Positions 1-64,000 of a stretch of DNA of 64,000 nucleotides are shown piece after piece. Within the stretch, counting starts at the first letter, position 1. Each line of letters opens with the position of its first letter. The notes below the pieces were generated by a model, which made no database searches, had not been told where the DNA came from, and saw only the letters and a list, made by a program, of their open reading frames with translations. This stretch comes from Chiloscyllium plagiosum. Its lineage: Eukaryota. Made by a program: the position numbers and the translations under genes. The DNA lies in NCBI RefSeq assembly GCF_004010195.1, contig NC_057718.1, positions 5,933,110-5,997,109 of the forward strand, written 5' to 3'.

Positions 1-1230
1 TTTAGGGTCCCACCGCTTGCTGGACTAGTTTAAATCCTCCTGAGCAGCTCTAACAAATCTCCCCAGCAGGATACTGGTCACCCTCCGGTTCGGGTACAAC
101 CCATCCCTCTTATATGGGTCACCTCTGCTGCAGAAGAGATCCCAGTGATCCAACAATCTGAATCTTTGCCCTCAGCACCAACTCCTCAGCCACACATTCA
201 TCTACCCTGTCCTCCTATTCCTACTCTCACCAGCACATGACATTGGGAGTCATCCAGTGATTGCCAGTCTTGAGGTCCTGCTTTTTAATCTCCTGCCTAA
301 TTCCTTACATTTGCTACACAGGGTCATTCCTATTTTTTTATCCTAAATTGTTGGTACTAATGACCTCTGACCTGTCACATTTCACTTTGGGAATTTTCTG
401 CAGCCACTCTGAGATGTCCTTGGCCCTGGCACCAGGGAGTCAACATACCAACCTGGAGTCTCGTTTGTGAGCTCAGAAATCCATTCTGTGCCCCTGACTA
501 GACAGTCTCCTGTCATTTGCTTGGACTTTGCCATACCCTGCTTCACAGCAGAGCCAGCTGTGGTGCCACAGCCCTGGCGACAGGTGCTGTTTTCCCCGGA
601 GAGGTTCTCCCCCATAATAATGTCTAGAATGGTATACTTGTTTGGGAAGGGGATAGCCACAGAAGACTCCTGCACAACCTGGTTACCTCTCTTGATGGTC
701 ACCCATCTACCTGACGGTACCTACAATGTGATCACCTCCCTAAAGTTACTTTCTATCACACTCTCTGCTTCCTGTATGCTTCTCAGTGTGTCCAGCTGCC
801 ACCCATGTGGTCTGAGAGGAACTGCAGCCAGACACGCTTCCTGCAGACATAGTCACCAGGGACAATTGTCTGATCTCCCACATGATACAGAAGAAGCACA
901 TTACTCAATTGACTCTCTGTCCCATTAATTACTCGTTTTTTTTTTACTGAACTTTTTAAAGTTTAAAAGCTTTGGAAGATTTTAAAAACTAAATGAACTA
1001 AACAAGTCCCACGCTTAAACAATGGCTTACAAAATAGCAGTTTGGAAAATGCCTACTAAGACTTATTCACCCCGTTGCTCCCACTCACTTGCTGAACGGT
1101 TACATCTGGTCTATTCCTGTCCCCACTGCACCTGTGGAAGGAGGAAGGGAACCAAAGCTCAGGAATGGCTCCCTCCCCCAATTCCCTAAACTCCCATACT
1201 CACCTCAAATCCCAGCGTTTCACTCTCTGC
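1..1230 (-). mobile_element. CR1 LINE 5' part (5'UTR plus decayed ORF1 with zinc finger and SGNH esterase-like domain); continues beyond window start
   Basis: Minus-strand remnants MVC.LPGARAKD (~417-452), GDCLVRG, VAIPFPNKYTILD and an N-terminal C..C.MWE..DYVCRK motif (~830-900). These match ORF1 of the CR1 copies at 11287 and 49244. Frameshifts present. Confidence 0.85.
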
Positions 1231-1249
1231 AGTTAGCACTCTTTTGAAA

Positions 1250-1440
1250 TGTATTTTTGTAGGAAACCACACTGACCAATTTGCTCATTGCAAACTCCCA
1301 CAAATGGCAATGATACAACTGGACAGAGCATCAGCCTTCACATGTGGGTTAGAGAATAATGAGGACAGCTGGTGTATTTCACTGCTTCTTTCTGAATAGT
1401 GCCTATTATATTCACCCAAAGGATTCATGGTGTCCTTAAC
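1250..1440 (-). mobile_element. Deu-domain SINE (SacSINE1/AmnSINE-like) fragment
   Basis: gtaggaaac..ccaatttgc..gcaaactcccacaaa..gcaatg and ctgcttctttctgaatagtgcc, shared with 18620-19000 and 23130-23440. Family name from recalled consensus. Confidence 0.6.
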
Positions 1441-1442
1441 TG

Positions 1443-1663
1443 AGTTGGTTAGCTCAGTTAGCTGGACAGCTGGTTTGCATTGTTAAATGATGCCAACAGT
1501 GTAGGGTGATTGATTGATTGAGTGATTGATTTATTGTTGTCACATATCCTAAGATACAGTGAAAAGTGTTTTGCCTGCTGTACAGGCAACTCGCACCTTA
1601 CAAAGTGAATCAGGGTAGCATAACAGAGCGCAGAATACAGTGTGATCACCAAAGTGAAGGTGC

Positions 1664-1695
<32 letters not shown>

Positions 1696-1920
1696 CGATC
1701 AGAATTAACATTTGAGACGTTGATTCAAAAGTCTGATAACAGCGGGGAAAAGGGTTCAGTTCCTGCACCAGGTGAGGCGCTATACAGAACTCTCTTGCTC
1801 TCTCTCCCGTTCCCCCTCCTCTTTTACCTGAGGCATGTTGACCTTCAGGTTAAATCACTACCAGTCATGTCTCTCTGTCTCTAATGAGAGAGTGGGATTG
1901 TGGTGAATTTACCTTTATCA
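1443..1920 (+). mobile_element. tRNA-derived SINE (cctgagg..gaccctcaggttaaa family), interrupted by a Rex1/Babar 3' tail (~1507-1750, minus strand) containing (GA)n
   Basis: ggttagctcagtt.gctggacagctggtttgca head, ggttcagttcc B-box and cctgaggcatgttgaccttcaggttaaa core. Homologous copies at ~4000-4190, 22810-23000 and 59170-59620. Confidence 0.7.
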
Positions 1921-1934
1921 AGTATGCAAACTCA

Positions 1935-2052
1935 GTTCTGAGGAAGGGTCACTGGACTAGAAAAGTTAACTTTAATTTCTGTCCACAGATGCTGCCAGAC
2001 CTGCAGAATTTCTCCAGCAATTTCTGGTTGTTTCTGATTGACAGCATCTACA
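1935..2052 (+). mobile_element. Short Penelope-pLTR-like element with a degenerate hammerhead motif (family D)
   Basis: gtt-CTGAGGA-a-gggtc-actg-gacta-GAAA-agtt-aac followed by cacagatgctgccagacctgc. Related copies at 7885-8060, 44225-44285 and 59193-59400. Confidence 0.65.
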
Positions 2053-2643
2053 GTCCTACTGCAAATGACACTGGCATTATAAAATGGAATTCACTGATTC
2101 GCACCTCAGGGCTGAGACTATTTTGGTCTGGAAGAAGTCTCTGCTCTTTGGACCACCTTACTAATCACCAGATTGGAGTTTTTATTGATTCTTGCACGGG
2201 ATGACCAATCTCGAATTGCCTTGGATAAGGCCGTGGTGATCAACCTTCTGGAACTGCTGTGTTCTGGGTGTTTCCAGAGTGCCAATAGAGAGTAAATGCC
2301 TACATGGTGACCCAGTGACAGTGATGGAATGTCAATACAGTTTCTGGTCATGATGGTGAATCGTTTGGAGGGACCACATGCAGGTGTGATGTTCCCACGC
2401 ACATATTACCCTTGTCTTTCTCGGTGGCTGAAGTCATCATTTTGCAATTGAGAATCTTGCAAAGGTATCTTTGTTTTTAACCTGCTTTACAAAGGCACCA
2501 TTGGTACTTCCCCAGTACCTTCAGGCACCTACTATTCAATGTCTAAGTCATCAAGATACATAGGAATGCAGGGATTGCTGCCGTCCAGCTAACTATGCCC
2601 TTGAGCTGACAGAGTAGGAAGAGTTAAGAGTTAACCAGAGTTG

Positions 2644-2920
2644 GGGCGGCATGGTGGCTCAATGGTTAGCACTGTTGCCTCACAACGCCAGGGACGCAGG
2701 TCCAATTGCAGCCTTGGCTAACTGTCTGCATGGAGTTTGTACCTTTTCCCCGTGTCTGCATGGATTTCCTCCTACAGTCCAAAGATATTCAGGTTAGGTG
2801 GGTTGGCAATGGGAATTGTGGGATTATAAGGTTGGGGACTGGGTCTTGGTGGGATGACCTTCCAACGGTTGGTATAGACTTGATGGGGTGTATAGCCTTT
2901 TCTGCACCGTAGAGATTCTG
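2644..2920 (+). mobile_element. HE1-type V-SINE
   Basis: tRNA-like head tggtggctcaatggttagcactgttgcctcac, V-domain tggagtttg.ac..tccccgtgtctgc.tgg.tttcctcc, LINE-derived tail. Confidence 0.85.
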
Positions 2921-3564
2921 TCAAGGACACTACAATCGAGTCACAGCAAGGGTAAATATAAGCCAACATCATTTTGCTGGGGAATGATAGGCTGGATTTA
3001 ATTAATTTAATGGGGGAAGCCGAGCAGGGGAGCAGGCTAAACTTTGTAACTCAGTCTTGAGAGGCAGAACAACCATCCACCCAGATGCATGAGCAGCATG
3101 ATATCATATTGCTGTAGGTGCTGTCTGTTGCCCTTGGCTTTACACATTCAATTACCAGGTCCAAGAGACCGCTCAAGCAATATCTTCCATTCTGCTGGAA
3201 TGCTTGTCTGTTTCCAATTACCACAACCACTGCCCACTGCTGTTTGACTCACCTTGCTGAGCTATACTGCCACACACAATGAAAGCTGTCCTGAACCAAC
3301 ACTGACTTCCCACTCATCCACAACCTCCTTCAACCTGGAAAAGTTCCAAAGCCTGCTTATTCCCAAGCACACATCATAAAGTTAGGAAACCATAACATAA
3401 CAGCAATTGCTTGTTTGATAAGTTTACTTACCTTCCCACACATTTCACTATGGGGTCCTCCCTCCAGCCTAGCCAGCCTTCATAATATCCAGATGCAATG
3501 TGAAGACATTGGGCTCTCCTCATTGAATATTAGACAGTCTCCAGTTTTCAAGCTGTCACTAAAA

Positions 3565-3845
3565 CGACACAGTGGCTCAGTGGTTAGCACTACTGCCTCA
3601 CAGCACCAGGGACCCGGGTTTGATTGCGCCCATGAGCAGCAGCCTGTGTTAAGTTTGTATGTTCTCCCTGTGCCTGTGTGGGTTTCCTCCGGGTGCTCTG
3701 GTTTCCTTCCAAAAGTGTGCGGGTTAGGTGGATTGGCCATTGGAAATGCAGGGTTATAGGGTAGAGATGTAAGTCTGGGTGGGATGCTGTTCAGAGGGTT
3801 GGTGTGGACTTGATGGGCTGAATGGCCTGCTTGTACATTTTATGA
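3565..3845 (+). mobile_element. HE1-type V-SINE
   Basis: cacagtggctcagtggttagcactactgcctcacagcaccagggacccgggtt...tgggtttcctccgggtgctctggtttcc. Confidence 0.85.
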
Positions 3846-4793
3846 AAATGCTGAGAATTCAGCCAACCATCTTTTAAGTGACTGTAACTGACACTACCTA
3901 GCTAGCAATAACTCTATGCTACTATCTCATGAAGTATAGGATGCCCTGAAGGCCTCATTTTAGCAGCACATTTAATAAACTGACCTTAAAACCAAAGCAT
4001 TGGTTAGTTCAGTTGAGTGGACAGCTGGTTTGCAATACAGAGTGACACTGCCTGACGTTTTACACAAAGGTCCCAACTTGCCCTGGTCTGAGGTGTGGTG
4101 ACGCCCAGGTTAAACTCACCATGAGATGCATCTCTCTCTCTCTCTCTCTACACACATAATGAGGGAACAATCAAGGGGATAATGGTGGTCCTTTCTTGCT
4201 AAAACCCACACAGTTCAACAAGTTCCCAGGAAATCATGCTGTCGGATCTCAATCTTCTGAAGACATAATTTATTAGCCATGTCCACTATCCCTGGTTAGA
4301 GGTCAAAACAAATTTAGCTGCCTGACGTAACCAGCCATTTGGACTAATTCAGTGCCCATCGTAATGCCAGCTTAAGGTCAGCTCCAAGGAGCTTTTGGAT
4401 GTAAAACAGAAAAAAAAGCACAAAACTTCCAAAGGAATTTATTATAACTTGAAATATAGAGCTAATAATGCGCCTGTTATATAAAATAAATAATCAGTCT
4501 TGATAGCTTTACCAGCCTTTGTCTCTATATTTGACCACTTCTGGGATGTGGCTATTATAAAATATGCCTACAGGTCAGCTCTTGACTTTTGTCCGGATTC
4601 AGTCAGGCATATGGTTCCGTAGTATAAGCTGCAACTGGCAAACAGATGAACAGGAATGATTTTTCCAATGCCCCTCTTCAATTCTCTGAGGGGGATGCTG
4701 TTCACACTGAAGTTACGGTTGCTCAGTGTGCAGGAGAAACACCTGCGTGCCAGATGAGCTCCATTAGCAATACGCTCTCAGAGATTGATTCGG

Positions 4794-4830
4794 TCAGCTT
4801 CCAAAATATTTAATGTGAAATTTCTTTCTT
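4794..4830 (-). CDS. Candidate terminal coding exon (E6) of an unidentified minus-strand gene: (L)RKKFHIKYFGS*
   Basis: Strong acceptor ctctgttttgtttttactgcag| at 4831. Phase-2 start matches E5. TGA at 4796-4794. Repeat-free sequence downstream with minus-strand AATAAA at 4438-4443. Confidence 0.5.
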
Positions 4831-5180
4831 CTGCAGTAAAAACAAAACAGAGCTATAAATCAGTCAGCCCAGGGGAGAGGATTGCTAACTGCATAAAGAG
4901 ATTTTTGTTAAACCCTCTGCTTAGCTCCAGTGATTACGGTGTCTGCTCCAATGTTAACTGCTTGCAAATCATTCGTAAATACTGCAGCAAATTTCTTCCC
5001 AATCTAATGCAGGTAGTTTCTCTTTTCATTTTGTCATGATCTAATACTGCATCAGGAGCATTGTACTCAGTTCTGGACACTGTATTGCAGGAGGGATATG
5101 TTAGCTTTTGAGGATGAGAAATGAAGATAGAGTGATTGTGGGGTTAAATAGCTTAAATTACAAAGATAAGATGCAGAAGT

Positions 5181-5412
5181 TTGTTGTGGTTCTGTTCGCC
5201 GAGCTGGAAGTTTTTGTTGCAAACGTTTTGTCCCCTGGCTAGGCAACATCATCAGTGCTTGGGAGCCTCCTGCGAAGCTTCGCAGGAGGCTCCCAAGCAC
5301 TGATGATGTCGCCTAGCCAGGGGACGAAACGTTTGCAACAAAAACTTCCAGCTTTGCGAACAGAACCACAACAACGAGCACCCGAGCTACAAATCTTCGC
5401 ACAAACTTTGAA
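5181..5412. mobile_element. Head-to-head Penelope pLTR remnant forming a ~194-bp palindrome (5181-5374)
   Basis: Arms of ~97 bp centred on aag|ctt (5277/5278). The right arm is near-identical to the Penelope 3' end at 49711-49841. Confidence 0.9.
5297..5336 (+). ncRNA. Minimal type-I hammerhead ribozyme motif (family B, core intact)
   Basis: gca-CTGATGA-t-gtcgcct-agcc-aggggac-GAAAC-GTT-tgc: helix I gca/tgc, helix II with one mismatch, palindromic ACGT helix III, GUU cleavage triplet. Confidence 0.8.
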
Positions 5413-5619
5413 TGCATAGGTTTGGCTTGTATTTCCATCAGGATGATCTGCTCCAAGTGCTGATCTTCTCAATCATAAGATTAGATGTAGGGAGGGTCAT
5501 TGATGATCGCACAATGTTCAGCACCATTCACTACTCCTCAGATACTGAAACAGTCAATGGGGATGTGCAGATAGACCCAGCAAACATTCAGGCTTGAGCT
5601 GCAAACATTATTCCTCTTT

Positions 5620-5840
5620 TTCACACAGAAGGTGATGCGTGTGGAATGAGCTACCAGAGGAAGTGATAAAGGTAAGTACAATTACAACATTTGAAAGACA
5701 TTTGGAGAGACACTTAAAGCTGAAAGGCTTACAGGGATATGGACCAATTGAAGACAAATGGGTCTAGTTAAGTTTTGGAAACCTGGCATGCATGGATTAG
5801 TTAGGCCAATGGGCCTGTTTCTGTGCTATATGACTCTTTG
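5620..5840 (+). mobile_element. CR1 LINE 3' end
   Basis: FTQKV..VWNELPEEVI..FERHL remnant and gggcctgtttctgtgctatatgactct tail. Confidence 0.8.
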
Positions 5841-6004
5841 ACACTGATACACAGTGGGAACAGTGTATCACCTACAAGATGCAGATGCACGAAGCAACCT
5901 TTGACAGCACCTTCCAACCGTGACTTCTACCAGCTGGAGAATAAAGGGAATAGATCAATAACAAAGGGACATAATATTAATGGCAGGATATTTATCTTCG
6001 AATT

Positions 6005-6319
6005 TCTACAGTGCAGAAAGAGGCCATTCAGGGCACCAAATCTGCACTGACCCTGAAGTGCATCCTACCCAATCCCCATATTTATTATGGCTAATTCACC
6101 AAGCTTGCAAATCCCTGGACATCGAGGGCAATTTAGCATGGCCAATCCACCTAACCTGCACATCTTTGGATTGTGAGAGGAAACCAGAGCAGCCAGAGGA
6201 AACCAGTGCAAACACAGGGAGAATGTGCAAACTCCACACAGACAGTCACCTGAGGCTGGAATCAACTTGGCTCCCTGGTGCAGTGAGGCAGCAGTGTTGA
6301 CCAATGAGCCACCGTGCTG
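6005..6319 (-). mobile_element. HE1-type V-SINE
   Basis: Reverse complement of the HE1 pattern (gaatgtgcaaactccacacagacagtcacc...gtgaggcagcagtg..gagccaccgtg). Confidence 0.85.
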
Positions 6320-7186
6320 ACAGATTTGAGGATTTTATTTCACCCAGTGATGGTGGTGGGAACGTAGAGTGCATTGCCTGGAAGGATAGTAGATGCAAGA
6401 AACATCACAAAATTTTCAAAGTACTTGGATGAACACTTGAATTGCTATAAAATTCAAGTCGACAGATCAAGTGCTGGAAAATGGGACTAGTATAGGTTTA
6501 GAGTAGTTTAGTAGGTGTAGACCTGATGGGCTGAAGGGCCTCTTCTGTGCCAATGATATTCCAAGCTATTTAACAATATATGTCATGACACACCTCTGGA
6601 GCAGATGGGACTTGATGCACTACAGGAGTCCTGAATTGCTCAGGGCCAATATTTCCTCATCTGCCTGTACAGGGAGGCTATCATACACCATTGGAGAATC
6701 TCTTAGGCCTAACCATCTTTAATTGCTTCATCAATTTGTCCCTTGAGCGCAACTCTGGGAAATTAATTTCAACACCACACAGGAGAAATCTCTTCTACCT
6801 ACTGCTGCTTACAGTTAATTCTGCATTCACACTCCTTCATTTTGACTCAAGGAATGGGATTTGTCTGCTTCAACAGCACTCTTCCAACCTTTTAGAGTTT
6901 TAAACACTTTCATCATCTGTGGCATTCTAAGAGAAAATAGAACAATTATTCATATTCGGACACCAGGATCAGCTAATGAACCAGGAGCCAAGGGATCCAA
7001 CTTTGGCCTTCCTCATCTTCACGGCTTAGTTCCACCCTGTTCAGGTCACAGACCTACTGTGCCTTTGAGAAAACACAGCTTGTCTGCTTTTCCATTTAAG
7101 GTTATGGAGTCTGAAGTGAAGTGTACAAGCTGTCCATTAACACAGCTCATTTAATCTGCTAGACAACTCAACATCATATTTCAAAG

Positions 7187-7348
7187 CTGAAAATGTGTTG
7201 CTGGAATAGGAAAATCCAGGGAACAGGAAAATCGACGTTTCGGGCATAAGCCCTTCTTCAGGAATGAGGAAAGTGTGTCCAGCAGGCTAAGATAAAAGAT
7301 AGGGAGGAGGGACTGGGGGAGGGGCTTTGGAAATGCGATAGGTAAACC
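7187..7348 (-). mobile_element. Short hammerhead-bearing element (family C) with 15-bp TSD
   Basis: TSD catcatatttcaaag at 7172-7186 and 7349-7363; contains the motif at 7230-7265. Confidence 0.8.
7230..7265 (-). ncRNA. Minimal hammerhead ribozyme motif (family C, core intact)
   Basis: Minus strand: attc-CTGAAGA-a-gggc-ttat-gccc-GAAAC-GTC-gatt. Confidence 0.75.
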
Positions 7349-8779
7349 CATCATATTTCAAAGGCAAGGAAACTCTGATCAAATCCTTGACAATGATTAA
7401 AAGCTTTGGAGGATCAATTTACTTTTATTTACTTTTATTTAGATTTATTAGTTATCCTAGAAGGGCTAGATTTCAGGGCAATACACTCTCCTTAAACGAG
7501 TCAGAGGAAAGAATCAAAAGGGTGATGGGGGTTGGATGACACTCCATATCTCTGTTCAGTTGCACGAGCCTTAGTGCAGCCAGGGTTAAAAATCAAGATA
7601 ATCCACAGGCTGGGAGCAAGTGTTCAAGTCCTGCCATGACATTTGAATTTGATAAAAATCTGTAATTCAAGATTAGCCTGGAGTTATATCTCCTCCTCAC
7701 ACAGAGATATTACCACTGTGCTCCTGACTCCACTAAGGCTAGCTTGACTGTACGACTGTAGTTTAAAAGCTCATCTGCTTCACTAATACTCTTTTGGAGA
7801 AACAAATCTGCTGCCCTTACCTTGTCAGGCCGACATATGACTCCAGATCTACAGCAGTGTGATTGACTCTCATCACCGTGTAATACTGCAGATGCTGAAA
7901 GTCTGAAACAAACATAGAGGATGCTGGAGAAACTCAGCAGGTCTGGCAGCATCTGTGGCGAGAGGAATGGAAGAAGAGTCGCTGGACTCAAAACATTAAC
8001 TGTGCTTCTCAATCTACAGATGCTGCCAGACCTGCAGAGTTTCTCCATCAATTTCTGTCTCTTGGGCTGACTCTTAACTGACCATCCAAAATGGTTGAGG
8101 CAGTCACTCAGGTCAAAGGGCATTTAGGGATGGGAAATTAATATTGGCCCAGCCAGTAATACCCACATCTTGTGAACTTTATTTTTAAAGCTAGACAGAA
8201 CACTATGTTTACTGACAAAGTTTATATGTGAATAATCTTGACTGAGGTGAGATAATGAAGAAATTCTGGTTCCAGTCAAGTTTAAATTTGACTTGAAAAG
8301 TTCGATAGTTGAACTCTCAGAGCACAAAGCTCGAATCAAAATGTTCTGCTGCATTTTTTTCAGTGAAGTCAATCTGGATCCTTATAACCTTTGCCTCCAT
8401 TCTTAACTAAGGATGTAACTGGGCGCTTTCCAACTAAAATATTGTTGAAAAAAGAACACATTTTGTCAAGCCTTTTGCTTTGCACTCTTTAAGATATTGC
8501 ATTTAAACCATAAATTCAAGCGGAAACCCAGCATTCATATTGTGTGAGAGGGGAGTGCTGATTAGTTGCCAACACAACTTTGATCAGTAGAGATATTGCC
8601 ATGGAGAATGCACCCATTCATGCTGATTGACAGTTAACAGCCAGGCTTTGTTTAAATTTTAAAAGGCAGGTTAACTGATTGGTCCAAGAATTGCCTCTAA
8701 GGAATGGACCAGCATATGGCTATCACCTATTATGTTGGGTTGAAACAGGCTCATATTGTGCACAGTTATAGATAGGATC

Positions 8780-9200
8780 CAGGGGAGTGCTGTTGAACAG
8801 AGAGAGCTAATGGTTCAGGTATATAGTTCTTTGAAAGTGATGTTACAGGTAGACAGGATGGTGAAGTAGGTGTTTGCCATCGTTGCTCAGACCATTGAGT
8901 ATAGGAGTTGGGATGTCACATTATAGCCTCACAGAATGTTGGTGAGGCAATTTTCGGAGTACTGCATACAGTTTTGGTGGCCTTGCTATAGGAGAGGTGT
9001 TATAGAATGGGAAAGGGTGCAGAAAATATTTACAAGAATGTTACTGGGACTGGAGGGTTTGAGTTATAAGGAAGGGTTGGATTGGCTGGGACCTTTTTCC
9101 CTGGATCATAGGAGCTGAGGGGTAACCTTACAAAGGTTTATAAAACCATGAGGGGCATGGATAGGGTAGATAGCAAAAGTCTTTTCCCTAGGGTAGGGTT
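8780..9200 (+). mobile_element. CR1 ORF2 C-terminal fragment
   Basis: LVR.FSEYCIQFWWPCYRR.V...ERVQK.FTRML.GLEGLSY.E.L. Confidence 0.85.
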
Positions 9201-9239
9201 TGTTCCCTTGTTTGAGTTTGGCATTGGGCGTAAACTAGA

Positions 9240-9760
9240 AATGACTATTTTTAAGATTTTTTTAACCTTCTTCCTAACTTCTTAAATTACTCTGTACTGC
9301 TTTAATATTTTCCCTAAAAGTGTCATTTCTACCAATACGCACAATAATTTCTGGCTTCTCAATCTCACTTTTAACAATATATTTGAAATGTTTAGAGACA
9401 TCGTTAATCCTAGAACCAGAAAAGCAACAAACCATCCTAAATTTATACTCAGTGCCACAGAATCTCCTGTCTATGCCCCTGACAGGAGACTCCCCAACAG
9501 TAAGTCTACTAAATATTGTCAAACACTGCCTAACATAAGAATCATTCCAAATCTCCAATAACTGACTGGCCCTTCCATTGTCGTGGGAGAGACTGTCCCT
9601 TTCTACAGTTTCAAAAATGGAACATCTGTTTAATAGCAGAATAGTCACAGGAGGCTTTTGAATGAGCTTCTCACCTTTCCTGACAGTCACTCATCTTTCT
9701 GACTGATCCTGCTGGGTGATAGCTTTTCTAAGTCTACTAGCCATCTCACTCTGTTCCTTA
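9240..9760 (-). mobile_element. CR1 ORF1 (esterase-like) fragment
   Basis: VGESPVRGIDRRFCG...RMVCCFSGSRINDVS...PEIIVRIGRND (ORF 9274-9690). Confidence 0.8.
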
Positions 9761-11026
9761 ATACCACTAAGACTAAAAAATCCTCGATAACACCTTATAT
9801 ATAAAATAAACAATCTTTAATTACCTTCAGAAAATAATGAAAAAAATGTAAAATGTATGTCTTAAAGATATAAAGCTTATTTAAAATCAGCCACTTAGCT
9901 GATTAACTGAATAAAAGTGATGCCTCTTCAATACATTCCTCAAAGATAAATAAATCTTCTCCAGAGATGACCGTGTATAGGACTGTCCGGAGTGAAAACA
10001 CAACACCTTATTTAAAACAAAACTGTTCAGTTTTTCAACAAATAAACTTTGCAATGTAAAAAAAACTTCTAAACACGTAGACTTCTTATTGATTTCTGAA
10101 TTAAGAATAAAAATAAACTTCAGCTGTTCAGTGAAGACTCTGAAAATCAAAGTTTTAAGAAAAGTACATTTGAAAAAATGCAATCTTTTTTTGGCTTTTT
10201 TGGAATGTTAATAAAACAAAATGAAAAAAAAAATGTATATTAATAAACTATAATGATTGTAATAACTGCAAAAAGATTACAATAAATCTTTAACTCAGCC
10301 TCCAATCCCAGGAGCAGCTGCAGGATGCACACTGCTTCATGGATAATGGTATAATTGGAGCAGATGTGACAGAGAAACCTAGAGAATATCCAGTTTTTGA
10401 GAAAATCTAACTAAAACTTGTGAGTTGACCCAACACATTTGAAAACTGCTCAACATTCAATGAAAACAAAACAATTCAAAAAGGCCAAAGCTTAGAACTT
10501 TGTTGCTTGAGATAAGGTATTTATATCATTAACTGTCTCTGAGGAGCCATTATAAGTGAGTTATACCCTCTACTGGTGAATTGCCTCCTTTGTCACTCTG
10601 CCCTGGGAACATCGTATTTGGTAAAATTCAGATGCAAATTGCCCTTTGAATGCCTTGATCATGCTCTCCCCCTCTATGTGTAGATCACCCTTTTTGTTCT
10701 CAAACAGCCTTTTCAGTCTTCTAATCGGTCTTTATTATTTTTATGTCAATGTAAACCTTGAAAGTCCCTTTCATGTCATCTCTTTTTATGCTTTCTCATT
10801 TTATGATCCCAGCTGGTGTTATTTCTGGACAAATTAAATCCCAGGCTGCTGGTTCACTTTTTAATTGAGGTGGCCCTTCACTGAAATATAAGCATGCCAT
10901 CCTGCAAAAGTGGTTTTAACAATAAAACAAGTTTATTATGTGACAGAAATGAAGATAAAATAGCATTTCACTAAACTCTTTTTATATAAAATTAAATATT
11001 TCAAACTACATGGCTATAATAACAGA

Positions 11027-11266
11027 TGGCACAGTGGCTCAGTGGTTAGCACTGCTGCCTCACGGCGCCAGGGACTTGGGTTCGATCCCACCCTCGAGCG
11101 ACTGTCTGTGTGGAGTTTGCACATTCTCCCCGTGTCTGTGTGGGTTTTCTCTGGGTGCTCTGATTTACTCCCACAGTCCAAAGATGTGCAGGTTAGGTGA
11201 ATTGAACATGCTACATTTCCCATAGTGTCCATGGGTGTGCAGTCTAGGTGGATCAGCTATTGTAAA
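11027..11266 (+). mobile_element. HE1-type V-SINE 5' part; its 3' part resumes at ~14305-14405 after a CR1 insertion
   Basis: HE1 head and V-domain. The tail (gggtgggatgctctttggagggttgg..tgtagggattc) lies after the CR1; imperfect junction duplication tattgtaaa/tatggtaaa. Confidence 0.8.
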
Positions 11267-14200
11267 CACTGGATCAGGAGTCCCACATGGTGTGTTGCCT
11301 GCCCGGTGCCAGGGTGCAGGACATCTCTGAATGGCTTGAAAGGATATTGGAGCGGGAAGGGGTAGATCCAGTTGTCGTGGTCCACGTGGGCACTAACAAC
11401 ATAGGCAAGGCTAGGAAGGAGGACCTGTTTGGGGAGTATCAAACTCTAGGAAGGAAATTGAAGAACAGGTCCTTGAGGGTCATAATCTCTGGATTACTAC
11501 CCGAGCCACGTGCTAATTGGCTTAGGGATAAGAAAATTAGGGAAGTAAACATATGGCTGTGAGATTGGTGTGGGAAAGAGGGATTCCACTTCATGGGACA
11601 TTGACATCAGTTTTGGAACCGGGGTGATCTGTACCGATGGGACGGTCTCCACCTGAATCAATCTGGAACCAGTGTTCTGGCAAAAAGGATAAATAGGATG
11701 GTCACTGGGACTTTAAACTTGTGAGTCTGGGGGAAGGGAAAGGGAAAGCGACAGGGAGTATGGAGTCAGGTAGAAAGAGAAGCAGCAGGTTAGCATGTGT
11801 GCAGGGTTCAAGTTCAAGGCAGACTAGGAATGAAGCAAAAAGGAAGGATAACTTCAGACATATTACTAGAGATGTTGGACATCATGAGGATAAGAAAATT
11901 AGCATTAAGGTGCTATATCTGAATGCTTGAAGTATTCAAAACAAAGTTGATGAATTAACAACACAAATCATCGCGAATGATTATGATGTGGTCGGCATCA
12001 CAGAGACATGGTTGCAGGGGGTTCAGGACTGGTGGTTAAACATGCAAGAATTTAAAACTTATCGAAAGACAGGGAAGTGGGCAGAGGGGCAGGATTGCCC
12101 TATTAGTTAAGAATGAAATTAAATCTATGGCATTAATGATATAGGGTCAGATGATGTGGAGTCTGTGTGGGTGGAGTTGAGAAACCACAAAGGCAAAAAA
12201 ATCCATAATGTGAGTTATGTACAGACCTTCCAGCAGTGGTCAGGACCAGGGACACAAGATGTACCAGGGAATAGATAGGGCATGTCTCAAAGGTAAGGTC
12301 ACGGTGATCATGGGGGACTTCAATATGCAAATGAATAATGTTGCTGGTGGATCCAAAGAAAGGGAATTCATGGAATGCGTATAGGATGGCTTTTTGGAAA
12401 AGCTTGTGATGGAGCCTACAAGGGAGCAGGCTATTCTGGAGTTAATGCTATGTAACGTGTCAGACTTTATAAAAAATCTTAAAATTAGGGAACACTTAGG
12501 AGGCAGCGATCATAATATGGTAGAGTTCAGTCTGCAGTTCGAAAGAGAGAAGGCAAAATTGGATGTAATGGTGTTACAGTTAAATACAGGGGCATGAGAG
12601 AGGAACTGATGAAAATTGCCTGGAAGCAGAGCTTAGTGAGGAAGACTGTAGAGCAACAATGTCAGGAGTTTCTGGTTGTAATTGAGGATGCAGTACAGAG
12701 GTTCATCCCAAAGAAAAGAAAGATTATCTGGGATAGCAGGATGGGGGAGGGCGAAATTAGACAACCATGGCTGACAAAGGAACTCAGGAAACGTATCACA
12801 GAAAAAGAGAGGGCCTATAAAGTGACCAAGAGCACAGGGAAATCAGAAGACTGGGAAGACTACAAAAACAAACAGAGGATAGCAAAGACAGAAATAAGGA
12901 AGGAGAAATATGAAGGTAGGCTAGCCAGTGATATTAGAAATGATAGTAAAAGTTTCTTTCAATATATAAGAAACAAACAAGAGGTAAAAATAGAGATTGG
13001 GCCACGCCAAATTGATGCAGGAAGGCTGGTGATAGGAGATAAGGAAATAGCTGAAGAACTTAATAAATACTTGTGTCAGTCTTCACAGTGGAAGACAGGA
13101 ATAATATCCAAACAATTAAGGAGGGTCAAGGGGCAGAGTTGAGTATGGTGGCCATTACGAAGGAGAAAGGACTTGATAAGCTAAAAAGTCTAAAATTGAT
13201 AAATCTCCTGCCCCGAATGGGCTACATCCTAGAGTTCTGAGGGAGGTGGCTGAAGAAATAGTGGAGGTGTGGGTTAGAGTCAGGGAAAATCCCAGATGAT
13301 TGAAAAATTGCTGTTGTAATCCCCTTGTTCAAGAAAGATGGAAAATTATAGGTCAATTAGCCTAACCTCAGTTGTAGGTAAAATTCCAGAATCCATCATT
13401 AAGTTAGGTGGACAGGCAGGTAGTTCTGAGGAGGTGGGGAGGCTGCAGAAAGATTTGGACAGTTTAGGAGAGAGGTCTAAGAAATGGCTGATGAAATTCA
13501 ATGTGAGCAAATGTGAGGTCTTGCAATTTGGTAAAAAGAATACATGCATAAACTATTTTATAAGTGGTGAGAAAATTCATGAAGCCAAAGTACAAAGGGA
13601 TCTGGGAGTGCTAATATAGGATTCTTTAAAAGTTGCAGGTTGAGTCCGTGGTTAAGAAAGCAAATGTAACGTTGTCATTTATTTCAAGAGGGTTGGAATG
13701 TAAAAGCAGTGAGGTGCTACTGAGACTTTATAAAGCTCTAGTTAGGCCCCATTTAAAATACTGTGACCAATGTTGAGCCTCACACCTCAGGAAGGACATA
13801 CTTGCACAGGAACGTGTCCAGCGGAGATTCACACGGATGACCCCTGGAATGGGAGGTCTAACATACGATGAACGGCTGAGAATCCTGGGATTGTATTCAT
13901 TAGAGTTCAGAAGGTTGAGGGGAGATCTAATAGAAACTTACAAGATAATGCATGGCTTAGAAAGGGTGGACGCTGGGAAATTGTTTCTGTCAGGCAGGGA
14001 TACTAAGACTCGTGGGCAGAGCCTTATTACAAGGGATCAATTTAGAATGGAAATGAGGAGACATTTCTTCAGCCAGAGAGTGGTGGGCCTGTGGAATTCA
14101 CTGCCACGGAGTGCAGTGGAGACCGGGTCGTTAAAAGTCTTCAAGGCACAGATTGATAAATTCTTAATCTCGCAAGGAATTAAGGAATACGGGGAGAGTG

Positions 14201-14300
14201 CGGTAAATGGCGTTGAAACGCCATCAGCCATGATTAAATAGTGGAGTGGACTCAATGGGCCGAATGGCCTTACTTCCGCTCCTATTTCTTATGGTATTAT
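11267..14300 (+). mobile_element. 5'-truncated CR1 LINE: ORF1 C-terminus, APE endonuclease, RT with a large internal deletion, 3'UTR
   Basis: MVCCLPGARVQD..VVVHVGTNN, LYLNA, GITETW, IMGDFN, GSDHNMV, NYRSISLTSVVGK joined directly to LGG..LQKDLD, FFSQRVVGLWNSLP, tail ttatgg repeats. Confidence 0.92.
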
Positions 14301-14612
14301 GGTAAATTAGTCAGGGGTGAGGAGGGGTGTTACAGTGATAGGGTAGGAGTGTGCATCTGGGTGGGATGCTCTTTGGAGGGTTGGTTCTGCATTGTAGGGA
14401 TTCCATAACTCAAAAAGGAAACTCAGTGATCAAAAATATGTGTGAGCACTCCAGATAGAAAGGAAGAATCAGTATATATGGATGTTAGCATGTTAAAGAG
14501 TTTGTATAACATGAAGGATGGTCAGATAATTATGGGGCGGTGATTGCTTTGTTGTATTATCTCTAGATTATTCATCCAAGGACCCACATAATATTCTAGG
14601 GCTTAGATCAGA

Positions 14613-14905
14613 GTGGCACGGTGGCACAGTGGTTAGCACTGCTGCCTCACAGCGCCAGAGACCCGCGTTCAGTTCCCGCCTCAGGCGACGCTCTATGTGG
14701 AGTTTGCACATTCTCCCCGTGTCTGTGTGGGTTTCCTCCGGGTGCGGTTTCCGCCCACAGTCCGAAAATGTGCAGGTTAGGCAAATTGGCCACGCTAAAT
14801 TGCCTGTAGCGTGGGGTGAATGTAAGGGAATGGGTCTGGGTGGGTTACGCTGTGGCGGGTCGGTGTGGACTTATTGGACCAAAGGGCCTGTTTCCACACT
14901 GTAAG
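14613..14905 (+). mobile_element. HE1-type V-SINE (CpG-rich, relatively young)
   Basis: gtggcacggtggcacagtggttagcactgctgcctcacagcgccagagacccg...gggcctgtttccacactgtaag. Confidence 0.9.
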
Positions 14906-15019
14906 TAATCTAAAAAAAAAGGTCAGGCAGCATCTGAGGAACAGGACCTGCTGTGCTTTTCCAGCACCACTCTGATCTAAACTCTGGTTTCCAGCATCTG
15001 CCATCCTCACTTTTGTAGA

Positions 15020-15300
15020 ATATTCTGGAGCTGAAGTTCAAACTCACCATGGCAGATGGTGGAATATGAAATCAATAAATAAAAAAATCTGGAATAAAAT
15101 TTCGACAGGCAAAACCATTACTGATTGTTGGGGGGAAAAACTATCGGGTTCACTAAGGTTCTTGAGGGAAGAAAACTGCCATCCTTATCTGGCCTACATG
15201 TCACTCCAGACCCACAATAATGTGGGAAACTCTTAACTGCCCTCTGGGCAATTAGGGATGGGCAATAAGTACGAGCCCAGTCAGTGATGCCCACAATGAA
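15020..15300 (+). mobile_element. SINE or LINE-3'-tail family (ccatctggttcactaatg..ggaaggaaa.tgcc.tccttac..gactccagacccacag..gggatgggcaataa)
   Basis: Homologous copies at ~7600-8170, 35000-35240, 40215-40410, 44690-44850 (minus), 45440-45710, 58940-59130 and 62690-63200. Confidence 0.7.
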
Positions 15301-15614
15301 GAAACAACAAAAGGGACAGAGTGCATTTGCAGAGGTGAAAATACAGGATTTTTTTTTTAAATTGAAAGGGCTTGACAATGAATCAGAAATTGAAAATTGA
15401 TACTCGCTTCCCTGCAGGTTTCAGGCTCCCCTCTGGAGCGGCTGCCTATCCCCAACACCACCACCACAACACAATAGGATCACTTTTCACTCCCCTACTC
15501 TCTGAGAAGCTGTCCATGCTCCCAGACCCCACACAGACATCTCTCACAGCTGACAAGGCACCAGACACTTCAAGGCTTACCAGCTCCACACTCCCAAGAT
15601 CACAGAGCACTTAC

Positions 15615-15686
15615 AGGACCAGATTTGGCATCCTCTGCACAAGCCCCTGGGCGGTTGACGTGAACAACACTGGAAGCTTGCCCCCG
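15615..15686 (-). CDS. Candidate exon E5: (N)GGKLPVLFTSTAQGLVQRMPNLV(L)
   Basis: gtttttggtcacag| acceptor and CCT|gtaagt donor. 72 nt, phase 2 to 2, compatible with E4 and E6; non-repeat sequence. Confidence 0.5.
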
Positions 15687-15725
15687 CTGTGACCAAAAAC
15701 CGTGGTACACCTTCTCCCCCTCCCC

Positions 15726-15887
15726 CTGCACATCTTTGGACATTGAGAGGAAACCGGAACACCTGGAGGAAATCCACGCAGACAGAGGGAGAACATGCAA
15801 ACTCCACACAGACAGTCACCCGAGGGTAGAATCCTGGACTCTGGTGCTGTGAGGCAGCAGTGCCAACCACTGAGCCACTGTGCCACC
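15726..15887 (-). mobile_element. HE1-type V-SINE (5' half)
   Basis: Reverse complement of the HE1 head and V-domain. Confidence 0.85.
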
Positions 15888-16073
15888 CAAAGTTTACAGA
15901 GGGCAGAAGGTCACTTTTGAACAGTGAGTTCAAGCATTGTTCCTAATATGTTTAGAGACCACATGGTAATGAAATTAGGAAAATAAAACTTATGATCTAT
16001 CAGACCAGGTTGAGCTCAAAGATCTGACTGTATTACCATGATCTGGAATCATGACTTAAGTAAAAAGCAAGAG

Positions 16074-18602
16074 CGAGTTTTGAGAAGATTTGTAGCTCAG
16101 GTTGAGGTTCTGGATGTAGGTTTGCTCACTGATCTAGAAGGTTCATTTTCAGACATTTCATCACCCTACTAGGTAACATCTTCAGTGGGCCTCAGGCAAA
16201 GCAGTGTCCATGATTCCTGCTTTCTGTTTATATGCTTGGGTTTCTTTGGGTTGGTGATGTTATTTCCTGTGGTGATGTAATTTCCTGTGGTGATTTCCTG
16301 TTTTCTTTCTCAGGGGGTGGTAGATGGGGTCTAGCTCAATGTTGATAGAGTTCTGTTTGGAATGCTATGGTTCTAGGAATTCTCGTGCATGTCTCTGTTT
16401 GGCCTGTCCTAGGATGGATGTATTCTCCCAGTCAAAGTCGTGTCCTTCCTTATCTGTGTGTACAGATACTAGTGAGAGAGGGTCATGTCGTTTTGTGTCT
16501 AGTTGGTGGTCATGTATCCTAGTGGCTAGTTTTCTGTCTGTTTGTCCAATGTAGTGTTTGTTACAGTTCTTGCACGGTATTTTGTAAATACCATTCGTTT
16601 TGCTTGTTGTCTGTATAGGGTCTTTCAATTTCATTAGCTGCTGTTTTAGTGTGTTGGTGGGTTTGTGGGCTACCATGCTGCCAAGGAGTCTGAGTAGTCG
16701 GGCAGTCATTTCCGAGATGTCTTTGAGGTAGGGGAGAACGTTTAGGGTTTCTGGACGTGTTTGTCTGCTTGTTTGGGTTTGTTGCTGAGAAATCAGTGGA
16801 CTGTGGTCATTGGGTACCCATTCTTTTTGAATACACGGTATAGGTGATTTTCCGCTACTCTGCGTAGTTCCTCTGTACTGCAGTGTGTGTTGGCTCATTG
16901 AAATAATGTTCTGATGCATCCACATTTGTGGATGTTGGGATGATTGCTTCTGTAGTTTCAGTATTTGGTTCGTATGTGTTGTTTTCCTGTAGACACTGGT
17001 TTGAAGTTGCCCATTGGCTGTTCGCTCTACTGTGACATCAAGGAATGGCAGTTTGTTGTTGTTTTCCTCCTCTTTAGTGAATTTTATGCCAATGCGGGTA
17101 TTATTGATCGACTTGAAAGTTTTCTCTAATTTTGTTTCGTTTAGTGATGACAAAGGTGTCATCCACGTAGCAGACCCAAAGCTTGGGTTGGACGTTTGGC
17201 AGAGCTGTTTGTTCAAGTCTCTGCATTACTGCCTCTGCTAAGAACCCTGATATCGGAGATCCCATGGGTGTTCCGTTGGTTTGTCTGTAGGTTTTGTTGT
17301 TGAAGGTGAATGTGTGGTAAGGCATAGGTCCAGTAGCTTCCCAATGCTGTCCTTGCTGATGAAGTTGGTGGGGTTTGGAGCGTGTCTTTGGGTCTTCTAA
17401 TAGTGTAGTCTGTGTTTCCTTGGCCAGGTTAATGTTGATTGATGTAAACAGGGCTGTTACATCAAAGGAGACCATTATTTCATCCTCTGCTATCTTAGTG
17501 TCTTTGATGGTCTCCAGGAATTCTTGCGTGAAGTGGATGGAGTGGTGTGAGTCTTCTACTAAGTATTTTAGCTACGAAGGTGTAGCTCCTTGACTAATCT
17601 GTAAGTTGGTGTTCCAGGTAGCAAGGCTATGGGTCTGAGAGTGGGCTCCTGGTTTGTGAATTTTGAGTAATCCGTAGAAGCGTGGTGTGTTGGATCTGTT
17701 TGCTTTCATTTTTTGGAAGTCGGTCTTATTTATTGCTCCAGATTTCTGAAGGTTTTTGAATAAGGCTGTGATTTGGTTCTCCAGTTGTGGGGTTGGGTCT
17801 ATCACCACCTGTTGGTAAGTGTTGGTATCTGTCAGTAGTGTGTTCGCTTTTTCAATGTAGTCTCTTCGATTTGTATTGAAGACATTTAGATAGTACCTGT
17901 TTCCTTAGGCATTCGTGCAGGAGGTACAGCTGTTCGTGGGTGGCGCTCTGTCGGATGACATTCGTTTCCCATTTTCGGGCCATTCTTAGCGTATTGCGCC
18001 CATAGGTCTTAGCGAATTTTGAGAAGATTTGTAGCTCAGGTTGAGGTTCTGAATGTAGGTTTGCTCGCAGGGCTGGAATGTTCATTTCCAGACATTTTGT
18101 CATCCTACTAGGTAACATCTTCAGTGGGCCTGAGGCGAAGGAGTGTACATGATTCCTGCTTTCTATTTATATGTTTGGGTTTCTTTGGGTTGGTGATGTT
18201 ACTTCCTGTGGTGATGTCATTTCCTGTTTTTTTTTCTCAGGGGTGGTAGATGGGGTCTAACTTGATGTGCTTGTTGATAGAGTTCCAGTTGGGACAACAC
18301 ATCCACCTTAGGACAAACCAAACAGAGACACACGCGAGAATTTCTAGAAGCATGGCATTCCAACCGAAACTCTATCAACAAACACATCGAGTTCGACCCC
18401 ATCTACCACCCCTGAGAAAAAGCACATGAAATGACATCACCACAGGAAATAACATCACCAATCCAAAGAAACCCAAACACATAAACAGAAAGCAGGAATC
18501 ATGGACACTGCTTCGCCTGAGGCTCACTGAAGATGTTACCTAGTAGGGTGACGAAACATCTGGAAGTGAACCTCCCAGGTCAGCAAGCAAACCTACATCC
18601 AG
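16074..18602 (-). mobile_element. Penelope-like element: decayed RT plus GIY-YIG endonuclease, direct pLTRs and an inverted pLTR, 12-bp TSD
   Basis: PRFYGLLKIHKPG, MVSFDVTALFTSI, GTPMGSPISG, YVDDTFV, KLPFLDVTV, GIYKIPCKNCNKHYIGQT.RKLATRIHDH. pLTR at 16077-16330 repeated at 18017-18290, inverted copy at 18290-18602. TSD aaaaagcaagag at 16062-16073 and 18603-18614. Confidence 0.93.
18524..18563 (+). ncRNA. Minimal hammerhead motif (family A) in Penelope pLTR; minus-strand sister copies at ~16149-16188 and ~18088-18127
   Basis: tca-CTGAAGA-t-gttacc-tagtag-ggtgac-GAAAC-ATC-tgg. Confidence 0.72.
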
Positions 18603-18619
18603 AAAAAGCAAGAGAAGAA

Positions 18620-19455
18620 AGTTACGCTTGTGTAGCTCCTTTGTCCACCTGATAGCTCAGATCACCTTATGGTCAATACAGCATGTTTGACATGTTTTAA
18701 TGTCGGAAATATGACAGCCAATACGCAGAGTAAATTCCCAAAAACAGAAATAAGATAATGGCCAGATAATATGCTTCTGTAATATTAATTGAGAGTTAAA
18801 TATTTGTCACAACATTGGGGATTACTCACCTGCTCATCTGTGGAACAGTGCCACTCAGATCTTTCACATCTACCCAAACTGGTAAATGGTGCTTCAGATT
18901 AACATTTCATGGATTCAGGCATCTCCAACAGCATAGCATTCCATCAGCACTACACTGAATGGCCAGCCTTGACTTGCATCCTCACAACCAAAACTCGGAC
19001 TTAGAGTCATTGAGTTGTACAGCATGGAAACAGACCTTTTTGTCTAACTTGCCCATGCCAACCAGATATCCTAAATTAATTTAGTCTTATTTACCACCAT
19101 TTGGCCCATATCCCTCTAAGCCCTTCTTATTCATATACCTCAGATGCTTCTTAAATATTATAAATGTATCAACCTCCACTACTTCCTCTGGCAGCTCATT
19201 CCATGCACGCACCACTCTCTGTGTGAGAAAGTAGCCCTTTAGGTCCCTTTTATAACTTTCTCCTCTCACCATAAACCTCTGTCCTCTAGGTTTGGACTCC
19301 CCCACTGTGGGAAAAGGCCTTGTCTATTTATCTATACATGCCCCTCATGATTTTACAAATCCCGATAAGGTCACCCCTCAGTCTCCAATGCTTCAGGGAA
19401 AGGAGTTTGAACCTGTAACTTTATGAATTAAGAATGCCACCACCTGAATTATAGC
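18620..19455 (-). mobile_element. Deu-domain SINE interrupted by a CR1 3' fragment (19003-19400, minus)
   Basis: Deu-like core at 18700-18970. The tRNA head is split (ggactt|...|gaacctgtaac) by CR1 sequence encoding YFLTQRVVRAWNELPEEVV. Confidence 0.65.
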
Positions 19456-20759
19456 GAACATGCAGTGTCAAAATGAGACTTCAAACAATCATACATAATT
19501 TAAAATGTCTTTTCACCATCTTTCGTTTTGGTTGTGCATCAAGTTAGTTCTGGGTTTGTGCCCACAACAGGGATCCTGCACCCTGGCATTCCAGTATTCT
19601 ACTGACAACGATAAGATGTAGGAATAGAAATAGGCCATTCAGCCCATCAAGTCTTCTCCACCATTCAATGAGATCATGGTTGATCTGATAATCATCAATT
19701 CCACTTTCCTGCCTCCTCCCCATAACCTTTGATTCTCTTACTGATTTACTTCATTACTTACTGAGGAAGTGATGTTGTTTTGACCATGATGTTGATCAAT
19801 TGTCTCTTATATTGGCTTTGATGGATGGGTTACTGGAATAAAGTACAGGAACTTAGTCATGCCCTAGTCGATATAATTTCCTCATCCAACATTATCAAAA
19901 CTGACTTCAGTCATTAGGTGTTATGAGAGCAATACATTGTCATTTTTTTAAAAAACCATCAAAATGATTGATTTCAGGAGAAGTTTTTTTTGAGATGCAT
20001 CTGAATGTTTTGATAAGGTGTTACCTAAATCAACATTCTTTCTGACTCTCAGAAGGCAAACATCTGAAGCTATAAAAAGACAAACCAAATTTGAAAAACA
20101 GACAATTCCTAACTCGTCTCAGACTTTGGTGAAATACAGGGTTGTCAGATCCCCCCTCAGTTACTTTGGTTTCCTCTGTCTGGGTGCAGTGTATTGAAGT
20201 CTGTCCAAGATTGTATTTTTTTTTAAAACTTAAAGGATAATCTGATTTTATAGATAGGCAACACCTTATCACTTAGCAATACACATACAAGAATATTTAC
20301 CCCATTGTAATCTTCCTTTTAACGTGAATCGTGGAGCTGGTTAGTAAAATGCTTGTTGGAATCTACTTAAGAGAAAGAAAGTGATAGAGGTGCAGAACTA
20401 GAATAGATAATGAGTGCAGAGGCTATGCCAGGAGCAGATGTTCAGTAATGGGATGCTGGCCTGGTGAAGATACAACACAGGATTATATTCAAGCTTAACA
20501 ATGGAAGCATCATGTGATAGGTAAGCAATCACCCAGCGAATGGATTATTCTAAGTTCCACCACATCCCATTGTGAATGACTTTGGACAACTAAACAATTA
20601 ACTGTAGCAGGAGGCTCCTGTCCTCAATACTCGGGAGCCGAGCTCAGTGATGGCATCCAGAAGTGCCGACTAATGAGGAATTGCTTACTAAGGTCTCCAA
20701 CATCATCAATGCCAGTTTTCAATCCATTTGATTCATTCCAGTGATGTCAAGAAATAAAG

Positions 20760-21320
20760 GCATAAGGCTTATGAAGAAGGAGCAGAAATAGGCCACTCGG
20801 CCCATCAAGTCTGCTCTGTCATTAAATACAATCTGATTTATCTGATAATCCCCATCTTTTCTGACTTCTCCCCATAACCCTTGATTCTCTTGCAAGTTAA
20901 AAATCTTTCTATCTCAACCTTAAATATATTTAATGACCCAACCTCAACACTCCTCTGTGGTAAAGAATTCCACAGATTCATTACGCTGTGAGAGAAGAAA
21001 TTCCTCACCTCCAACTTAAATCTGCAACACCTTATTCTGAGATTATATGCTGTCTCTAGACTCTCCCACAAGAGGAAACAACTTTTGCTCATCTACCCTA
21101 TCAAGTCCTCTAAGAAATCTTGTATGTTTCAATAAGGTCACCCCTCAATCTCCTGTATTCTAATGAGTACTGACCCAAACTGTTCAATCTCTCTTCATAA
21201 AGTTGTCCCTTCCATGCCTTTGATTAGCCATTGGAAACTTCTCTGGCCAGCCTCCAAACTCAGATACCTTTCTTTAGAAAACGGATCTAAAACCATGATT
21301 TGACTCATGCCTTGTATATG
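20760..21320 (-). mobile_element. CR1 LINE 3' fragment
   Basis: RNFFSHSVMNLWNSLPQRSVE..SLNIFKVEIERFL..KGYG plus 3'UTR. Confidence 0.85.
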
Positions 21321-21514
21321 TCCGAAATGGCTGAAGCAGTGAATATTGCAAAGGTTATGGGCTCTGACCGCAGTTCAGGTTGTAGTACTGAAGACATGTG
21401 TACCAGAATTATCTACATCCCTATTTCAGCATGGCTACAATATCTTCATTTATCTGACAATGTGAAAAATTGAAGAGGTATATTGTGTCCATAAAAAGCA
21501 AATCCAAGCAAGCC

Positions 21515-21880
21515 ACACACTGCTCTATCAATCCCCTTGCTCCTGGCTCTATGTATATTGCTCACTGCCTTGGGAAGGCAGTCAACATCGTCAAAGACCC
21601 CTCCCACCCCGGTTATAATCTCTGTAAATCTCTTCTGTCAGGGAGAAGATACAAAAACTTAAACACATACTATTGTTAGATTTGTGAATGGACCTTTCAA
21701 ATTTTAAATTTAATGTTGATCTTGCTCGTTGCGCACCTTCTCTGCAGCTGTAACATTGTATTCCTCACTCTGTTCTATTGCACTTTGTATGGCATGACCT
21801 GCCTGTGCTGCACGCAAAACAAAACCTTTCTCTGTACCGAGGTGCATGTGACAATAATTAATCAAATCACATCAAATCAA
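21515..21880 (+). mobile_element. Rex1/Babar-type LINE 3' end
   Basis: HCLGKAVNIVKDPSHPGY.L...LLSGRRYKNL; 3'UTR ctgtaccgaggtgcatgtgacaataa with (atcaa)n tail. Confidence 0.7.
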
Positions 21881-23481
21881 AGCAAACCAAGAGGTGAGAC
21901 AAAAGTAACTGCTCTTGATACTGAAATAGTATTTGGCTGAGAGTGAAACCGAGGAGCTCTGGCTAAATTTGAATGACAGAGAGTTACAATAGCACAAGGA
22001 AAGTAGCCTCATGTCAAGCATCTGACTGCAAGAACTCATTAGCATTATCCTAATCAACCCATTTCGAAACATTATTGTGCGTATCTAAAGTAGGTAGAAT
22101 TTGAACTCAGGCCTTCTGGCTCAGAGGCATGAACATTATCACTGCACCACAAGAAGCCAGCTCCTTAGTTTAACATCCAAGGCTCAACCATCTTCAACTG
22201 CTTCATGCATTACCTTTCCCTTTGCATAAGGTCACCAATGGGAATATTCACTGATTGCGAGTACTGAGCGGCATTCACAACTCCTTAGTTACTCATGCAA
22301 TCCAAGTCCACATGCAGTAAGACAGGAGGCAACATGTAGGTTTGTTCAGATGAATGTATCTGCCCCTGGCTTGATCCTGAAAACAGTTCACCCACCTTAG
22401 AGAGTGCCCCCGAATTGAGGCAGCCAATGACCCAGGGTACTGCTGCCTGGAATGATGGGGTTGGCAAATCTTCCCAGCACCATATCATCGGTGGAAAATT
22501 CCAGACCATCACCATAGTCTCAATATTCCCAATAATTCTAAGTCCGCATATGGCAAAACATTCATCACTTTCCACTTCCTCCTTCCAGTGATAATTCTCA
22601 CATTGTACTTTTCACAGTCGGAAACTTTGCACCTCTACATTCCCAAAGCTTTGGATGACTTGGAAAACTTGGACATGGTTCATTATTAAATTTTACTAAT
22701 CCTTCAAAACATTTACACACGTGTATGTTGTTGTCATCACAGCTGATGGGAATGCAAGAAGAAGTCAGATCTCAGAATGTTCCCTGGTTTGATTGGTGAT
22801 GAATTGCTGAGGCCAGTTGCTTAGCTTGGATGGCTGATTTCTGTTGCAGAGTGTCACTGTCAATAGGGTTCAATTCCCACAGTAGCTGAAGTCACCTGAA
22901 GGATTTACCTTCTTGACATGAGGTGTGGTGACCCTCAGGTTAAATTCACCAAAGGTCTCCTCTCTAATGCGAAAGTATGATGGTGGCAACTTTACCTTTC
23001 ACTTTATATTTCCATTTGGCCAACTTGATGGTTGATTACTAAAACATATTCACAACAGTGTTTATTGTACAAAATATGCAACAAATAAACAAAGCTATGC
23101 ATATATTGTTAGAAAGAACTTAGATTTATAAAATAGAATGCTTGCATTTATATATTTCCTTTTATGACGTCAGGCCATCTCAAAGCTTTGAGTCAATAGA
23201 ATGCTTAATGCAAGGAAACTCGGCAAACAATAAAGCAATGATCAGATGACCTGCTCCAGTGATGCTGGATGAGTGATTGCTTTGCCAAAGTGCAGTAAAT
23301 GTCATCTGCTCACCTTCAAAATAGTACAATGAGATCTCTGGTGTTCATGTTAGAGGGCATTTGAATTATGTCTCAAATGGAAAATGTCACGTTGAACCAT
23401 GAGATGTTACCTTAGCTCTGTCAACCTCAACTTTGTGTTCCTTGAATGCAAGATGTTTTATCTCAGAATTGACTCAAATGT

Positions 23482-23660
23482 ACATGCACACAGACACACA
23501 GACACACACACACAGAGTCACATACACACACACACATCACACATGCACACAGACGCACATGCACATGCACACAGACGCACATGCACATGCACACAGACAC
23601 CAATGCACACACATACGTGTGCATGCATACACACGCACACACACAAATACACACATACAC
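23482..23660. repeat. Degenerate (CA)n/(GCACAT)n microsatellite
   Basis: Directly visible alternating purine-pyrimidine tract. Confidence 0.95.
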
Positions 23661-23975
23661 TTGAAAACATCAGAACAATATAGTTAGCACTTATTTTGAT
23701 GAATGCAGTTAGTCGCTGGGCTATCAGATGAGCTAGTTTCCTCTTCTCTCCTTTGAAACTTGAAAGAAAGTTGAAACTCCTGTTATATTTGACAGTAAAC
23801 ATGTCCAGCAATCAATAAAGCAGGTGTTTCATAAAGTATGATTCAGAGAATGCAAAGAGCAAATTTTACTGGAATCTGATCATAATGCTCTGATCACCAA
23901 GAAGGAAGAGAGACCCTCAAACACTATTGAGAGTTCAGGGAAGAATCACAAGGCTAGGATTAGGGACAAACTGAC

Positions 23976-24067
23976 TTGAATACTTTCACATCTTCCAAAT
24001 GCACATCAAATCCATGTAGAGCTTCGCTCAGGACTTCTATCTTTTCACCATCTTCCCAGTACATCCT
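23976..24067 (-). CDS. Candidate exon E4: RMYWEDGEKIEVLSEALHGFDVHLEDVKVF(N)
   Basis: actctcttgtggttcag| acceptor and AA|gtcagt donor. 92 nt, only one open frame (phase 0 to 2), protein-like composition, unique sequence. Confidence 0.55.
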
Positions 24068-24474
24068 CTGAACCACAAGAGAGTGCATGTGTGTCTCAGA
24101 TACGGCGTGGTTAGAGGATTACCTCAGGTCTACACCATGGAAGCCCAATTCCCAAAACTGTTTAAAGCCCCCTAAATCCTATCCCCACCCACCCCCAGTC
24201 CACCCAATGTTCCACAGACACCTCTGGACCCTCTTACTCTCCATGTCACCACATACACAACTGAGATACCCCAGGTTGACTCCGTCATTCATAGCTCCCA
24301 TTCCACCTCCTTCTGCCTTGATGGTTACAATAACCACTGACCAAATATGTACTCTGTACAGTTCCCAATAGATAGAAAAGTGAATGGGAACTTTTTTTAA
24401 AAAATCATTAGAAAAGATTTTAAACCTCTAATAATCCAACAAAACTCTGTAATTAACTGAAATAACTGTACAGA

Positions 24475-25140
24475 GATGTGGCATCCCGTCACTAGGTCAC
24501 CCTTTATTTCTTTGTGTACTGTACACTGATTGTAGCCAGCCAGCTTGGAGTCAGTCCTCAACTGAGGAGATTCTAATCTCCCAACCTTTTTTTCTTTTCC
24601 TTTCAAGTACACTGGTTGTGGCCAGGCAGCTCGAAGTCAGTCTTCAAATTTTCATCTCTTGATTATATATTTTTTTGAACAATGCACTTGGCTCTGGCCA
24701 ATCAGCTCGAAGTCAGTCCCTGAACTGAGGAGATTATAAATCTCCGAGTTATACTTCTTTTTTTCCCATCAGTGCCAGTGGCTGCAGCCATCCAGTTCAG
24801 GAAGCAGCTTGAACAAACAGCGGTACACATTGGCTGCAGCAGCACAGCCAGCACAGAAATCAGTTCTCCAGTAGTACACACTGGATATGTGACCAGCCAG
24901 CTCAGAGTCAGTCCTCTGAATTGAAGAGATTCTAAATCCCCTGGTTAGATTTTGTTAATCAAATCATCCTTTATTTACTACTGTAACGTACACTGTCTGT
25001 AGCCAACCAGCTTGGAGTCAGTTATCAACTGAGGAGATTCTAATCTCCATTTTTTTCTTTTCTCGTACATGTGGTCAGTCAGCTCAGAATTAGTCTTTAA
25101 ACTGAGGAGATCATAAATCTCCTGGTTATAGTTTTTTCCT
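24475..25140 (-). repeat. Gypsy-LTR-related sequence with ~8 degenerate tandem 60-110 bp units
   Basis: Starts with atcccgtcactaggtcaccctttat, the reverse complement of the LTR at 33290-33315. Repeated tacactg..g.cc..ccagct..gagtcagtcctcaactgaggagattctaatctcc units. Confidence 0.75.
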
Positions 25141-25220
25141 TTTTCATTAATTTACTTTTCTTTTCAATTGTCCACAATATAATAAGGGACAATTCCTGAA
25201 CTGAATTGAAATGAATTGAA

Positions 25221-26198
25221 ACTGCCATTCCTAGATGTCACAGTAGAGTGAACAGCCAATGGGGAATTTCAAACAGAAAAACAACACATACGGACCAAAT
25301 ACTGAACTACAGAAGCAATCATCCCAACACCCACAAATGAAGCTGCATCAGAACATTATTTCAATGAGCCAACACACAATGCAGCACAAAAGAGCTACGC
25401 AGAGCAGAGGAAAATCACCTATACCATGTATTCAAAAAGAATAGGGACCCAATGACCACAGTCCACCGATTTCTCAGCAACAAACTCAAACAAGCAGACA
25501 AGACATGTCCAAAAACCCTAGCCACTCTCCCCTACATCAAAGGCATCGCAGAAATGACTGCCAGAATACCCAGACCCCTTGGCATCATGGTAGCCCACAA
25601 ACCCACCTACACACTAAAACAGCAGCTAATGAACTTGAAAGACCCTATACAGACAACGAGCAAAACTAATGCCATTTACAAAATACCGTGCAAGGACTGT
25701 AACAAACACTACATTGGACAAACAGGCAGAAAACTAGCCACCAGGATACATGAACACCAACTAGCCACAAAAAGACATGACGCTCTTTCACTAGTATCCT
25801 CACATATGGATGAGGAAGGACACTGCTTCGACTGGGACAACACATCCATCCTAGGACAAGCCAAACAAAGACACACAATAGAATTCCTAGAAGTATGGCA
25901 TTCCAACTGGAACTCTATCAACAAACACATCGAGTTAGACTTCATCTACCACCCCCTGAGAAAAGGAACAGAAAGTGATTTCACCACAGGAAATAACATC
26001 ACCACAGGGAATGACATCATCAACCCAAAGAAACCCAATCATATAAATAGAAAGCAGGAATTTTCAGCATTGCTTCACATGAGGTCCACTGAAGATGTTA
26101 CCTAGATAACAAAATGTCTGGAAATGAACCTTTCAGCTCAGTGAGCAAACCTATATCCAAAACCTCAACCTGAGCTACAAATCTGCTCAAAACTCACT
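25221..26198 (+). mobile_element. 5'-truncated Penelope-like element (GIY-YIG region plus pLTR)
   Basis: LPFLDVTV, TLPYIKG, NAIYKIPCKDCNKHYIGQTGRKLATRIHEHQ (ORF 25452-26105). TSD atgaattgaa at 25211-25220 and 26199-26208. Damaged hammerhead motif at ~26087-26120. Confidence 0.92.
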
Positions 26199-26199
26199 A

Positions 26200-26815
26200 T
26201 GAATTGAATTTATTGTCACGTGTACCGAGGCACGGTGAAAAGCTTTGTCTTGCGAGCAATACAGGCAGATCACAAAGTTAAGTAGCGTAGATAAGTAAAT
26301 AATAGGTAAACAGCGGCCAAAACAAAAACACAAGTACAGGTGAATGTTAAGAGTGTTTGAGTCCATTCGGTATTCTAACAACAATAGGGTAGAAACTGTT
26401 TCGAAACTGGCTGGTGCGTGTGTTCAGGCTTCTGGTAAAGGTTGTATTTGCCAGGGTGGGATGGATCTTTTTGAATACTGGTGGCCTTTCCTTGACAGTG
26501 GGCTTGTAGATGGATTCTAAAGATGGGAGTTTGGTCTTTGTGATTGTCCGGGCTGAATTCACCATTCTCTGTAACCATCTCCGATCTTGAATGGTACAGT
26601 TGCCATACCAGGTAGTGATACATCCAGACAGAATATTCTCGATGGCACACCTATAAAAGTTGGCAAGGGTATTCGCCATCTTGCCAATCTTCCTCAGCTG
26701 CCTAAGGAAGAAGAGACATCGTTGGGCCTTTGTAACCAGTGCGTCCACATGAAGAATCCAAGAAAGCTTGTTGTGGATGACCACAACACTCTCCACTCTT
26801 TTCACCTCTATGTTG
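26200..26815 (-). mobile_element. Rex1/Babar-type LINE 3' fragment
   Basis: KAQRCLFFLRQLRK..TLANFYRCAIENILSGCITTWYGNCT.QDRR.LQRMV; (attca)n tail. Confidence 0.8.
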
Positions 26816-26974
26816 TTAATGTGTTAATGTGAATTAAGGGCATCTGGACAATGATGGCTCAGTACTTCCAAACGGTGTTAACCTTGATATCCCTCATAAA
26901 TGTATTTTTCAACACAGCCACTTTTTTGTCTTCCTTTACTATTCTTTATATTTCTGCAATAAGTACACAGACGC

Positions 26975-27365
26975 TGGTATCCCGTCACCAAGTCCCCCTT
27001 TCTTTAACATTCCTGATGAAGGGCTTATGCCCGAAATGCTGATTTTCCTGCTCCTCCTGCTTCTCGGATGCTGCCTGACCTGCTATGTTTATCCAGCACC
27101 ACATTCTCAACTCTGATCTCCAGCATCTGCAATCCTCACTTTCACCTCGCTCAGAGTCAGTCCTCAACTGAGGAGATTCTAATCTCCAGGTTATTTTTTT
27201 TTGCATAGTACACTGGCTGTGGCCAATCAGCTCAGAGTCAGTCCCTGAACTGAGGAGATTATAAATCTACTGGTTATGTCGGTCAGCCAGGTCTTTCCTG
27301 ATTTGACCAAGTTAACAACCCTAATCAAGGATCTAATAATCAACAAGACCAAGTTGGTTACAATC
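26975..27365 (-). mobile_element. Gypsy-type LTR fragment interrupted by a family-C hammerhead element (27010-27148, plus strand)
   Basis: ctggtatcccgtcaccaagtc matches LTR 33297-33318 in reverse. The insert begins ttc-CTGATGA-a-gggc-ttat-gccc-GAAA-tgct. Confidence 0.75.
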
Positions 27366-27829
27366 ATTTCTTTAAGAATACTTTAACAGATACTGAGAAA
27401 TACTCCAGTGTATGTTTAAAAGCTTTAATTGCCCATTAGTTTAGTAAGCAAACAATAAGCCACATAAAATGCATTTGCTTTTTTTAACAACCTCTTTAAG
27501 AGTAGAATGGTTCTTAGATCAAGAGAGTACCTGCTGACCTAAACCCATCATTAGCTTTTGAAACTCAGCCAAGCATCCTATCACTTACAGCTATCATGCC
27601 AAATATGTACAACTATATTGCCTGAAACAGAATCCAATTTGTATTTCAAATCAGGTGCCCGTCAGTTACAAGGGAGGAACAAAATGACCTTTCTTTTCTA
27701 TTTTTAATAGTAGCATTTATTGACAGCTAGAGCTGTTAATTGGTTTAAATGGTGGCTCAAATCATGACAGTAGAGACTGGCACATCAAGGTTTCTTCATT
27801 TTTAATTCACTTTGGCAGTGAGAATTCTA

Positions 27830-28445
27830 TGGTTTTAAGAGGTAAACCTTGTCCTTTTCTTTATGAAGAACGGTTGAAAGATGGTGAGCAGTACTCTCAG
27901 AGCCGATAAAGTAAACAGCTGGTGAGGGCTTTGGTTTTTTTTAAAAGTCGGAACAATCGAAGCAATCGGAATGGGTGGGGTCAAACTCCCACAGAAACAG
28001 AAGGTTTAGGTTTAGCTTTCCGCAGTTACTGGGGTCTTGAAGCTGGATGTGGAAGCTCTTAGTTCTCTCCCTGTTACAGGTAAAAACTGGGTGCCTCTTC
28101 CTGCCCTGAATTGCCTCTGAGACAATCTGTTTTACCGAATTTGCCTTTGCCAAGGGTGTGTTTATGGGATATTACTACATTAGAACAGCTAATTAGTAGA
28201 AGTTAATATATGTATTATTTTGTTAAGCATTTCAATAGAGCTACTGTTCAGCCAACTGTTTTATTTGATTTTTATTTTGTCTGTGTTTTAACGGTGGTGT
28301 AAAATTAAAGTGTGCTTGTTTAAAGTTGAGTAGTTTGACCAATCGAATTGCATCTGGAACACAACGTCTTATATTTTCCTTTAAAATAAGAAGACGTCAG
28401 GGTCCTGCTTATCTTCTTTGAGGGGGTTTGGTCTGGTCCGTAATG
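27830..28445 (+). mobile_element. Probable solo LTR fragment (Gypsy-like)
   Basis: Non-coding, attaaa signal, ends gagggggtttggtctggtccgtaa. Recalled similarity only; no TSD found. Confidence 0.35.
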
Positions 28446-28688
28446 TTAGCACTTTTGACAATTCAAAAACTACTACAATGCATGATGATAATTGTACAAA
28501 GTCTGTCAGTGTAAATGTCGTTGTCTGATGGAGTGACAGGATGAATCATTGGATAGAGCACATGCCTACATTGAAAACCAGGCTAAATATTACAGTTGAG
28601 GGAGCAGGATTTTTTAAACATGTCATTCCAAGTATTACCAACTCACCAGCAAGTTTTACCAGGTAGTCTCAACCTTTCCAAGACGTAC

Positions 28689-28744
28689 ATTTTTAAGGTT
28701 TACAAAATTCCACGCCAACACATAAAGATACCCTCTCGGAGTTA
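28689..28744 (-). CDS. Candidate exon E3: (L)TPRGYLYVLAWNFVNLKN
   Basis: tatgtttgtatgtactgcag| acceptor and AAT|gtacgt donor. 56 nt, only one open frame (phase 1 to 0), joins E4 in frame. Confidence 0.5.
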
Positions 28745-29157
28745 CTGCAGTACATACAAACATAGGAATTAGGGGCCACTTGCCTCATGAAGCCTCCTCG
28801 ACAATTTAATTGTTTTGTTGATCTGATAAGTCCTATTTCCTATCAAACTATAAGATGTAGAGCAGAAGAAGTCCATTCAGCCCATTGAGTCTGTTGCATC
28901 ACTCAATGAGATCATGGCTAATCTAATAAACTTCGACCCCACTTTCATGCCTATCACTATTACTCTCATTCCTTTACTGATTAAAATCTCAGTCCACCTC
29001 AGCCTTATTTTCCATTTTTAATTCCTCCCACTCACTTTTGTAATAAGTGTAACACATTTAGCTAGCTAGACATTGGAGAATATGAGTTCCCTGATTGGGG
29101 CTCTGAATCTGGTCCAATGAGAGAGCTGTGTTTGACAAATAAGAACAGGAGTGTTAA

Positions 29158-29420
29158 ATGGCGGACCCTTTATCGACTATTGCTGCACAATGTCCATCTC
29201 TTTTCTCTCAACCACCGCCCAGACATGCCTTGGTGTGCCCATTTGCCACCAAACGGTGGGGATCCCCAGTGGAAGACTCTTTACGTGGGAGTCCTCCCCC
29301 TTTCTCTCAGGGATCTGTGGTGGGCAGTGCTGCACGCAGCAGTCCCCTGCGACAGCAGTTTGCGGTGGTTCACGGACTCCCAGCCCAACCGTTTGTTCTG
29401 TGGTGCTATGGAATTATTGG
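29158..29420 (+). mobile_element. L1/Tx1-type LINE ORF2 C-terminal (zf-RVT) fragment
   Basis: PQWKTLYVGVLPLSLRDLWWAVLHAAVPCDSSLRWFTDSQPNRLFCGAME. Confidence 0.7.
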
Positions 29421-29553
29421 TAACCTGCCTTTCCCTGAGTCACCAGATTCTAAAACAGTCCAAGAATTGAGGGATTTGAGTTAAGGAATATTACAAGTCA
29501 AAGCCTTTACTAATACTGAGATGCTATCACTTTAACTAAGCAATTCGAGAACC

Positions 29554-29683
29554 AGGCGAAAGTGAGCACTGCAGATGCTGGAGATTAGGGTGGAGTGTGT
29601 GGTGCTGGAAAAGCACAGCAGGTCAGGCAGCATCCGAGGAGCAGGAAAATTGACATTTCAGGCAAAAGCCCTTCATCAGGAAA
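29554..29683 (-). mobile_element. Family-C short hammerhead element
   Basis: Minus strand: ttc-CTGATGA-a-gggc-tttt-gcct-GAAA-tgtc, then ctgctcctcggatgctgcctgacctgctgtgcttttccagc. Confidence 0.8.
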
Positions 29684-32600
29684 TTGAGAACTGGGTAAAT
29701 CCACGTCATGATTTTTAACTAAGTTAAGATGATTGACAGAGGCATCTGACTTTGGTTTAAGCCTTAATGAGACGCTGAGTGACTGTTTGATAATTGAGAT
29801 TAATGGTGTGAATGTACAAAAGTGCCCAATAGCTGTAGCCCAGATGGACATCAAACAAGCACTACAGCTGGCTTTATCATTGGAGAAAGTAGCAAGTGGA
29901 GCATGTGAGTTGTAGACTCTCGCCAGGCCGACCGAGCTTGGGGAACACCGCTTGAGTGAAGGCGGTTGCACAGCCTCACTCAGGACATATCCTGAGCAGA
30001 GGGAGTCTCGGTCAGCCCACAGCAAAACTCCAAAACAAAGCCAAGCTTCAGCCAAATGGTTAAAAGTATTTTTCAGGATCCAGGCTGGAGAGTTTTTGTA
30101 GTTGCTGCTGGAATGAGGACTTGAGACAGCAAAAGAGACTCACTAGATTAAATTGAGTAAAGGAAGTTAGAAGCTGGTGTCCGGGAGAGTGCACACACTG
30201 GAAAGTTCACTTACATCTGATTTGAAACAGTTAAGTTGCATAGCAATATCCAAATCAGAACCAATCAAAATAAATGTCTGATTAAATGGTCACCCGGTTC
30301 TAATGGAGGTCAATACTAGTGCAGCCAGTTCAGAGATTGCTGAACTAGTCTTTAACTGAATTCCCTCTGGATTCCAATCTGTAAGTTTGCCAGTTGACCA
30401 GGAAGCAATTCCATGATTCTGCAAGGTCCACCCAGTGCTATTTGTCTTAGAGACAAAAGTGGAGGCAGAAATCAGGAAGTTGGAAAGTGAAGGCTTCATC
30501 AAACCAATGTGGTGTGAGGAATGGACAGCACCTGTCATACCAATTGGGAGCCCAATGGGCTAGTTCCCCTTTGTGTGGATTTTAAATTAATGATAAACTG
30601 CTTCTCACAGCTGGATAAATACCCAGTCCCTCACAGAGAGGATTTATACACAGAGCTGGCAGGGGGAGCTGTCCTTCAGGAAGCTGGACATGAACCATGT
30701 GTCCATGCAATCCATCAGGGTTTGTATAAATATCCCAGACTGTCATCTGGGGTATTGTCAGCCTGTGCAAGTTTTCAGCAGATGATGGAGAACATTTTAT
30801 AAGGTGTACCCCAGGTCACCATTTATCTAGGTAACAAGGAAGACCAGTTAGGAGCATTTAGAGAACTTGGACATAGCCCTTAGGTGTTTGTCCCAGGCGA
30901 GTGTATGCCTTAGAAGGGAAAAATGTGTATTCCAGGCCCCACAAGTGGCCTACTTGTGTGACAGAATCAACAAGACCAGGTTATACCGGTGGAAGATAAA
31001 CTGAGGGCAACCAAAGGTGCCCCAGTTCCCACATCAGTACAACAGTTTAGATTGTCCTCGAGCTGGTGAATTATTGCGGAAAGTTCACACATAACCTGGC
31101 CTCCATCCTGGCACCTTTGCATCACCTCCTAAAAAAGGGGTCAGCCTTAGAAATGGTCACGTAGCCAAGCTATAGCTTTCAGGGAAGAGAAGAAACAGTT
31201 ATCATCCTCGAAGGTGTTGGCACATTATGATCCCAAGCGAGATCTGGTATTGATATGCGGTGCCTCTGCATGTGGCATCAGGGTAGTATTTGTTCATAGG
31301 TGGCCCAATAGAGAGGAACACCCAATAGTGTATGCATCCAGGACTTTGGCTAATGCAGGGTGTAAATATGTTCAGATAGAGAAGGAAGGTTTGGCGGTCA
31401 TACTTAGAGTCAGGAAGATCCAACAATTTACTGATGTAGATTTGTAACAATAATGGACACAAACCCCTGCTAGGTCTATTTAAGAGGACATGGCAGTACC
31501 ACCCATAGCTTCAGACCAAATTCTATGGTTGATCCTAATACTAAGTCATAACAAGTTGGAACATTGTCCAACAGGCAAAGTAGCAAATGCTGATACATTG
31601 AGCTGCCTCTCACTGGCAGATACACAACCGATGGTACGGCCACTGGAAGAGTCTGTAATGGTTCACATTTTCTGGACACACTTCCAGTCACAGCTGACAA
31701 TATCAGACTTCGGAAGCAGAAAGTTCCAATCCTGGACAAATTGAAGCAGCTGGTGGTGATGGAGAAACCAAAGGGCGGTCAAAACCAGAATTGAAACCTT
31801 TCTGGACCCGAAGAAATTAGATCACATGTTATTATGGAGAGCAAGAGGGATTGTCCTGAGCAAAGGTGTCACCACACACTGGCTGAACTCCACCGGGGGT
31901 GGGGAGGAGGGAGGCTCCAGGGGTTTCCAAAATGGAAATCTTGGTGAGATGTTATGTCTGGTGGCTAGGATTGGATGGAGACATAGCTGCATTGGTGGGG
32001 GCAATACCCAGAGTGCCAGCAAGGTCAAACGTTGCCACCAGCTGCTCCCCCACATTCGTTGGAATGGTTGGGTAAACCCTAGACTCAGTTACACATTGAC
32101 TGTGCAGGCCCTTTCATGGGCTCAATGTTCTTAATCACTGTGGACGCCCACTCAAAGTGGCTGGACATGTACGAGTTCATTCGTCAAACATGGGGACAGC
32201 GATAGAAAACCTGCACGCAATTTTTGCAATACACATGCTCCCGGAATTGTTGGTCATGGATAACAGGCCATCATTTACCAGCAGAGAATTTGAATATTTC
32301 CTAAACTCAAATGGTATTCAACATATAAGGACAGCTCTATACCATCCATCATCCAATGGTCTGGCACAAAGAGCAGTCCAAACTTTGAAGGACGGCTTAA
32401 AGAAACAGCCTACAGCTTCACTCAATACCAAACCATCCCGGTTCCTGTTTGATTATAGGGCCACCCTTCAAGCAACAACAGGGACAGCTCCAGCAGAGTT
32501 ACTAATGGGGAGAAGACTCCACTCCAGGTTAAATCTGATCTTCCCGGCCTTGGCTGGGGAGGTGAGTGAAACAGCATCAGGAACACCAATGCTGGACACA

Positions 32601-34070
32601 CAACTCTGTTAAGTGAGGGAGATAGTTTACTTCAGGGGACAAAGTTTGATATCAGAACCATAGGAATGGCCCTGCATGGATTGAGGCATGGTCAATGTGA
32701 GGTCATGTGCAGTGGCATACAAGGTTCGGGTAGGTCCTGAACTAGAACACGGACCATATGAAAGCTGCAAACTTGCAACAGTGTGAATTCAAACTGTGAC
32801 CAGTTCCTTGACAGTCTTTCTGACTGTTTGAGAACCTGTGGGCCCTCCCTCTCAGTCAAGTGCTGAAGATACCTCAGATTCTGAAATTGACACAGTGGAC
32901 GTCACCACTTTGATGCCTTTACTGCCAGAAGAGGAGAATGAATTTCTTCCGAGACACTCCAGGCAGAAAAGGCAAGCTATGGTCTGGTACATACCAGCCA
33001 CATCCGAGGCAGGGTTGGAGGAACCCGATCCAGTGCCAAAACACCCGCAGGAGGTGCTACAGTAATAGGACAAGCCTATATCCTCTGACTCAGTGTGGGG
33101 GATGCAGTGATTGTAGTGAGATCAGCCAGGGGACTTCATAGAATATGAGTTTCCTGATTGGGCCACATTAACAGCCCCAATCAGGGAGCCCTGACTGACA
33201 GATACAAACAGGAGCATCAGAGATTCTGTTCACTCTGAGAGCTGGCTCTGAGAGAGCTGGGTCAGTGTCAAGGACTCTCCATGTGTAGATAAAGGGTGAC
33301 TTGGTGACGGGATACCAGCCTGTGTGGAATTATTTCAGACTGAAACAGGAAAAGGGCTGTTTTAAAAACCAAGGACTGAGAAAAGATTACTGCATTTTTT
33401 TAAAAAAGCATATCACTTGCAGCTCATTATGAGTATTTTTTACACTGCTGTTTGTTCAAGCAGTGGAGGAAGTTACTGCAGCCAAGAACAGACCAGCAAC
33501 AGGTAGCTGATTGGTCTGTGGATTGGTGACCAGTTGTCTGTGACAAAGGCCTTCTGCCTGACAACAACGATGTGATAGGCTCCCTAGTTGCTGAACAGCT
33601 TGTGGATATGAATGTTTTGTCAGTAACTATCAGACCTCGCGAGGGGAAAGAGCTATTTCTGCTCTTGCAATTGAAAACACATCAAGCTAAAAGATAGTCA
33701 GTTTATTTCCATATACCATTTGCTGTAAGCTGTGACTCTTAATCAGCAAAACAGAGATTTTATACATGTGAGCCAGTCACTCTGTACCTTCTGCACGCAA
33801 GTGAAAGAGAAGAAAACTCAAGGATCAGCATGCCCTGACAAACCAAGAAGTTCATCTCAGTAAACCCTATAAACAGGGACCAATGAACTACTTTCCCCGT
33901 CTTTTCCTCCATCTATAACACCCACTTGTTTTTGTGTCTCTATCTGCATGTGTGTGCAAGGGGAAGTTTAAAAGGGGGTTAGGGTTTTAACTAGTAGTGT
34001 TAAATGTCCATGTGTAATAATCATTTACCTGTAGTTAAAATCTACTAATTTTTAATAATTGTCATCCTTC

Positions 34071-34678
34071 TGTGGAAAATATGCTTGTGAAAAATGTAAG
34101 TGTTCCTTCTGCAAGAGGCTTGTAAAAATAATAAATTTTGTGTCAAGTATAAGGCTCAGTGCTGCAGAAACCACAATCAGAGGCCATAAGGCTCAGTGTG
34201 GACCATCGGGAATGGAATGTTGCCTTAGCAAACACGTACACGAAACCACAAACAGGGTCATAAGGCTCAGTGTGGGGGAGAAGTGTTGAGCTAGCAAGCA
34301 TGTACACAGTTTGCAGCAACAAGGGATGCACGCTAACAAAAGACCACAAAACAGCCAAGCTAACATCTGCACTTTGTCACGTGTAAGGCCAAATAAAGGC
34401 AAGAAATAAACAAGAGTATGGGGTGACAGGCTTAGAATAGTGGGAGAAGTAAACAGAGGAGGAGTGAAGTGGGTTGGCTTATAATAGGTTTGACGCTTTG
34501 CATGGTAAACCAATAAGCTAAAAGACCGAGAGACTTAGCTGAACTGCATAACTTGCGATGTAACATGTTAATTGGGGTGCCTACTTGTCACCCATTCTTA
34601 TAAGAATGTTGTAATAAATACCTGCTTCGGAATTTGACTGCGACTGAAATTATTGAAGAGTGAGAGCCATTTCTCACA
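34071..34678 (+). mobile_element. Solo LTR (608 bp), TG..CA, 4-bp TSD
   Basis: Termini tgtggaaaat/atttctcaca; TSD cttc at 34067-34070 and 34679-34682; three ataaggctcagtg repeats; ttataa (~34598) and aataaa (~34613). Confidence 0.8.
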
Positions 34679-35606
34679 CTTCTTATTGCAGAAATCTGGT
34701 CAGTATTTTCTGTCAACCTGGGACCAATGGGCAGGAAAATTGAGTAATTTTACATACTTCCATAAAATCTTTCAACTTTGTGATGATTCTGAGAATAGTG
34801 GAGCTTGATTTCTCGTGTGTTTCCCAGGGAGGTGTGATAGGATAATGAAGAACAGCCAACTCATGGATTATGAAGAGAACAGTGACCTCTGAAAAATTAG
34901 GATGCTGACCAATAAGAATGTATGAACTATAGAATATGTTGGAGTAGTGATATGTTGTTTATGTAGTTTTCCAGAGAATTGGGTTTGTTATCCCGTCATA
35001 ATAGTTTAAGAATTTGAATTCTGGAAAGGAAATTGATATCACTCAAAGCATCCACAAAGCTGTAAGATTGTTGTTAAAAAATCCAATGGGTTCACTCATG
35101 GCCTTTGGTAATGGAAATTGACAGGCATTATTCGGATTGCCCAATACGTGACTCCAGTCACGCACTACTGTGGTTGATTTTAAGTGATCTAGCAAGACAT
35201 TAGGATGGGCAATAATTGCCCCAGTGATACTTAAATGCCAAGAATGTTTATACAATGAGAATATTATGTCTGAATAGCCCTTGGCATTTCAATCATTACG
35301 CTAAAAGCATGGTAATTCAAAACATAGTAGGCCATATTTATATTGAATAGAGTACAAGTAAATTTTGTTTTAATAATATAGAACAATTGCAAAACTACCA
35401 ATTAAAGTTAATGGAGATAAATCATAATGATTTCTCATTCATAATGAAAAACAATTTTAAGTAGCAAAGCCAATATTGTAGCCTCCGGTGCCATCAATAT
35501 AACTATAATCCTCTTTATATTGAACTAGTTGCTGTCAGGCAGACAAGTCAGGAAGATCCTGCCTGGTTTTATGTTACACAATTTTTATTCAGAAGAACCA
35601 GTGTTG

Positions 35607-35762
35607 GAAATGATGACTGACCTTCCCTGATCTACCCACATGCTGAAATGATGACTGACCTTCCCTGATCTACCCACATGCTGAAATGATGACTGACCTT
35701 CCCTGATCTACCCACATGCTGAAATGAGACTGACCTTGCCTGATCTACCCACATGCTGAAAT
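35607..35762. repeat. 38-bp minisatellite, 4 copies (gaaatgatgactgaccttccctgatctacccacatgct)
   Basis: Three identical units plus a fourth with two changes. Confidence 0.95.
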
Positions 35763-36129
35763 TGAATTACATGAGGTACAATTAGCAAACAGTTCATGAC
35801 CTTGTCTGTAAGGATTAGATTCATGGACTGCAGCAGTTCAAGAGGGCAGCTCACTACCAACTTCTGAAGAGCAATGAGGGATGACCAATAAATGCTGGCC
35901 CAGCTAGTGAAGCCCAAATTCCTAAAGTATTCTTGAAAAGAGCCTAAATATGTTGTAATTATAGGTTCCAGTTTCAATTTGACTAAAAATGAATACATCT
36001 GAAATACACTCATTGATCAAACTGTCCTTTAAAATGCTAAGAATCGGTCTTTCAGATGAAATGTTAAGCCAAGATCCTGTCTTCCACCTCACACATGGAT
36101 GCAAATAGTCCCATGACATTACATTCAAG

Positions 36130-36830
36130 CGTTCATGTGTGGAATGAACTTCCAGAGGAAGTGGTGGTTGCAGCTACAGTTACAATGTTTAAAAGACATT
36201 TAGATAAGTACATGAAGAAGAAATGTATGGAAGGTTAGGGGCCAAGCGCTGGCAGATAGGACTCGTTTAGTTTGGGATTATGGTGGACATGGGCTGGATG
36301 GACTGAAGGGTCTGTTTCCATGCTATATGACTCTATGACACTAAGACCTCTTCCTGGTCTCCTCCCTGGTTAGCCAACACAGTCAAACTGAGTTGGAGAG
36401 ATTCAATGATGAAGAGAGATTGGACATATTTGGGGTTGTTGTCCTCAGAGAAGAAGAGATTGAGAGATTGAAATATATAAAATGATGAGGAGCATAGATA
36501 GGGCAGACAGGAAGAAATCTTTCCAGTTGGTGGAGGGATCAATCACCAAGGACATAGATTTAAGGCAAGGGGCAGAAGGTTTCGAGGGGATGTGAGGAAA
36601 AATGGTGGGAATCTGGAATTCACTGTCTGCAAAGGGTGGGAGAGGCAGAAACTCTCATCACATTCAAGAAGTATTTAGGGATGCATGTTTGATGCTAAGG
36701 ATTACAAGGCTTTGGGCCAAGTGTTGGAAAGTGGGACTAGAATGGGGTGCTTGTTTTTGGCCAGCACAGGCCTGATGGGTAAAGGGCCTTTTTCTGTGCT
36801 GTAGACCTCTGTCACTCCATGACTCTATCT
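36130..36830 (+). mobile_element. Two CR1 3' fragments
   Basis: tggaatgaacttccagaggaagtgg...(ctatga)n tail; gaagagattgag..ctggaattcactg..gggccttttt tail. Confidence 0.75.
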
Positions 36831-37489
36831 GACCATTTATCGCATTAAATTTTGAAATCCTGATGTGTTCAAACTGATTTTGTTATAACAGTAATGATAT
36901 TTAGAGAGTTCTTAGCTAGCTACAATGCACGCTGGGAAGCCTCGATACAAGGAGCAGCACGAATGAAAACAAATTTTTGTTAAGCCATTTTCAAGATCAA
37001 CAGTCGACAATGTCTAGACTGGTTACCAGTCAAAATCTATCCTTTGATTGGCTGCTACCCTCCAAACTTTATATTGTTTCACTGTAACCCTTTTTATTGT
37101 CTATTTTATTATTGTTTCCTTAACATTCTCCTCTAGTTCCTGCCAAGTTTGAAATGTGTTCTTTTTCAAGATGGACCCTCTTTGTATTGAGACTGGGCTA
37201 AAATCCAGGCTCATCTCAGTCTCCTTTTCTAGGTCACTTTAGTCTCTTAGGACCTCTAAAGCAACACCTCCTTCAACTTCTCTCCCCTCCTCAATAAAAA
37301 GAATCATTAAAACCAAGTTTATAGTATATGCACTATATACTATATAGTATATGCACTTTTGAATGTTCCTGTCTTTTCTCTACAGCTTAACAGCGGTGAG
37401 GCATGACTTAGGATGTGTGGCTTGGAAAAGTAGACTCCAAGGCAAGAGTGTAAATGATATGTGGAACGTGTTCAAGGGGGTGGGTTAGT

Positions 37490-38800
37490 GTAGTTTTAGG
37501 TGGGCTTGGATCGGCGCAACATCGAGGGCCCAAGGGCCTGTACTGCGCTGTATTCTTCTATGTTCTATGTTCTATGTTCTATTAACGTGAGGTTATTATG
37601 TGGATAAAAGTGAGGTTACCCACTTTGGTAGCAACAACAGGAAGATGGATTATTATCTGAATGGTGATGGATTGGGAAAAGAGGAGGTCAACAAGACCTC
37701 GATGTCCTTGTCAGTAGCCATGAAGTAGCATACTTTCTAAAGGGCACCAATTTAAGAATGTGATGAAGAGGACTTTCTTCTCTCAGAGGGTTGTGAGTTT
37801 TTGGAACTCCTTGTCACCGAAAGCTATAGGGGTAGAGTCCTTGTGTATATTCAAGGCTGAGGTGGAGATATTCTTGATCAGTAAAGTCATAGAGTCAGAG
37901 AATCATAGAACCATACAGCACAGAAACAAGCCTTTTGGTCCAGCTTGTCCATGACAACCAACCTTCCCAAACTAAACTAGTCCCATTTACCTGTGTTTTC
38001 TCTGTATCCCTCGAAACCCTTCCTATTCCTGTACCTGTCCAAATGACTTTTAAACGTTCTAACTGTATCTGTATCCACCACTTCCTCTGGCATCACGAAC
38101 CACTCTCTATGTGAAAAAGTTGTCCTTCATGTCCCTTTTAATCTATCCCTCTCACCTTAAAATATTTGCCCTCTAATTTTAGACTCTCCCTCCCTTGGGA
38201 AAAGACCTTTGATATTCACCTTATCTATGGCCTGCATGACTTTATAAACCTCCATACAGTCACCTCTCAACCTCCTATGCTCCAGTGAAAAAAATCCCAG
38301 TCTATTCAGCCTCTCCCCATAACTCAAATCCTCCAGTCCCAGTAACATCCTTGCAACTCTTTTCTGAACCTTCTCCAACTTAATATGATCTTTCCTACAG
38401 CAGAGCAACCAGAACTGCACACTGTACAACAAAGGTGGCCTCACCACGTCCGGTACAACCGCAATATGACGTCCCAACTTTGATACTCAATTGTCTGATA
38501 AAGGCAAGCATGTTACATGTTTTATTTACCACTCTGTCTACTTGGCAAGAAAGGGGAAGTGAGGAATGTTGGATGAGCCATGATTCTATTCAATGGTGGG
38601 GTAGGCCTGAAGGGCTGAATGGCCCATTCCTGTTCCCATTTCATATAGTCTTATGGAGAAGCAAGCAGTGAGGAAAGTTGATGTAACATTGGCCTTCATA
38701 GAGAGAGGGTTTGAGAACAGGAGCAGGGATGTGTTGCCGCACTTGTACAGGGACCTTGGTGAAACCACACCTGGATCTTTGTGTGCAGTTTTGATCTCCG
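37490..38800. mobile_element. Cluster of CR1 fragments (plus ~37590-37885, minus ~37885-38540, plus ~38560-38800) and a (tatgttc)n tail
   Basis: RTFFSQRVVSFWNSL; YSVQFWL..LEKVQKRVARML.GLEDLSYGERLNRLG. Confidence 0.8.
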
Positions 38801-40619
38801 TTTCTGTTGTGCCATGATTACCCAGCTCCTGACCTCATTTCAGCCTTGGTAAAAATGAGAGCTGGCTCCAAGAGGTGAGGTGACAGTGACTGTCACCTCA
38901 AAGCAGCAGTCAACTGAGTATGGCATCAAGGAGCCCTAGCAAAACTAGTGTCATTGGGAATCAGAGGGAAAACATTGCTGGTTCGAGTCATAAAGGAAGC
39001 TGGCTGTGGTTGTTGATGGTCAATCATCACTGCAAGATTTCCTCAGTCTTAATCCTACACCTAACCATCTTCAGTTGCTTCATGAATGATGGTCTCTCCA
39101 GCCCTAAGAATGTTTGTCAATAATTCTACAGAGATTAGCACCAGTCACAACTCCTCAGATACTGAAGCACTTTGTGGCCATATGTACAAAATCCTGAACA
39201 ACAGCATTCCTTCAAACAACAGTGTAAACAAGGTCCTAATCATTGCAGATGCAAAGGGCATACACTTAAAGTGTCCCTCCCTCAACTGAGCAAAAGGATG
39301 ACAGTCATGTTCTGATTCATTCATTGGGTCAGTGCCTTTACTAATTAGAGTCAGCAGACCTGGTTCAATTGCAAGTAAAGATTAACTGCCAGTCGTCATC
39401 TAACTGTCAAATTCTCCATGACAGCATTGTTCCCAATCACATTCCAATGCCAATCAATCTACACTCACTTCCTATGAAGTCTAAAATGTTGTTCTACTTT
39501 GCATTTGCATTCCTGTCAATGTTCTGATTCAACCAAATCTGGCACTTTTCAGCAATACTCAATTTATTGTACTTCCTACATTACAATATTGACTACACTT
39601 CAAAAGGTTGGTTGTAAACTCTTCTAAGATTGCCAAATCATAAAATCTTCTTCCTGCAATCACTGTACAGCATTTCCATCCCATTTGTTTCAAACCCACT
39701 TTGCAAAGCAATCCTTTCAAAATGTTGTATGGGTAATAACAGTGGTATGAGTTTCATTGTGCACAAAGCTGTCTCATTGGTCATCAAACTAAGTGGACTT
39801 CCAGTGATTAAACTCAACCCTCTTTCAGAATTATTCTGGAACTCAGAAAACTATATTGTGCAGGCAAATTTTATCAAGTCAGATTGAACGTGGAAAAGAG
39901 AGGAGTGAACTGATTGAGAATGTGAACAAGATGTGGTGGGAGAGATTTGGAGAAGCCATGTCCTCTGTTGAGGAAGTGAGAAGATGGGGATATGAATTGG
40001 AGCTAAGTCATTCAAGGACAACTTCAGGATGCACTTCTCCCACTTGTTGCTGGCTAGCAAGAAACTCATCTCAAAGCTTAGAAGAGCTCAAAAGATTTAG
40101 TGAGTTGCTCCAAAAGTTGAAATAGGCCTTGATGGACCTATTACATGATTCTGACATAAATCACACCATAGTCCACATTGTTCAGGCCCCTATAAGTGTC
40201 CACCCCTATGGAATTGTCATAAAATCCCATCTGGTTCACTGATGTTCTTTCGGGAAGGAAATCTGCTGTCCTTACTTGGTCTGGACTATGTGTGACTCCC
40301 AATCCACAAAGCTATGTGTTGGCTCTTTAACTGTTCTCTAGACGAGTAGGGATGGACAATAATTGTTGGCTTAGCTTGTGCTGCCCACATCCCATGCGTA
40401 AATAAAAAGAATGTGGTTGTGATTGGGTTTTATGCATTATTATATTTTTCTAGTCTTCCAGTAAGTCTCTTAGAGAGTAAGAATGTATCTGTTTTCATGA
40501 CGTAATGTTGTCCACTGTTTCTTGACTTAAGCAAAGCTCATCGCCTTTTTTCCCCCAGTGAATACTGACTAATGGAAAATGGATAGAACTTCCTGACACA
40601 GTATTCAATAGGTCAACAG

Positions 40620-42255
40620 AGGTGAAGCCATATTGGATTTGGTACTGGGAATGAACAAGGCCAGGTTTAGATTTGGAGGTAGGTGAGAGCATTTTGGTTA
40701 TAGTGACCACAATTCGGTTATAGTGACCACACTTTGGTTATGTTTACTTCAGCAATGGAAAGGGATAGGTATATACCACAGGCAAGAGTTGTAGCTGGGG
40801 GAAAGGCAATTATGAGGCGATTAGGCAAGATTTAAGATGCATAGGATGGGGAAGAAAACTGCAGGGGATGGACACAACTGAAATGTGAAGCTTGTTCAAG
40901 GTACAGCTACTGCATGTCCTTGATAATCGTGTGCTGCCAGGCAGGGAGGAAGTGGTTGAATGAGGGAACCATGGTTGTAAAGGTGTTGTAAGAAGACAGA
41001 GGGTGGTGGTTATTGGGAAATGTTCATCCGGGAGTTCAGTTACTAGTGGTGTATCACAAGGATCTGTTTTGGTTTAGTAAATTTGCGGATGTTACTAGAA
41101 TTGGTGGAGCTGTGGACAGTGCGGAAGGATGTTGCAGGTTACGGAGGGACATAGATAAGCTGCAGAGCTGGGCTGAGAGGTGGCAAATGGAGCTTTATTC
41201 CGGAAAATGTGAGGTGATTCACTTTGGAAGGAGTAACAGGAATTCAGAGTACTGAGTTAATGGTAAGGTTCTTAGTAGTGTGGATGAGCAGAGAGATTTC
41301 AGTGTCCATGTGCATCAATCCCTGAAAGTTGTCACCCAGGTTGACAGGGTTGTTAAGAAGACGTATAGTGTGTTAGCTTTTATTGGTAGAGAGGTTGAGT
41401 TTCGGAGCCATAAGGTCATCTTGCAGCTGGACAAAACTCTGGTGCGGACTCATTTGGTGCATTGTGTATAGTTCTGGTTGTCCCACTATAGGAAGGATGT
41501 GGAAGCTTTGAAAAGGGTTCAGAGGACATTTACCAGGATATTGCCTGGGATGGAGGGAATGTCTTATGAGGAAAGGCTGAGGGACTTGAGGCTGTTTTCG
41601 TTAGAGAGTAAAAGTTTGAGAGGTGATTTATTAGAGACATACATGATGATCTGAGGATTAGATAGGGTGGGCTGTTAAAGTCTTTTTCCTTTGATGGTGA
41701 TGGCTAGCATGAGTGGACATAGCTTTAAATTGAGGGGTGATATAGATATAGGACGGATGTTAGAGATAGATTCTTTACTCAGAGAGCAATAAGGGCATGG
41801 AATGTAGTAGTAGGCCACAGTAGTAGACTTGCCAACTTTAAGAGCATTTTTGGCAAGAGTTGTGATGGGACCTGATCTCCGACCACCTCCTCAGCAAGAC
41901 AGACCATGGCTTTGCAGTTTCCCACTGATGATACAGGATTCCCCTGACTGTGAGGCATCAGGCTGGGTGGGAAGGCATTTAGTCATCGGTCAATTCAGGG
42001 AGGGGCAGTGGTGAGTCAGGGTGTGCCAGTACCATCAGCGATGGACACAGCAGAAACACAGTCCACAGGCTTGGCCACAGACAGCTGTTCTTTTGGTATA
42101 CATACAGTCCAGGGGATCTGCGGTCTGGGGAATGGACAGGGGTCAGTTCATTGAGAATGGAATAGTGTAGGTTAGATGGTCTTCAGATTGGTTTCACAGG
42201 TCAATGCAACATCAATGGCCAAAGGGCCTGCACTGCATTGTAATGTTCTATGTTC
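40620..42255 (+). mobile_element. Internally deleted CR1 ORF2 plus 3' end, interrupted at 41848-42149 by a copied genomic segment
   Basis: ILDLVLGN, SDH, SKFAD.TRIGG..DIDKLQSWAERWQM..KCEVIHFG; taatgttctatgttc tail. Confidence 0.85.
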
Positions 42256-42892
42256 GAACTGAACCATACAAATATGGAGGACACTATACTGAGTGTAGTG
42301 ATGGATGTGAGATTTTGGCGGGATGTTGATGTGGGAGAGAGAGATGACATTTCATGAATCAATGTCAAGCTTCATTCAGATTTATTCACCTTCAATAACC
42401 TGCCATTTTCCCTTCATAGTCCAAGTTATTGCAACATTTTAGAGATACTGAGAGAGTGAGTATTAAACGTTCCAGACAAGACCAAACATTTTAATATAAA
42501 TTACTAGTTTTCCCATGGCATGTAAGATGGAAAATTTTACAATATCATTTACAGCTCAGGCAAGCATCCTAACAATGAGAGAAATATTTCACTTGATGGA
42601 AAGCAATTGTTTCATGCAACAAAATGATATTATCTTTACACTTCTAGTCGGCTGAGTATTGAATTTTGTATTTCATTGGGGGGAGTTGATGTTAATTTAA
42701 TGTTGACTAAAAGAGAGAGGTTTGTCTGGTTCACTGCTTTGAATCAAGGCATATTCTCTAACTTGCATCAATACACATTCAATAATGGGTTTTATTAGAA
42801 AAAACTCTGCTGCCTCAATCCTCTCCTGGCATTTAGGCTTTCGCTTGCAGGGATACGCACCTTATTTCCTTCTCTTTGAAATCAACTCTCAC

Positions 42893-43010
42893 GCTTCCTT
42901 TCAGGATAGTCCACAGTGACGGTGGGAAACAGGACTGAAGGCAAACTCCCTTGCCCACTTTGATCAGACCAACCCATACTTGGTGTACAATTCAAAATGT
43001 ACCACGTCAG
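42893..43010 (-). CDS. Candidate exon E2: LTWYILNCTPSMGWSDQSGQGSLPSVLFPTVTVDYPERK(L); alternative in-frame acceptor at 43034
   Basis: tgattcacag| acceptor and AAGC|gtgaga donor. 118 nt, phase 0 to 1, fits E1 and E3. Splice sites are moderate and an alternative parse exists. Confidence 0.35.
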
Positions 43011-43097
43011 CTGTGAATCAGCACTGGTGGGCAACTTCACAGGAACACAGTTAAGAAGCATGGAATCTCATGGGGATTTTGGTCACCACTGTTCTCT

Positions 43098-43809
43098 CGG
43101 TGGTTAGCACTGTGGCCTCACAATGTCAGGGACCCAGGCTCGATTCCACCCTTGGGCGACTGTTGGAGTTTGCACCTTCTCCCTGTGTCTGCTTGGGTTT
43201 CCTCCATGTACTCTGGTTTTCTCCCACAGTCCGAAAATGTGCAGGTTAGGTGGATTTGCCATGTTAAATTATCCGTAGTGTCCAGCGATGTGCAGGCTAG
43301 GTGGATTAACCATGGGAAATGTAGGGTTACAGGGATCTGAAAGAGATGCTCTTCAGGCAGATGTAGACACGATGGGCTAAACAGCTTCTTCCTGTATTGG
43401 AGGAATATTTTGGCAAGAGTTGTGATGGGACCTGATCTTCGACCACCTCCTCAGCAAGACGGACCATGGCTTTGCAGTTTCCCACTGATGATACAGGATC
43501 TGCTTGGGTTTCCTCCATGTACTCTGGTTTTCTCCCACAGTCCAAAAATGTGCAGGTTAGGTGGATTTGCCATGCTAAATTATCCGTAGTGTCCAGGGAT
43601 GTGCAGGCTAGGTGGATTAACCATGGGAAATGTAGGGTTACAGGGATCTGAAAGAGATGCTCTTCAGGCAGATGTAGACACAATGGGCTAAACAGCTTCT
43701 TCCTGTATTGGTGGAATATTTTGGCAAGAGTTGTGATGGGACCTGATCTCCGACCACCTCCTCAGCAAGACGGACCATGGCTTTGCAGTTTCCCACTGAT
43801 GATACAGGA
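43098..43809 (+). repeat. HE1 SINE whose 3' part plus flank is tandemly duplicated (311-bp period: 43188-43498 and 43499-43809)
   Basis: Two near-identical copies of tctgcttgggtttcctccatgtac...cactgatgatacagga. Confidence 0.93.
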
Positions 43810-45709
43810 TTCCCCTGACTGTGAGGCATCAGGCTGGGTGGGAAGGCATTTAGTCATCGGTCAATTCAGGGAGGGGCAGTGGTGAGTCAGGGTGTGCCAG
43901 TGCCATCAGTGATGGACACAGCAGAAATACAGTCCACAGGCTTGGCCACAGACAGTTGTTCTTTTGGTATACATACAGTCCAGGGGATCTGCGGTCTGGG
44001 GAATGGACAGGGGTCAGTTCTGTGAGTCCGGCAGCGGCAGTCAGAGGAATCATGGATCATCTGTCAAAGAGCTGCTGTTGTACAGGTCAGAGTCTGGCCT
44101 GTCATTGTCTAGGAGTGCTAGTTGAAATCAGTAGGAAGCCTGGGGCCAGTACGATCCTGGGGCCTGCCTGGTGATCATTATGGAGGGTGGAAACGGGTCT
44201 TGTAAGGCAATGGAAGACTTCTTCAGCTCTGAGGAAGAGTCATATTGGACATGAAATTTTACTTCTGTTTCTCTATCCACAGACATTGCATTTTTTAAGA
44301 AATCAAGGCTTGAAATCACTTGGATTTACATTGTACAGAAATCATTGTTGTTTGAAAGGATCTAGGATGCAGAAAGATAAGGTTTTGATTGGATTTATAT
44401 TATGATATTAGAAACTTTACTGAAAAGTATGGTTAAAAGCAGCTCACACAAATCAGCTGCCTGCAGTGAAGTAAATACTAACTATAAATCTTGTTAAAAT
44501 AGCATTCTTATTGAAAGGAAACCCTGATATAAAAGACAGGACAGACAAGAATATTGTGTACTTGAAGCCTTATCTTTGGTTTATTAAGCCCCACATCCAA
44601 CTGTTGCAATCATGGAAATTGGAAACATCAGTTGACTAAAACATTCCAGGCTTATGCTAAAATGTCACCAAGACTTTTTTCTCTTTATTCATTTGCAGGA
44701 TGACAGTGTCGCTGACTAGGCAGCATTTATTGCCCAGAGGGCAGTTAAGAGTCAACCACATTGTTGTGGGTCTAGAGTCACATGTAGGCCCGACCAGGTA
44801 AGGATGACAGATTTCCTTCCCTGAAGGGAATTAGTGACCCAGATGGGTTGTAGTTTGTAAATATCAGAGCACAGGAACAGCAAAGGCTAAATCATTGCAA
44901 TTGTGCCGAATGAAGCTCATCTCTGTAGAATTTCAACACTCTAATACATTATTCTAGCTCAATTTTAATGCCAGTAATGGTTTCCATCTAACAAATTCAT
45001 CCAGATGGAATAAAGAATCTCATTCTAATACCCGTTCTCAAATATATGTTCTTTTCTCATTTGCATTTGTATTCTTTGGTTCCACTAATCTAATTTGTGA
45101 AGAATTTTACTTACAATCAGAATTAGTTTGCATCATTAATTCCATATCTATGACATACTGTATTGTCAAAAGGCAGAAATTCCAGGGAATGATAATACAG
45201 GCAACTTAATGGCATTAAGTAGGTGGGCCATAATTTGCTGAAATTGTTGAGTTCCACTGAGACTCCCACTGATAAAGTTCCAGTAACTAATTATCATAGT
45301 ATTGAACCAAATTGTTCATAATCTTGAATGCCAAGGTTTAATTTTCCAAATTAATGCTACTGTGATCCCATCAGACCCTTAGATCATTGGGGAATATGAC
45401 CAGTGAGCTCACAACAAAGGAAAACATCTTTAGTGAAGGGAGGTAGTGGTGTAGTTTTAATGTCACTGGACATGTAATCCCAAACCCCAGGCTAATGTTG
45501 TGAGGACATGGGTTTGAATTTCATCGTGCCATTTCATAAAAGTCTGGAACAAAAAGCTGTCCTAATGGTGACCAGGTAACCATTGATGATTGTTGGGAAA
45601 ACCCATCCCAGTTCACCAATGTCCTTTAGGGAAGGAAACTGCCATCCTCACCCGATCTTGTGGACATGTGACTCCAGACCCACAGCAAAGTGGTTCACTC
45701 TTAACTGCC

Positions 45710-46225
45710 CCTGATTGATTGGTCGATTGATTTATTTATTGTCACATGTCCAAAGTATGGTGAAAAGATTTGTTTATAAGCAGTACAGGCAGATCAAACT
45801 AAGTAAGAATGTGCAGAACAAAAGATGAAGGCATGAAGGTAACATTGCACAGGGTGTACAAGAGAGATCAACTTTAGCAAGGTCCTCATCGTTTGAGGCT
45901 AGACAGTCCATTCAACAGTTGAGAGTGTGATGCTGGAAAAGCACAGCCAGTCGGCAGCATCCGCAGTCCTGCATCCGCTGATCTCCAGCATCTGCAGTCC
46001 TCACTTTCTCCTAGTTGATTATAACCTTACTGCGAAGCCTCTTCCAAGGATGCCTACCTTAAAGAAGTTCTCCTGGATGCTGCCTGACCTGCTGTGCTTT
46101 TCCAGCACCATGCTCTCGATTCTGATCTCCAGCATCTGCAGTCCTCACTTTCTCCTGGTCCATTCAATTGTCTAATAACCAATTGTCTGGGAAGGAGCAG
46201 TCCCTGAAACCACTGGTGTGTATGC
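45710..46225. mobile_element. Rex1/Babar 3' tail (minus) with an inserted mosaic of family-C fragments (~45920-46157)
   Basis: Junction duplication gtccattcaa (45906 and 46158); tccagcatctgcagtcctcactttctcct occurs twice, with an inverted piece at the start. Confidence 0.7.
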
Positions 46226-47097
46226 GAAAGAAAAAATACAAAGCTGAAAAGAATAACAAATGTTTTGACAGCCAGACACTTTGCAATTTTCTCCTTTAGT
46301 TTCAACAGTCTTACTCCAATGCATGAAACTCTGGATGGTAGAGCTCATCTTTATTCTGTACTCTCTTCCTAATTCAGACCCTCTACACTCCAATTTGATT
46401 TTCCAGCTTTCTTTTCATTGTGCGAGTATCTGTTTTGGGATTTATAGATCTAGTGTTTAATTCAAGATGAAGAGCAACCTTCCTCCACATTCACGGTGAC
46501 AATAGACTAGAAAAAAGTGAGAAAATTAATAATGAATTGATTCCAGATGTGAAACTTTCAAAAATAGTCATATTGCATTGAAGGTTGACCAGAATGATGT
46601 TCAAAAAGAAAAAGGTTTGTAAATGTAAGCACTAAATTCCAGCTCACAAGATGGATTTAAATCTTAAGATTGTCAACGTGTAAATGGCAATTTAAATGGA
46701 GTTCAGATGGAAACTATTATTCTAGAGATAAAAGACATAAGCAGCCTTTGATGGTAGGATAAGGTTAGCTTGATGTTTTAAATTATTCACTGACTGAATA
46801 TGCTGTGAACAGCACAAGGTCCTGATGAACTGATGATTTCTTGCCTTGAGTTGGTCATATATTAGGTGAGGTTTTATAGATGGACATGAAATTTTATATA
46901 TTTATGGTTTCAATTGACGCAGCACATGCTGTTTGTTGTGCTAGCAAATAGCCTTCAACTCATTTCCTGCCCAGCCTGCTATGATATTCTGGCACTTGAC
47001 CTGTGCAAAATACAGGAATGTTATTAGAACGTTTATTAGTGGTAAGAAGCTGTCCGGGAACTTCCTTCCATTTCCTTCTACCCCTGTTTCCTGATAC

Positions 47098-47155
47098 CTT
47101 GCATCCCTTCACTTGAGTCACTGCTGGAAAAAGCCATATGTTCCCCTTAAGAGTT
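47098..47155 (-). CDS. Candidate exon E1: TLKGNIWLFPAVTQVKGCK
   Basis: ctctccctggcaattccttacag| acceptor and AAG|gtatca donor. 58 nt, single open frame (phase 2 to 0), unique sequence. Confidence 0.35.
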
Positions 47156-47364
47156 CTGTAAGGAATTGCCAGGGAGAGAGCCAATGTCTGTCTAACTTGG
47201 GAAGTTTCATAAATTGAGAGAATCCCATTTGGAGAATGTACAGAAAGTTTATAAAAAAACTTTGAGTAAGAAATTAAAGAGTGAAAATGGAAAAGATACC
47301 ACCCCACTATGATTGAGTATCTGTAAAGTATAATGCTGGGAAAAATAGATTGAGTTTTTTAAAA

Positions 47365-48870
47365 GTCATAGAATCATAGAGCCATACAGCATAGAAACAG
47401 ACCCTTCAGTCAACCAGTCTCCACCAACCTTGTTCCCAAATCAAACTAATCCAACTTACCTATGTTTGACCCACATCCCTCCAAACATTTCCTATTCATT
47501 TACTTATCCAAATGTCTTTTAATGTTGTAACTATACCAGCATCTACCACTTCCTCTGGCAGTTCATCCTACTACGAACCACCCTCTGTGAAAGAAAAGTT
47601 ACCCTTCGTGTCCTTTTTAAACCTTTCTCCTCTCACCTGAACAATATGTCCCCTAGTTTTGAACTCTCCAACCCTAGGGAAAAGACCCTTACTATTCACT
47701 TTATTCAACATGATATCCCAACTCCTATACTGTAAGTTCTGAGCAATGAAGGCAAGCGTGATAAATGCTTTCTTAACCACCCTGTCTATATGTGATGCAA
47801 ATTTCAAAGAGCTATGTACCTGCCCCCGTAGATCTCTGTCCTACAACATTACCCTGAGCCCCACCATTAATTATATAAGTCCTGCCTTTGACTTTTTTTA
47901 CTAAAATGCAATACCCCTCATTTATCCAACTTAAACTCTATCTGCCCCTTCTCAGCCCAATGACCCAATTAATCAACATCTCTTTGTAGTCTTAGATGGT
48001 CTTTTTCACTGTCCACTCCACCACCAATTTTGGCATCATCTCTAAGCTTACTAACTGTATTTCTTAAATTTTCATCCAAATTGATCATATAAATGAAAAA
48101 CAAAAGTGGCTCCAATATCGATCCATGTGGGACATTGCTGGTCACAGGGCTTCAGCCTGAAAAACAACCCTCGACCACCACTCTCTGTCTCCTACCATCA
48201 AGCCAATTGGCAAGCTCTCCCTGAATCCTATGTGATCCAACGTTACCAATCAGTCTACCACGAGGAACTATGTCAAAGACTTTACTAAAGTCAATGTAAA
48301 CCACGTCTTCTGCTCTGCCCTCATCAACTTTTCTAGATTAGAGGGCTTTTGCCCGAAACATCGATTTTCCTGATCCTCGGATGCTGCCTGACCTGCTGTG
48401 CTTTTCCAACACCACTCTAATCTAGACTCTGATTTCCAGTATCTGCAGTCCTCACTTTTGCCTCATCAATCTTTCCCTCGCACAAAGCCATGCTGACTAT
48501 CATTAAACAGTCCTTGTCTCTCCAAATGCATGTAAATCCAATCTTTCAGAATCACCTCCCACAATTTATCCATCACCGATGTCAGACTCATGGGTCTGAG
48601 TTCCCAGGCTTCTCCTTACAGCTTTTCTTGTCCGTCTGACGAGACTCCTTCCGATAAGCCTGGGAATGAAGACCTATGAGTCTGACATTGGTGATGGATA
48701 AATTGTTGGAGATGATTCTAAATGATAGGATTTACATGCATTTGGAGAGACAAAGACTGTTTAAGGAAAGTCAGCATGGTTTTGTGCGAGGGAAATCATG
48801 TCTCACAAACTCAATTAAGTTAACCAGAAAGATTGATGAGGCAGAGCAATAAGCGTGGTTTACATGGACT
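47365..48870 (-). mobile_element. CR1 RT/3' fragment (minus, 47365-48630) with an inverted RT piece (plus, 48656-48870) and a family-C insert (~48340-48462)
   Basis: IDRVVKKAF.TLAFI..LFPRVGEFKTRGH; SQHGFVRGKSCLTN on the plus-strand arm, with the homologous sequence on the minus-strand arm. Confidence 0.85.
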
Positions 48871-49509
48871 CTTTTTTCCTGTCCGGGAGCAGTGGGAGAC
48901 AGAGCGGAGGTGACGTTGGGACCAGGAGCTTGCCAGGAAGGTAAGTGAACAGTACAGATATTACCTTCGATGCCCGCGTCCTTATTCCTGTCCAGGAGCA
49001 GCAGGACACAGAGCGGAAAGGACGTTGGAGACCAGGAAGTAGCTGTGAAGGTAAGGACTTAGGATATATTTGGGTAGCGGCTAAACCCGAGAAACAACAC
49101 GTGCAATATCTCCCTCCTGCCCTCCTCCCCCACCCCAAACAGAAGAAAAGGACTCTGTAAGGTAAGGTTTTCTTTTTCTTTTCTTTTATATATTTAAGTG
49201 CATCATTTGGTATTAGTTAGTTGAGTTAAAGCTAAGGCTTACAATGGCAGGGGACCTCAGACCTGTAGGATATGCCTTTTGCTTGATGTGGGAGCTCAGG
49301 GATGTGGCTGACGTCCCTGACTCTTACACTTGCAAGAAGTGTGTCCAGTTGCAGCTCTTGTTTGACCCACATGACAGCTCTGGAGCTGCGGATGGACTCA
49401 CTGTGGAGCATCTGCGATGCTGAAGAGGTCGTGGATAGCACATTTAGTGAACTGGTCACACCGCAGGTTAGAGTTGCTGGGGGACACAGTGAATGGGTGA
49501 CCAAAAGGT

Positions 49510-49841
49510 GCCCAACATGAGCAAAACTAATGTAGTGTACAAAATACCATGCAAGGACTGCACAAAACACTATATAGGACAAACAGGAAGACAGCTAACA
49601 ATCCGCATACATGAACATCAACTAGCCACGAAACGACACGACCAGCTATCCTTAGTAGGTAGCGGCAGGGACAGACCACTATAAACACCGGAGGAAACAT
49701 CAAAGAAGCGCTTCGCAGGAGGCTCCCAAGCACTGATGATGTCGCCTAGCCAGGGGACGAAACGTTTGCAACAAAAACTTCCAGCTCGGCGAACAGAACC
49801 ACAGCAACGAGCACCCGCGCTACAAATCTTCACACAAACTT
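49510..49841 (+). mobile_element. Short Penelope insertion in CR1 ORF1 (GIY-YIG remnant plus pLTR), 12-bp TSD
   Basis: NVVYKIPCKDCTKHYIGQTGRQLTIRIHEHQ; TSD tgaccaaaaggt at 49498-49509 and 49842-49853. Confidence 0.92.
49730..49769 (+). ncRNA. Minimal hammerhead ribozyme motif (family B, core intact)
   Basis: Identical to 5297-5336: gcaCTGATGAtgtcgcctagccaggggacGAAACGTTtgc. Confidence 0.8.
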
Positions 49842-52800
49842 TGACCAAAAGGTAGAGAAAGAGTAGGAAGGCAGTGCAGTAGTCCCCTATGGTCATCTCC
49901 ATCCAAAACAGGTCTACCATTTTGGATATTGTTGTGGGAGATGGCTCACCAAGGAGGGCAGCAGTTGCCAGGTTCCTGACATCGCGGCGGGCACTGCTGC
50001 TCAGTAGGGCTGGAAAAACAGTGGAAGGGTTATAGCAATAGGGGATTCTATTGTAAGAGGAGTAGCTAGGTGGTTTATGGCTGAAAACGAGACTCCCAGA
50101 TGGTATGTTGCCTCCCAGCTCAGGTCAGGGATGTCACTAATTGGCTGCAGAGCATTCTGAAAGGGGATGGTGAACAGCCAGTTGTCGTGGTACATATAGA
50201 CACCAATGATACAAGTAAAAACAAAACGAGATGAGGTCCTGAAAACAGAATTCAGGGAGCTAGGAGAGAAGTTAAACAGGAGGACCGCAAAGGTAGTGAT
50301 CTCAGGATTGCTACCACACCACATGCTAGCCAGGGTAGAAATGAAAGAATAAGCAGGACGAACACGTGGCTTGAGGGATGGTGTAGGAGGGAGGAGTTCA
50401 GATTTGTGGGACATTGGGACTAGTTCTGCGGAAGCTGGGACTATTACACATTGGATGGTCAACATCTGAACCAGACTGGAACTAATGTCCTTGGGGGAGT
50501 TTATGCTACTGCTGTCGGGGAGGGTTTAAACTAATGTTGGGGGGGCTGGGAATCAGAAGCGAAGACTAGTAGACAGTGAGGTGGAAAACAGAGACTGTAA
50601 GGAACAAGATCATGAAGTTAGCATTACCAAAGGGAAGAGTAGGCAGAGGGCAGATGAACACAAAGGAACCGGTGGTCTGAAGTGCAGATACTTTAATGCA
50701 AGGAGTATAGTGTGAAAGGCAGATGAATTTAGGGCTTGGATTGGTGCCTGGGAGTATGATGTTATTGCGATCACAGAGACTAGGTTGAAGGCAGGGCATG
50801 ATTGGCAACTAAATGTTCCAGGATATAAATGCTTCACACAGGACAGAAAGGGAAGTAAAAGTGGAGGGAGGAATTGCATTGCTGGTCAGAGATGATACCA
50901 CGGCTATGCTAAAGGAGGGCGCTATGGAGGGCTTGAGCAGTGAGGCATTATGGGTAGAGCTGAGAAATAAGAAGGGTGCAGTTATATTGTTGGGGCTGTA
51001 CTACAGGCCTCCCAACAGTGAGTGTGAGGTAGAAGAACAAATAGGTAAACAGATTATTGAAAGATGTAGAGGCAACAGGGTGGTGGTGATGGGAGATTTT
51101 AATTTTCCCAACATTGACAGGGATATACTTAGTGTCAGAGGTCTGGATGGGGCAGAATTTGTAAGGAGCGTCCAGGAAAGTTTTCTAGAGCAGTATGTCA
51201 ATAGTCCAACTAGGGAAGGGGGCATATTGGACCTGGTGTTGGGGAATGAGCCAGGCCAGGTGGTAGAAGTTGCAGTGAGGATTTCTTTGGGAATAGTGAC
51301 CACAATTCTGTAAGTTTTAGAATACCCGTGGACAAAGAAGAGAGTGGTTCTAAGAGAAGAGTACTAAACTGGGCCAAACCAATTTTATCAAAATTCGACA
51401 GGAGTTGGGAAATGTGGACTGGGGGCAGCTATTTGAAGGGAAGTACCTATTTGATATGTGGGAGGCTTTCAAAGATAGGTTGAAGATAGTGCAGGATAGA
51501 CATGTCTCTTTGAAAACAAGGGCTAGGAAAGGCAAGATTCATGAACCGTGGATGACAGGAGAAATTGTGCGATTAGCCAAGAGGAAAAGGGAAGCGTACA
51601 TAAGGCCCAGGCAGCTAAGAACAGAACAGGCTTTAGACGAATATTGGGAGAGTAGGACCAATCTTAAATGAGGAATCTAGTGGGCTAAAAAGGGTCATGA
51701 AATAAATTTAGCGAGCAGAATTAAGGAGAATCCCTTATATAAGAAGCAAGAGGATAACTAGAGAAATTTGGTCCACTAAAGGATAATGAAGGAAGGAAAC
51801 CTGAGAAAATGAGTGAGATATCAATGATTACTTTACATCAGTGTTCATTGAGGAGAGGAACATGATGAATATTGAGATTAAAGATAGAAGTTTGTTTACT
51901 CTGGATCATGTTGACATAAGCAGGGAAGATGTGTTGGGTAGGCTAAAGGATATTAAGAAGGACAAATCTCCAGGACCAGATGGGATCTATCCCAGGTTGC
52001 TGAGGGAGGCGAGAGAGGAAATAGCTGGGGCCCTGACAGATATCTTTGTAGCATTCTTAAACACAGGTGAAGTGTCAGAGGACTGGAGAGTTGCTAATGT
52101 TGTCCCCCTGTACAAGAAGGGTAGTAAGGATATTCCAGGTAACTACAGACCAGTGAGCCTGATGTCAGTGATGGGAAAGTTGCTGGAGAAGGTACTGAGG
52201 GATAGAATCTATTTATATTTGGAAAAGAATGAGCTTATCAGTGATAGGCAACATGGTTTTGTGCGGGGGAGATCGTGCCTTACCAACTTAATAGATTTCT
52301 TTGAGGAAGTGACCAAGTTGATAGATGAAGGAAGATCTGTTGATGTCATATACATGTACTTTAGTAAGGTGTTTGATAAGGTTCCCCGTGGTAGACTAAT
52401 GGAGAAAGTGAAGTCACATGGTGTGCAGACTGTTCTAGCTAGGTGGATAAAGAACTGGTTAAGCAACAGGAGACAGAGAGTTGAAGGGTGTTTCTTGAAA
52501 TGGAGAAAGGTGACCAGTGGTGTTCCACAGGGGTCAGTATTGGGGCCACTGTTGTTTGTGATATACATATATGATCTGGAAGAGGGCATTGTTGGTCCGA
52601 TCAGTAAGTTTGCAGATGACATGAAGATTATGGAGTAGCAGAAAGCATAAGGGACTGTCAAAGAATACAGGAGATTATAGATAGACTAGAGAGTTGGGTG
52701 GAGAAGTGGCAGATGGAGTTCAATCTCGGCAAATGTGAGGTGATGTATTTTGGGAGGTCTAATTTGAGAGTGAACTATACTGTAAATGGAAGAGCCTTGG

Positions 52801-53884
52801 GAAAGGTTGATGAACAGAGAGATCTGGGAGTTCAGGTCAATTGTACCCTGAAGACGGCTGCACACGTGGATAGAGTGGTCAAGAAGGCATATGGTATGCT
52901 TGCCTTCATTGGACATGGTATTGAGTATAAGAGCTGGCAAGTCATGTTAAATTTGGTACAGCTGCATTTAAAATACTGTGTACAGTTCTGGTCTCTATAT
53001 TACCAAAAGGATGCAGGCGCTTTGGAGAGAGTGCAGAGAAGGTTTACGAGGATGTTGCCTGGTATGGAAGGTGCTAGCTATGAAGAGAGGTTGAGTTGGT
53101 TAGGATTGTTTTTATTAGAAAAAAGGAGATTGAGGGGGGATCTGATTGAGGTCTATAAAATCATGAAGTGTATAGACAAGGTGGTTAGGGATGAACTTTT
53201 TCCCAGGGTGAGGGATTCAATAATGAGAGGTCATGCATTCAAGGTGAGAAGAGAAAACTATAAGGGGGATACACGTGGAAAGTACTTTACACAGAGGGTG
53301 GTAGGTGCCTGGAACACATTGCCAGCAGAGTAGCAGTAGCAGGCACGGTCTATTCATTTAAGATGAATTTGGACAAATGTATGAGTAGGTGGGGAGCAGA
53401 GGGATACAGATCTGTGGGATATAAATGAATTAATGTTATTTCTGCAAGTATAAATTCTGATACAGAATAGGAATGCATTCAAGGTGAGAAGAGAAAACTA
53501 TAAGGGGGATACACGTGGAAAGTACTTTACATAGAGGGTGGTAGGTACCTGGAACACATTGCCAGCAGAGTAGCAGTAGCAGGCACGGTCGATTCATTTA
53601 AGATGAATTTGGACAAATGTATGAGTAGGTGGGGAGCAGAGGGATACAGATCCTTAGGAATTGGGTTTAGACAGTGGATTTGCCTATAGGTGTATAAATA
53701 AAAAAGAAGCTGTTATTCAGATATTTGTCTCGGACTGAAATTATTAAAGTGAGTGAGCTTTTGTTTCTCACAGATCCTTAGGAATTGGGTTTAGACAGTG
53801 GATTTGGATTGGCACATGCTTGGAGGGCCGAAAGGTCTGGTCCTGGGCTGTAAATTTTCTTTGTTCTCTTTGTTCTTTGTTCTT

Positions 53885-56200
53885 AAATAAAGCCACCCTT
53901 CAGTCCTCTGGCATCTTACTTGTGGTTATAGATGATACAATCTGCCAGAGGCCCCACAATTTTCTCCATAACTTCACACAACACCCTAGGATATATTTGA
54001 TCAAGTCCAGGAGATTTATCCACCTCTGTTTTCTAACACCTCCAAAACATCCTCTTCTGTAATGTGGACTGTTTTCAAAAAATGAGTACTTATTTCCACG
54101 AGTTCTCTGGTCTCCATTTCTTTCTTCACAGTAAAAACTGACACAAAATATTATTTGGTATATGTCCCATCTGGTGTTCAACACATTGATGATTTCATTG
54201 ATATTTAAGAGGCCCTGTTCTGTCTCTTGTTGCTTTTTTGCTCTTAATATACTTGTAGAATTTCTTTGGATTATCCTTAATCTTATCTGCGAAGGTTATT
54301 TCATATCCTCTTTTCGTTCTCCTGATTTCCCTCTTAAGGATGCCTCTAAAACCTTTATACTCTTCACGAGATTCATTTGATCACAGTTGTCCATACTAAC
54401 ATATGACTCTTTGTTATTCTTGACCAGAACCTCAATGTGTTTATTCATCTCTTGTTCCCAACTCTTACCACTCTAACCTTTCACTTTAACTGGAATATAA
54501 TACCTTGGAACTGTCATTATCTCACTTTTGAAAGCCTCCCACTTGTCAATCATCCCTTTACCTGCGACCAGTATACTTCAATCAACTTTTGAAAGTGCTT
54601 GTCTCATACCATTAAAATCAGTTCTACTCCAATTAAAAATGTTAATTCTTATTGAATATTCATCCTTTTCCATAATTATTTAAAAACAAATAGAATTATG
54701 ATCACTAGTTGCAATGTGCTCCCCTACTAACACTTCAGTCACTTGCCCTGCCTTATTTCCCAAGAGAAGGTCAAGTTTTGCTCCTTCTCTTGAAGGTACA
54801 TTTACATATTGATTAAGGAAATTATACTGAACACATTTAACAAATTCCTCACCATTCAAGCCTTTAACATTATAGTAGTCCAACTCAATGTTCGAAAAAT
54901 TAAAATTAAAATTAAAATCCTCCACTATTTCAACCCTATTATGCTTACATAGATCTGTGATCTGTCAATATGTTTGCTCCTCAATTTCTCTGTGACTAAT
55001 GGGGGGGCCTATAGTGCAATCCCATCAAGGTGATCATCCCTTTATTATTTCTAATTTCTCCCAAAAAAGCTTCACTGGATGACCCCTCAGAAATATCCTC
55101 TCTAGGTACAGTAGTAATTTTTCTTGATCAAAAACATTACTCCCTTTCCCCTCTTGCCTCCCATTCTGTTTTTCCTATAGCATCTAAAACCTGGAACATT
55201 AAGCTGCCAGTCCTGTCCTGCACCACACTCTCGACTCTGATCTCCAGCATCTGCAGTCCTCACTTTCTCCCTGTCCTTCCCTCAGCCAAGTGTCTGGAAG
55301 AGCTATGACATCCCTGTCCCATGTTGCCATACATGTCCTGAGTTCACCAGCCCTATCTGTAAGACCCCTTGCATTGAAATAAATCCAGTTTGATTCTTCA
55401 AAGCTACCTCATTCAGTGACTCATTCTTGCCTGTTTTTTCTAATTAAATTGTTCTCAGAACCAACCTCATCTGCCTTTCTACTTTTTATGCCACTTAGCA
55501 ACTCCCCATCCCCTCACTATTTTAAAGGCTCCTGAAACAGAACTCGCAAATCTCCCAGCCAGGGTGTTGGTCCCTTTCCAGCTCAGGTGAAACCCATCCC
55601 TTTTGAACACATCATTTCTGCCCCAAAAGACATCCCAATGATCCAAAAATCTGAATCTTTGCACATTGCACAATCTTATCAACCGTTGATGGATTTGTCC
55701 TATCTTTTTACCCCTAATCTCATTAGAATATGGCAGAGGTTACTACCTTTGAGGTTCTGCTTTTCAACCTTCAACCTAACCTCTTATATTCACTCAGTAA
55801 AGGCTTAACCCTTTCCCTAACTATGTCATTCTTACTAACTTGGACAATAACTTCTGGCTTCTCACTCTCTTCTATGATAATATGCATCAATTGTTTTGAA
55901 GCATCCTTATCCCTGCACCAGGAAGGTAAATACTATCCTGGATTCATAAGATTCATTTTTAGTGCCCAAGATCTGACTGCCACATCTATTTTCCTCTGAG
56001 AGACTATCCCCTTCAATAGTACCCAAGATGAAGTACCGTCTGCGAGAGGAATAGCCACAGGAGACTTCTGAACAACTTTTATACCATTCCTGACAGTAAC
56101 CCATCTATCTGAGTGATTCTGCTGTGTAACCACCTCTACATATCTACTAAACATTACACTCTGAATGCCCTCAGTGGTATTAAACCTAAAAAATGAAGCT
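53885..56200 (-). mobile_element. Older CR1 (ORF1 esterase-like plus APE endonuclease part)
   Basis: FRFLDHWDVFWGRND.FKRDGFHL, WVTVR..SPVAIPL, EFVKCVQ.NFLNQYV..PSREGAKLDLLLGN..SDHNSI. Confidence 0.85.
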
Positions 56201-56412
56201 CTTAAAGGAACTTTAGATATCTTTAAAAAAAATACTATCCTTCCTTAACACAGAATTCATTCTTAACCATGCAAAAGGGAAAATAAAAAGATTAAGCATT
56301 TAAAATTTTTAAAAAAATTCAAGCACTTAGCTGAAACTTTTATCAAACAAGAAAAGCCTCCTCAAATCCTCTGTCAGTCAGCTTTCAAATCATCAGATCT
56401 GAGAATGGGAAC

Positions 56413-56540
56413 AGGCGAAAATGAGGATTGCAGATGCTGGAGATTAGAGTCGAGAGTTTGGTGCTGGAAAAGCACAGCAGGTCAGGCAGCATCCGAGGAG
56501 CAGGAGAATCGGCGTTTCGGGCAAAAGTCTTTCATCTGAG
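56413..56540 (-). mobile_element. Family-C short element (hammerhead core mutated)
   Basis: gcagatgctggagattagagtcgagag..aagcacagcaggtcaggcagcatccgaggagcaggagaatcggcgtttcgggc. Confidence 0.8.
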
Positions 56541-57269
56541 AAAAGAAATTCTGATCCCTGATCAATGTTATTATTTAAACAATTACAGAAAACAGGTTGA
56601 AAAGGAAAATCTTCAGAGTTCTGTTCATGTATACAGAAAAGAAAATCTCTTTGAGAGCCATTAGCAAACATATTGATAGGCTCTCCCTCAAAGTCCATGT
56701 GAAAAATAATCTGTCCTTCTTGATAATAAGAAGACCTTTCCAATTATCATATCAATAACTTTTCATCTGTGTAATAATCTTATGTTCTTCTCTTAAGAGT
56801 ACATTGATTGTCTTGTGTGTATGTTCGGAAACTGAGCACGATGGTAACCAAATTTACCACTAAACCAGGTTTCACTTTGAGGTCTCTCTCTTCAAGTAGG
56901 CAAAGGATGAAGGGAAATCAATGAAAATAAATGATTGTGACAAAATATTCTCAGCATTACACTCTGCGTATGAGTCCATTGGGAGACACCACATGAAGGT
57001 TTTTGTGAATGAAAACTGCACTCCATAACCTGGACTTTAATGCATCAGGAAACCATTAAATCATCCCAACCTGTTAATATTGTGAATAGTTGGGCACAGC
57101 TTTATAGCATTACTGACAAGTCATTCAGAAGCCTGATTGACATAAAACCAAAAGATGTAGGACCAGAATTAGGCCTTTCGGCCCAACAAGTCTGCTCCAC
57201 CATTAGGCCATGGCCAATATATTTCTCAACCTCATTCTCTGCCTTCTCCCCTTTGATCCTGTCATGTTA

Positions 57270-58890
57270 CATAGAACATAGAACATAGAACAGTACAGCA
57301 CAGAACAGGCCCTTCAGCCCACGATGTTGTGCCGACCATTGATCCTCATGTGTGCACCCTCAAATTTTTGTGACCACATGCATGTCCAGTAGTCTCTTAA
57401 ATGTCCCCAGTGACCTTGCTTTCACAACTGCTGCTGGCAATGCATTCCATGCTCTCACAACTCTCTGTGTAAAGAACCTGCCTCTGATATCCCTTCTATA
57501 CTTTCCTCCAACCAACTTAAAACTTTGTATTAGCCATTTCTGCCCTGGGAAATAGTCTCTGGCTATCACCTCTATCTATGCCTCTCATTATCTTGTATAT
57601 CTTAATTAGGTCCCCTCTCCTTCTTTTCTCCAATGAAAAACGTCTGAGCTCAGTCAACCTCTCTTCATAAGATAAGCCCACCAGTCCAGGCAGCATCCTG
57701 GTAAACCTCCTCTGAACCCTCTCCAAAGCATCCACATCTTTCCTCTAATAGGGCGACCAGAACTGGACGCAGTATTCCAAGTGCGGTCTAACCAAAGCTG
57801 CAACAAGATCTCACGACTCTTAAACTCAATCCCCCTGTTAATGAAAGCCAAAACACCATATGCTTTCTTAACAACCCTGTTCACTTGGGTGGCCATTTTA
57901 AGGGATCTATGGATCTGCACACCAAGATCCCTCTGTTCCTCCACACTGCCAAGAATCCTATCCTTAATCCTGTACTCAGCTTTCAAATTCGACCTTCCAA
58001 AACGCATCACCTCGCATTTATCCAGATTGAACTCCATCTGCCACCTCTCAGCCCATCTCTGCATCCTGTCAATGTCATGCTGCAGCCTACAACAGCCCTC
58101 TAACGACACCTCCAACCTTTGTGTCGTCTGCAAGTTTGCTGACCCATCCTTCAATCCCCTCATCCAAGTCATTAATAAAAATTACAAAGAGTAGAGGCCC
58201 ACGAACAGAGCCCTGTGGAACACCACTCACCACAGACTTCCAAGCAGAATATTTTCCTCCTGCTACCACTTGCTGTCTTCTGTTGGCCAGCCAATTCTAT
58301 ATCCAGACAGCTAAGTTCCCCTGTATCCCATTGCTCCTGACCTTCTGAATGAGCCTACCATGGGGAACCTTATCAAATGCCTTGCTGAAGTCCATATACA
58401 CCACATCCACAGCTCGACCCACATCAACTTTTCTAGTCACATCCTCAAAGATTTGTGAGGTTTGTGAGGCATGACCTGCCCCTCACAACGCTGTGTTGAC
58501 TGCATTTAATCAAGCCATGCTCTTCCAGATGGTGATAAATCCTATCCCTAGAATCCTTTCTAACACCTTGCAGGCGACAGACGTGAGACTCACTGGTCTG
58601 TAATTGCCGGGGATTTCCCTATTTTCTTGCTTGAAGAGAGGAATTACATTTCCCTCTCTCCAGTCCTCAGGTACGACTCCAGTGGAGAGCAAGGATGCAA
58701 AGATCTTCACAAGTGGCGAAGCAATTGCATTTCTCATTTCCCAAAGCAGCCGAGGACAAATCTGTTACGGGCCTGGCGACTTGTCAATCTTAATGCTTGA
58801 CAAAATTTTCAGTACATGAGTTTCCTCTATCTCTATCCATTCCAGCATTCACACCTGCTCTTCAAAGGTTTCATTCACTACAAAGTTTAT
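57270..58890 (-). mobile_element. 5'-truncated CR1 (RT plus 3'UTR)
   Basis: [58 protein letters not shown]; (tatgttc)n tail. Confidence 0.93.
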
Positions 58891-59192
58891 TTCTTTTGTT
58901 AATACTGTGAGTCCATGTAATACATAACAGAGTGATAGTACACATTTCATTTTGGCAGTTTGAGAATTTGAATGCATTGAAAAAGTCTGTAAAGCTGGTA
59001 TCAATAAAAGTGATCTTAAATGTTCACTAATTTAATGAAGAAAGTCTGTCATCATTGCCCAGTGTGTGGGCACTGCACGTGACTTCAACCATATATCAGG
59101 TGGCTGACTTTTAGTTGCCTACTTATGTAGCCTACCTGACAATTTGAATTATATTGGAGCCCCTGGTGAGTGTCAGGGGATTCGTTAGCTCA

Positions 59193-59400
59193 GAAACAGA
59201 AACAGAAGTTGCTTCTAAAATCTCAGCAGGTCTGGCAGCATCTGTGAAAAGAAATCAAAGTTAACATTTCAGGTCGAGTGACCCTTCCTCTGAGGAATGT
59301 TAACTTTGATTTCCCTTCACAGATGCTGCCAGACCTGCTGAGCTATCAGAAGCAATTTCTGTTTCTGTTCCTGATTTACAGCATCTGCATTTCTTCTGGA
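59193..59400. mobile_element. Palindromic head-to-head family-D element inserted in a SINE (59170-59620)
   Basis: Arms ~59195-59268 and ~59297-59370; minus-strand ..GAGGAagggtc-actc-gacct-GAAAtgtt-aac remnant at the centre. Confidence 0.75.
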
Positions 59401-59640
59401 TTTTGTATGCTTGGTTATCTCGGTGGGCTGGATAATTAGCTTGCAACGCTAGTTAATAGCGTGGAATGTGTTCAGTTCCCACACCAGAAGTAATTGCCAT
59501 GAAGGACTAACCTTCTCAACCTGTCTCCTGCCTGAGGTGTGGTGGCCCTCAGGTTAAGACATCACCAGTCATCCCTGCCCAAAGAGACAGCAGCCCTATG
59601 GGCTACAGTGGCTGTGCCATTTCAGTGATTGATTAGCATT

Positions 59641-59920
59641 AGCAAGTTTTGAGAAGATTTGTAGCTCAGGTTGAGATTCTGGATGTAGGTTAGCTCGCAT
59701 TTACCACCCACTGAGAAAAAGAACAGGGAATGACATCACCAAAGGAAATTATGTCACCATAGGAAATGACATCACCAACCCAAGGAAACCCAAACATATA
59801 AATAGAAAGCAAGAAACAACAGCAGTGCTTTGTCCAGAGGCTCACTAAAGATGTTACCTAATATGGTGATAAAACATCTGAAAATGAACCTTCCAGCTCA
59901 GTGAGCAAACCTACATCCAT
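59641..59920. mobile_element. Penelope pLTR remnant (head-to-head) with approximate TSD
   Basis: Matches 16077-16130 and 18400-18600; flanks tgattagcat/tgattggcat. Confidence 0.85.
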
Positions 59921-60200
59921 TGATTGGCATGTTTAAAAACAGTGGCTGACCCATTTTTCTTATTAAGCAGGACAATGCCCTGGAAATATTTGAGTGAAAG
60001 AAATTATTAAAACACAGGAATTAACTATCCGTCAGTATGGAAGACTATGTAACATCCTCTAATTACACTCCATACATACCTAGTTCATCCAAGTTCGGCT
60101 CAACTTGTCAACCCAGATCCAACTAATACCTCACAATATCTATATACAGTGTTTACCTTCCAGAAGGCTGAAGAATTACACTTTACTGTATCAGATAAAT

Positions 60201-60293
60201 TCCTGAAGAAGGGCTTATGCCCGAAACATCGATTCTCCTGTTCCCTGGATGCTGCCTGACCTGCTGCGCTTCTCCAGCAACACATTTTCAGCT
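60201..60293 (+). mobile_element. 93-bp family-C hammerhead element with perfect 15-bp TSD
   Basis: TSD ctgtatcagataaat at 60186-60200 and 60294-60308; CTGAAGA-a-gggc-ttat-gccc-GAAAC-ATC at 60203-60230. Confidence 0.88.
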
Positions 60294-60829
60294 CTGTATC
60301 AGATAAATGTAAGATTAATAATTTATCCAATGACAGAGAAAGTCAAGATGCAAGAATACAAAAAAGACTGTAGGACTGTAACATGAGAAAGTGGAAATGA
60401 GTTAAGACTTGAAAAAATAGTTGCAGATGGTCAAACAAAGCTTGCAACAGAAAAGATTAAGTTCCTTATCTGTGTGATTGCATAGACAATTAATACCGAA
60501 TCTCTTGGTTGATGCAGGTCTCACCTTCTCACCCCCCAATCTTGTCCGAGGCATGATAACTGTTTAGAAACTAAATCCGCCAATCTTCCTCCCTCCTCTC
60601 CTCAATGTGCTCACACATGCTGTGATTATCTGGTTTCTTTTATCATGGCAGATACAAATCATTTTGTCTGGCATTAGCAGGTGAACTGATTTATAATCAG
60701 GTGCAGCCCTGTCTTTCTAACAGAGACCATCAAACCATCAGCAGGAGGCAAGCTCAGATATTCATTTCCTTTCATCAGAAATGATGCCTGGAGTGGTGTT
60801 ATCATCCTTCACAAGAAAGGCTGTATTAC

Positions 60830-61380
60830 TGCAGTTATATAGTGTTTCAATAAGTCCCCACCTGGATAATAACATGTGTTTTTGGTCTCCCTACCTAAGG
60901 AAAGATGCCCTTGCCCATGGAGGGAGAGCAGCAGAGGTTGCATTAGGCTGATACCGGGCATGGCAGGACAGTTCAATGTGGAAAGATTGGTTCAACTGAG
61001 TCTGTATCCACTGGAGTATAGAGGATGAGAGGGGATCTGATTGAAACTGATAAACTTCGAACGGGACTGGCAGACTAGATTTTGGGAGAATGTTTTCCCT
61101 CACTGGGGAGTCCAGATCCAGGGGAAACTGTCTCTGGATGTGTCTCTAGACCAATTATGACAAACATGAGGACGCATTTCTTCATTCACTATAGAATTCA
61201 CTACCACCGAAGTCTGTGGAAGCCAACTCACTGAATATATTCCAAAAAGGGACATAAATTTTTAGATTTTAAAGGCATCAAAGGGTTTGGAGAAAATGTG
61301 GGGATATGACATTGAGAGAGAGGGCCAACCAGAATCATACTGAAGGACCAAATGATCTACTTTTGCTTCTAGTTTCTATG
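60830..61380 (+). mobile_element. Old CR1 3' fragment
   Basis: ccccacctgga..tttggtctcc.tacctaagg, gaggggatctgattgaaac, ctagtttctatg tail. Confidence 0.75.
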
Positions 61381-63754
61381 TTTGAGGGTATCACAGGACA
61401 CAACCAACTTACTCAGCCTAAGTCAAGAGTTAAACTGACTGTCATTATGATAAAAGTCATCTTTTCTTCCAGACTTAACTTTGGCACCAATTCGAGCCAT
61501 TACACCAACGATGTGATTGTAAGTGAATTAAGTGGAAGTGGCTGATCAGAAAGATATCAGAACCCACTGTACAACAGTGTGGCCATTACTGAAGCTGGAC
61601 ATCACATGATGAGAAACCTTGCAGACTAGATTAAGCAGACATCATGATGATAATGGAGCATCCTTATTGTATATTTCTCATGCAGCAACTCCAGGAATAT
61701 TCTTTTTTTCTGTTGTAAAGTTACAAATGCCAATATTTCAAGCTTTTTCCTCCTCTGGGATGGTTATCAAATGTGGTGTAGGGAACATGCTTGGGTTTTG
61801 AAATGAGGGATTGATAGATCCCTCATCTCCGGTCCTCAACTCTCTGAAAAAAATCTGCTTCAAAGTTGAAAAGTTGAAAGCGCAGATGGAAACTCTGAAC
61901 CGAGTTAATAATTGTTGGATTTAGTGGCCCAGGGAGAGAGATTACACTTTTTTCCAATGCTTATGAATGCTTTTCTCATATCAATTGCGCTTTCCATGAT
62001 AAGTTGTCAAATAATAAATGTTGACTTATAAAAATAGGAAATTAGAAGGTAGTCAGTGGGACTATCACATTCAAGGAATGATTGTAGAAATGATTCAGGG
62101 GAGTTTCCCTGAAGTAGATATGACAAATAGGTTCAAGGGAGTACTAGATATCTCCTGAAGACAACGCATTGAAGGATTTGGCTGGTGATTTGCAGACAGC
62201 CATCTGATCTATAAAACTGGACTGACTCATTGGTTTTAATAGCCTCTACTTATCCTTGAAAAAATTCTTCTCTTCTTCCAAAAATTACAATGACGAGAGT
62301 AGACTTCAGTCTGTCCGGGGAAACTGCATAACAGCGCTAGATGATATCCAAAACTAGCATCTGATAGCCCTCTCAAATCTTACCTCCAAACTCTCTCCAG
62401 CACACCCCCTCTCATCTTTAATTATGCTGCTTATAAGTTATTGTATAAAGTATTTAACATGTATTTTTCTGCATTAGACAGTACTGCTCCAACCACAAAG
62501 GAGATAGTTGTGATTCTTGAGGGTCAATTATCTTAGTCTCAAATCATCTCGTAGGCATTCCCTTAGGGTAGTGTCCTAGGCCCAACCATTTTCAGCTTCT
62601 TCGTCTATGGTCTTGCCTCCATTGTAAGGTCAGGAGTGGGAATCTCCACCGCCGATTGCATAACTCTCAGTAATGATAACTATGATGCCTATCACTAGTT
62701 GTGAAAACCATCTGAATCACTAATATTCTTTAGGAGTGGAAATTTATCGAATCAGTCATGAAAGCAACAAAAGGAAGAGGGCATGGATTTAAAGCGTTAG
62801 CAAACAAATCAAGGGAGTTATGAGTACAAGCTTTTTCAGACAGCGAGTAGAGACAGTCTGGAATGAACTGCCAGGAATGTATTGATGGAGATTGATTCAT
62901 GTGAGGCACTGAAGAGGATATTTAATGATTATTTGGATAGAAAGTTGTGCAGGGGAGAAAGATGGAGGAAAGGCAGGGGATTGGCATTAAGTGCTGGCAC
63001 AATGGGCCAAATGGCTTATTCTGCACAATTCTGTAATGCTATTGTTCTAACCTGGTCTGGGGCCTAAATATATAAAAGCCAGATCCGCAGGAATATGTTT
63101 GATTCTTAACAGTTCTTTGCACTGGCCAGTAAGTCATTCAGTTGAGGAGCAATTAGGGATTGGCAAAAAATGGTGGCCTTGCCAGGGACACTCATAATAC
63201 CTTAAATATTATAAACACAATAACATAGCGCTTCCCAAAAATAATCGATATATCCCTTGTCCTTGAAAGCCTTTTTGAAATGATTCATCATTTGTCATAA
63301 TCAAATTTGACCATTGTTTAATCAAATTGCTCCAAATTTTCGTTCTCTCAAATACTAAGCCCAGTACAGCCATATTGAATTATGACATGATGAAATTCAA
63401 AAGCTGGATAGAAACATGCTCTTAAAATGGCTGTCGCAAATTCATGTGACGTTTGGTGTTTACACTGCAGGCAGTATGAAGGCTCTGGATAGTGGTCTCT
63501 GTGCAGTTATTCCAGCCACTGTGATATAACAAGAAACAGATGGAGACAATCGAGTTCCAAACTTTTCCATTGTCCAGTATTGAGACAAGGAGACTGCAAA
63601 CTTCAAAGTCTTCAGGTATTCTCCCAACTTTAAACAGTGGGACAAGTGAATTCTATAGATGGATGGGGTTTGAATCCTGCTATATCAGATGGTGATATTT
63701 AATTCTGTACAATCTAGAATAGAGAGCTGGCCTAAAGTATAGAATCAAACAGTA

Positions 63755-63937
63755 CCTTCTACACTATCCATAGAATCCCTATTCGGCCCAACAAGTCCCC
63801 ATCGACCCTCCGATGAGCATCCCAGCATCCCTTATCTCATCCCTGTAATCCCTCACTTCCCATGGCTAACCCACATCGCCCGCACATCCATGGACATTAT
63901 GAGGCAATTTAACATGGTCAATCCACCAACCTTCACC
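63755..63937 (-). mobile_element. HE1 SINE 3' part
   Basis: atagaatccct..ccgatgagcatcccag..ggcaatttaacatggtcaatccacc. Confidence 0.7.
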
Positions 63938-64000
63938 TGGTTGGTGAGTGGGGCACGTTTTGGTGAAAGTGACCATAACTCAATAAGATTTCAGGTAGTT

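Follow-up and report, generated by a model that had tools for sequence, protein, structure and literature searches.

This locus raises the question of what kind of element accounts for the hammerhead-like cores that recur across the window, a 64,000-nt stretch of the Chiloscyllium plagiosum genome. The original prediction placed minimal hammerhead motifs at 17 sites. The motif or a decayed version of it is present at all 17 positions, on the expected strands, when aligned to the family references (Table 1). At these sites or in their references, the motif consists of CUGANGA, one further nucleotide, a helix II bounded by G and C, GAAA, CGU and H. Very probably, these motifs are minimal hammerhead ribozyme (min-HHR) modules of Penelope-like elements (PLEs).

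Table 1. Motifs, element parts and inverted pairs in the window (scores from the covariance model; pLTR, pseudo-LTR).
Feature	Position	Strand	Details
Family D min-HHR, decayed	1933..1972	+	30.4 bits
Head-to-head pair, 5'-truncated family B ends	5181..5374	.	97-nt arms, 96% complementary, 0 nt spacer
Family B min-HHR	5217..5260	-	G12 to A and one C-to-T in helix II; 33.4 bits
Family B min-HHR, fully intact	5295..5338	+	41.1 bits; predicted cut after T5333 (GUU)
Family C min-HHR, fully intact	7229..7266	-	52.1 bits (copy is itself a row of the model alignment); predicted cut after C7234 (GUC)
Family D copy absent from the earlier list, truncated in core	7970..8002	+	12.6 bits, E 0.99; in inverted pair 7922-8050
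Downstream pLTR (3' end), family A element	16108..16289	-	91% identity
Family A min-HHR, downstream pLTR	16147..16190	-	C11.1 and C15.2 to T; 28.0 bits
Decayed PLE body	16368..18166	-	N-terminal frame, RT (RVT_1), GIY-YIG-type endonuclease
Upstream pLTR, family A element	18047..18252	-	88% identity to 18400-18604
Family A min-HHR, upstream pLTR	18086..18129	-	G12 to A; 22.6 bits
Inverted 5'-truncated family A copy abutting upstream pLTR	18360..18604	+	arms 18047-18292 / 18360-18604
Family A min-HHR	18522..18565	+	core intact, G16.2 to A; 34.0 bits
Family A min-HHR	26084..26123	+	helix II deletion, G12 to A; 24.0 bits
Family C min-HHR	27008..27045	+	decay at C15.2 and U16.1; 37.3 bits
Family C min-HHR	29647..29684	-	decay at C11.1 and C15.2 (both CpG sites); 27.7 bits
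Family D min-HHR, heavily decayed	44224..44264	+	14.1 bits, E 0.44
Inverted pair, C/D-type tails without HHR part	45921..46117	.	family profile and inverted-pair search
Family C copy truncated within HHR	48343..48367	+	CUGANGA half absent; 12.8 bits, E 0.92, model positions 14-32
B-type PLE endonuclease coding remnant	49508..49746	+	tblastn, 84-94% identity to B-type ORF of locus L008
Family B min-HHR, fully intact	49728..49771	+	41.1 bits; predicted cut after T49766 (GUU)
Family C copy, degenerate 5' core	56507..56544	-	found by family profile, not by motif model
Head-to-head pair, family D ends	59179..59385	.	90-nt arms, 87% complementary, 27 nt spacer
Family D min-HHR, decayed	59258..59299	-	centre of head-to-head pair; 20.5 bits
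Family A min-HHR, heavily decayed	59840..59883	+	G5 to A, G12 to A; 17.9 bits
Family C min-HHR	60198..60235	+	core intact, G16.2 to A (ACGU to ACAU); 43.2 bits

The pattern CTGANGA-N{8,30}-GAAAC has five matches in the window (5300+, 7237-, 18527+, 49733+ and 60203+), versus 1.20 +/- 1.09 in the shuffled window, where five was reached in 1 of 100 shuffles. Of the motifs, three (5300+, 49733+ and 7261-) are fully intact. These are the cores at 5297, 49730 and 7230 that had been predicted to be intact, and all three also keep CGAAACGTH. In 18527+ and 60203+, the catalytic core is kept and ACGU has become ACAU by CpG decay. Most other copies have diverged from their family reference by C-to-T or G-to-A changes in C11.1-G12 or C15.2-G16.2, each a CpG site, with additional substitutions or deletions in some of them. 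The window contains at least 18 terminal modules from four families, most of which are dead insertion products and three of which are intact.

For a covariance model, 18 copies of the motif were used, namely the window copy 7229-7266 and 17 copies from other parts of this genome. An unfiltered search of the window with this model returns 14 hits at E <= 0.05 and 17 at E <= 1, recovering 16 of the 17 predicted sites and one additional site (7970-7997+). Scores are weak at 44224+ and 48343+ (E 0.4-0.9), and 56507- is too degenerate to be scored in this search. The Rfam hammerhead families share the catalytic core found here, yet none matches the window at gathering score or at E <= 10, or the segment 5200-7300 in a focused search, probably because the motifs have no helix III hairpin and contain the extra nucleotide. 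The minimum-energy structure from RNAcofold is not the hammerhead dimer fold. Across the whole genome of 3.56 Gb, a strict pattern, CTGANGANG-N{8,28}-CGAAACGTH, occurs at 132,999 sites (66,464 + 66,535) and the reversed pattern at 96 (48 + 48), which excludes chance. With CpG decay allowed, the genome contains 307,242 sites.

In the proposed arrangement, each min-HHR would sit in a terminal module of ~100-140 nt, either the pLTR or the 3' end, of a PLE whose single ORF would encode a reverse transcriptase and, after it, a GIY-YIG endonuclease. In family A, the upstream and downstream pLTRs are direct repeats that flank minus-strand ORF remnants, with Pfam matches to RVT_1 (17101-17571(-), 40.4 bits, E 3.4e-10) and to GIY-YIG (16365-17225(-), 21.6 bits, just under the cutoff of 22.6). 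The N-terminal frame of this body has its start ATG within the upstream HHR. A further GIY-YIG match lies at 25368-26105(+) (19.8 bits, below the curated cutoff), and in tblastn the PLE endonuclease coding remnants 25210-26000+ and 18290-18430+ run directly into A motifs. All GIY-YIG Pfam scores are just below the curated cutoff. Among family A genome copies, an additional 20-34 nt is present at the 3' end in 10 of 20 (by eye), and a hand count puts ~70 nt between the ATG and the 3' end in the short form and ~90 nt in the tailed form.

The B-type coding remnant at 49508-49746+ enters the HHR, and its frame ends at the TAG at 49747-49749 in loop II. A Pfam scan of the B-type ORF of L008 gave no match. 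In the motif at 5295-5338, whose inverted partner is 5217-5260(-), the ORF stop TAG also lies in loop II and A9-U9.1-G10.1 forms an ATG. Across 30 genome loci, the 5' truncation points of family B copies lie at many positions and the 3' ends are fixed; their upstream continuations are GIY-YIG-type reading frames. All listed family B copies have an internal purine-purine mismatch in helix II. The PLE-type, minimal type-I character of the motifs that had been predicted agrees with the position of the A repeats around RVT_1/GIY-YIG remnants and of endonuclease remnants before A and B motifs.

Family C copies, also examined at 30 genome loci, have variable 5' truncation and fixed 3' ends, with an extra 3' tail of 20-34 nt in 11 of 30. 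GIY-YIG-type frames lie upstream. Among the B and C genome copies, the Pfam GIY-YIG score in one locus (L042) is 22.4 bits, just below the curated cutoff. The family C linker (CX4CX2C) is Neptune-like, and in one copy an open frame traverses the motif. In 347 kb, 45 of 63 C-type copies start aligning between -16 and +9 nt of C3. Nine longer homologues (534-872 aa) are present, and two of the three that were rescanned contain RVT_1 followed by a weak C-terminal GIY-YIG. A link to PLE ORFs is seen for families A, B and C. In four copies of families D, E and F, with 1.3 kb upstream examined for each, a PLE ORF link was found in none, and the assignment of these families to PLEs rests on the homology of their tails with family C. 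Family D has 4,196 first-look candidates genome-wide, and each of the 30 copies retrieved is a head-to-head unit of ~200 nt. The window itself contains five inverted pairs.

The original prediction described four ribozyme lineages with unrelated helix II sequences. Four families are indeed found in the window, but by homology they fall into two deeper lineages, one of A and B and the other of C and D, and more than four variant families occur genome-wide. Families A and B are homologous over >100 nt (69% identity) and their profiles cross-match; C and D are homologous and have a tail box in common, so the helix II sequences are not unrelated in every case. The nucleotide between A9 and G10.1 is U in A and B and A in C and D. 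Families A and B look like members of the Penelope/Poseidon clade. In every family of both lineages, all catalytic-core nucleotides are kept, including those that form no Watson-Crick pair, and between the two lineages the flanks are no longer alignable.

Covariation was examined in 18 alignment rows, hand-picked from the listed matches. The search pattern itself imposes the invariant core, and independent tests therefore come only from helix I and from the inner pairs of helix II. Across these rows, 78.7% of cells are paired versus 58.2% after shuffling, a level reached in 0 of 500 shuffles, in a test that is inflated by kinship among rows. Sliding the partner gives 18-39% paired. By helix, 96.4% of helix II cells and 62.2% of helix I cells are paired, and both sides change in 8 of 11 pairs. 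Compensation in helix II includes GGGC/GCCC versus GAGC/GCUC and GGGU/ACCC, and GGGUC/GACCC versus GAGUC/GACUC. In helix I, covariation had been predicted and is real, with compensated pairs that include CCA/UGG, UCA/UGA, GCA/UGC, AGUU/AACU and AGCU/AGCU. In both helices, compensatory changes are seen between families. With its 3-4 bp, helix I is very short; the commonest C subfamilies have only C-G, U-A, a U.U mismatch and A-U in it.

The reported hallmarks of PLE min-HHRs, all of them found here, are a nucleotide between A9 and G10.1, a G10.1-C11.1 pair, a palindromic ACGU, short helices that change in a compensatory way and a pLTR location (Cervera and De la Pena 2014, PMC4209133). The motifs here are likewise type I without a helix III hairpin, with the palindromic 15.2-16.2 pair, the unpaired nucleotide, the G10.1-C11.1 pair and the pLTR location, and the original prediction had correctly likened the extra nucleotide and the ACGU to those of PLE min-HHRs. 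Many consensus families per genome with covariation, and frequent single and opposite-strand paired copies, are also common to both. Differences lie in the host genome, in the sequence families, in helix II, with 4-6 bp here versus 7-8 bp in Schistosoma, and in helix I, with 3-4 bp versus 4-5 bp (PMC4209133). Features described as typical of PLEs include pLTRs, neighbouring 5'-truncated copies in inverted orientation, and tails of 30-40 bp (PMC8557442).

PAc, a Poseidon PLE of Anolis carolinensis with a protein-assisted HHR, is described as the only PLE studied biochemically (Frangieh et al. 2024, PMC11167929). Its ORF starts at stem II, its cut falls 26 nt past the start codon, and it has internal initiation of reverse transcription and a tail. 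In families A and B the ORF also opens where stem II starts, with a predicted cut 25 nt after the ATG, and the element 3' end is AC-rich, within the N-terminal coding region, with an optional tail. The 3' end lies closer to the ATG here, by a hand count, than in PAc (111-118 nt). Copies in both orientations, as in PAc, fit cleavage and extension of both DNA strands. Families C and D differ from PAc in having A rather than U after A9, and hence no AUG there.

Overall, minimal type-I hammerheads in PLE terminal modules are the best explanation, and a likely one. By analogy with other PLEs, two copies would pair through the ACGU palindrome into a common helix III in place of the missing hairpin. 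Cleavage would follow GUC or GUU, would probably need the element's own protein, and would act in the processing of multimeric PLE transcripts. Families A and B have a motif that doubles as the start of one ORF (AUG, from A9-U9.1-G10.1) and the stop of the preceding one (UAG in loop II). That the modules self-cleave in vivo is roughly an even chance.

Chance, or protein-coding constraint by itself, could have produced the hammerhead likeness. The absence of Rfam matches, the overlap of the motif with an ORF end and start in A and B, and the frame that stays open through one C copy fit this reading, and coding constraint may add to motif conservation. It is already disfavoured and very improbable given the genome-wide count against its reversed control, compensatory changes in both helices, one core in lineages with unrelated flanks, and the same architecture published for PLEs of many animals (PMC4209133). 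Somewhat unlikely, though better supported, is a hammerhead-like module that does not cleave in vivo and serves the element's protein as an RNA platform, for example for binding, for positioning the initiation of reverse transcription ~70-90 nt downstream, or as translation-start context. In PAc, catalytic mutants are reported to leave in vitro insertion unchanged, RNA-seq reads neither begin nor end at the cut site, and the protein-binding region lies in the opening 172 nt of the ORF, whose start is at stem II (PMC11167929). The AUG in the A and B motifs and the very short helix I are consistent with such a role, as are the alignment starts clustered around C3 in C-type copies, although this pile-up is confounded by subfamily-specific upstream sequence. 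Retention of the whole catalytic core across both lineages, including its unpaired nucleotides, argues for cleavage instead, as does the PAc HHR, which cleaves with protein and shows C3G/G8C rescue (PMC11167929).

The short C/D-type units, especially the ~200-nt D palindromes, might be non-autonomous elements of the retrozyme or SINE type rather than truncated autonomous PLEs, with only the HHR-plus-tail module being copied and PLE proteins as movers. The number and uniform head-to-head form of the D copies, the lack of an ORF link in the four D, E and F copies, and certain junction forms that recur among D copies (by eye) point this way, and vertebrate non-LTR retrozymes are reported to derive from PLE pLTRs in a sample that includes one chondrichthyan (bioRxiv 10.64898/2026.07.22.740005). 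The proposal is nevertheless doubtful. C-type copies grade continuously into ORF-bearing ones, junction points of inverted pairs differ between copies, and single target-site duplications flank whole palindromes (by eye), which fits one PLE-type insertion event. The HHRs of non-LTR retrozymes and amphibian satellites are also type I, dimer-requiring and derived from or related to PLE pLTRs. Retrozyme HHRs, however, are of the canonical form, in which loop 1 and loop 2 make contact and helix III is loop-capped, and the motifs here are minimal and have neither feature. Retrozymes are defined by head-to-tail tandem repeats of 150-450 bp (PMC7229834; 10.64898/2026.07.22.740005), whereas the motifs here are in none, and 0 of 4 tandem arrays in the window overlap a motif.

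For PLE min-HHRs, the preferred reading, the kind of motif is well known, and it is notable here mainly for its unusually large copy number in the Chiloscyllium plagiosum genome. About 4,000 motifs in coelacanth and about 9,000 in Xenopus tropicalis were reported with that study's own descriptor (PMC4209133), which differs from the one used here, so these counts are not strictly comparable with the strict-pattern count. In axolotl, 126,247 motifs have been counted, the same order of magnitude as found here (PMC7229834; 10.64898/2026.07.22.740005).

The repeat modules in the window are termini of Penelope-like elements (PLEs) that carry a complete hammerhead core and in which the stems are kept by compensatory change. 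Each motif sits in a repeat of 100–200 nt, as identified by in-window BLAST and family profiles. The 17 sites of the original prediction, which belong to four families (A to D) of minimal type-I hammerhead motifs (min-HHRs), all show CUGANGA with one nucleotide added, then a G...C hairpin, and finally GAAA followed by (C/T)(G/A)T and H, either in this form or decayed. Alignment of each site with an intact family member located elsewhere in the genome shows that the three motifs that had been called intact are fully so. The catalytic core (C3 U4 G5 A6 N7 G8 A9 ... G12 A13 A14) is intact in five window copies, two of which have ACAU in place of ACGU, and in the reference copies used for the four families. 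In the remaining window copies, most differences are C-to-T or G-to-A substitutions at the motif's two CpG sites, C11.1-G12 and C15.2-G16.2; deletions or further substitutions are present in some. In the window there are five occurrences of the bare pattern CTGANGA-N{8,30}-GAAAC, compared with 1.20 +/- 1.09 in shuffled sequence, where a count of five is reached in 1 of 100 shuffles.

A covariance model was built from 18 motif copies and run over the window with filters off. It gives 14 matches at E <= 0.05 and 17 at about E <= 1. Sixteen of the 17 predicted sites are recovered, with weak matches at 44224 and 48343 (both plus strand) and no match at 56507 (minus strand). One additional site is absent from the original prediction. 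Outside these repeat families, the model has no match in the window better than E 1.6. The motifs are not recognized by the covariance models of the Rfam hammerhead families: no hammerhead family is reported at the gathering score, at E <= 10 over the whole window, or in a search of 5200-7300.

In all families, GAAACGUH directly adjoins the helix I strand and there is no helix III hairpin. Positions 15.2–16.2 are palindromic (ACGU), and pairing between two copies is therefore possible. Families A and B have an unpaired U between A9 and G10.1, whereas C, D, and the further genome variants E and F have an unpaired A there. Among the first 100 genome matches listed, this nucleotide is A in 96, T in three, and G in one, as counted by eye. 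Helix I is 3–4 bp long in most families and shows compensatory changes. In the commonest C subfamilies, it consists of 2 bp, a mismatch, and then 1 bp. Helix II of family B contains one internal purine-purine mismatch. RNAcofold predictions for segments of families B, C, and A yield minimum-energy dimers without the hammerhead fold, an outcome that is uninformative for an intermolecular helix of 4 bp.

Covariation was assessed in an alignment of 18 rows, made up of the window copy at 7229-7266 and 17 of 20 representatives fetched with flanks from elsewhere in the genome. The other three (L111, L114, and L121) were left out because their 5' flank is a junction and not native sequence. In the alignment, 78.7% of cells are paired, compared with 18–39% when partners are slid and with 58.2% in shuffles, none of 500 of which reach the observed value, in a test that is inflated by kinship among the rows. 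The rows were chosen by hand from the listed matches, and the search pattern itself imposed the core and the G10.1-C11.1 pair. The real tests of covariation are therefore helix I and the inner pairs of helix II, which that pattern left free. Helix II has 96.4% of its cells paired, and three of its six pairs are changed on both sides. Helix I has 62.2% of its cells paired; its inner pair types include C-G, A-U, and U-A, and its fifth pair is unsupported.

Several variants recur among the listed matches. The C-type stem occurs as GGGC/GCCC, GAGC/GCUC, or GGGU/ACCC, with loops UUAU, UUUU, CUGU, UCAU, or UAAU and with A or U at N7. D-type stems are GGGUC/GACCC or its counterpart GAGUC/GACUC. For the A/B lineage, GUUACC is paired with GGUGAC or GGUAAC, and GUCACC with GGUGAC. 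In the available text of PMC4209133, four features of PLE min-HHRs emerged from searches that did not impose them, including covariation-rich consensus families, a conserved G10.1-C11.1 pair, and palindromic positions 15.2–16.2. All four are present in the motifs described here. These features and the PLE context agree with the original reading of the sites as minimal type-I hammerheads of the PLE type.

The families form two groups. Families A and B are homologous (about 110 nt aligned at 69% identity), and C and D have in common a conserved box that lies about 20–30 nt downstream of the motif. No cross-match between the family profiles links A/B to C/D, and these are therefore two deep lineages. 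The four families of the original prediction stand, and its proposal that they are four distinct lineages gives way to these two. Five inverted pairs are present in the window, among them the family B pair at 5181-5374.

The family A repeats in the window enclose remnants of an element-encoded protein, and their arrangement is the PLE layout given in the available text of PMC8557442: pseudo-LTR (pLTR), ORF, pLTR, and, on the 5' side, a truncated copy in inverted orientation. Features and coordinates are given in the table.

Coordinates of hammerhead motifs, PLE remnants, and other elements in the window, with head-to-head pairs at loci (L numbers) fetched from elsewhere in the genome
Feature	Position	Strand	Evidence or state
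Family A direct repeats	18047-18252 and 16108-16289	minus	in-window BLAST
RVT_1 remnant between family A repeats	17101-17571	minus	E 3.4e-10, 40.4 bits
GIY-YIG remnant between family A repeats	16365-17225	minus	21.6 bits; cutoff 22.6
Family A copy, inverted and 5'-truncated, adjoining upstream repeat	18360-18604	plus
Endonuclease remnant running directly into family A motif	25210-26000	plus	tblastn with PLE frames
Endonuclease remnant running directly into family B motif	49508-49746	plus	tblastn with PLE frames
Endonuclease remnant running directly into family A motif	18290-18430	plus	tblastn with PLE frames
Hammerhead motif	5295-5338	plus	fully intact
Hammerhead motif	49728-49771	plus	fully intact
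Hammerhead motif	7229-7266	minus	fully intact
Hammerhead motif	18522-18565	plus	core kept; ACGU to ACAU
Hammerhead motif	60198-60235	plus	core kept; ACGU to ACAU
Additional motif site	7970-7997	plus	covariance model
Inverted family B pair	5181-5374		near-perfect hairpin
Family B module	49682-49844		31-mers in public runs
Head-to-head C-type pairs in flanks	L005, L011, L019, L021, L022, L025, L028, L043, L045, L048, L052, L076
LINE-type ORF remnants	50813-53333	plus
Exo_endo_phos in LINE-type remnants	50813-51313	plus
RVT_1 in LINE-type remnants	51817-52638	plus	E 1.1e-25
Integrase-core (rve) match	32100-32612	plus	24.2 bits, below cutoff
Frame with ALKBH8_N match	26347-26823	minus	23.6 bits; cutoff 21
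Tandem duplication	43188-43810		311 bp x 2.0, 98%
Tandem duplication	35607-35762		38 bp x 4.1, 98%

Nine longer homologues of the window ORF encode 534–872 aa. Two of the three that were rescanned have RVT_1 and, C-terminal to it, a weak GIY-YIG match. The GIY-YIG scores (21.6, 19.8, and 22.4 bits) are all just under the Pfam cutoff of 22.6; the consistency and position of these matches, and no individual one of them, are the basis of the call. The predicted protein has the organization of a PLE (EN+), with a single ORF in which RT precedes a C-terminal GIY-YIG endonuclease. Other PLE (EN+) hallmarks are present: partial tandems give rise to pLTRs, a 5'-truncated copy lies alongside in inverted orientation, 5' truncation is heavy, and some copies have a tail. 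A PDB sequence search with the RT and EN ORF remnants returns nothing below E 0.3.

The motif lies in the PLE pLTR or terminal region for family A in the window and for families B and C in the genome loci. In families B and C, with 30 loci each, the 5' truncation points are many and varied and the 3' end is fixed. The longer B and C copies have upstream frames with GIY-YIG-type motifs (22.4 bits in the C-type locus L042). No PLE coding sequence is found upstream of four D, E, and F copies, and tail homology is what would place these three types in PLE termini. Some copies end in an additional 3' tail, which is about 34 nt long in 11 of 30 C copies and, by eye, about 20 nt long in 10 of 20 A copies; the available text of PLE papers, including PMC8557442, describes an optional tail of 30–40 bp. 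Target-site duplications of about 8–14 bp are seen by eye around several copies. Family D copies are head-to-head pairs, about 200 nt long, of a motif-plus-tail module, and the tail is often one-sided. According to the available text of PMC8557442, the linker that precedes the endonuclease carries an additional Zn-finger-like CX2-5CxxC motif in the Neptune clade. A CX4CX2C motif is seen by eye in this position in the C-type frame of a single copy, L042, and is absent from the A- and B-type ORFs. This linker motif suggests that family C is Neptune-like and that families A and B are Penelope/Poseidon-like.

All four families have further copies in the 3.56-Gb assembly that contains the window. 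First-look searches give at least 4,133 candidates for family A, 1,103 for B, 1,153 for C, and 4,196 for D. The scored copies are 97–100% identical to the window copy in family B, 88–94% in A, mostly 85–88% in C, and 74–85% in D. At least half of the sampled 31-mers from the family B module at 49682-49844 occur in 14 public runs with four organism labels (A–D). Judging from this overlap, family B may be shared in nearly identical form by several labelled organisms.

The strict pattern CTGANGANG-N{8,28}-CGAAACGTH matches 132,999 sites in the genome (66,464 + 66,535), or about one per 27 kb, compared with 96 for the reversed pattern. Among these matches, 23,816 have a nucleotide other than G at position 10.2 (A/B types, E, and decayed C), 4,501 have a helix II that starts GGGD (D, F, and decayed C), and 3,959 have one that starts GGH. 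By subtraction, 100,723 start GGGC (C type). When CpG decay is allowed at both motif CpGs, 307,242 sites are found, compared with 2,543 for the control. Both CpGs are kept in 43% of these recognizable sites (132,999/307,242). This share suggests recent amplification for a large part of the copies or slow decay at these CpGs.

In families A and B, the motif overlaps two reading frames. The upstream ORF stops at a UAG in loop II, and a new frame starts at an AUG formed by A9, the extra U, and G10.1 and crosses the 3' end of the module. In the window family A element, this AUG frame, open in the upstream pLTR, carries on into the N-terminal part of the PLE protein. Cleavage is predicted 25 nt past the ATG. 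The same layout is found in the Poseidon element of Anolis, in which, according to the available text of PMC11167929, the ORF begins at stem II, with the cut 26 nt downstream of this start. In one C-type copy (L042:675-1619), an open frame that includes the GIY-YIG region continues across the hammerhead and ends about 35 nt past the predicted cut. An AUG is present in loop II of the C subfamilies with loops UUAU, UCAU, and UAAU and absent from those with UUUU and CUGU.

By analogy with published systems, a single motif would be unable to fold alone because it is without helix III. Two copies would pair through ACGU, and cleavage would occur after GUC or GUU (3' of H17), probably helped by the protein of the element. 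Such cleavage would process multimeric PLE transcripts. The main rival to this reading is a non-catalytic role, in which the motif would be a protein-binding or initiation platform. For the Anolis element, the available text of PMC11167929 reports that the hammerhead cleaves only with protein and that its mutation is without effect on insertion in vitro. It also reports that reverse transcription starts at an internal AC-rich site in the ORF, that a tail is present, and that both DNA strands are cleaved and extended. The head-to-head pairs described here are consistent with priming on both strands.

The ends of the C-type insertions would bear on a role beyond cleavage. The C-type module with 190 nt of upstream sequence was profiled against 347 kb, made up of the window and the locus flanks with the targeted centres masked. 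Alignments start within -16 to +9 nt of C3 in 45 of 63 copies, and only six of the 63 reach further upstream. Many C-type copies are tiny head-to-head pairs with the junction in or just upstream of the hammerhead. As a sign of a physical 5' end of the insertions, the start pile-up at the hammerhead is a lead only because subfamily-specific upstream sequence can mimic it, and such sequence may account for part of it. It is a speculative and rather improbable proposal that this genome holds one of the largest and densest vertebrate stores of hammerhead motifs, with about 100,700 from one Neptune-like lineage, and that the commonest insertion there is a very short module or head-to-head pair with its inner end in or just upstream of the hammerhead. 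If so, the hammerhead region would mark the end of reverse transcription or of the template RNA, and the motif would have a structural role in shaping PLE insertions in addition to RNA cleavage.

The motif class is known from fishes, the coelacanth, amphibians, and reptiles in the available text of PMC4209133, and PLEs are among the whale shark repeats in that of PMC8455134. In the available text of bioRxiv 10.64898/2026.07.22.740005, non-LTR retrozymes are present in its one sampled chondrichthyan genome. Non-LTR retrozymes in general are head-to-tail tandem repeats of 150–450 bp with a canonical type-I hammerhead in each, whereas the motifs here are minimal. None of the four tandem arrays in the window overlaps a motif, and the retrozyme organization is therefore absent from the window motifs. 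The literature search on hammerhead and Penelope elements in sharks found no paper on these families. The strict count of 132,999 in 3.56 Gb is comparable in order of magnitude to the 126,247 canonical motifs that the available text of PMC7229834 gives for the axolotl, which has a far larger genome. It is more than 10 times the min-HHR counts for Xenopus and the coelacanth in the available text of PMC4209133, which were obtained with different descriptors.

The original finding is correct, and what it describes is of an ordinary kind. The retroelement and its ribozyme are already known, the host families are new, and their copy number is very high; no new kind of ribozyme or element is revealed. 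One more vertebrate genome has a very large hammerhead set, and this set is tied firmly to PLEs of two lineages. Because their stems are compensated, the many subfamilies amount to a mutagenesis series made by nature, in which hammerheads that are minimal and dimer-dependent or protein-assisted could be studied. For genome annotation, the modules explain common short palindromic repeats and spurious miRNA-like hairpins.

One such hairpin is formed by the inverted family B pair, in which the arms abut with no base between them. The sole matches from the Rfam searches are miRNA models on this hairpin, all below threshold, with mir-873 at 47.8 bits compared with a gathering score of 95 and several others likewise sub-threshold. 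A miRNA gene at this position is rejected; the matches are an artefact of the PLE-insertion hairpin.

The LINE-type remnants in the window are unrelated to the PLEs. The weak integrase-core match is probably a remnant of an LTR retrotransposon or a DNA transposon. The frame with the ALKBH8_N match adjoins a family C copy. Both tandem duplications are young and contain no hammerhead motif.

Follow-up and report, generated by a model that had tools for sequence, protein, structure and literature searches.

Short hammerhead-tipped insertions in Chiloscyllium plagiosum and their relation to a Neptune-type Penelope-like element

The described architecture of Penelope-like elements (PLEs) comprises an open reading frame (ORF) in which a reverse transcriptase (RT) is followed by a GIY-YIG nuclease, a pseudo-LTR (pLTR), an inverted neighbouring copy, an optional tail and a short target-site duplication (TSD) of variable length (PMC8557442, PMC3846280). 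A cysteine linker ahead of the GIY-YIG domain marks Neptune and Nematis and is absent in Penelope/Poseidon (PMC8557442). The shark family described here resembles these EN+ elements as the same two papers set them out: it has the RT, a CX2-5CxxC linker, a GIY-YIG domain with two internal cysteines and a pLTR hammerhead, together with heavy 5′ truncation, an adjacent inverted copy, an optional 30-40-bp tail, short variable TSDs and solo pLTRs. It is unlike those descriptions in the very high number of its short end copies, or stubs, and in a sharp 5′ end that lies 2-6 nt before the hammerhead core.

Its ribozyme motif agrees with the minimal hammerheads reported for metazoan PLEs, which combine a CUGANGA box, one unpaired base before helix II, a 4-bp helix I and GAAA with a palindromic ACGU, lack helix III and occur mostly as dispersed single motifs ascribed to truncated PLEs (PMC4209133). 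In the shark, helix II has 4-5 bp, unlike in those hammerheads, and exact matches run to tens of thousands, against about 4,000 motifs in the coelacanth and about 9,000 in Xenopus obtained by different search methods (PMC4209133). The Anolis Poseidon element PAc offers a second parallel: RT starts at two sites downstream of its hammerhead, matching genomic ends with and without the tail, and for PAc, as for the shark family, there is no sign that the ribozyme cut site makes the ends (PMC11167929). The ORF of PAc, a member of the Penelope/Poseidon clade, opens within the hammerhead, whereas the likely ORF start of the shark element lies about 35 nt beyond the tail.

Animal non-LTR retrozymes share with the shark stubs a type I hammerhead, short noncoding copies and a relation to pLTRs (PMC7761336; bioRxiv 10.64898/2026.07.22.740005). 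Unlike retrozymes, the shark family shows no tandem arrays among the neighbours listed, its ends bear no relation to the cut site, it is continuous with an ORF, and no circular RNA was seen in a poly(A) library. In the literature we covered, with Repbase, Dfam and subscription journals outside its scope, there is no report of this shark family or of a pile-up of 5′ ends at a PLE hammerhead.

The 93-bp insert and its relatives in the window

The window is the whole stretch that was analysed, 64,000 nucleotides of C. plagiosum (NC_057718.1, 5,933,110 to 5,997,109). Signed positions refer to the hammerhead box CUGANGA, whose initial C is position 0 and corresponds to 60203 in the window. A sequence-only reading had proposed a 93-bp insert that starts 2 nt before CTGAAGA and is flanked by a perfect 15-bp TSD, and exact 15-mers at 60186-60200 and 60294-60308 confirm it. 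By alignment the insert (60201-60293, plus strand) is a pLTR 3′ end that runs from -2 to +90 and has the short, tail-less 3′ end. Two nucleotides, AT, are common to the TSD and the element, so its 5′ start may be placed anywhere from -2 to -4.

Under the definition of PMC4209133, a minimal type I hammerhead motif occupies 60203-60234 on the plus strand, with CUGAAGA, a 4-bp helix II and GAAA. The predicted cut, after GAAAC-NUH, falls between +27 and +28, at 60230/60231. The insert begins about 30 nt before this point; cleavage therefore did not make its 5′ end. Core boxes, helix II, a short helix I and the palindromic 15.2-16.2 positions are all present in the family, and helix II of this copy folds. 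Its palindromic ACGU has been lost (it reads ACAU) and its 4-bp helix I holds one mismatch, so that, to judge from the sequence, this ribozyme copy is probably inactive. The fold of the whole insert is nothing unusual against shuffles (z -0.74), which means that its RNA is not self-paired in the manner of a circle. The earlier statement that such stubs have no ORF, Pol III boxes or poly(A) held up: simple A- and B-box patterns find no match, and there is no poly(A) tail. With no tRNA gene and neither of these simple box patterns matched, the insert does not fit a tRNA-derived SINE.

None of the eight weak matches in an Rfam scan of the window is a hammerhead. A sequence pattern for the motif matches the window 19 times against 7.5 ± 2.7 in shuffles, none of 100 of which reaches 19. 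Across the 3.56-Gb genome, where copies were counted by exact sequence patterns, a 33-nt hammerhead pattern for families C1 and C2 matches 44,050 times and its reversed control not at all, and a motif 86 nt upstream of the hammerhead has 2,539 matches, from which 30 loci were taken. Here C1 denotes the family of the 93-bp insert and C2 and C3 related families; D was a separate label in the earlier reading. Breakpoints were drawn from 106 copies with a 3′ anchor (90 loci plus the window) and from genome-wide counts of exact 20-mers.

Several relatives lie in the window. One, of the same subfamily, is a 162-bp insert at 7187-7348 (minus strand; 7172-7363 with its duplications) that has lost 14 nt internally. 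The sequence-only reading was right that it has a 15-bp TSD of its own (exact, at 7172-7186 and 7349-7363), but this copy begins about 85 nt upstream of the hammerhead and not at it. Three older family C copies that had been said to begin at the ribozyme, near 27010, 29683 and 56540, do so: by alignment they occupy 27008-27146 (plus strand, start about -5, long 3′ end with tail), 29555-29682 (minus strand, start about -3, with tail) and 56414-56538 (minus strand, start about +2, with tail and a 9-bp duplication). A further family C copy with tail at 48342-48463 (plus strand) starts at about +7, and sequence comparison places head-to-head family C pieces at 45917-46155. In one part of the latter, 45978-46066, the tail gives way to about 60 nt matching the ORF-start region of loci L009 and L012; the earlier claim that the window holds no coding partner of family C thus stands for a long partner and fails for what appear to be the first ORF codons. 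Family D is homologous to family C in hammerhead, body and tail, as alignment of the copy at 1933-2061 (plus strand, start about -5) shows, and sequence comparison finds a D pair joined head-to-head at the hammerhead at 59190-59398. No coding partner of family D was found in the window and the 90 loci, and the seven D copies listed have nothing in common upstream of about -5.

Other repeats were also noted. An imperfect tandem repeat family with units of about 76-81 bp occupies 24497-25137 and 27149-27277, the latter array directly after the copy at 27008-27146. A second Penelope-like family, A, is present at 16066-17571 (minus strand), 25219-26198 (plus strand), 18007-18604 and 59635-59919, with broken RT and GIY-YIG frames, its own hammerhead and no Zn linker (Penelope/Poseidon type); a first look yields more than 100,000 candidates genome-wide, and one match (L052, G000:C94027:11554-12246) sits within an open frame given as 3,731 aa long, perhaps an unusually long ORF, perhaps a masked stretch. 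Hammerhead copies of family B at 5181-5411 and 49513-49844 are 96-97% identical, and the former contains an almost perfect hairpin of 190 bp, whose centre lies about 22 nt upstream of its hammerhead and which accounts for spurious Rfam microRNA matches. By eye, a 170-aa frame at 32100-32612 (plus strand) is like the integrase core of LTR retroelements, and a 168-aa frame at L079:2162-2666 resembles a host-gene exon that encodes a PLAT/LH2 domain. RT fragments at 12516-14241, 41124-41804, 50813-53333 and 57431-58794, judged by eye, we take to be those of CR1-like LINEs. Recent local duplications at 43188-44026, 53233-53806, 35607-35762 and 41848-42155 have periods of 311, 240 and 76 bp and are 97-98% identical.

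A coding partner continuous with the repeat

The search for an RT/GIY-YIG partner that the sequence-only reading had suggested succeeded elsewhere in the genome. Locus L086, which has no masked gap, carries RT motifs including YIDD, a thumb, a C-X4-CxxC linker, a GIY-YIG domain with two internal cysteines and a stop, followed by a pyrimidine-rich UTR of about 165 nt, a hammerhead and the same short 3′ end as the insert; frameshifts are present. An RT-plus-EN protein (P0019, one of the relatives described below) is matched in order up to the pLTR by L062, L066, L071 and L086, and at several loci found through the -86 motif the upstream sequence continues into coding DNA. Neither the 369-aa frame of L086 nor the translation of L082 matched a Pfam family. 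Among 3,701 candidates, the L086 protein has 111 longer relatives, most with RVT_1 and many with GIY-YIG, and its best relative, 77% identical, is annotated as a bamboo shark protein. The EN of L071 scores 24.2 bits against the Pfam GIY-YIG cut-off of 22.6 bits. The linker reads CNRKKCKTC in L086 and CNRRRCNTC in L071, and is followed by YCIRCxRC...YIG, REH and QHF. The linker fits both Neptune and Nematis; we prefer Neptune on the ground of vertebrate distribution (bioRxiv 10.64898/2026.07.22.740005).

The insert is close to these loci in sequence. It is identical at 89 of 91 positions to L069 and L070, the second of which extends upstream into the last ORF codons, and at 85 of 91 and 81 of 91 positions to the ORF-linked copies L062 and L086. 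A 20-mer from the RT thumb occurs at least 1,494 times genome-wide, a lower bound because of masked stretches. No intact full-length element is among the loci retrieved, where all long copies are broken, rearranged or partly masked.

The copies also show the anatomy of a PLE. Their 3′ ends fall into two discrete positions about 34 nt apart, near +90 and +124, without and with the tail (among 106 copies, 45 short at +84 to +100, 51 long at +117 to +126 and 10 elsewhere). In L009 and L012, both C2, and at 46023 in the window, the tail joins a likely ORF-start sequence, which places the unit ahead of the ORF as well, the arrangement of a pLTR. The ORF-start motif itself occurs 1,334 times genome-wide and stands once, judged by positions, at the expected distance behind the upstream motif of family C1, at 10789268 and 10789454 of the contig labelled C1. 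Neighbours within 500 bp, counted among 100 listed matches for each of three probes from the first 3-5 Mb of that one contig, are head-to-head in 15, 9 and 9 cases and on the same strand in 1, 1 and 1. Of 50 rows, 16 have a TSD, whereas 20 controls with swapped flanks gave 0-3. The rows come from 93 copies, of which the rest were dropped because the 5′ flank was masked, the end lay beyond -165 or the 3′ anchor was missing; the count scores two pairs from both arms and misses duplications visible by eye in L002, L011 and L029. TSD lengths are 10-17 bp, with one duplication of 32 bp, and 15 bp is not a fixed length.

We conclude that the insert is very probably a 5′-truncated solo pLTR of an autonomous EN+ Neptune-type PLE. 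Of the two options raised by the sequence-only reading, the first, solo pLTRs from heavily truncated Penelope-like integrations, is supported by an RT and GIY-YIG ORF that occurs at other genomic loci and runs on into the repeat. The element is of a known kind and is very abundant in this genome, with tens of thousands of cut-down end copies.

Two further features were noted among related copies. In C2 an AUG inside the hammerhead box opens a 17-codon frame that stops early (L012; the region of 60209-60260 in the window). L012:1100-1630 and L009:1400-1900 hold internally deleted mini-elements of about 530 bp, in which tail and ORF start are followed by a jump to the 3′ UTR, hammerhead and tail; these are possible short non-autonomous derivatives.

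A sharp 5′ boundary at the hammerhead

About half of the copies start a few bases before the hammerhead and not at its cut site. Exact C1 20-mers match 62,829 times from -2, 29,435 times from -6, 21,633 times from -10 and 20,448 times from -39, and a 20-mer at +71 matches 59,881 times. The probes from -2, -6, -10 and -39 recover 30, 26, 25 and 26 of 38 known long copies, similar rates that show the drop in counts not to be due to sequence variation. Calibrated in this way, each nucleotide between -2 and -10 costs about 10% of the copies, as against 0.3-0.4% per nucleotide to either side. A probe at +29 to +48 blurs the picture, as it matches more often than the -2 probe (100,883 times); it is more degenerate and also fits other subfamilies, and we tentatively ascribe its excess to other subfamilies and to copies that start inside the hammerhead.

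The same boundary appears in 28 uncensored copies that were picked by no search (4 of 32 were dropped as censored). Ten of them start at -14 to -1, three at 0 to +12, two at +13 to +24, one at +25 to +32, seven at +33 to +60 and five beyond -150, so that 13 of the 28 have 5′ ends scattered over 0 to +60. In contigs from run X16, loose ends with unrelated flanks stand at -3 in 47 cases and at -6 in 25, with none at +28 among those listed. Depth across the boundary steps about 4-fold in runs X19 and X16 and about 14-fold in X6; we do not use this as main evidence, since the step is inflated by the divergence of related subfamilies upstream of -4. The preferred 5′ end is thus the 5′ edge of the hammerhead, at -2 to -6, and the cut site is not preferred. 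No extra cap-derived G was seen by eye at the junctions of 36 short copies.

An intron in the pLTR is a known feature of PLEs. Acceptor-like polypyrimidine tracts ending in AG stand before the hammerhead, at about -27 in L070 (C1) and about -18 in L016 (C2). A splice acceptor at these AGs was considered as a cause of the boundary and rejected, as only L013 starts there.

Candidate origins of the boundary and their meaning

We lean slightly towards an origin in internally primed reverse transcription that runs off the RNA 5′ end at hammerhead helix I. In this view the element RNA would begin in the upstream pLTR, near A(-4), with which helix I opens. In the Anolis PLE, RT starts internally at two sites, which gives the tail, and uncleaved RNA is the main template (PMC11167929). 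As the pLTR also heads the transcript, two such priming sites would lie 95-130 nt from the RNA 5′ end; RT primed there would run off the end and yield a stub of 95-130 bp, and longer copies would come from priming in the downstream pLTR. The element's RT and GIY-YIG nuclease very probably inserted the stub, with a staggered cut leaving the 15-bp duplication, and ribozyme cleavage does not set the ends. Penelope has a TATA-less internal promoter, which lies in the pLTR beyond the start site (PMC2377424). The initiator-like motif YYANWYY has three matches in 190 nt in C1 and two in C2; in each family one of them places its A at -4, and so does a match in family D. The match is weak and of low information, and bases -4 to -1 are also constrained by helix I. 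The one arrangement known, that of D. virilis Penelope, is different from a start at -4: there the start lies upstream, and a 75-bp intron ends at helix I (PMC2377424, PMC4209133). This difference, together with the weak initiator, keeps our preference for the run-off step slight.

RNA reads bear on several readings. In run X19, a poly(A) single-cell library of which about 2% was read, 2,196 reads fall on L070 in both orientations, and 74% of them continue into unlike sequence; joints are only of the opposite-strand kind, like the genomic pairs, with 13 reads at one joint. There is no place in X19 where many molecules begin or end. None of the 2,196 reads has a go-back joint, in a poly(A) library that would hold circles and short capped RNAs poorly. 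The reads look like passive transcription inside host RNAs.

The boundary could instead arise at the DNA level, either because the GIY-YIG nuclease cuts cDNA or a duplex at ATT in -4 to -2 or through fold-back or template switching at the hammerhead during second-strand synthesis. We regard this, the main rival, as rather unlikely. The purified Anolis enzyme prefers to cut at 5′-ATT-3′ (PMC11167929), positions -4 to -2 read ATT in C1, C2 and C3, all nine head-to-head pairs have their joint no more than about 25 nt from the hammerhead 5′ edge (sums -20 to +27), RNA reads span such joints and the first seven hammerhead bases of the insert could pair with its last bases. Family D, however, has the same start and reads AGTT there, ATT also stands at +29 to +31 without a pile-up, the insert folds no better than shuffles, and from an RT that simply stalled one would expect ends where the helices have their 3′ foot (+19, +31) rather than at the 5′ edge. 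A further possibility, which we consider quite improbable, is that stubs of truncation origin now propagate themselves in the manner of SINEs, with RNA made from -4 by an internal Pol II promoter and copied in trans by the Neptune enzyme. Short copies exceed RT-bearing ones by tens to one, Penelope has an internal promoter that follows the start (PMC2377424), mobilisation in trans needs no more than pLTR sequences (PMC3846280), and non-autonomous derivatives of PLEs are known (PMC8557442). The insert's diagnostic variant is found in 2 of 30 copies with the -86 motif against 44 of 100 unselected matches, and the seven listed D copies share no sequence upstream of about -5. The -86 motif is itself subfamily-biased, however, and three common variants extend past -10 in equal shares (8 of 44, 7 of 36 and 4 of 19 copies); these equal shares, with L070 reaching the last ORF codons at 89 of 91 identical positions, indicate no short-only lineage in family C at this coarse resolution.

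A non-LTR retrozyme, in which a tandem hammerhead repeat is cut to monomers that are circularised and reinserted by a PLE enzyme, is highly improbable. The minimal type I hammerhead, the TSDs and the lack of an ORF would suit it, and animal retrozymes have been proposed to derive from pLTRs, some being counted in one cartilaginous fish (bioRxiv 10.64898/2026.07.22.740005). Head-to-tail units define the class, though, and all three neighbour lists hold only one same-strand pair per 100 listed matches; 5′ ends lie about 30 nt upstream of the cut site, with 1 of 28 unselected starts at +25 to +32, and ends are not circularly permuted, 96 of 106 3′ ends falling in two classes. The missing go-back joints point the same way, weakly in view of the poly(A) library. 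The second option of the sequence-only reading, a dedicated and possibly circular RNA released by the ribozyme, is accordingly not borne out: the cut at 60230/60231 lies about 30 nt inside the insert, and the tandem copies that it had proposed to look for amount to one same-strand pair within 500 bp per 100 listed matches, over the initial 3-5 Mb of a single contig. Purely random 5′ truncation, in which no end is preferred, is scarcely credible. It would fit the 5′ ends that tail off smoothly over a long range, from -15 to positions further upstream than -1000, but the per-base loss is about 30-fold higher between -2 and -10 than on either side, one 14-nt bin takes 10 of the 23 unselected ends in -150 to +60 (P about 1e-6 against uniform), and the calibration on 38 long copies speaks against the -6 and -10 probes missing a common upstream variant. 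Random truncation of a known autonomous Penelope was what the earlier reading had set against its proposal; we find the continuity with an autonomous element but not the randomness, the ends being sharply non-random.

A broader reading, which we rate as doubtful, joins the run-off idea with self-copying: most insertions in several families would be 'strong-stop' products ending at an RNA start on the first hammerhead base, and some stubs, above all those of family D, where no longer copies were found, could copy themselves as the smallest Pol II SINE-like PLE parasites. If so, stubs would carry the start site, promoter and priming sites complete.

The element itself is ordinary, an abundant Neptune-type family of a shark-like genome, and the useful part is its sharp 5′ boundary. 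How PLEs form the pLTR and what role the minimal hammerhead plays are stated as open in the literature we covered, and the boundary bears on how PLEs are copied. Tens of thousands of junctions lead to a precise prediction, in which the RNA would start at A(-4) and cleavage would not set the ends. If the run-off model is true, it would explain the many dispersed single minimal hammerheads in genomes.
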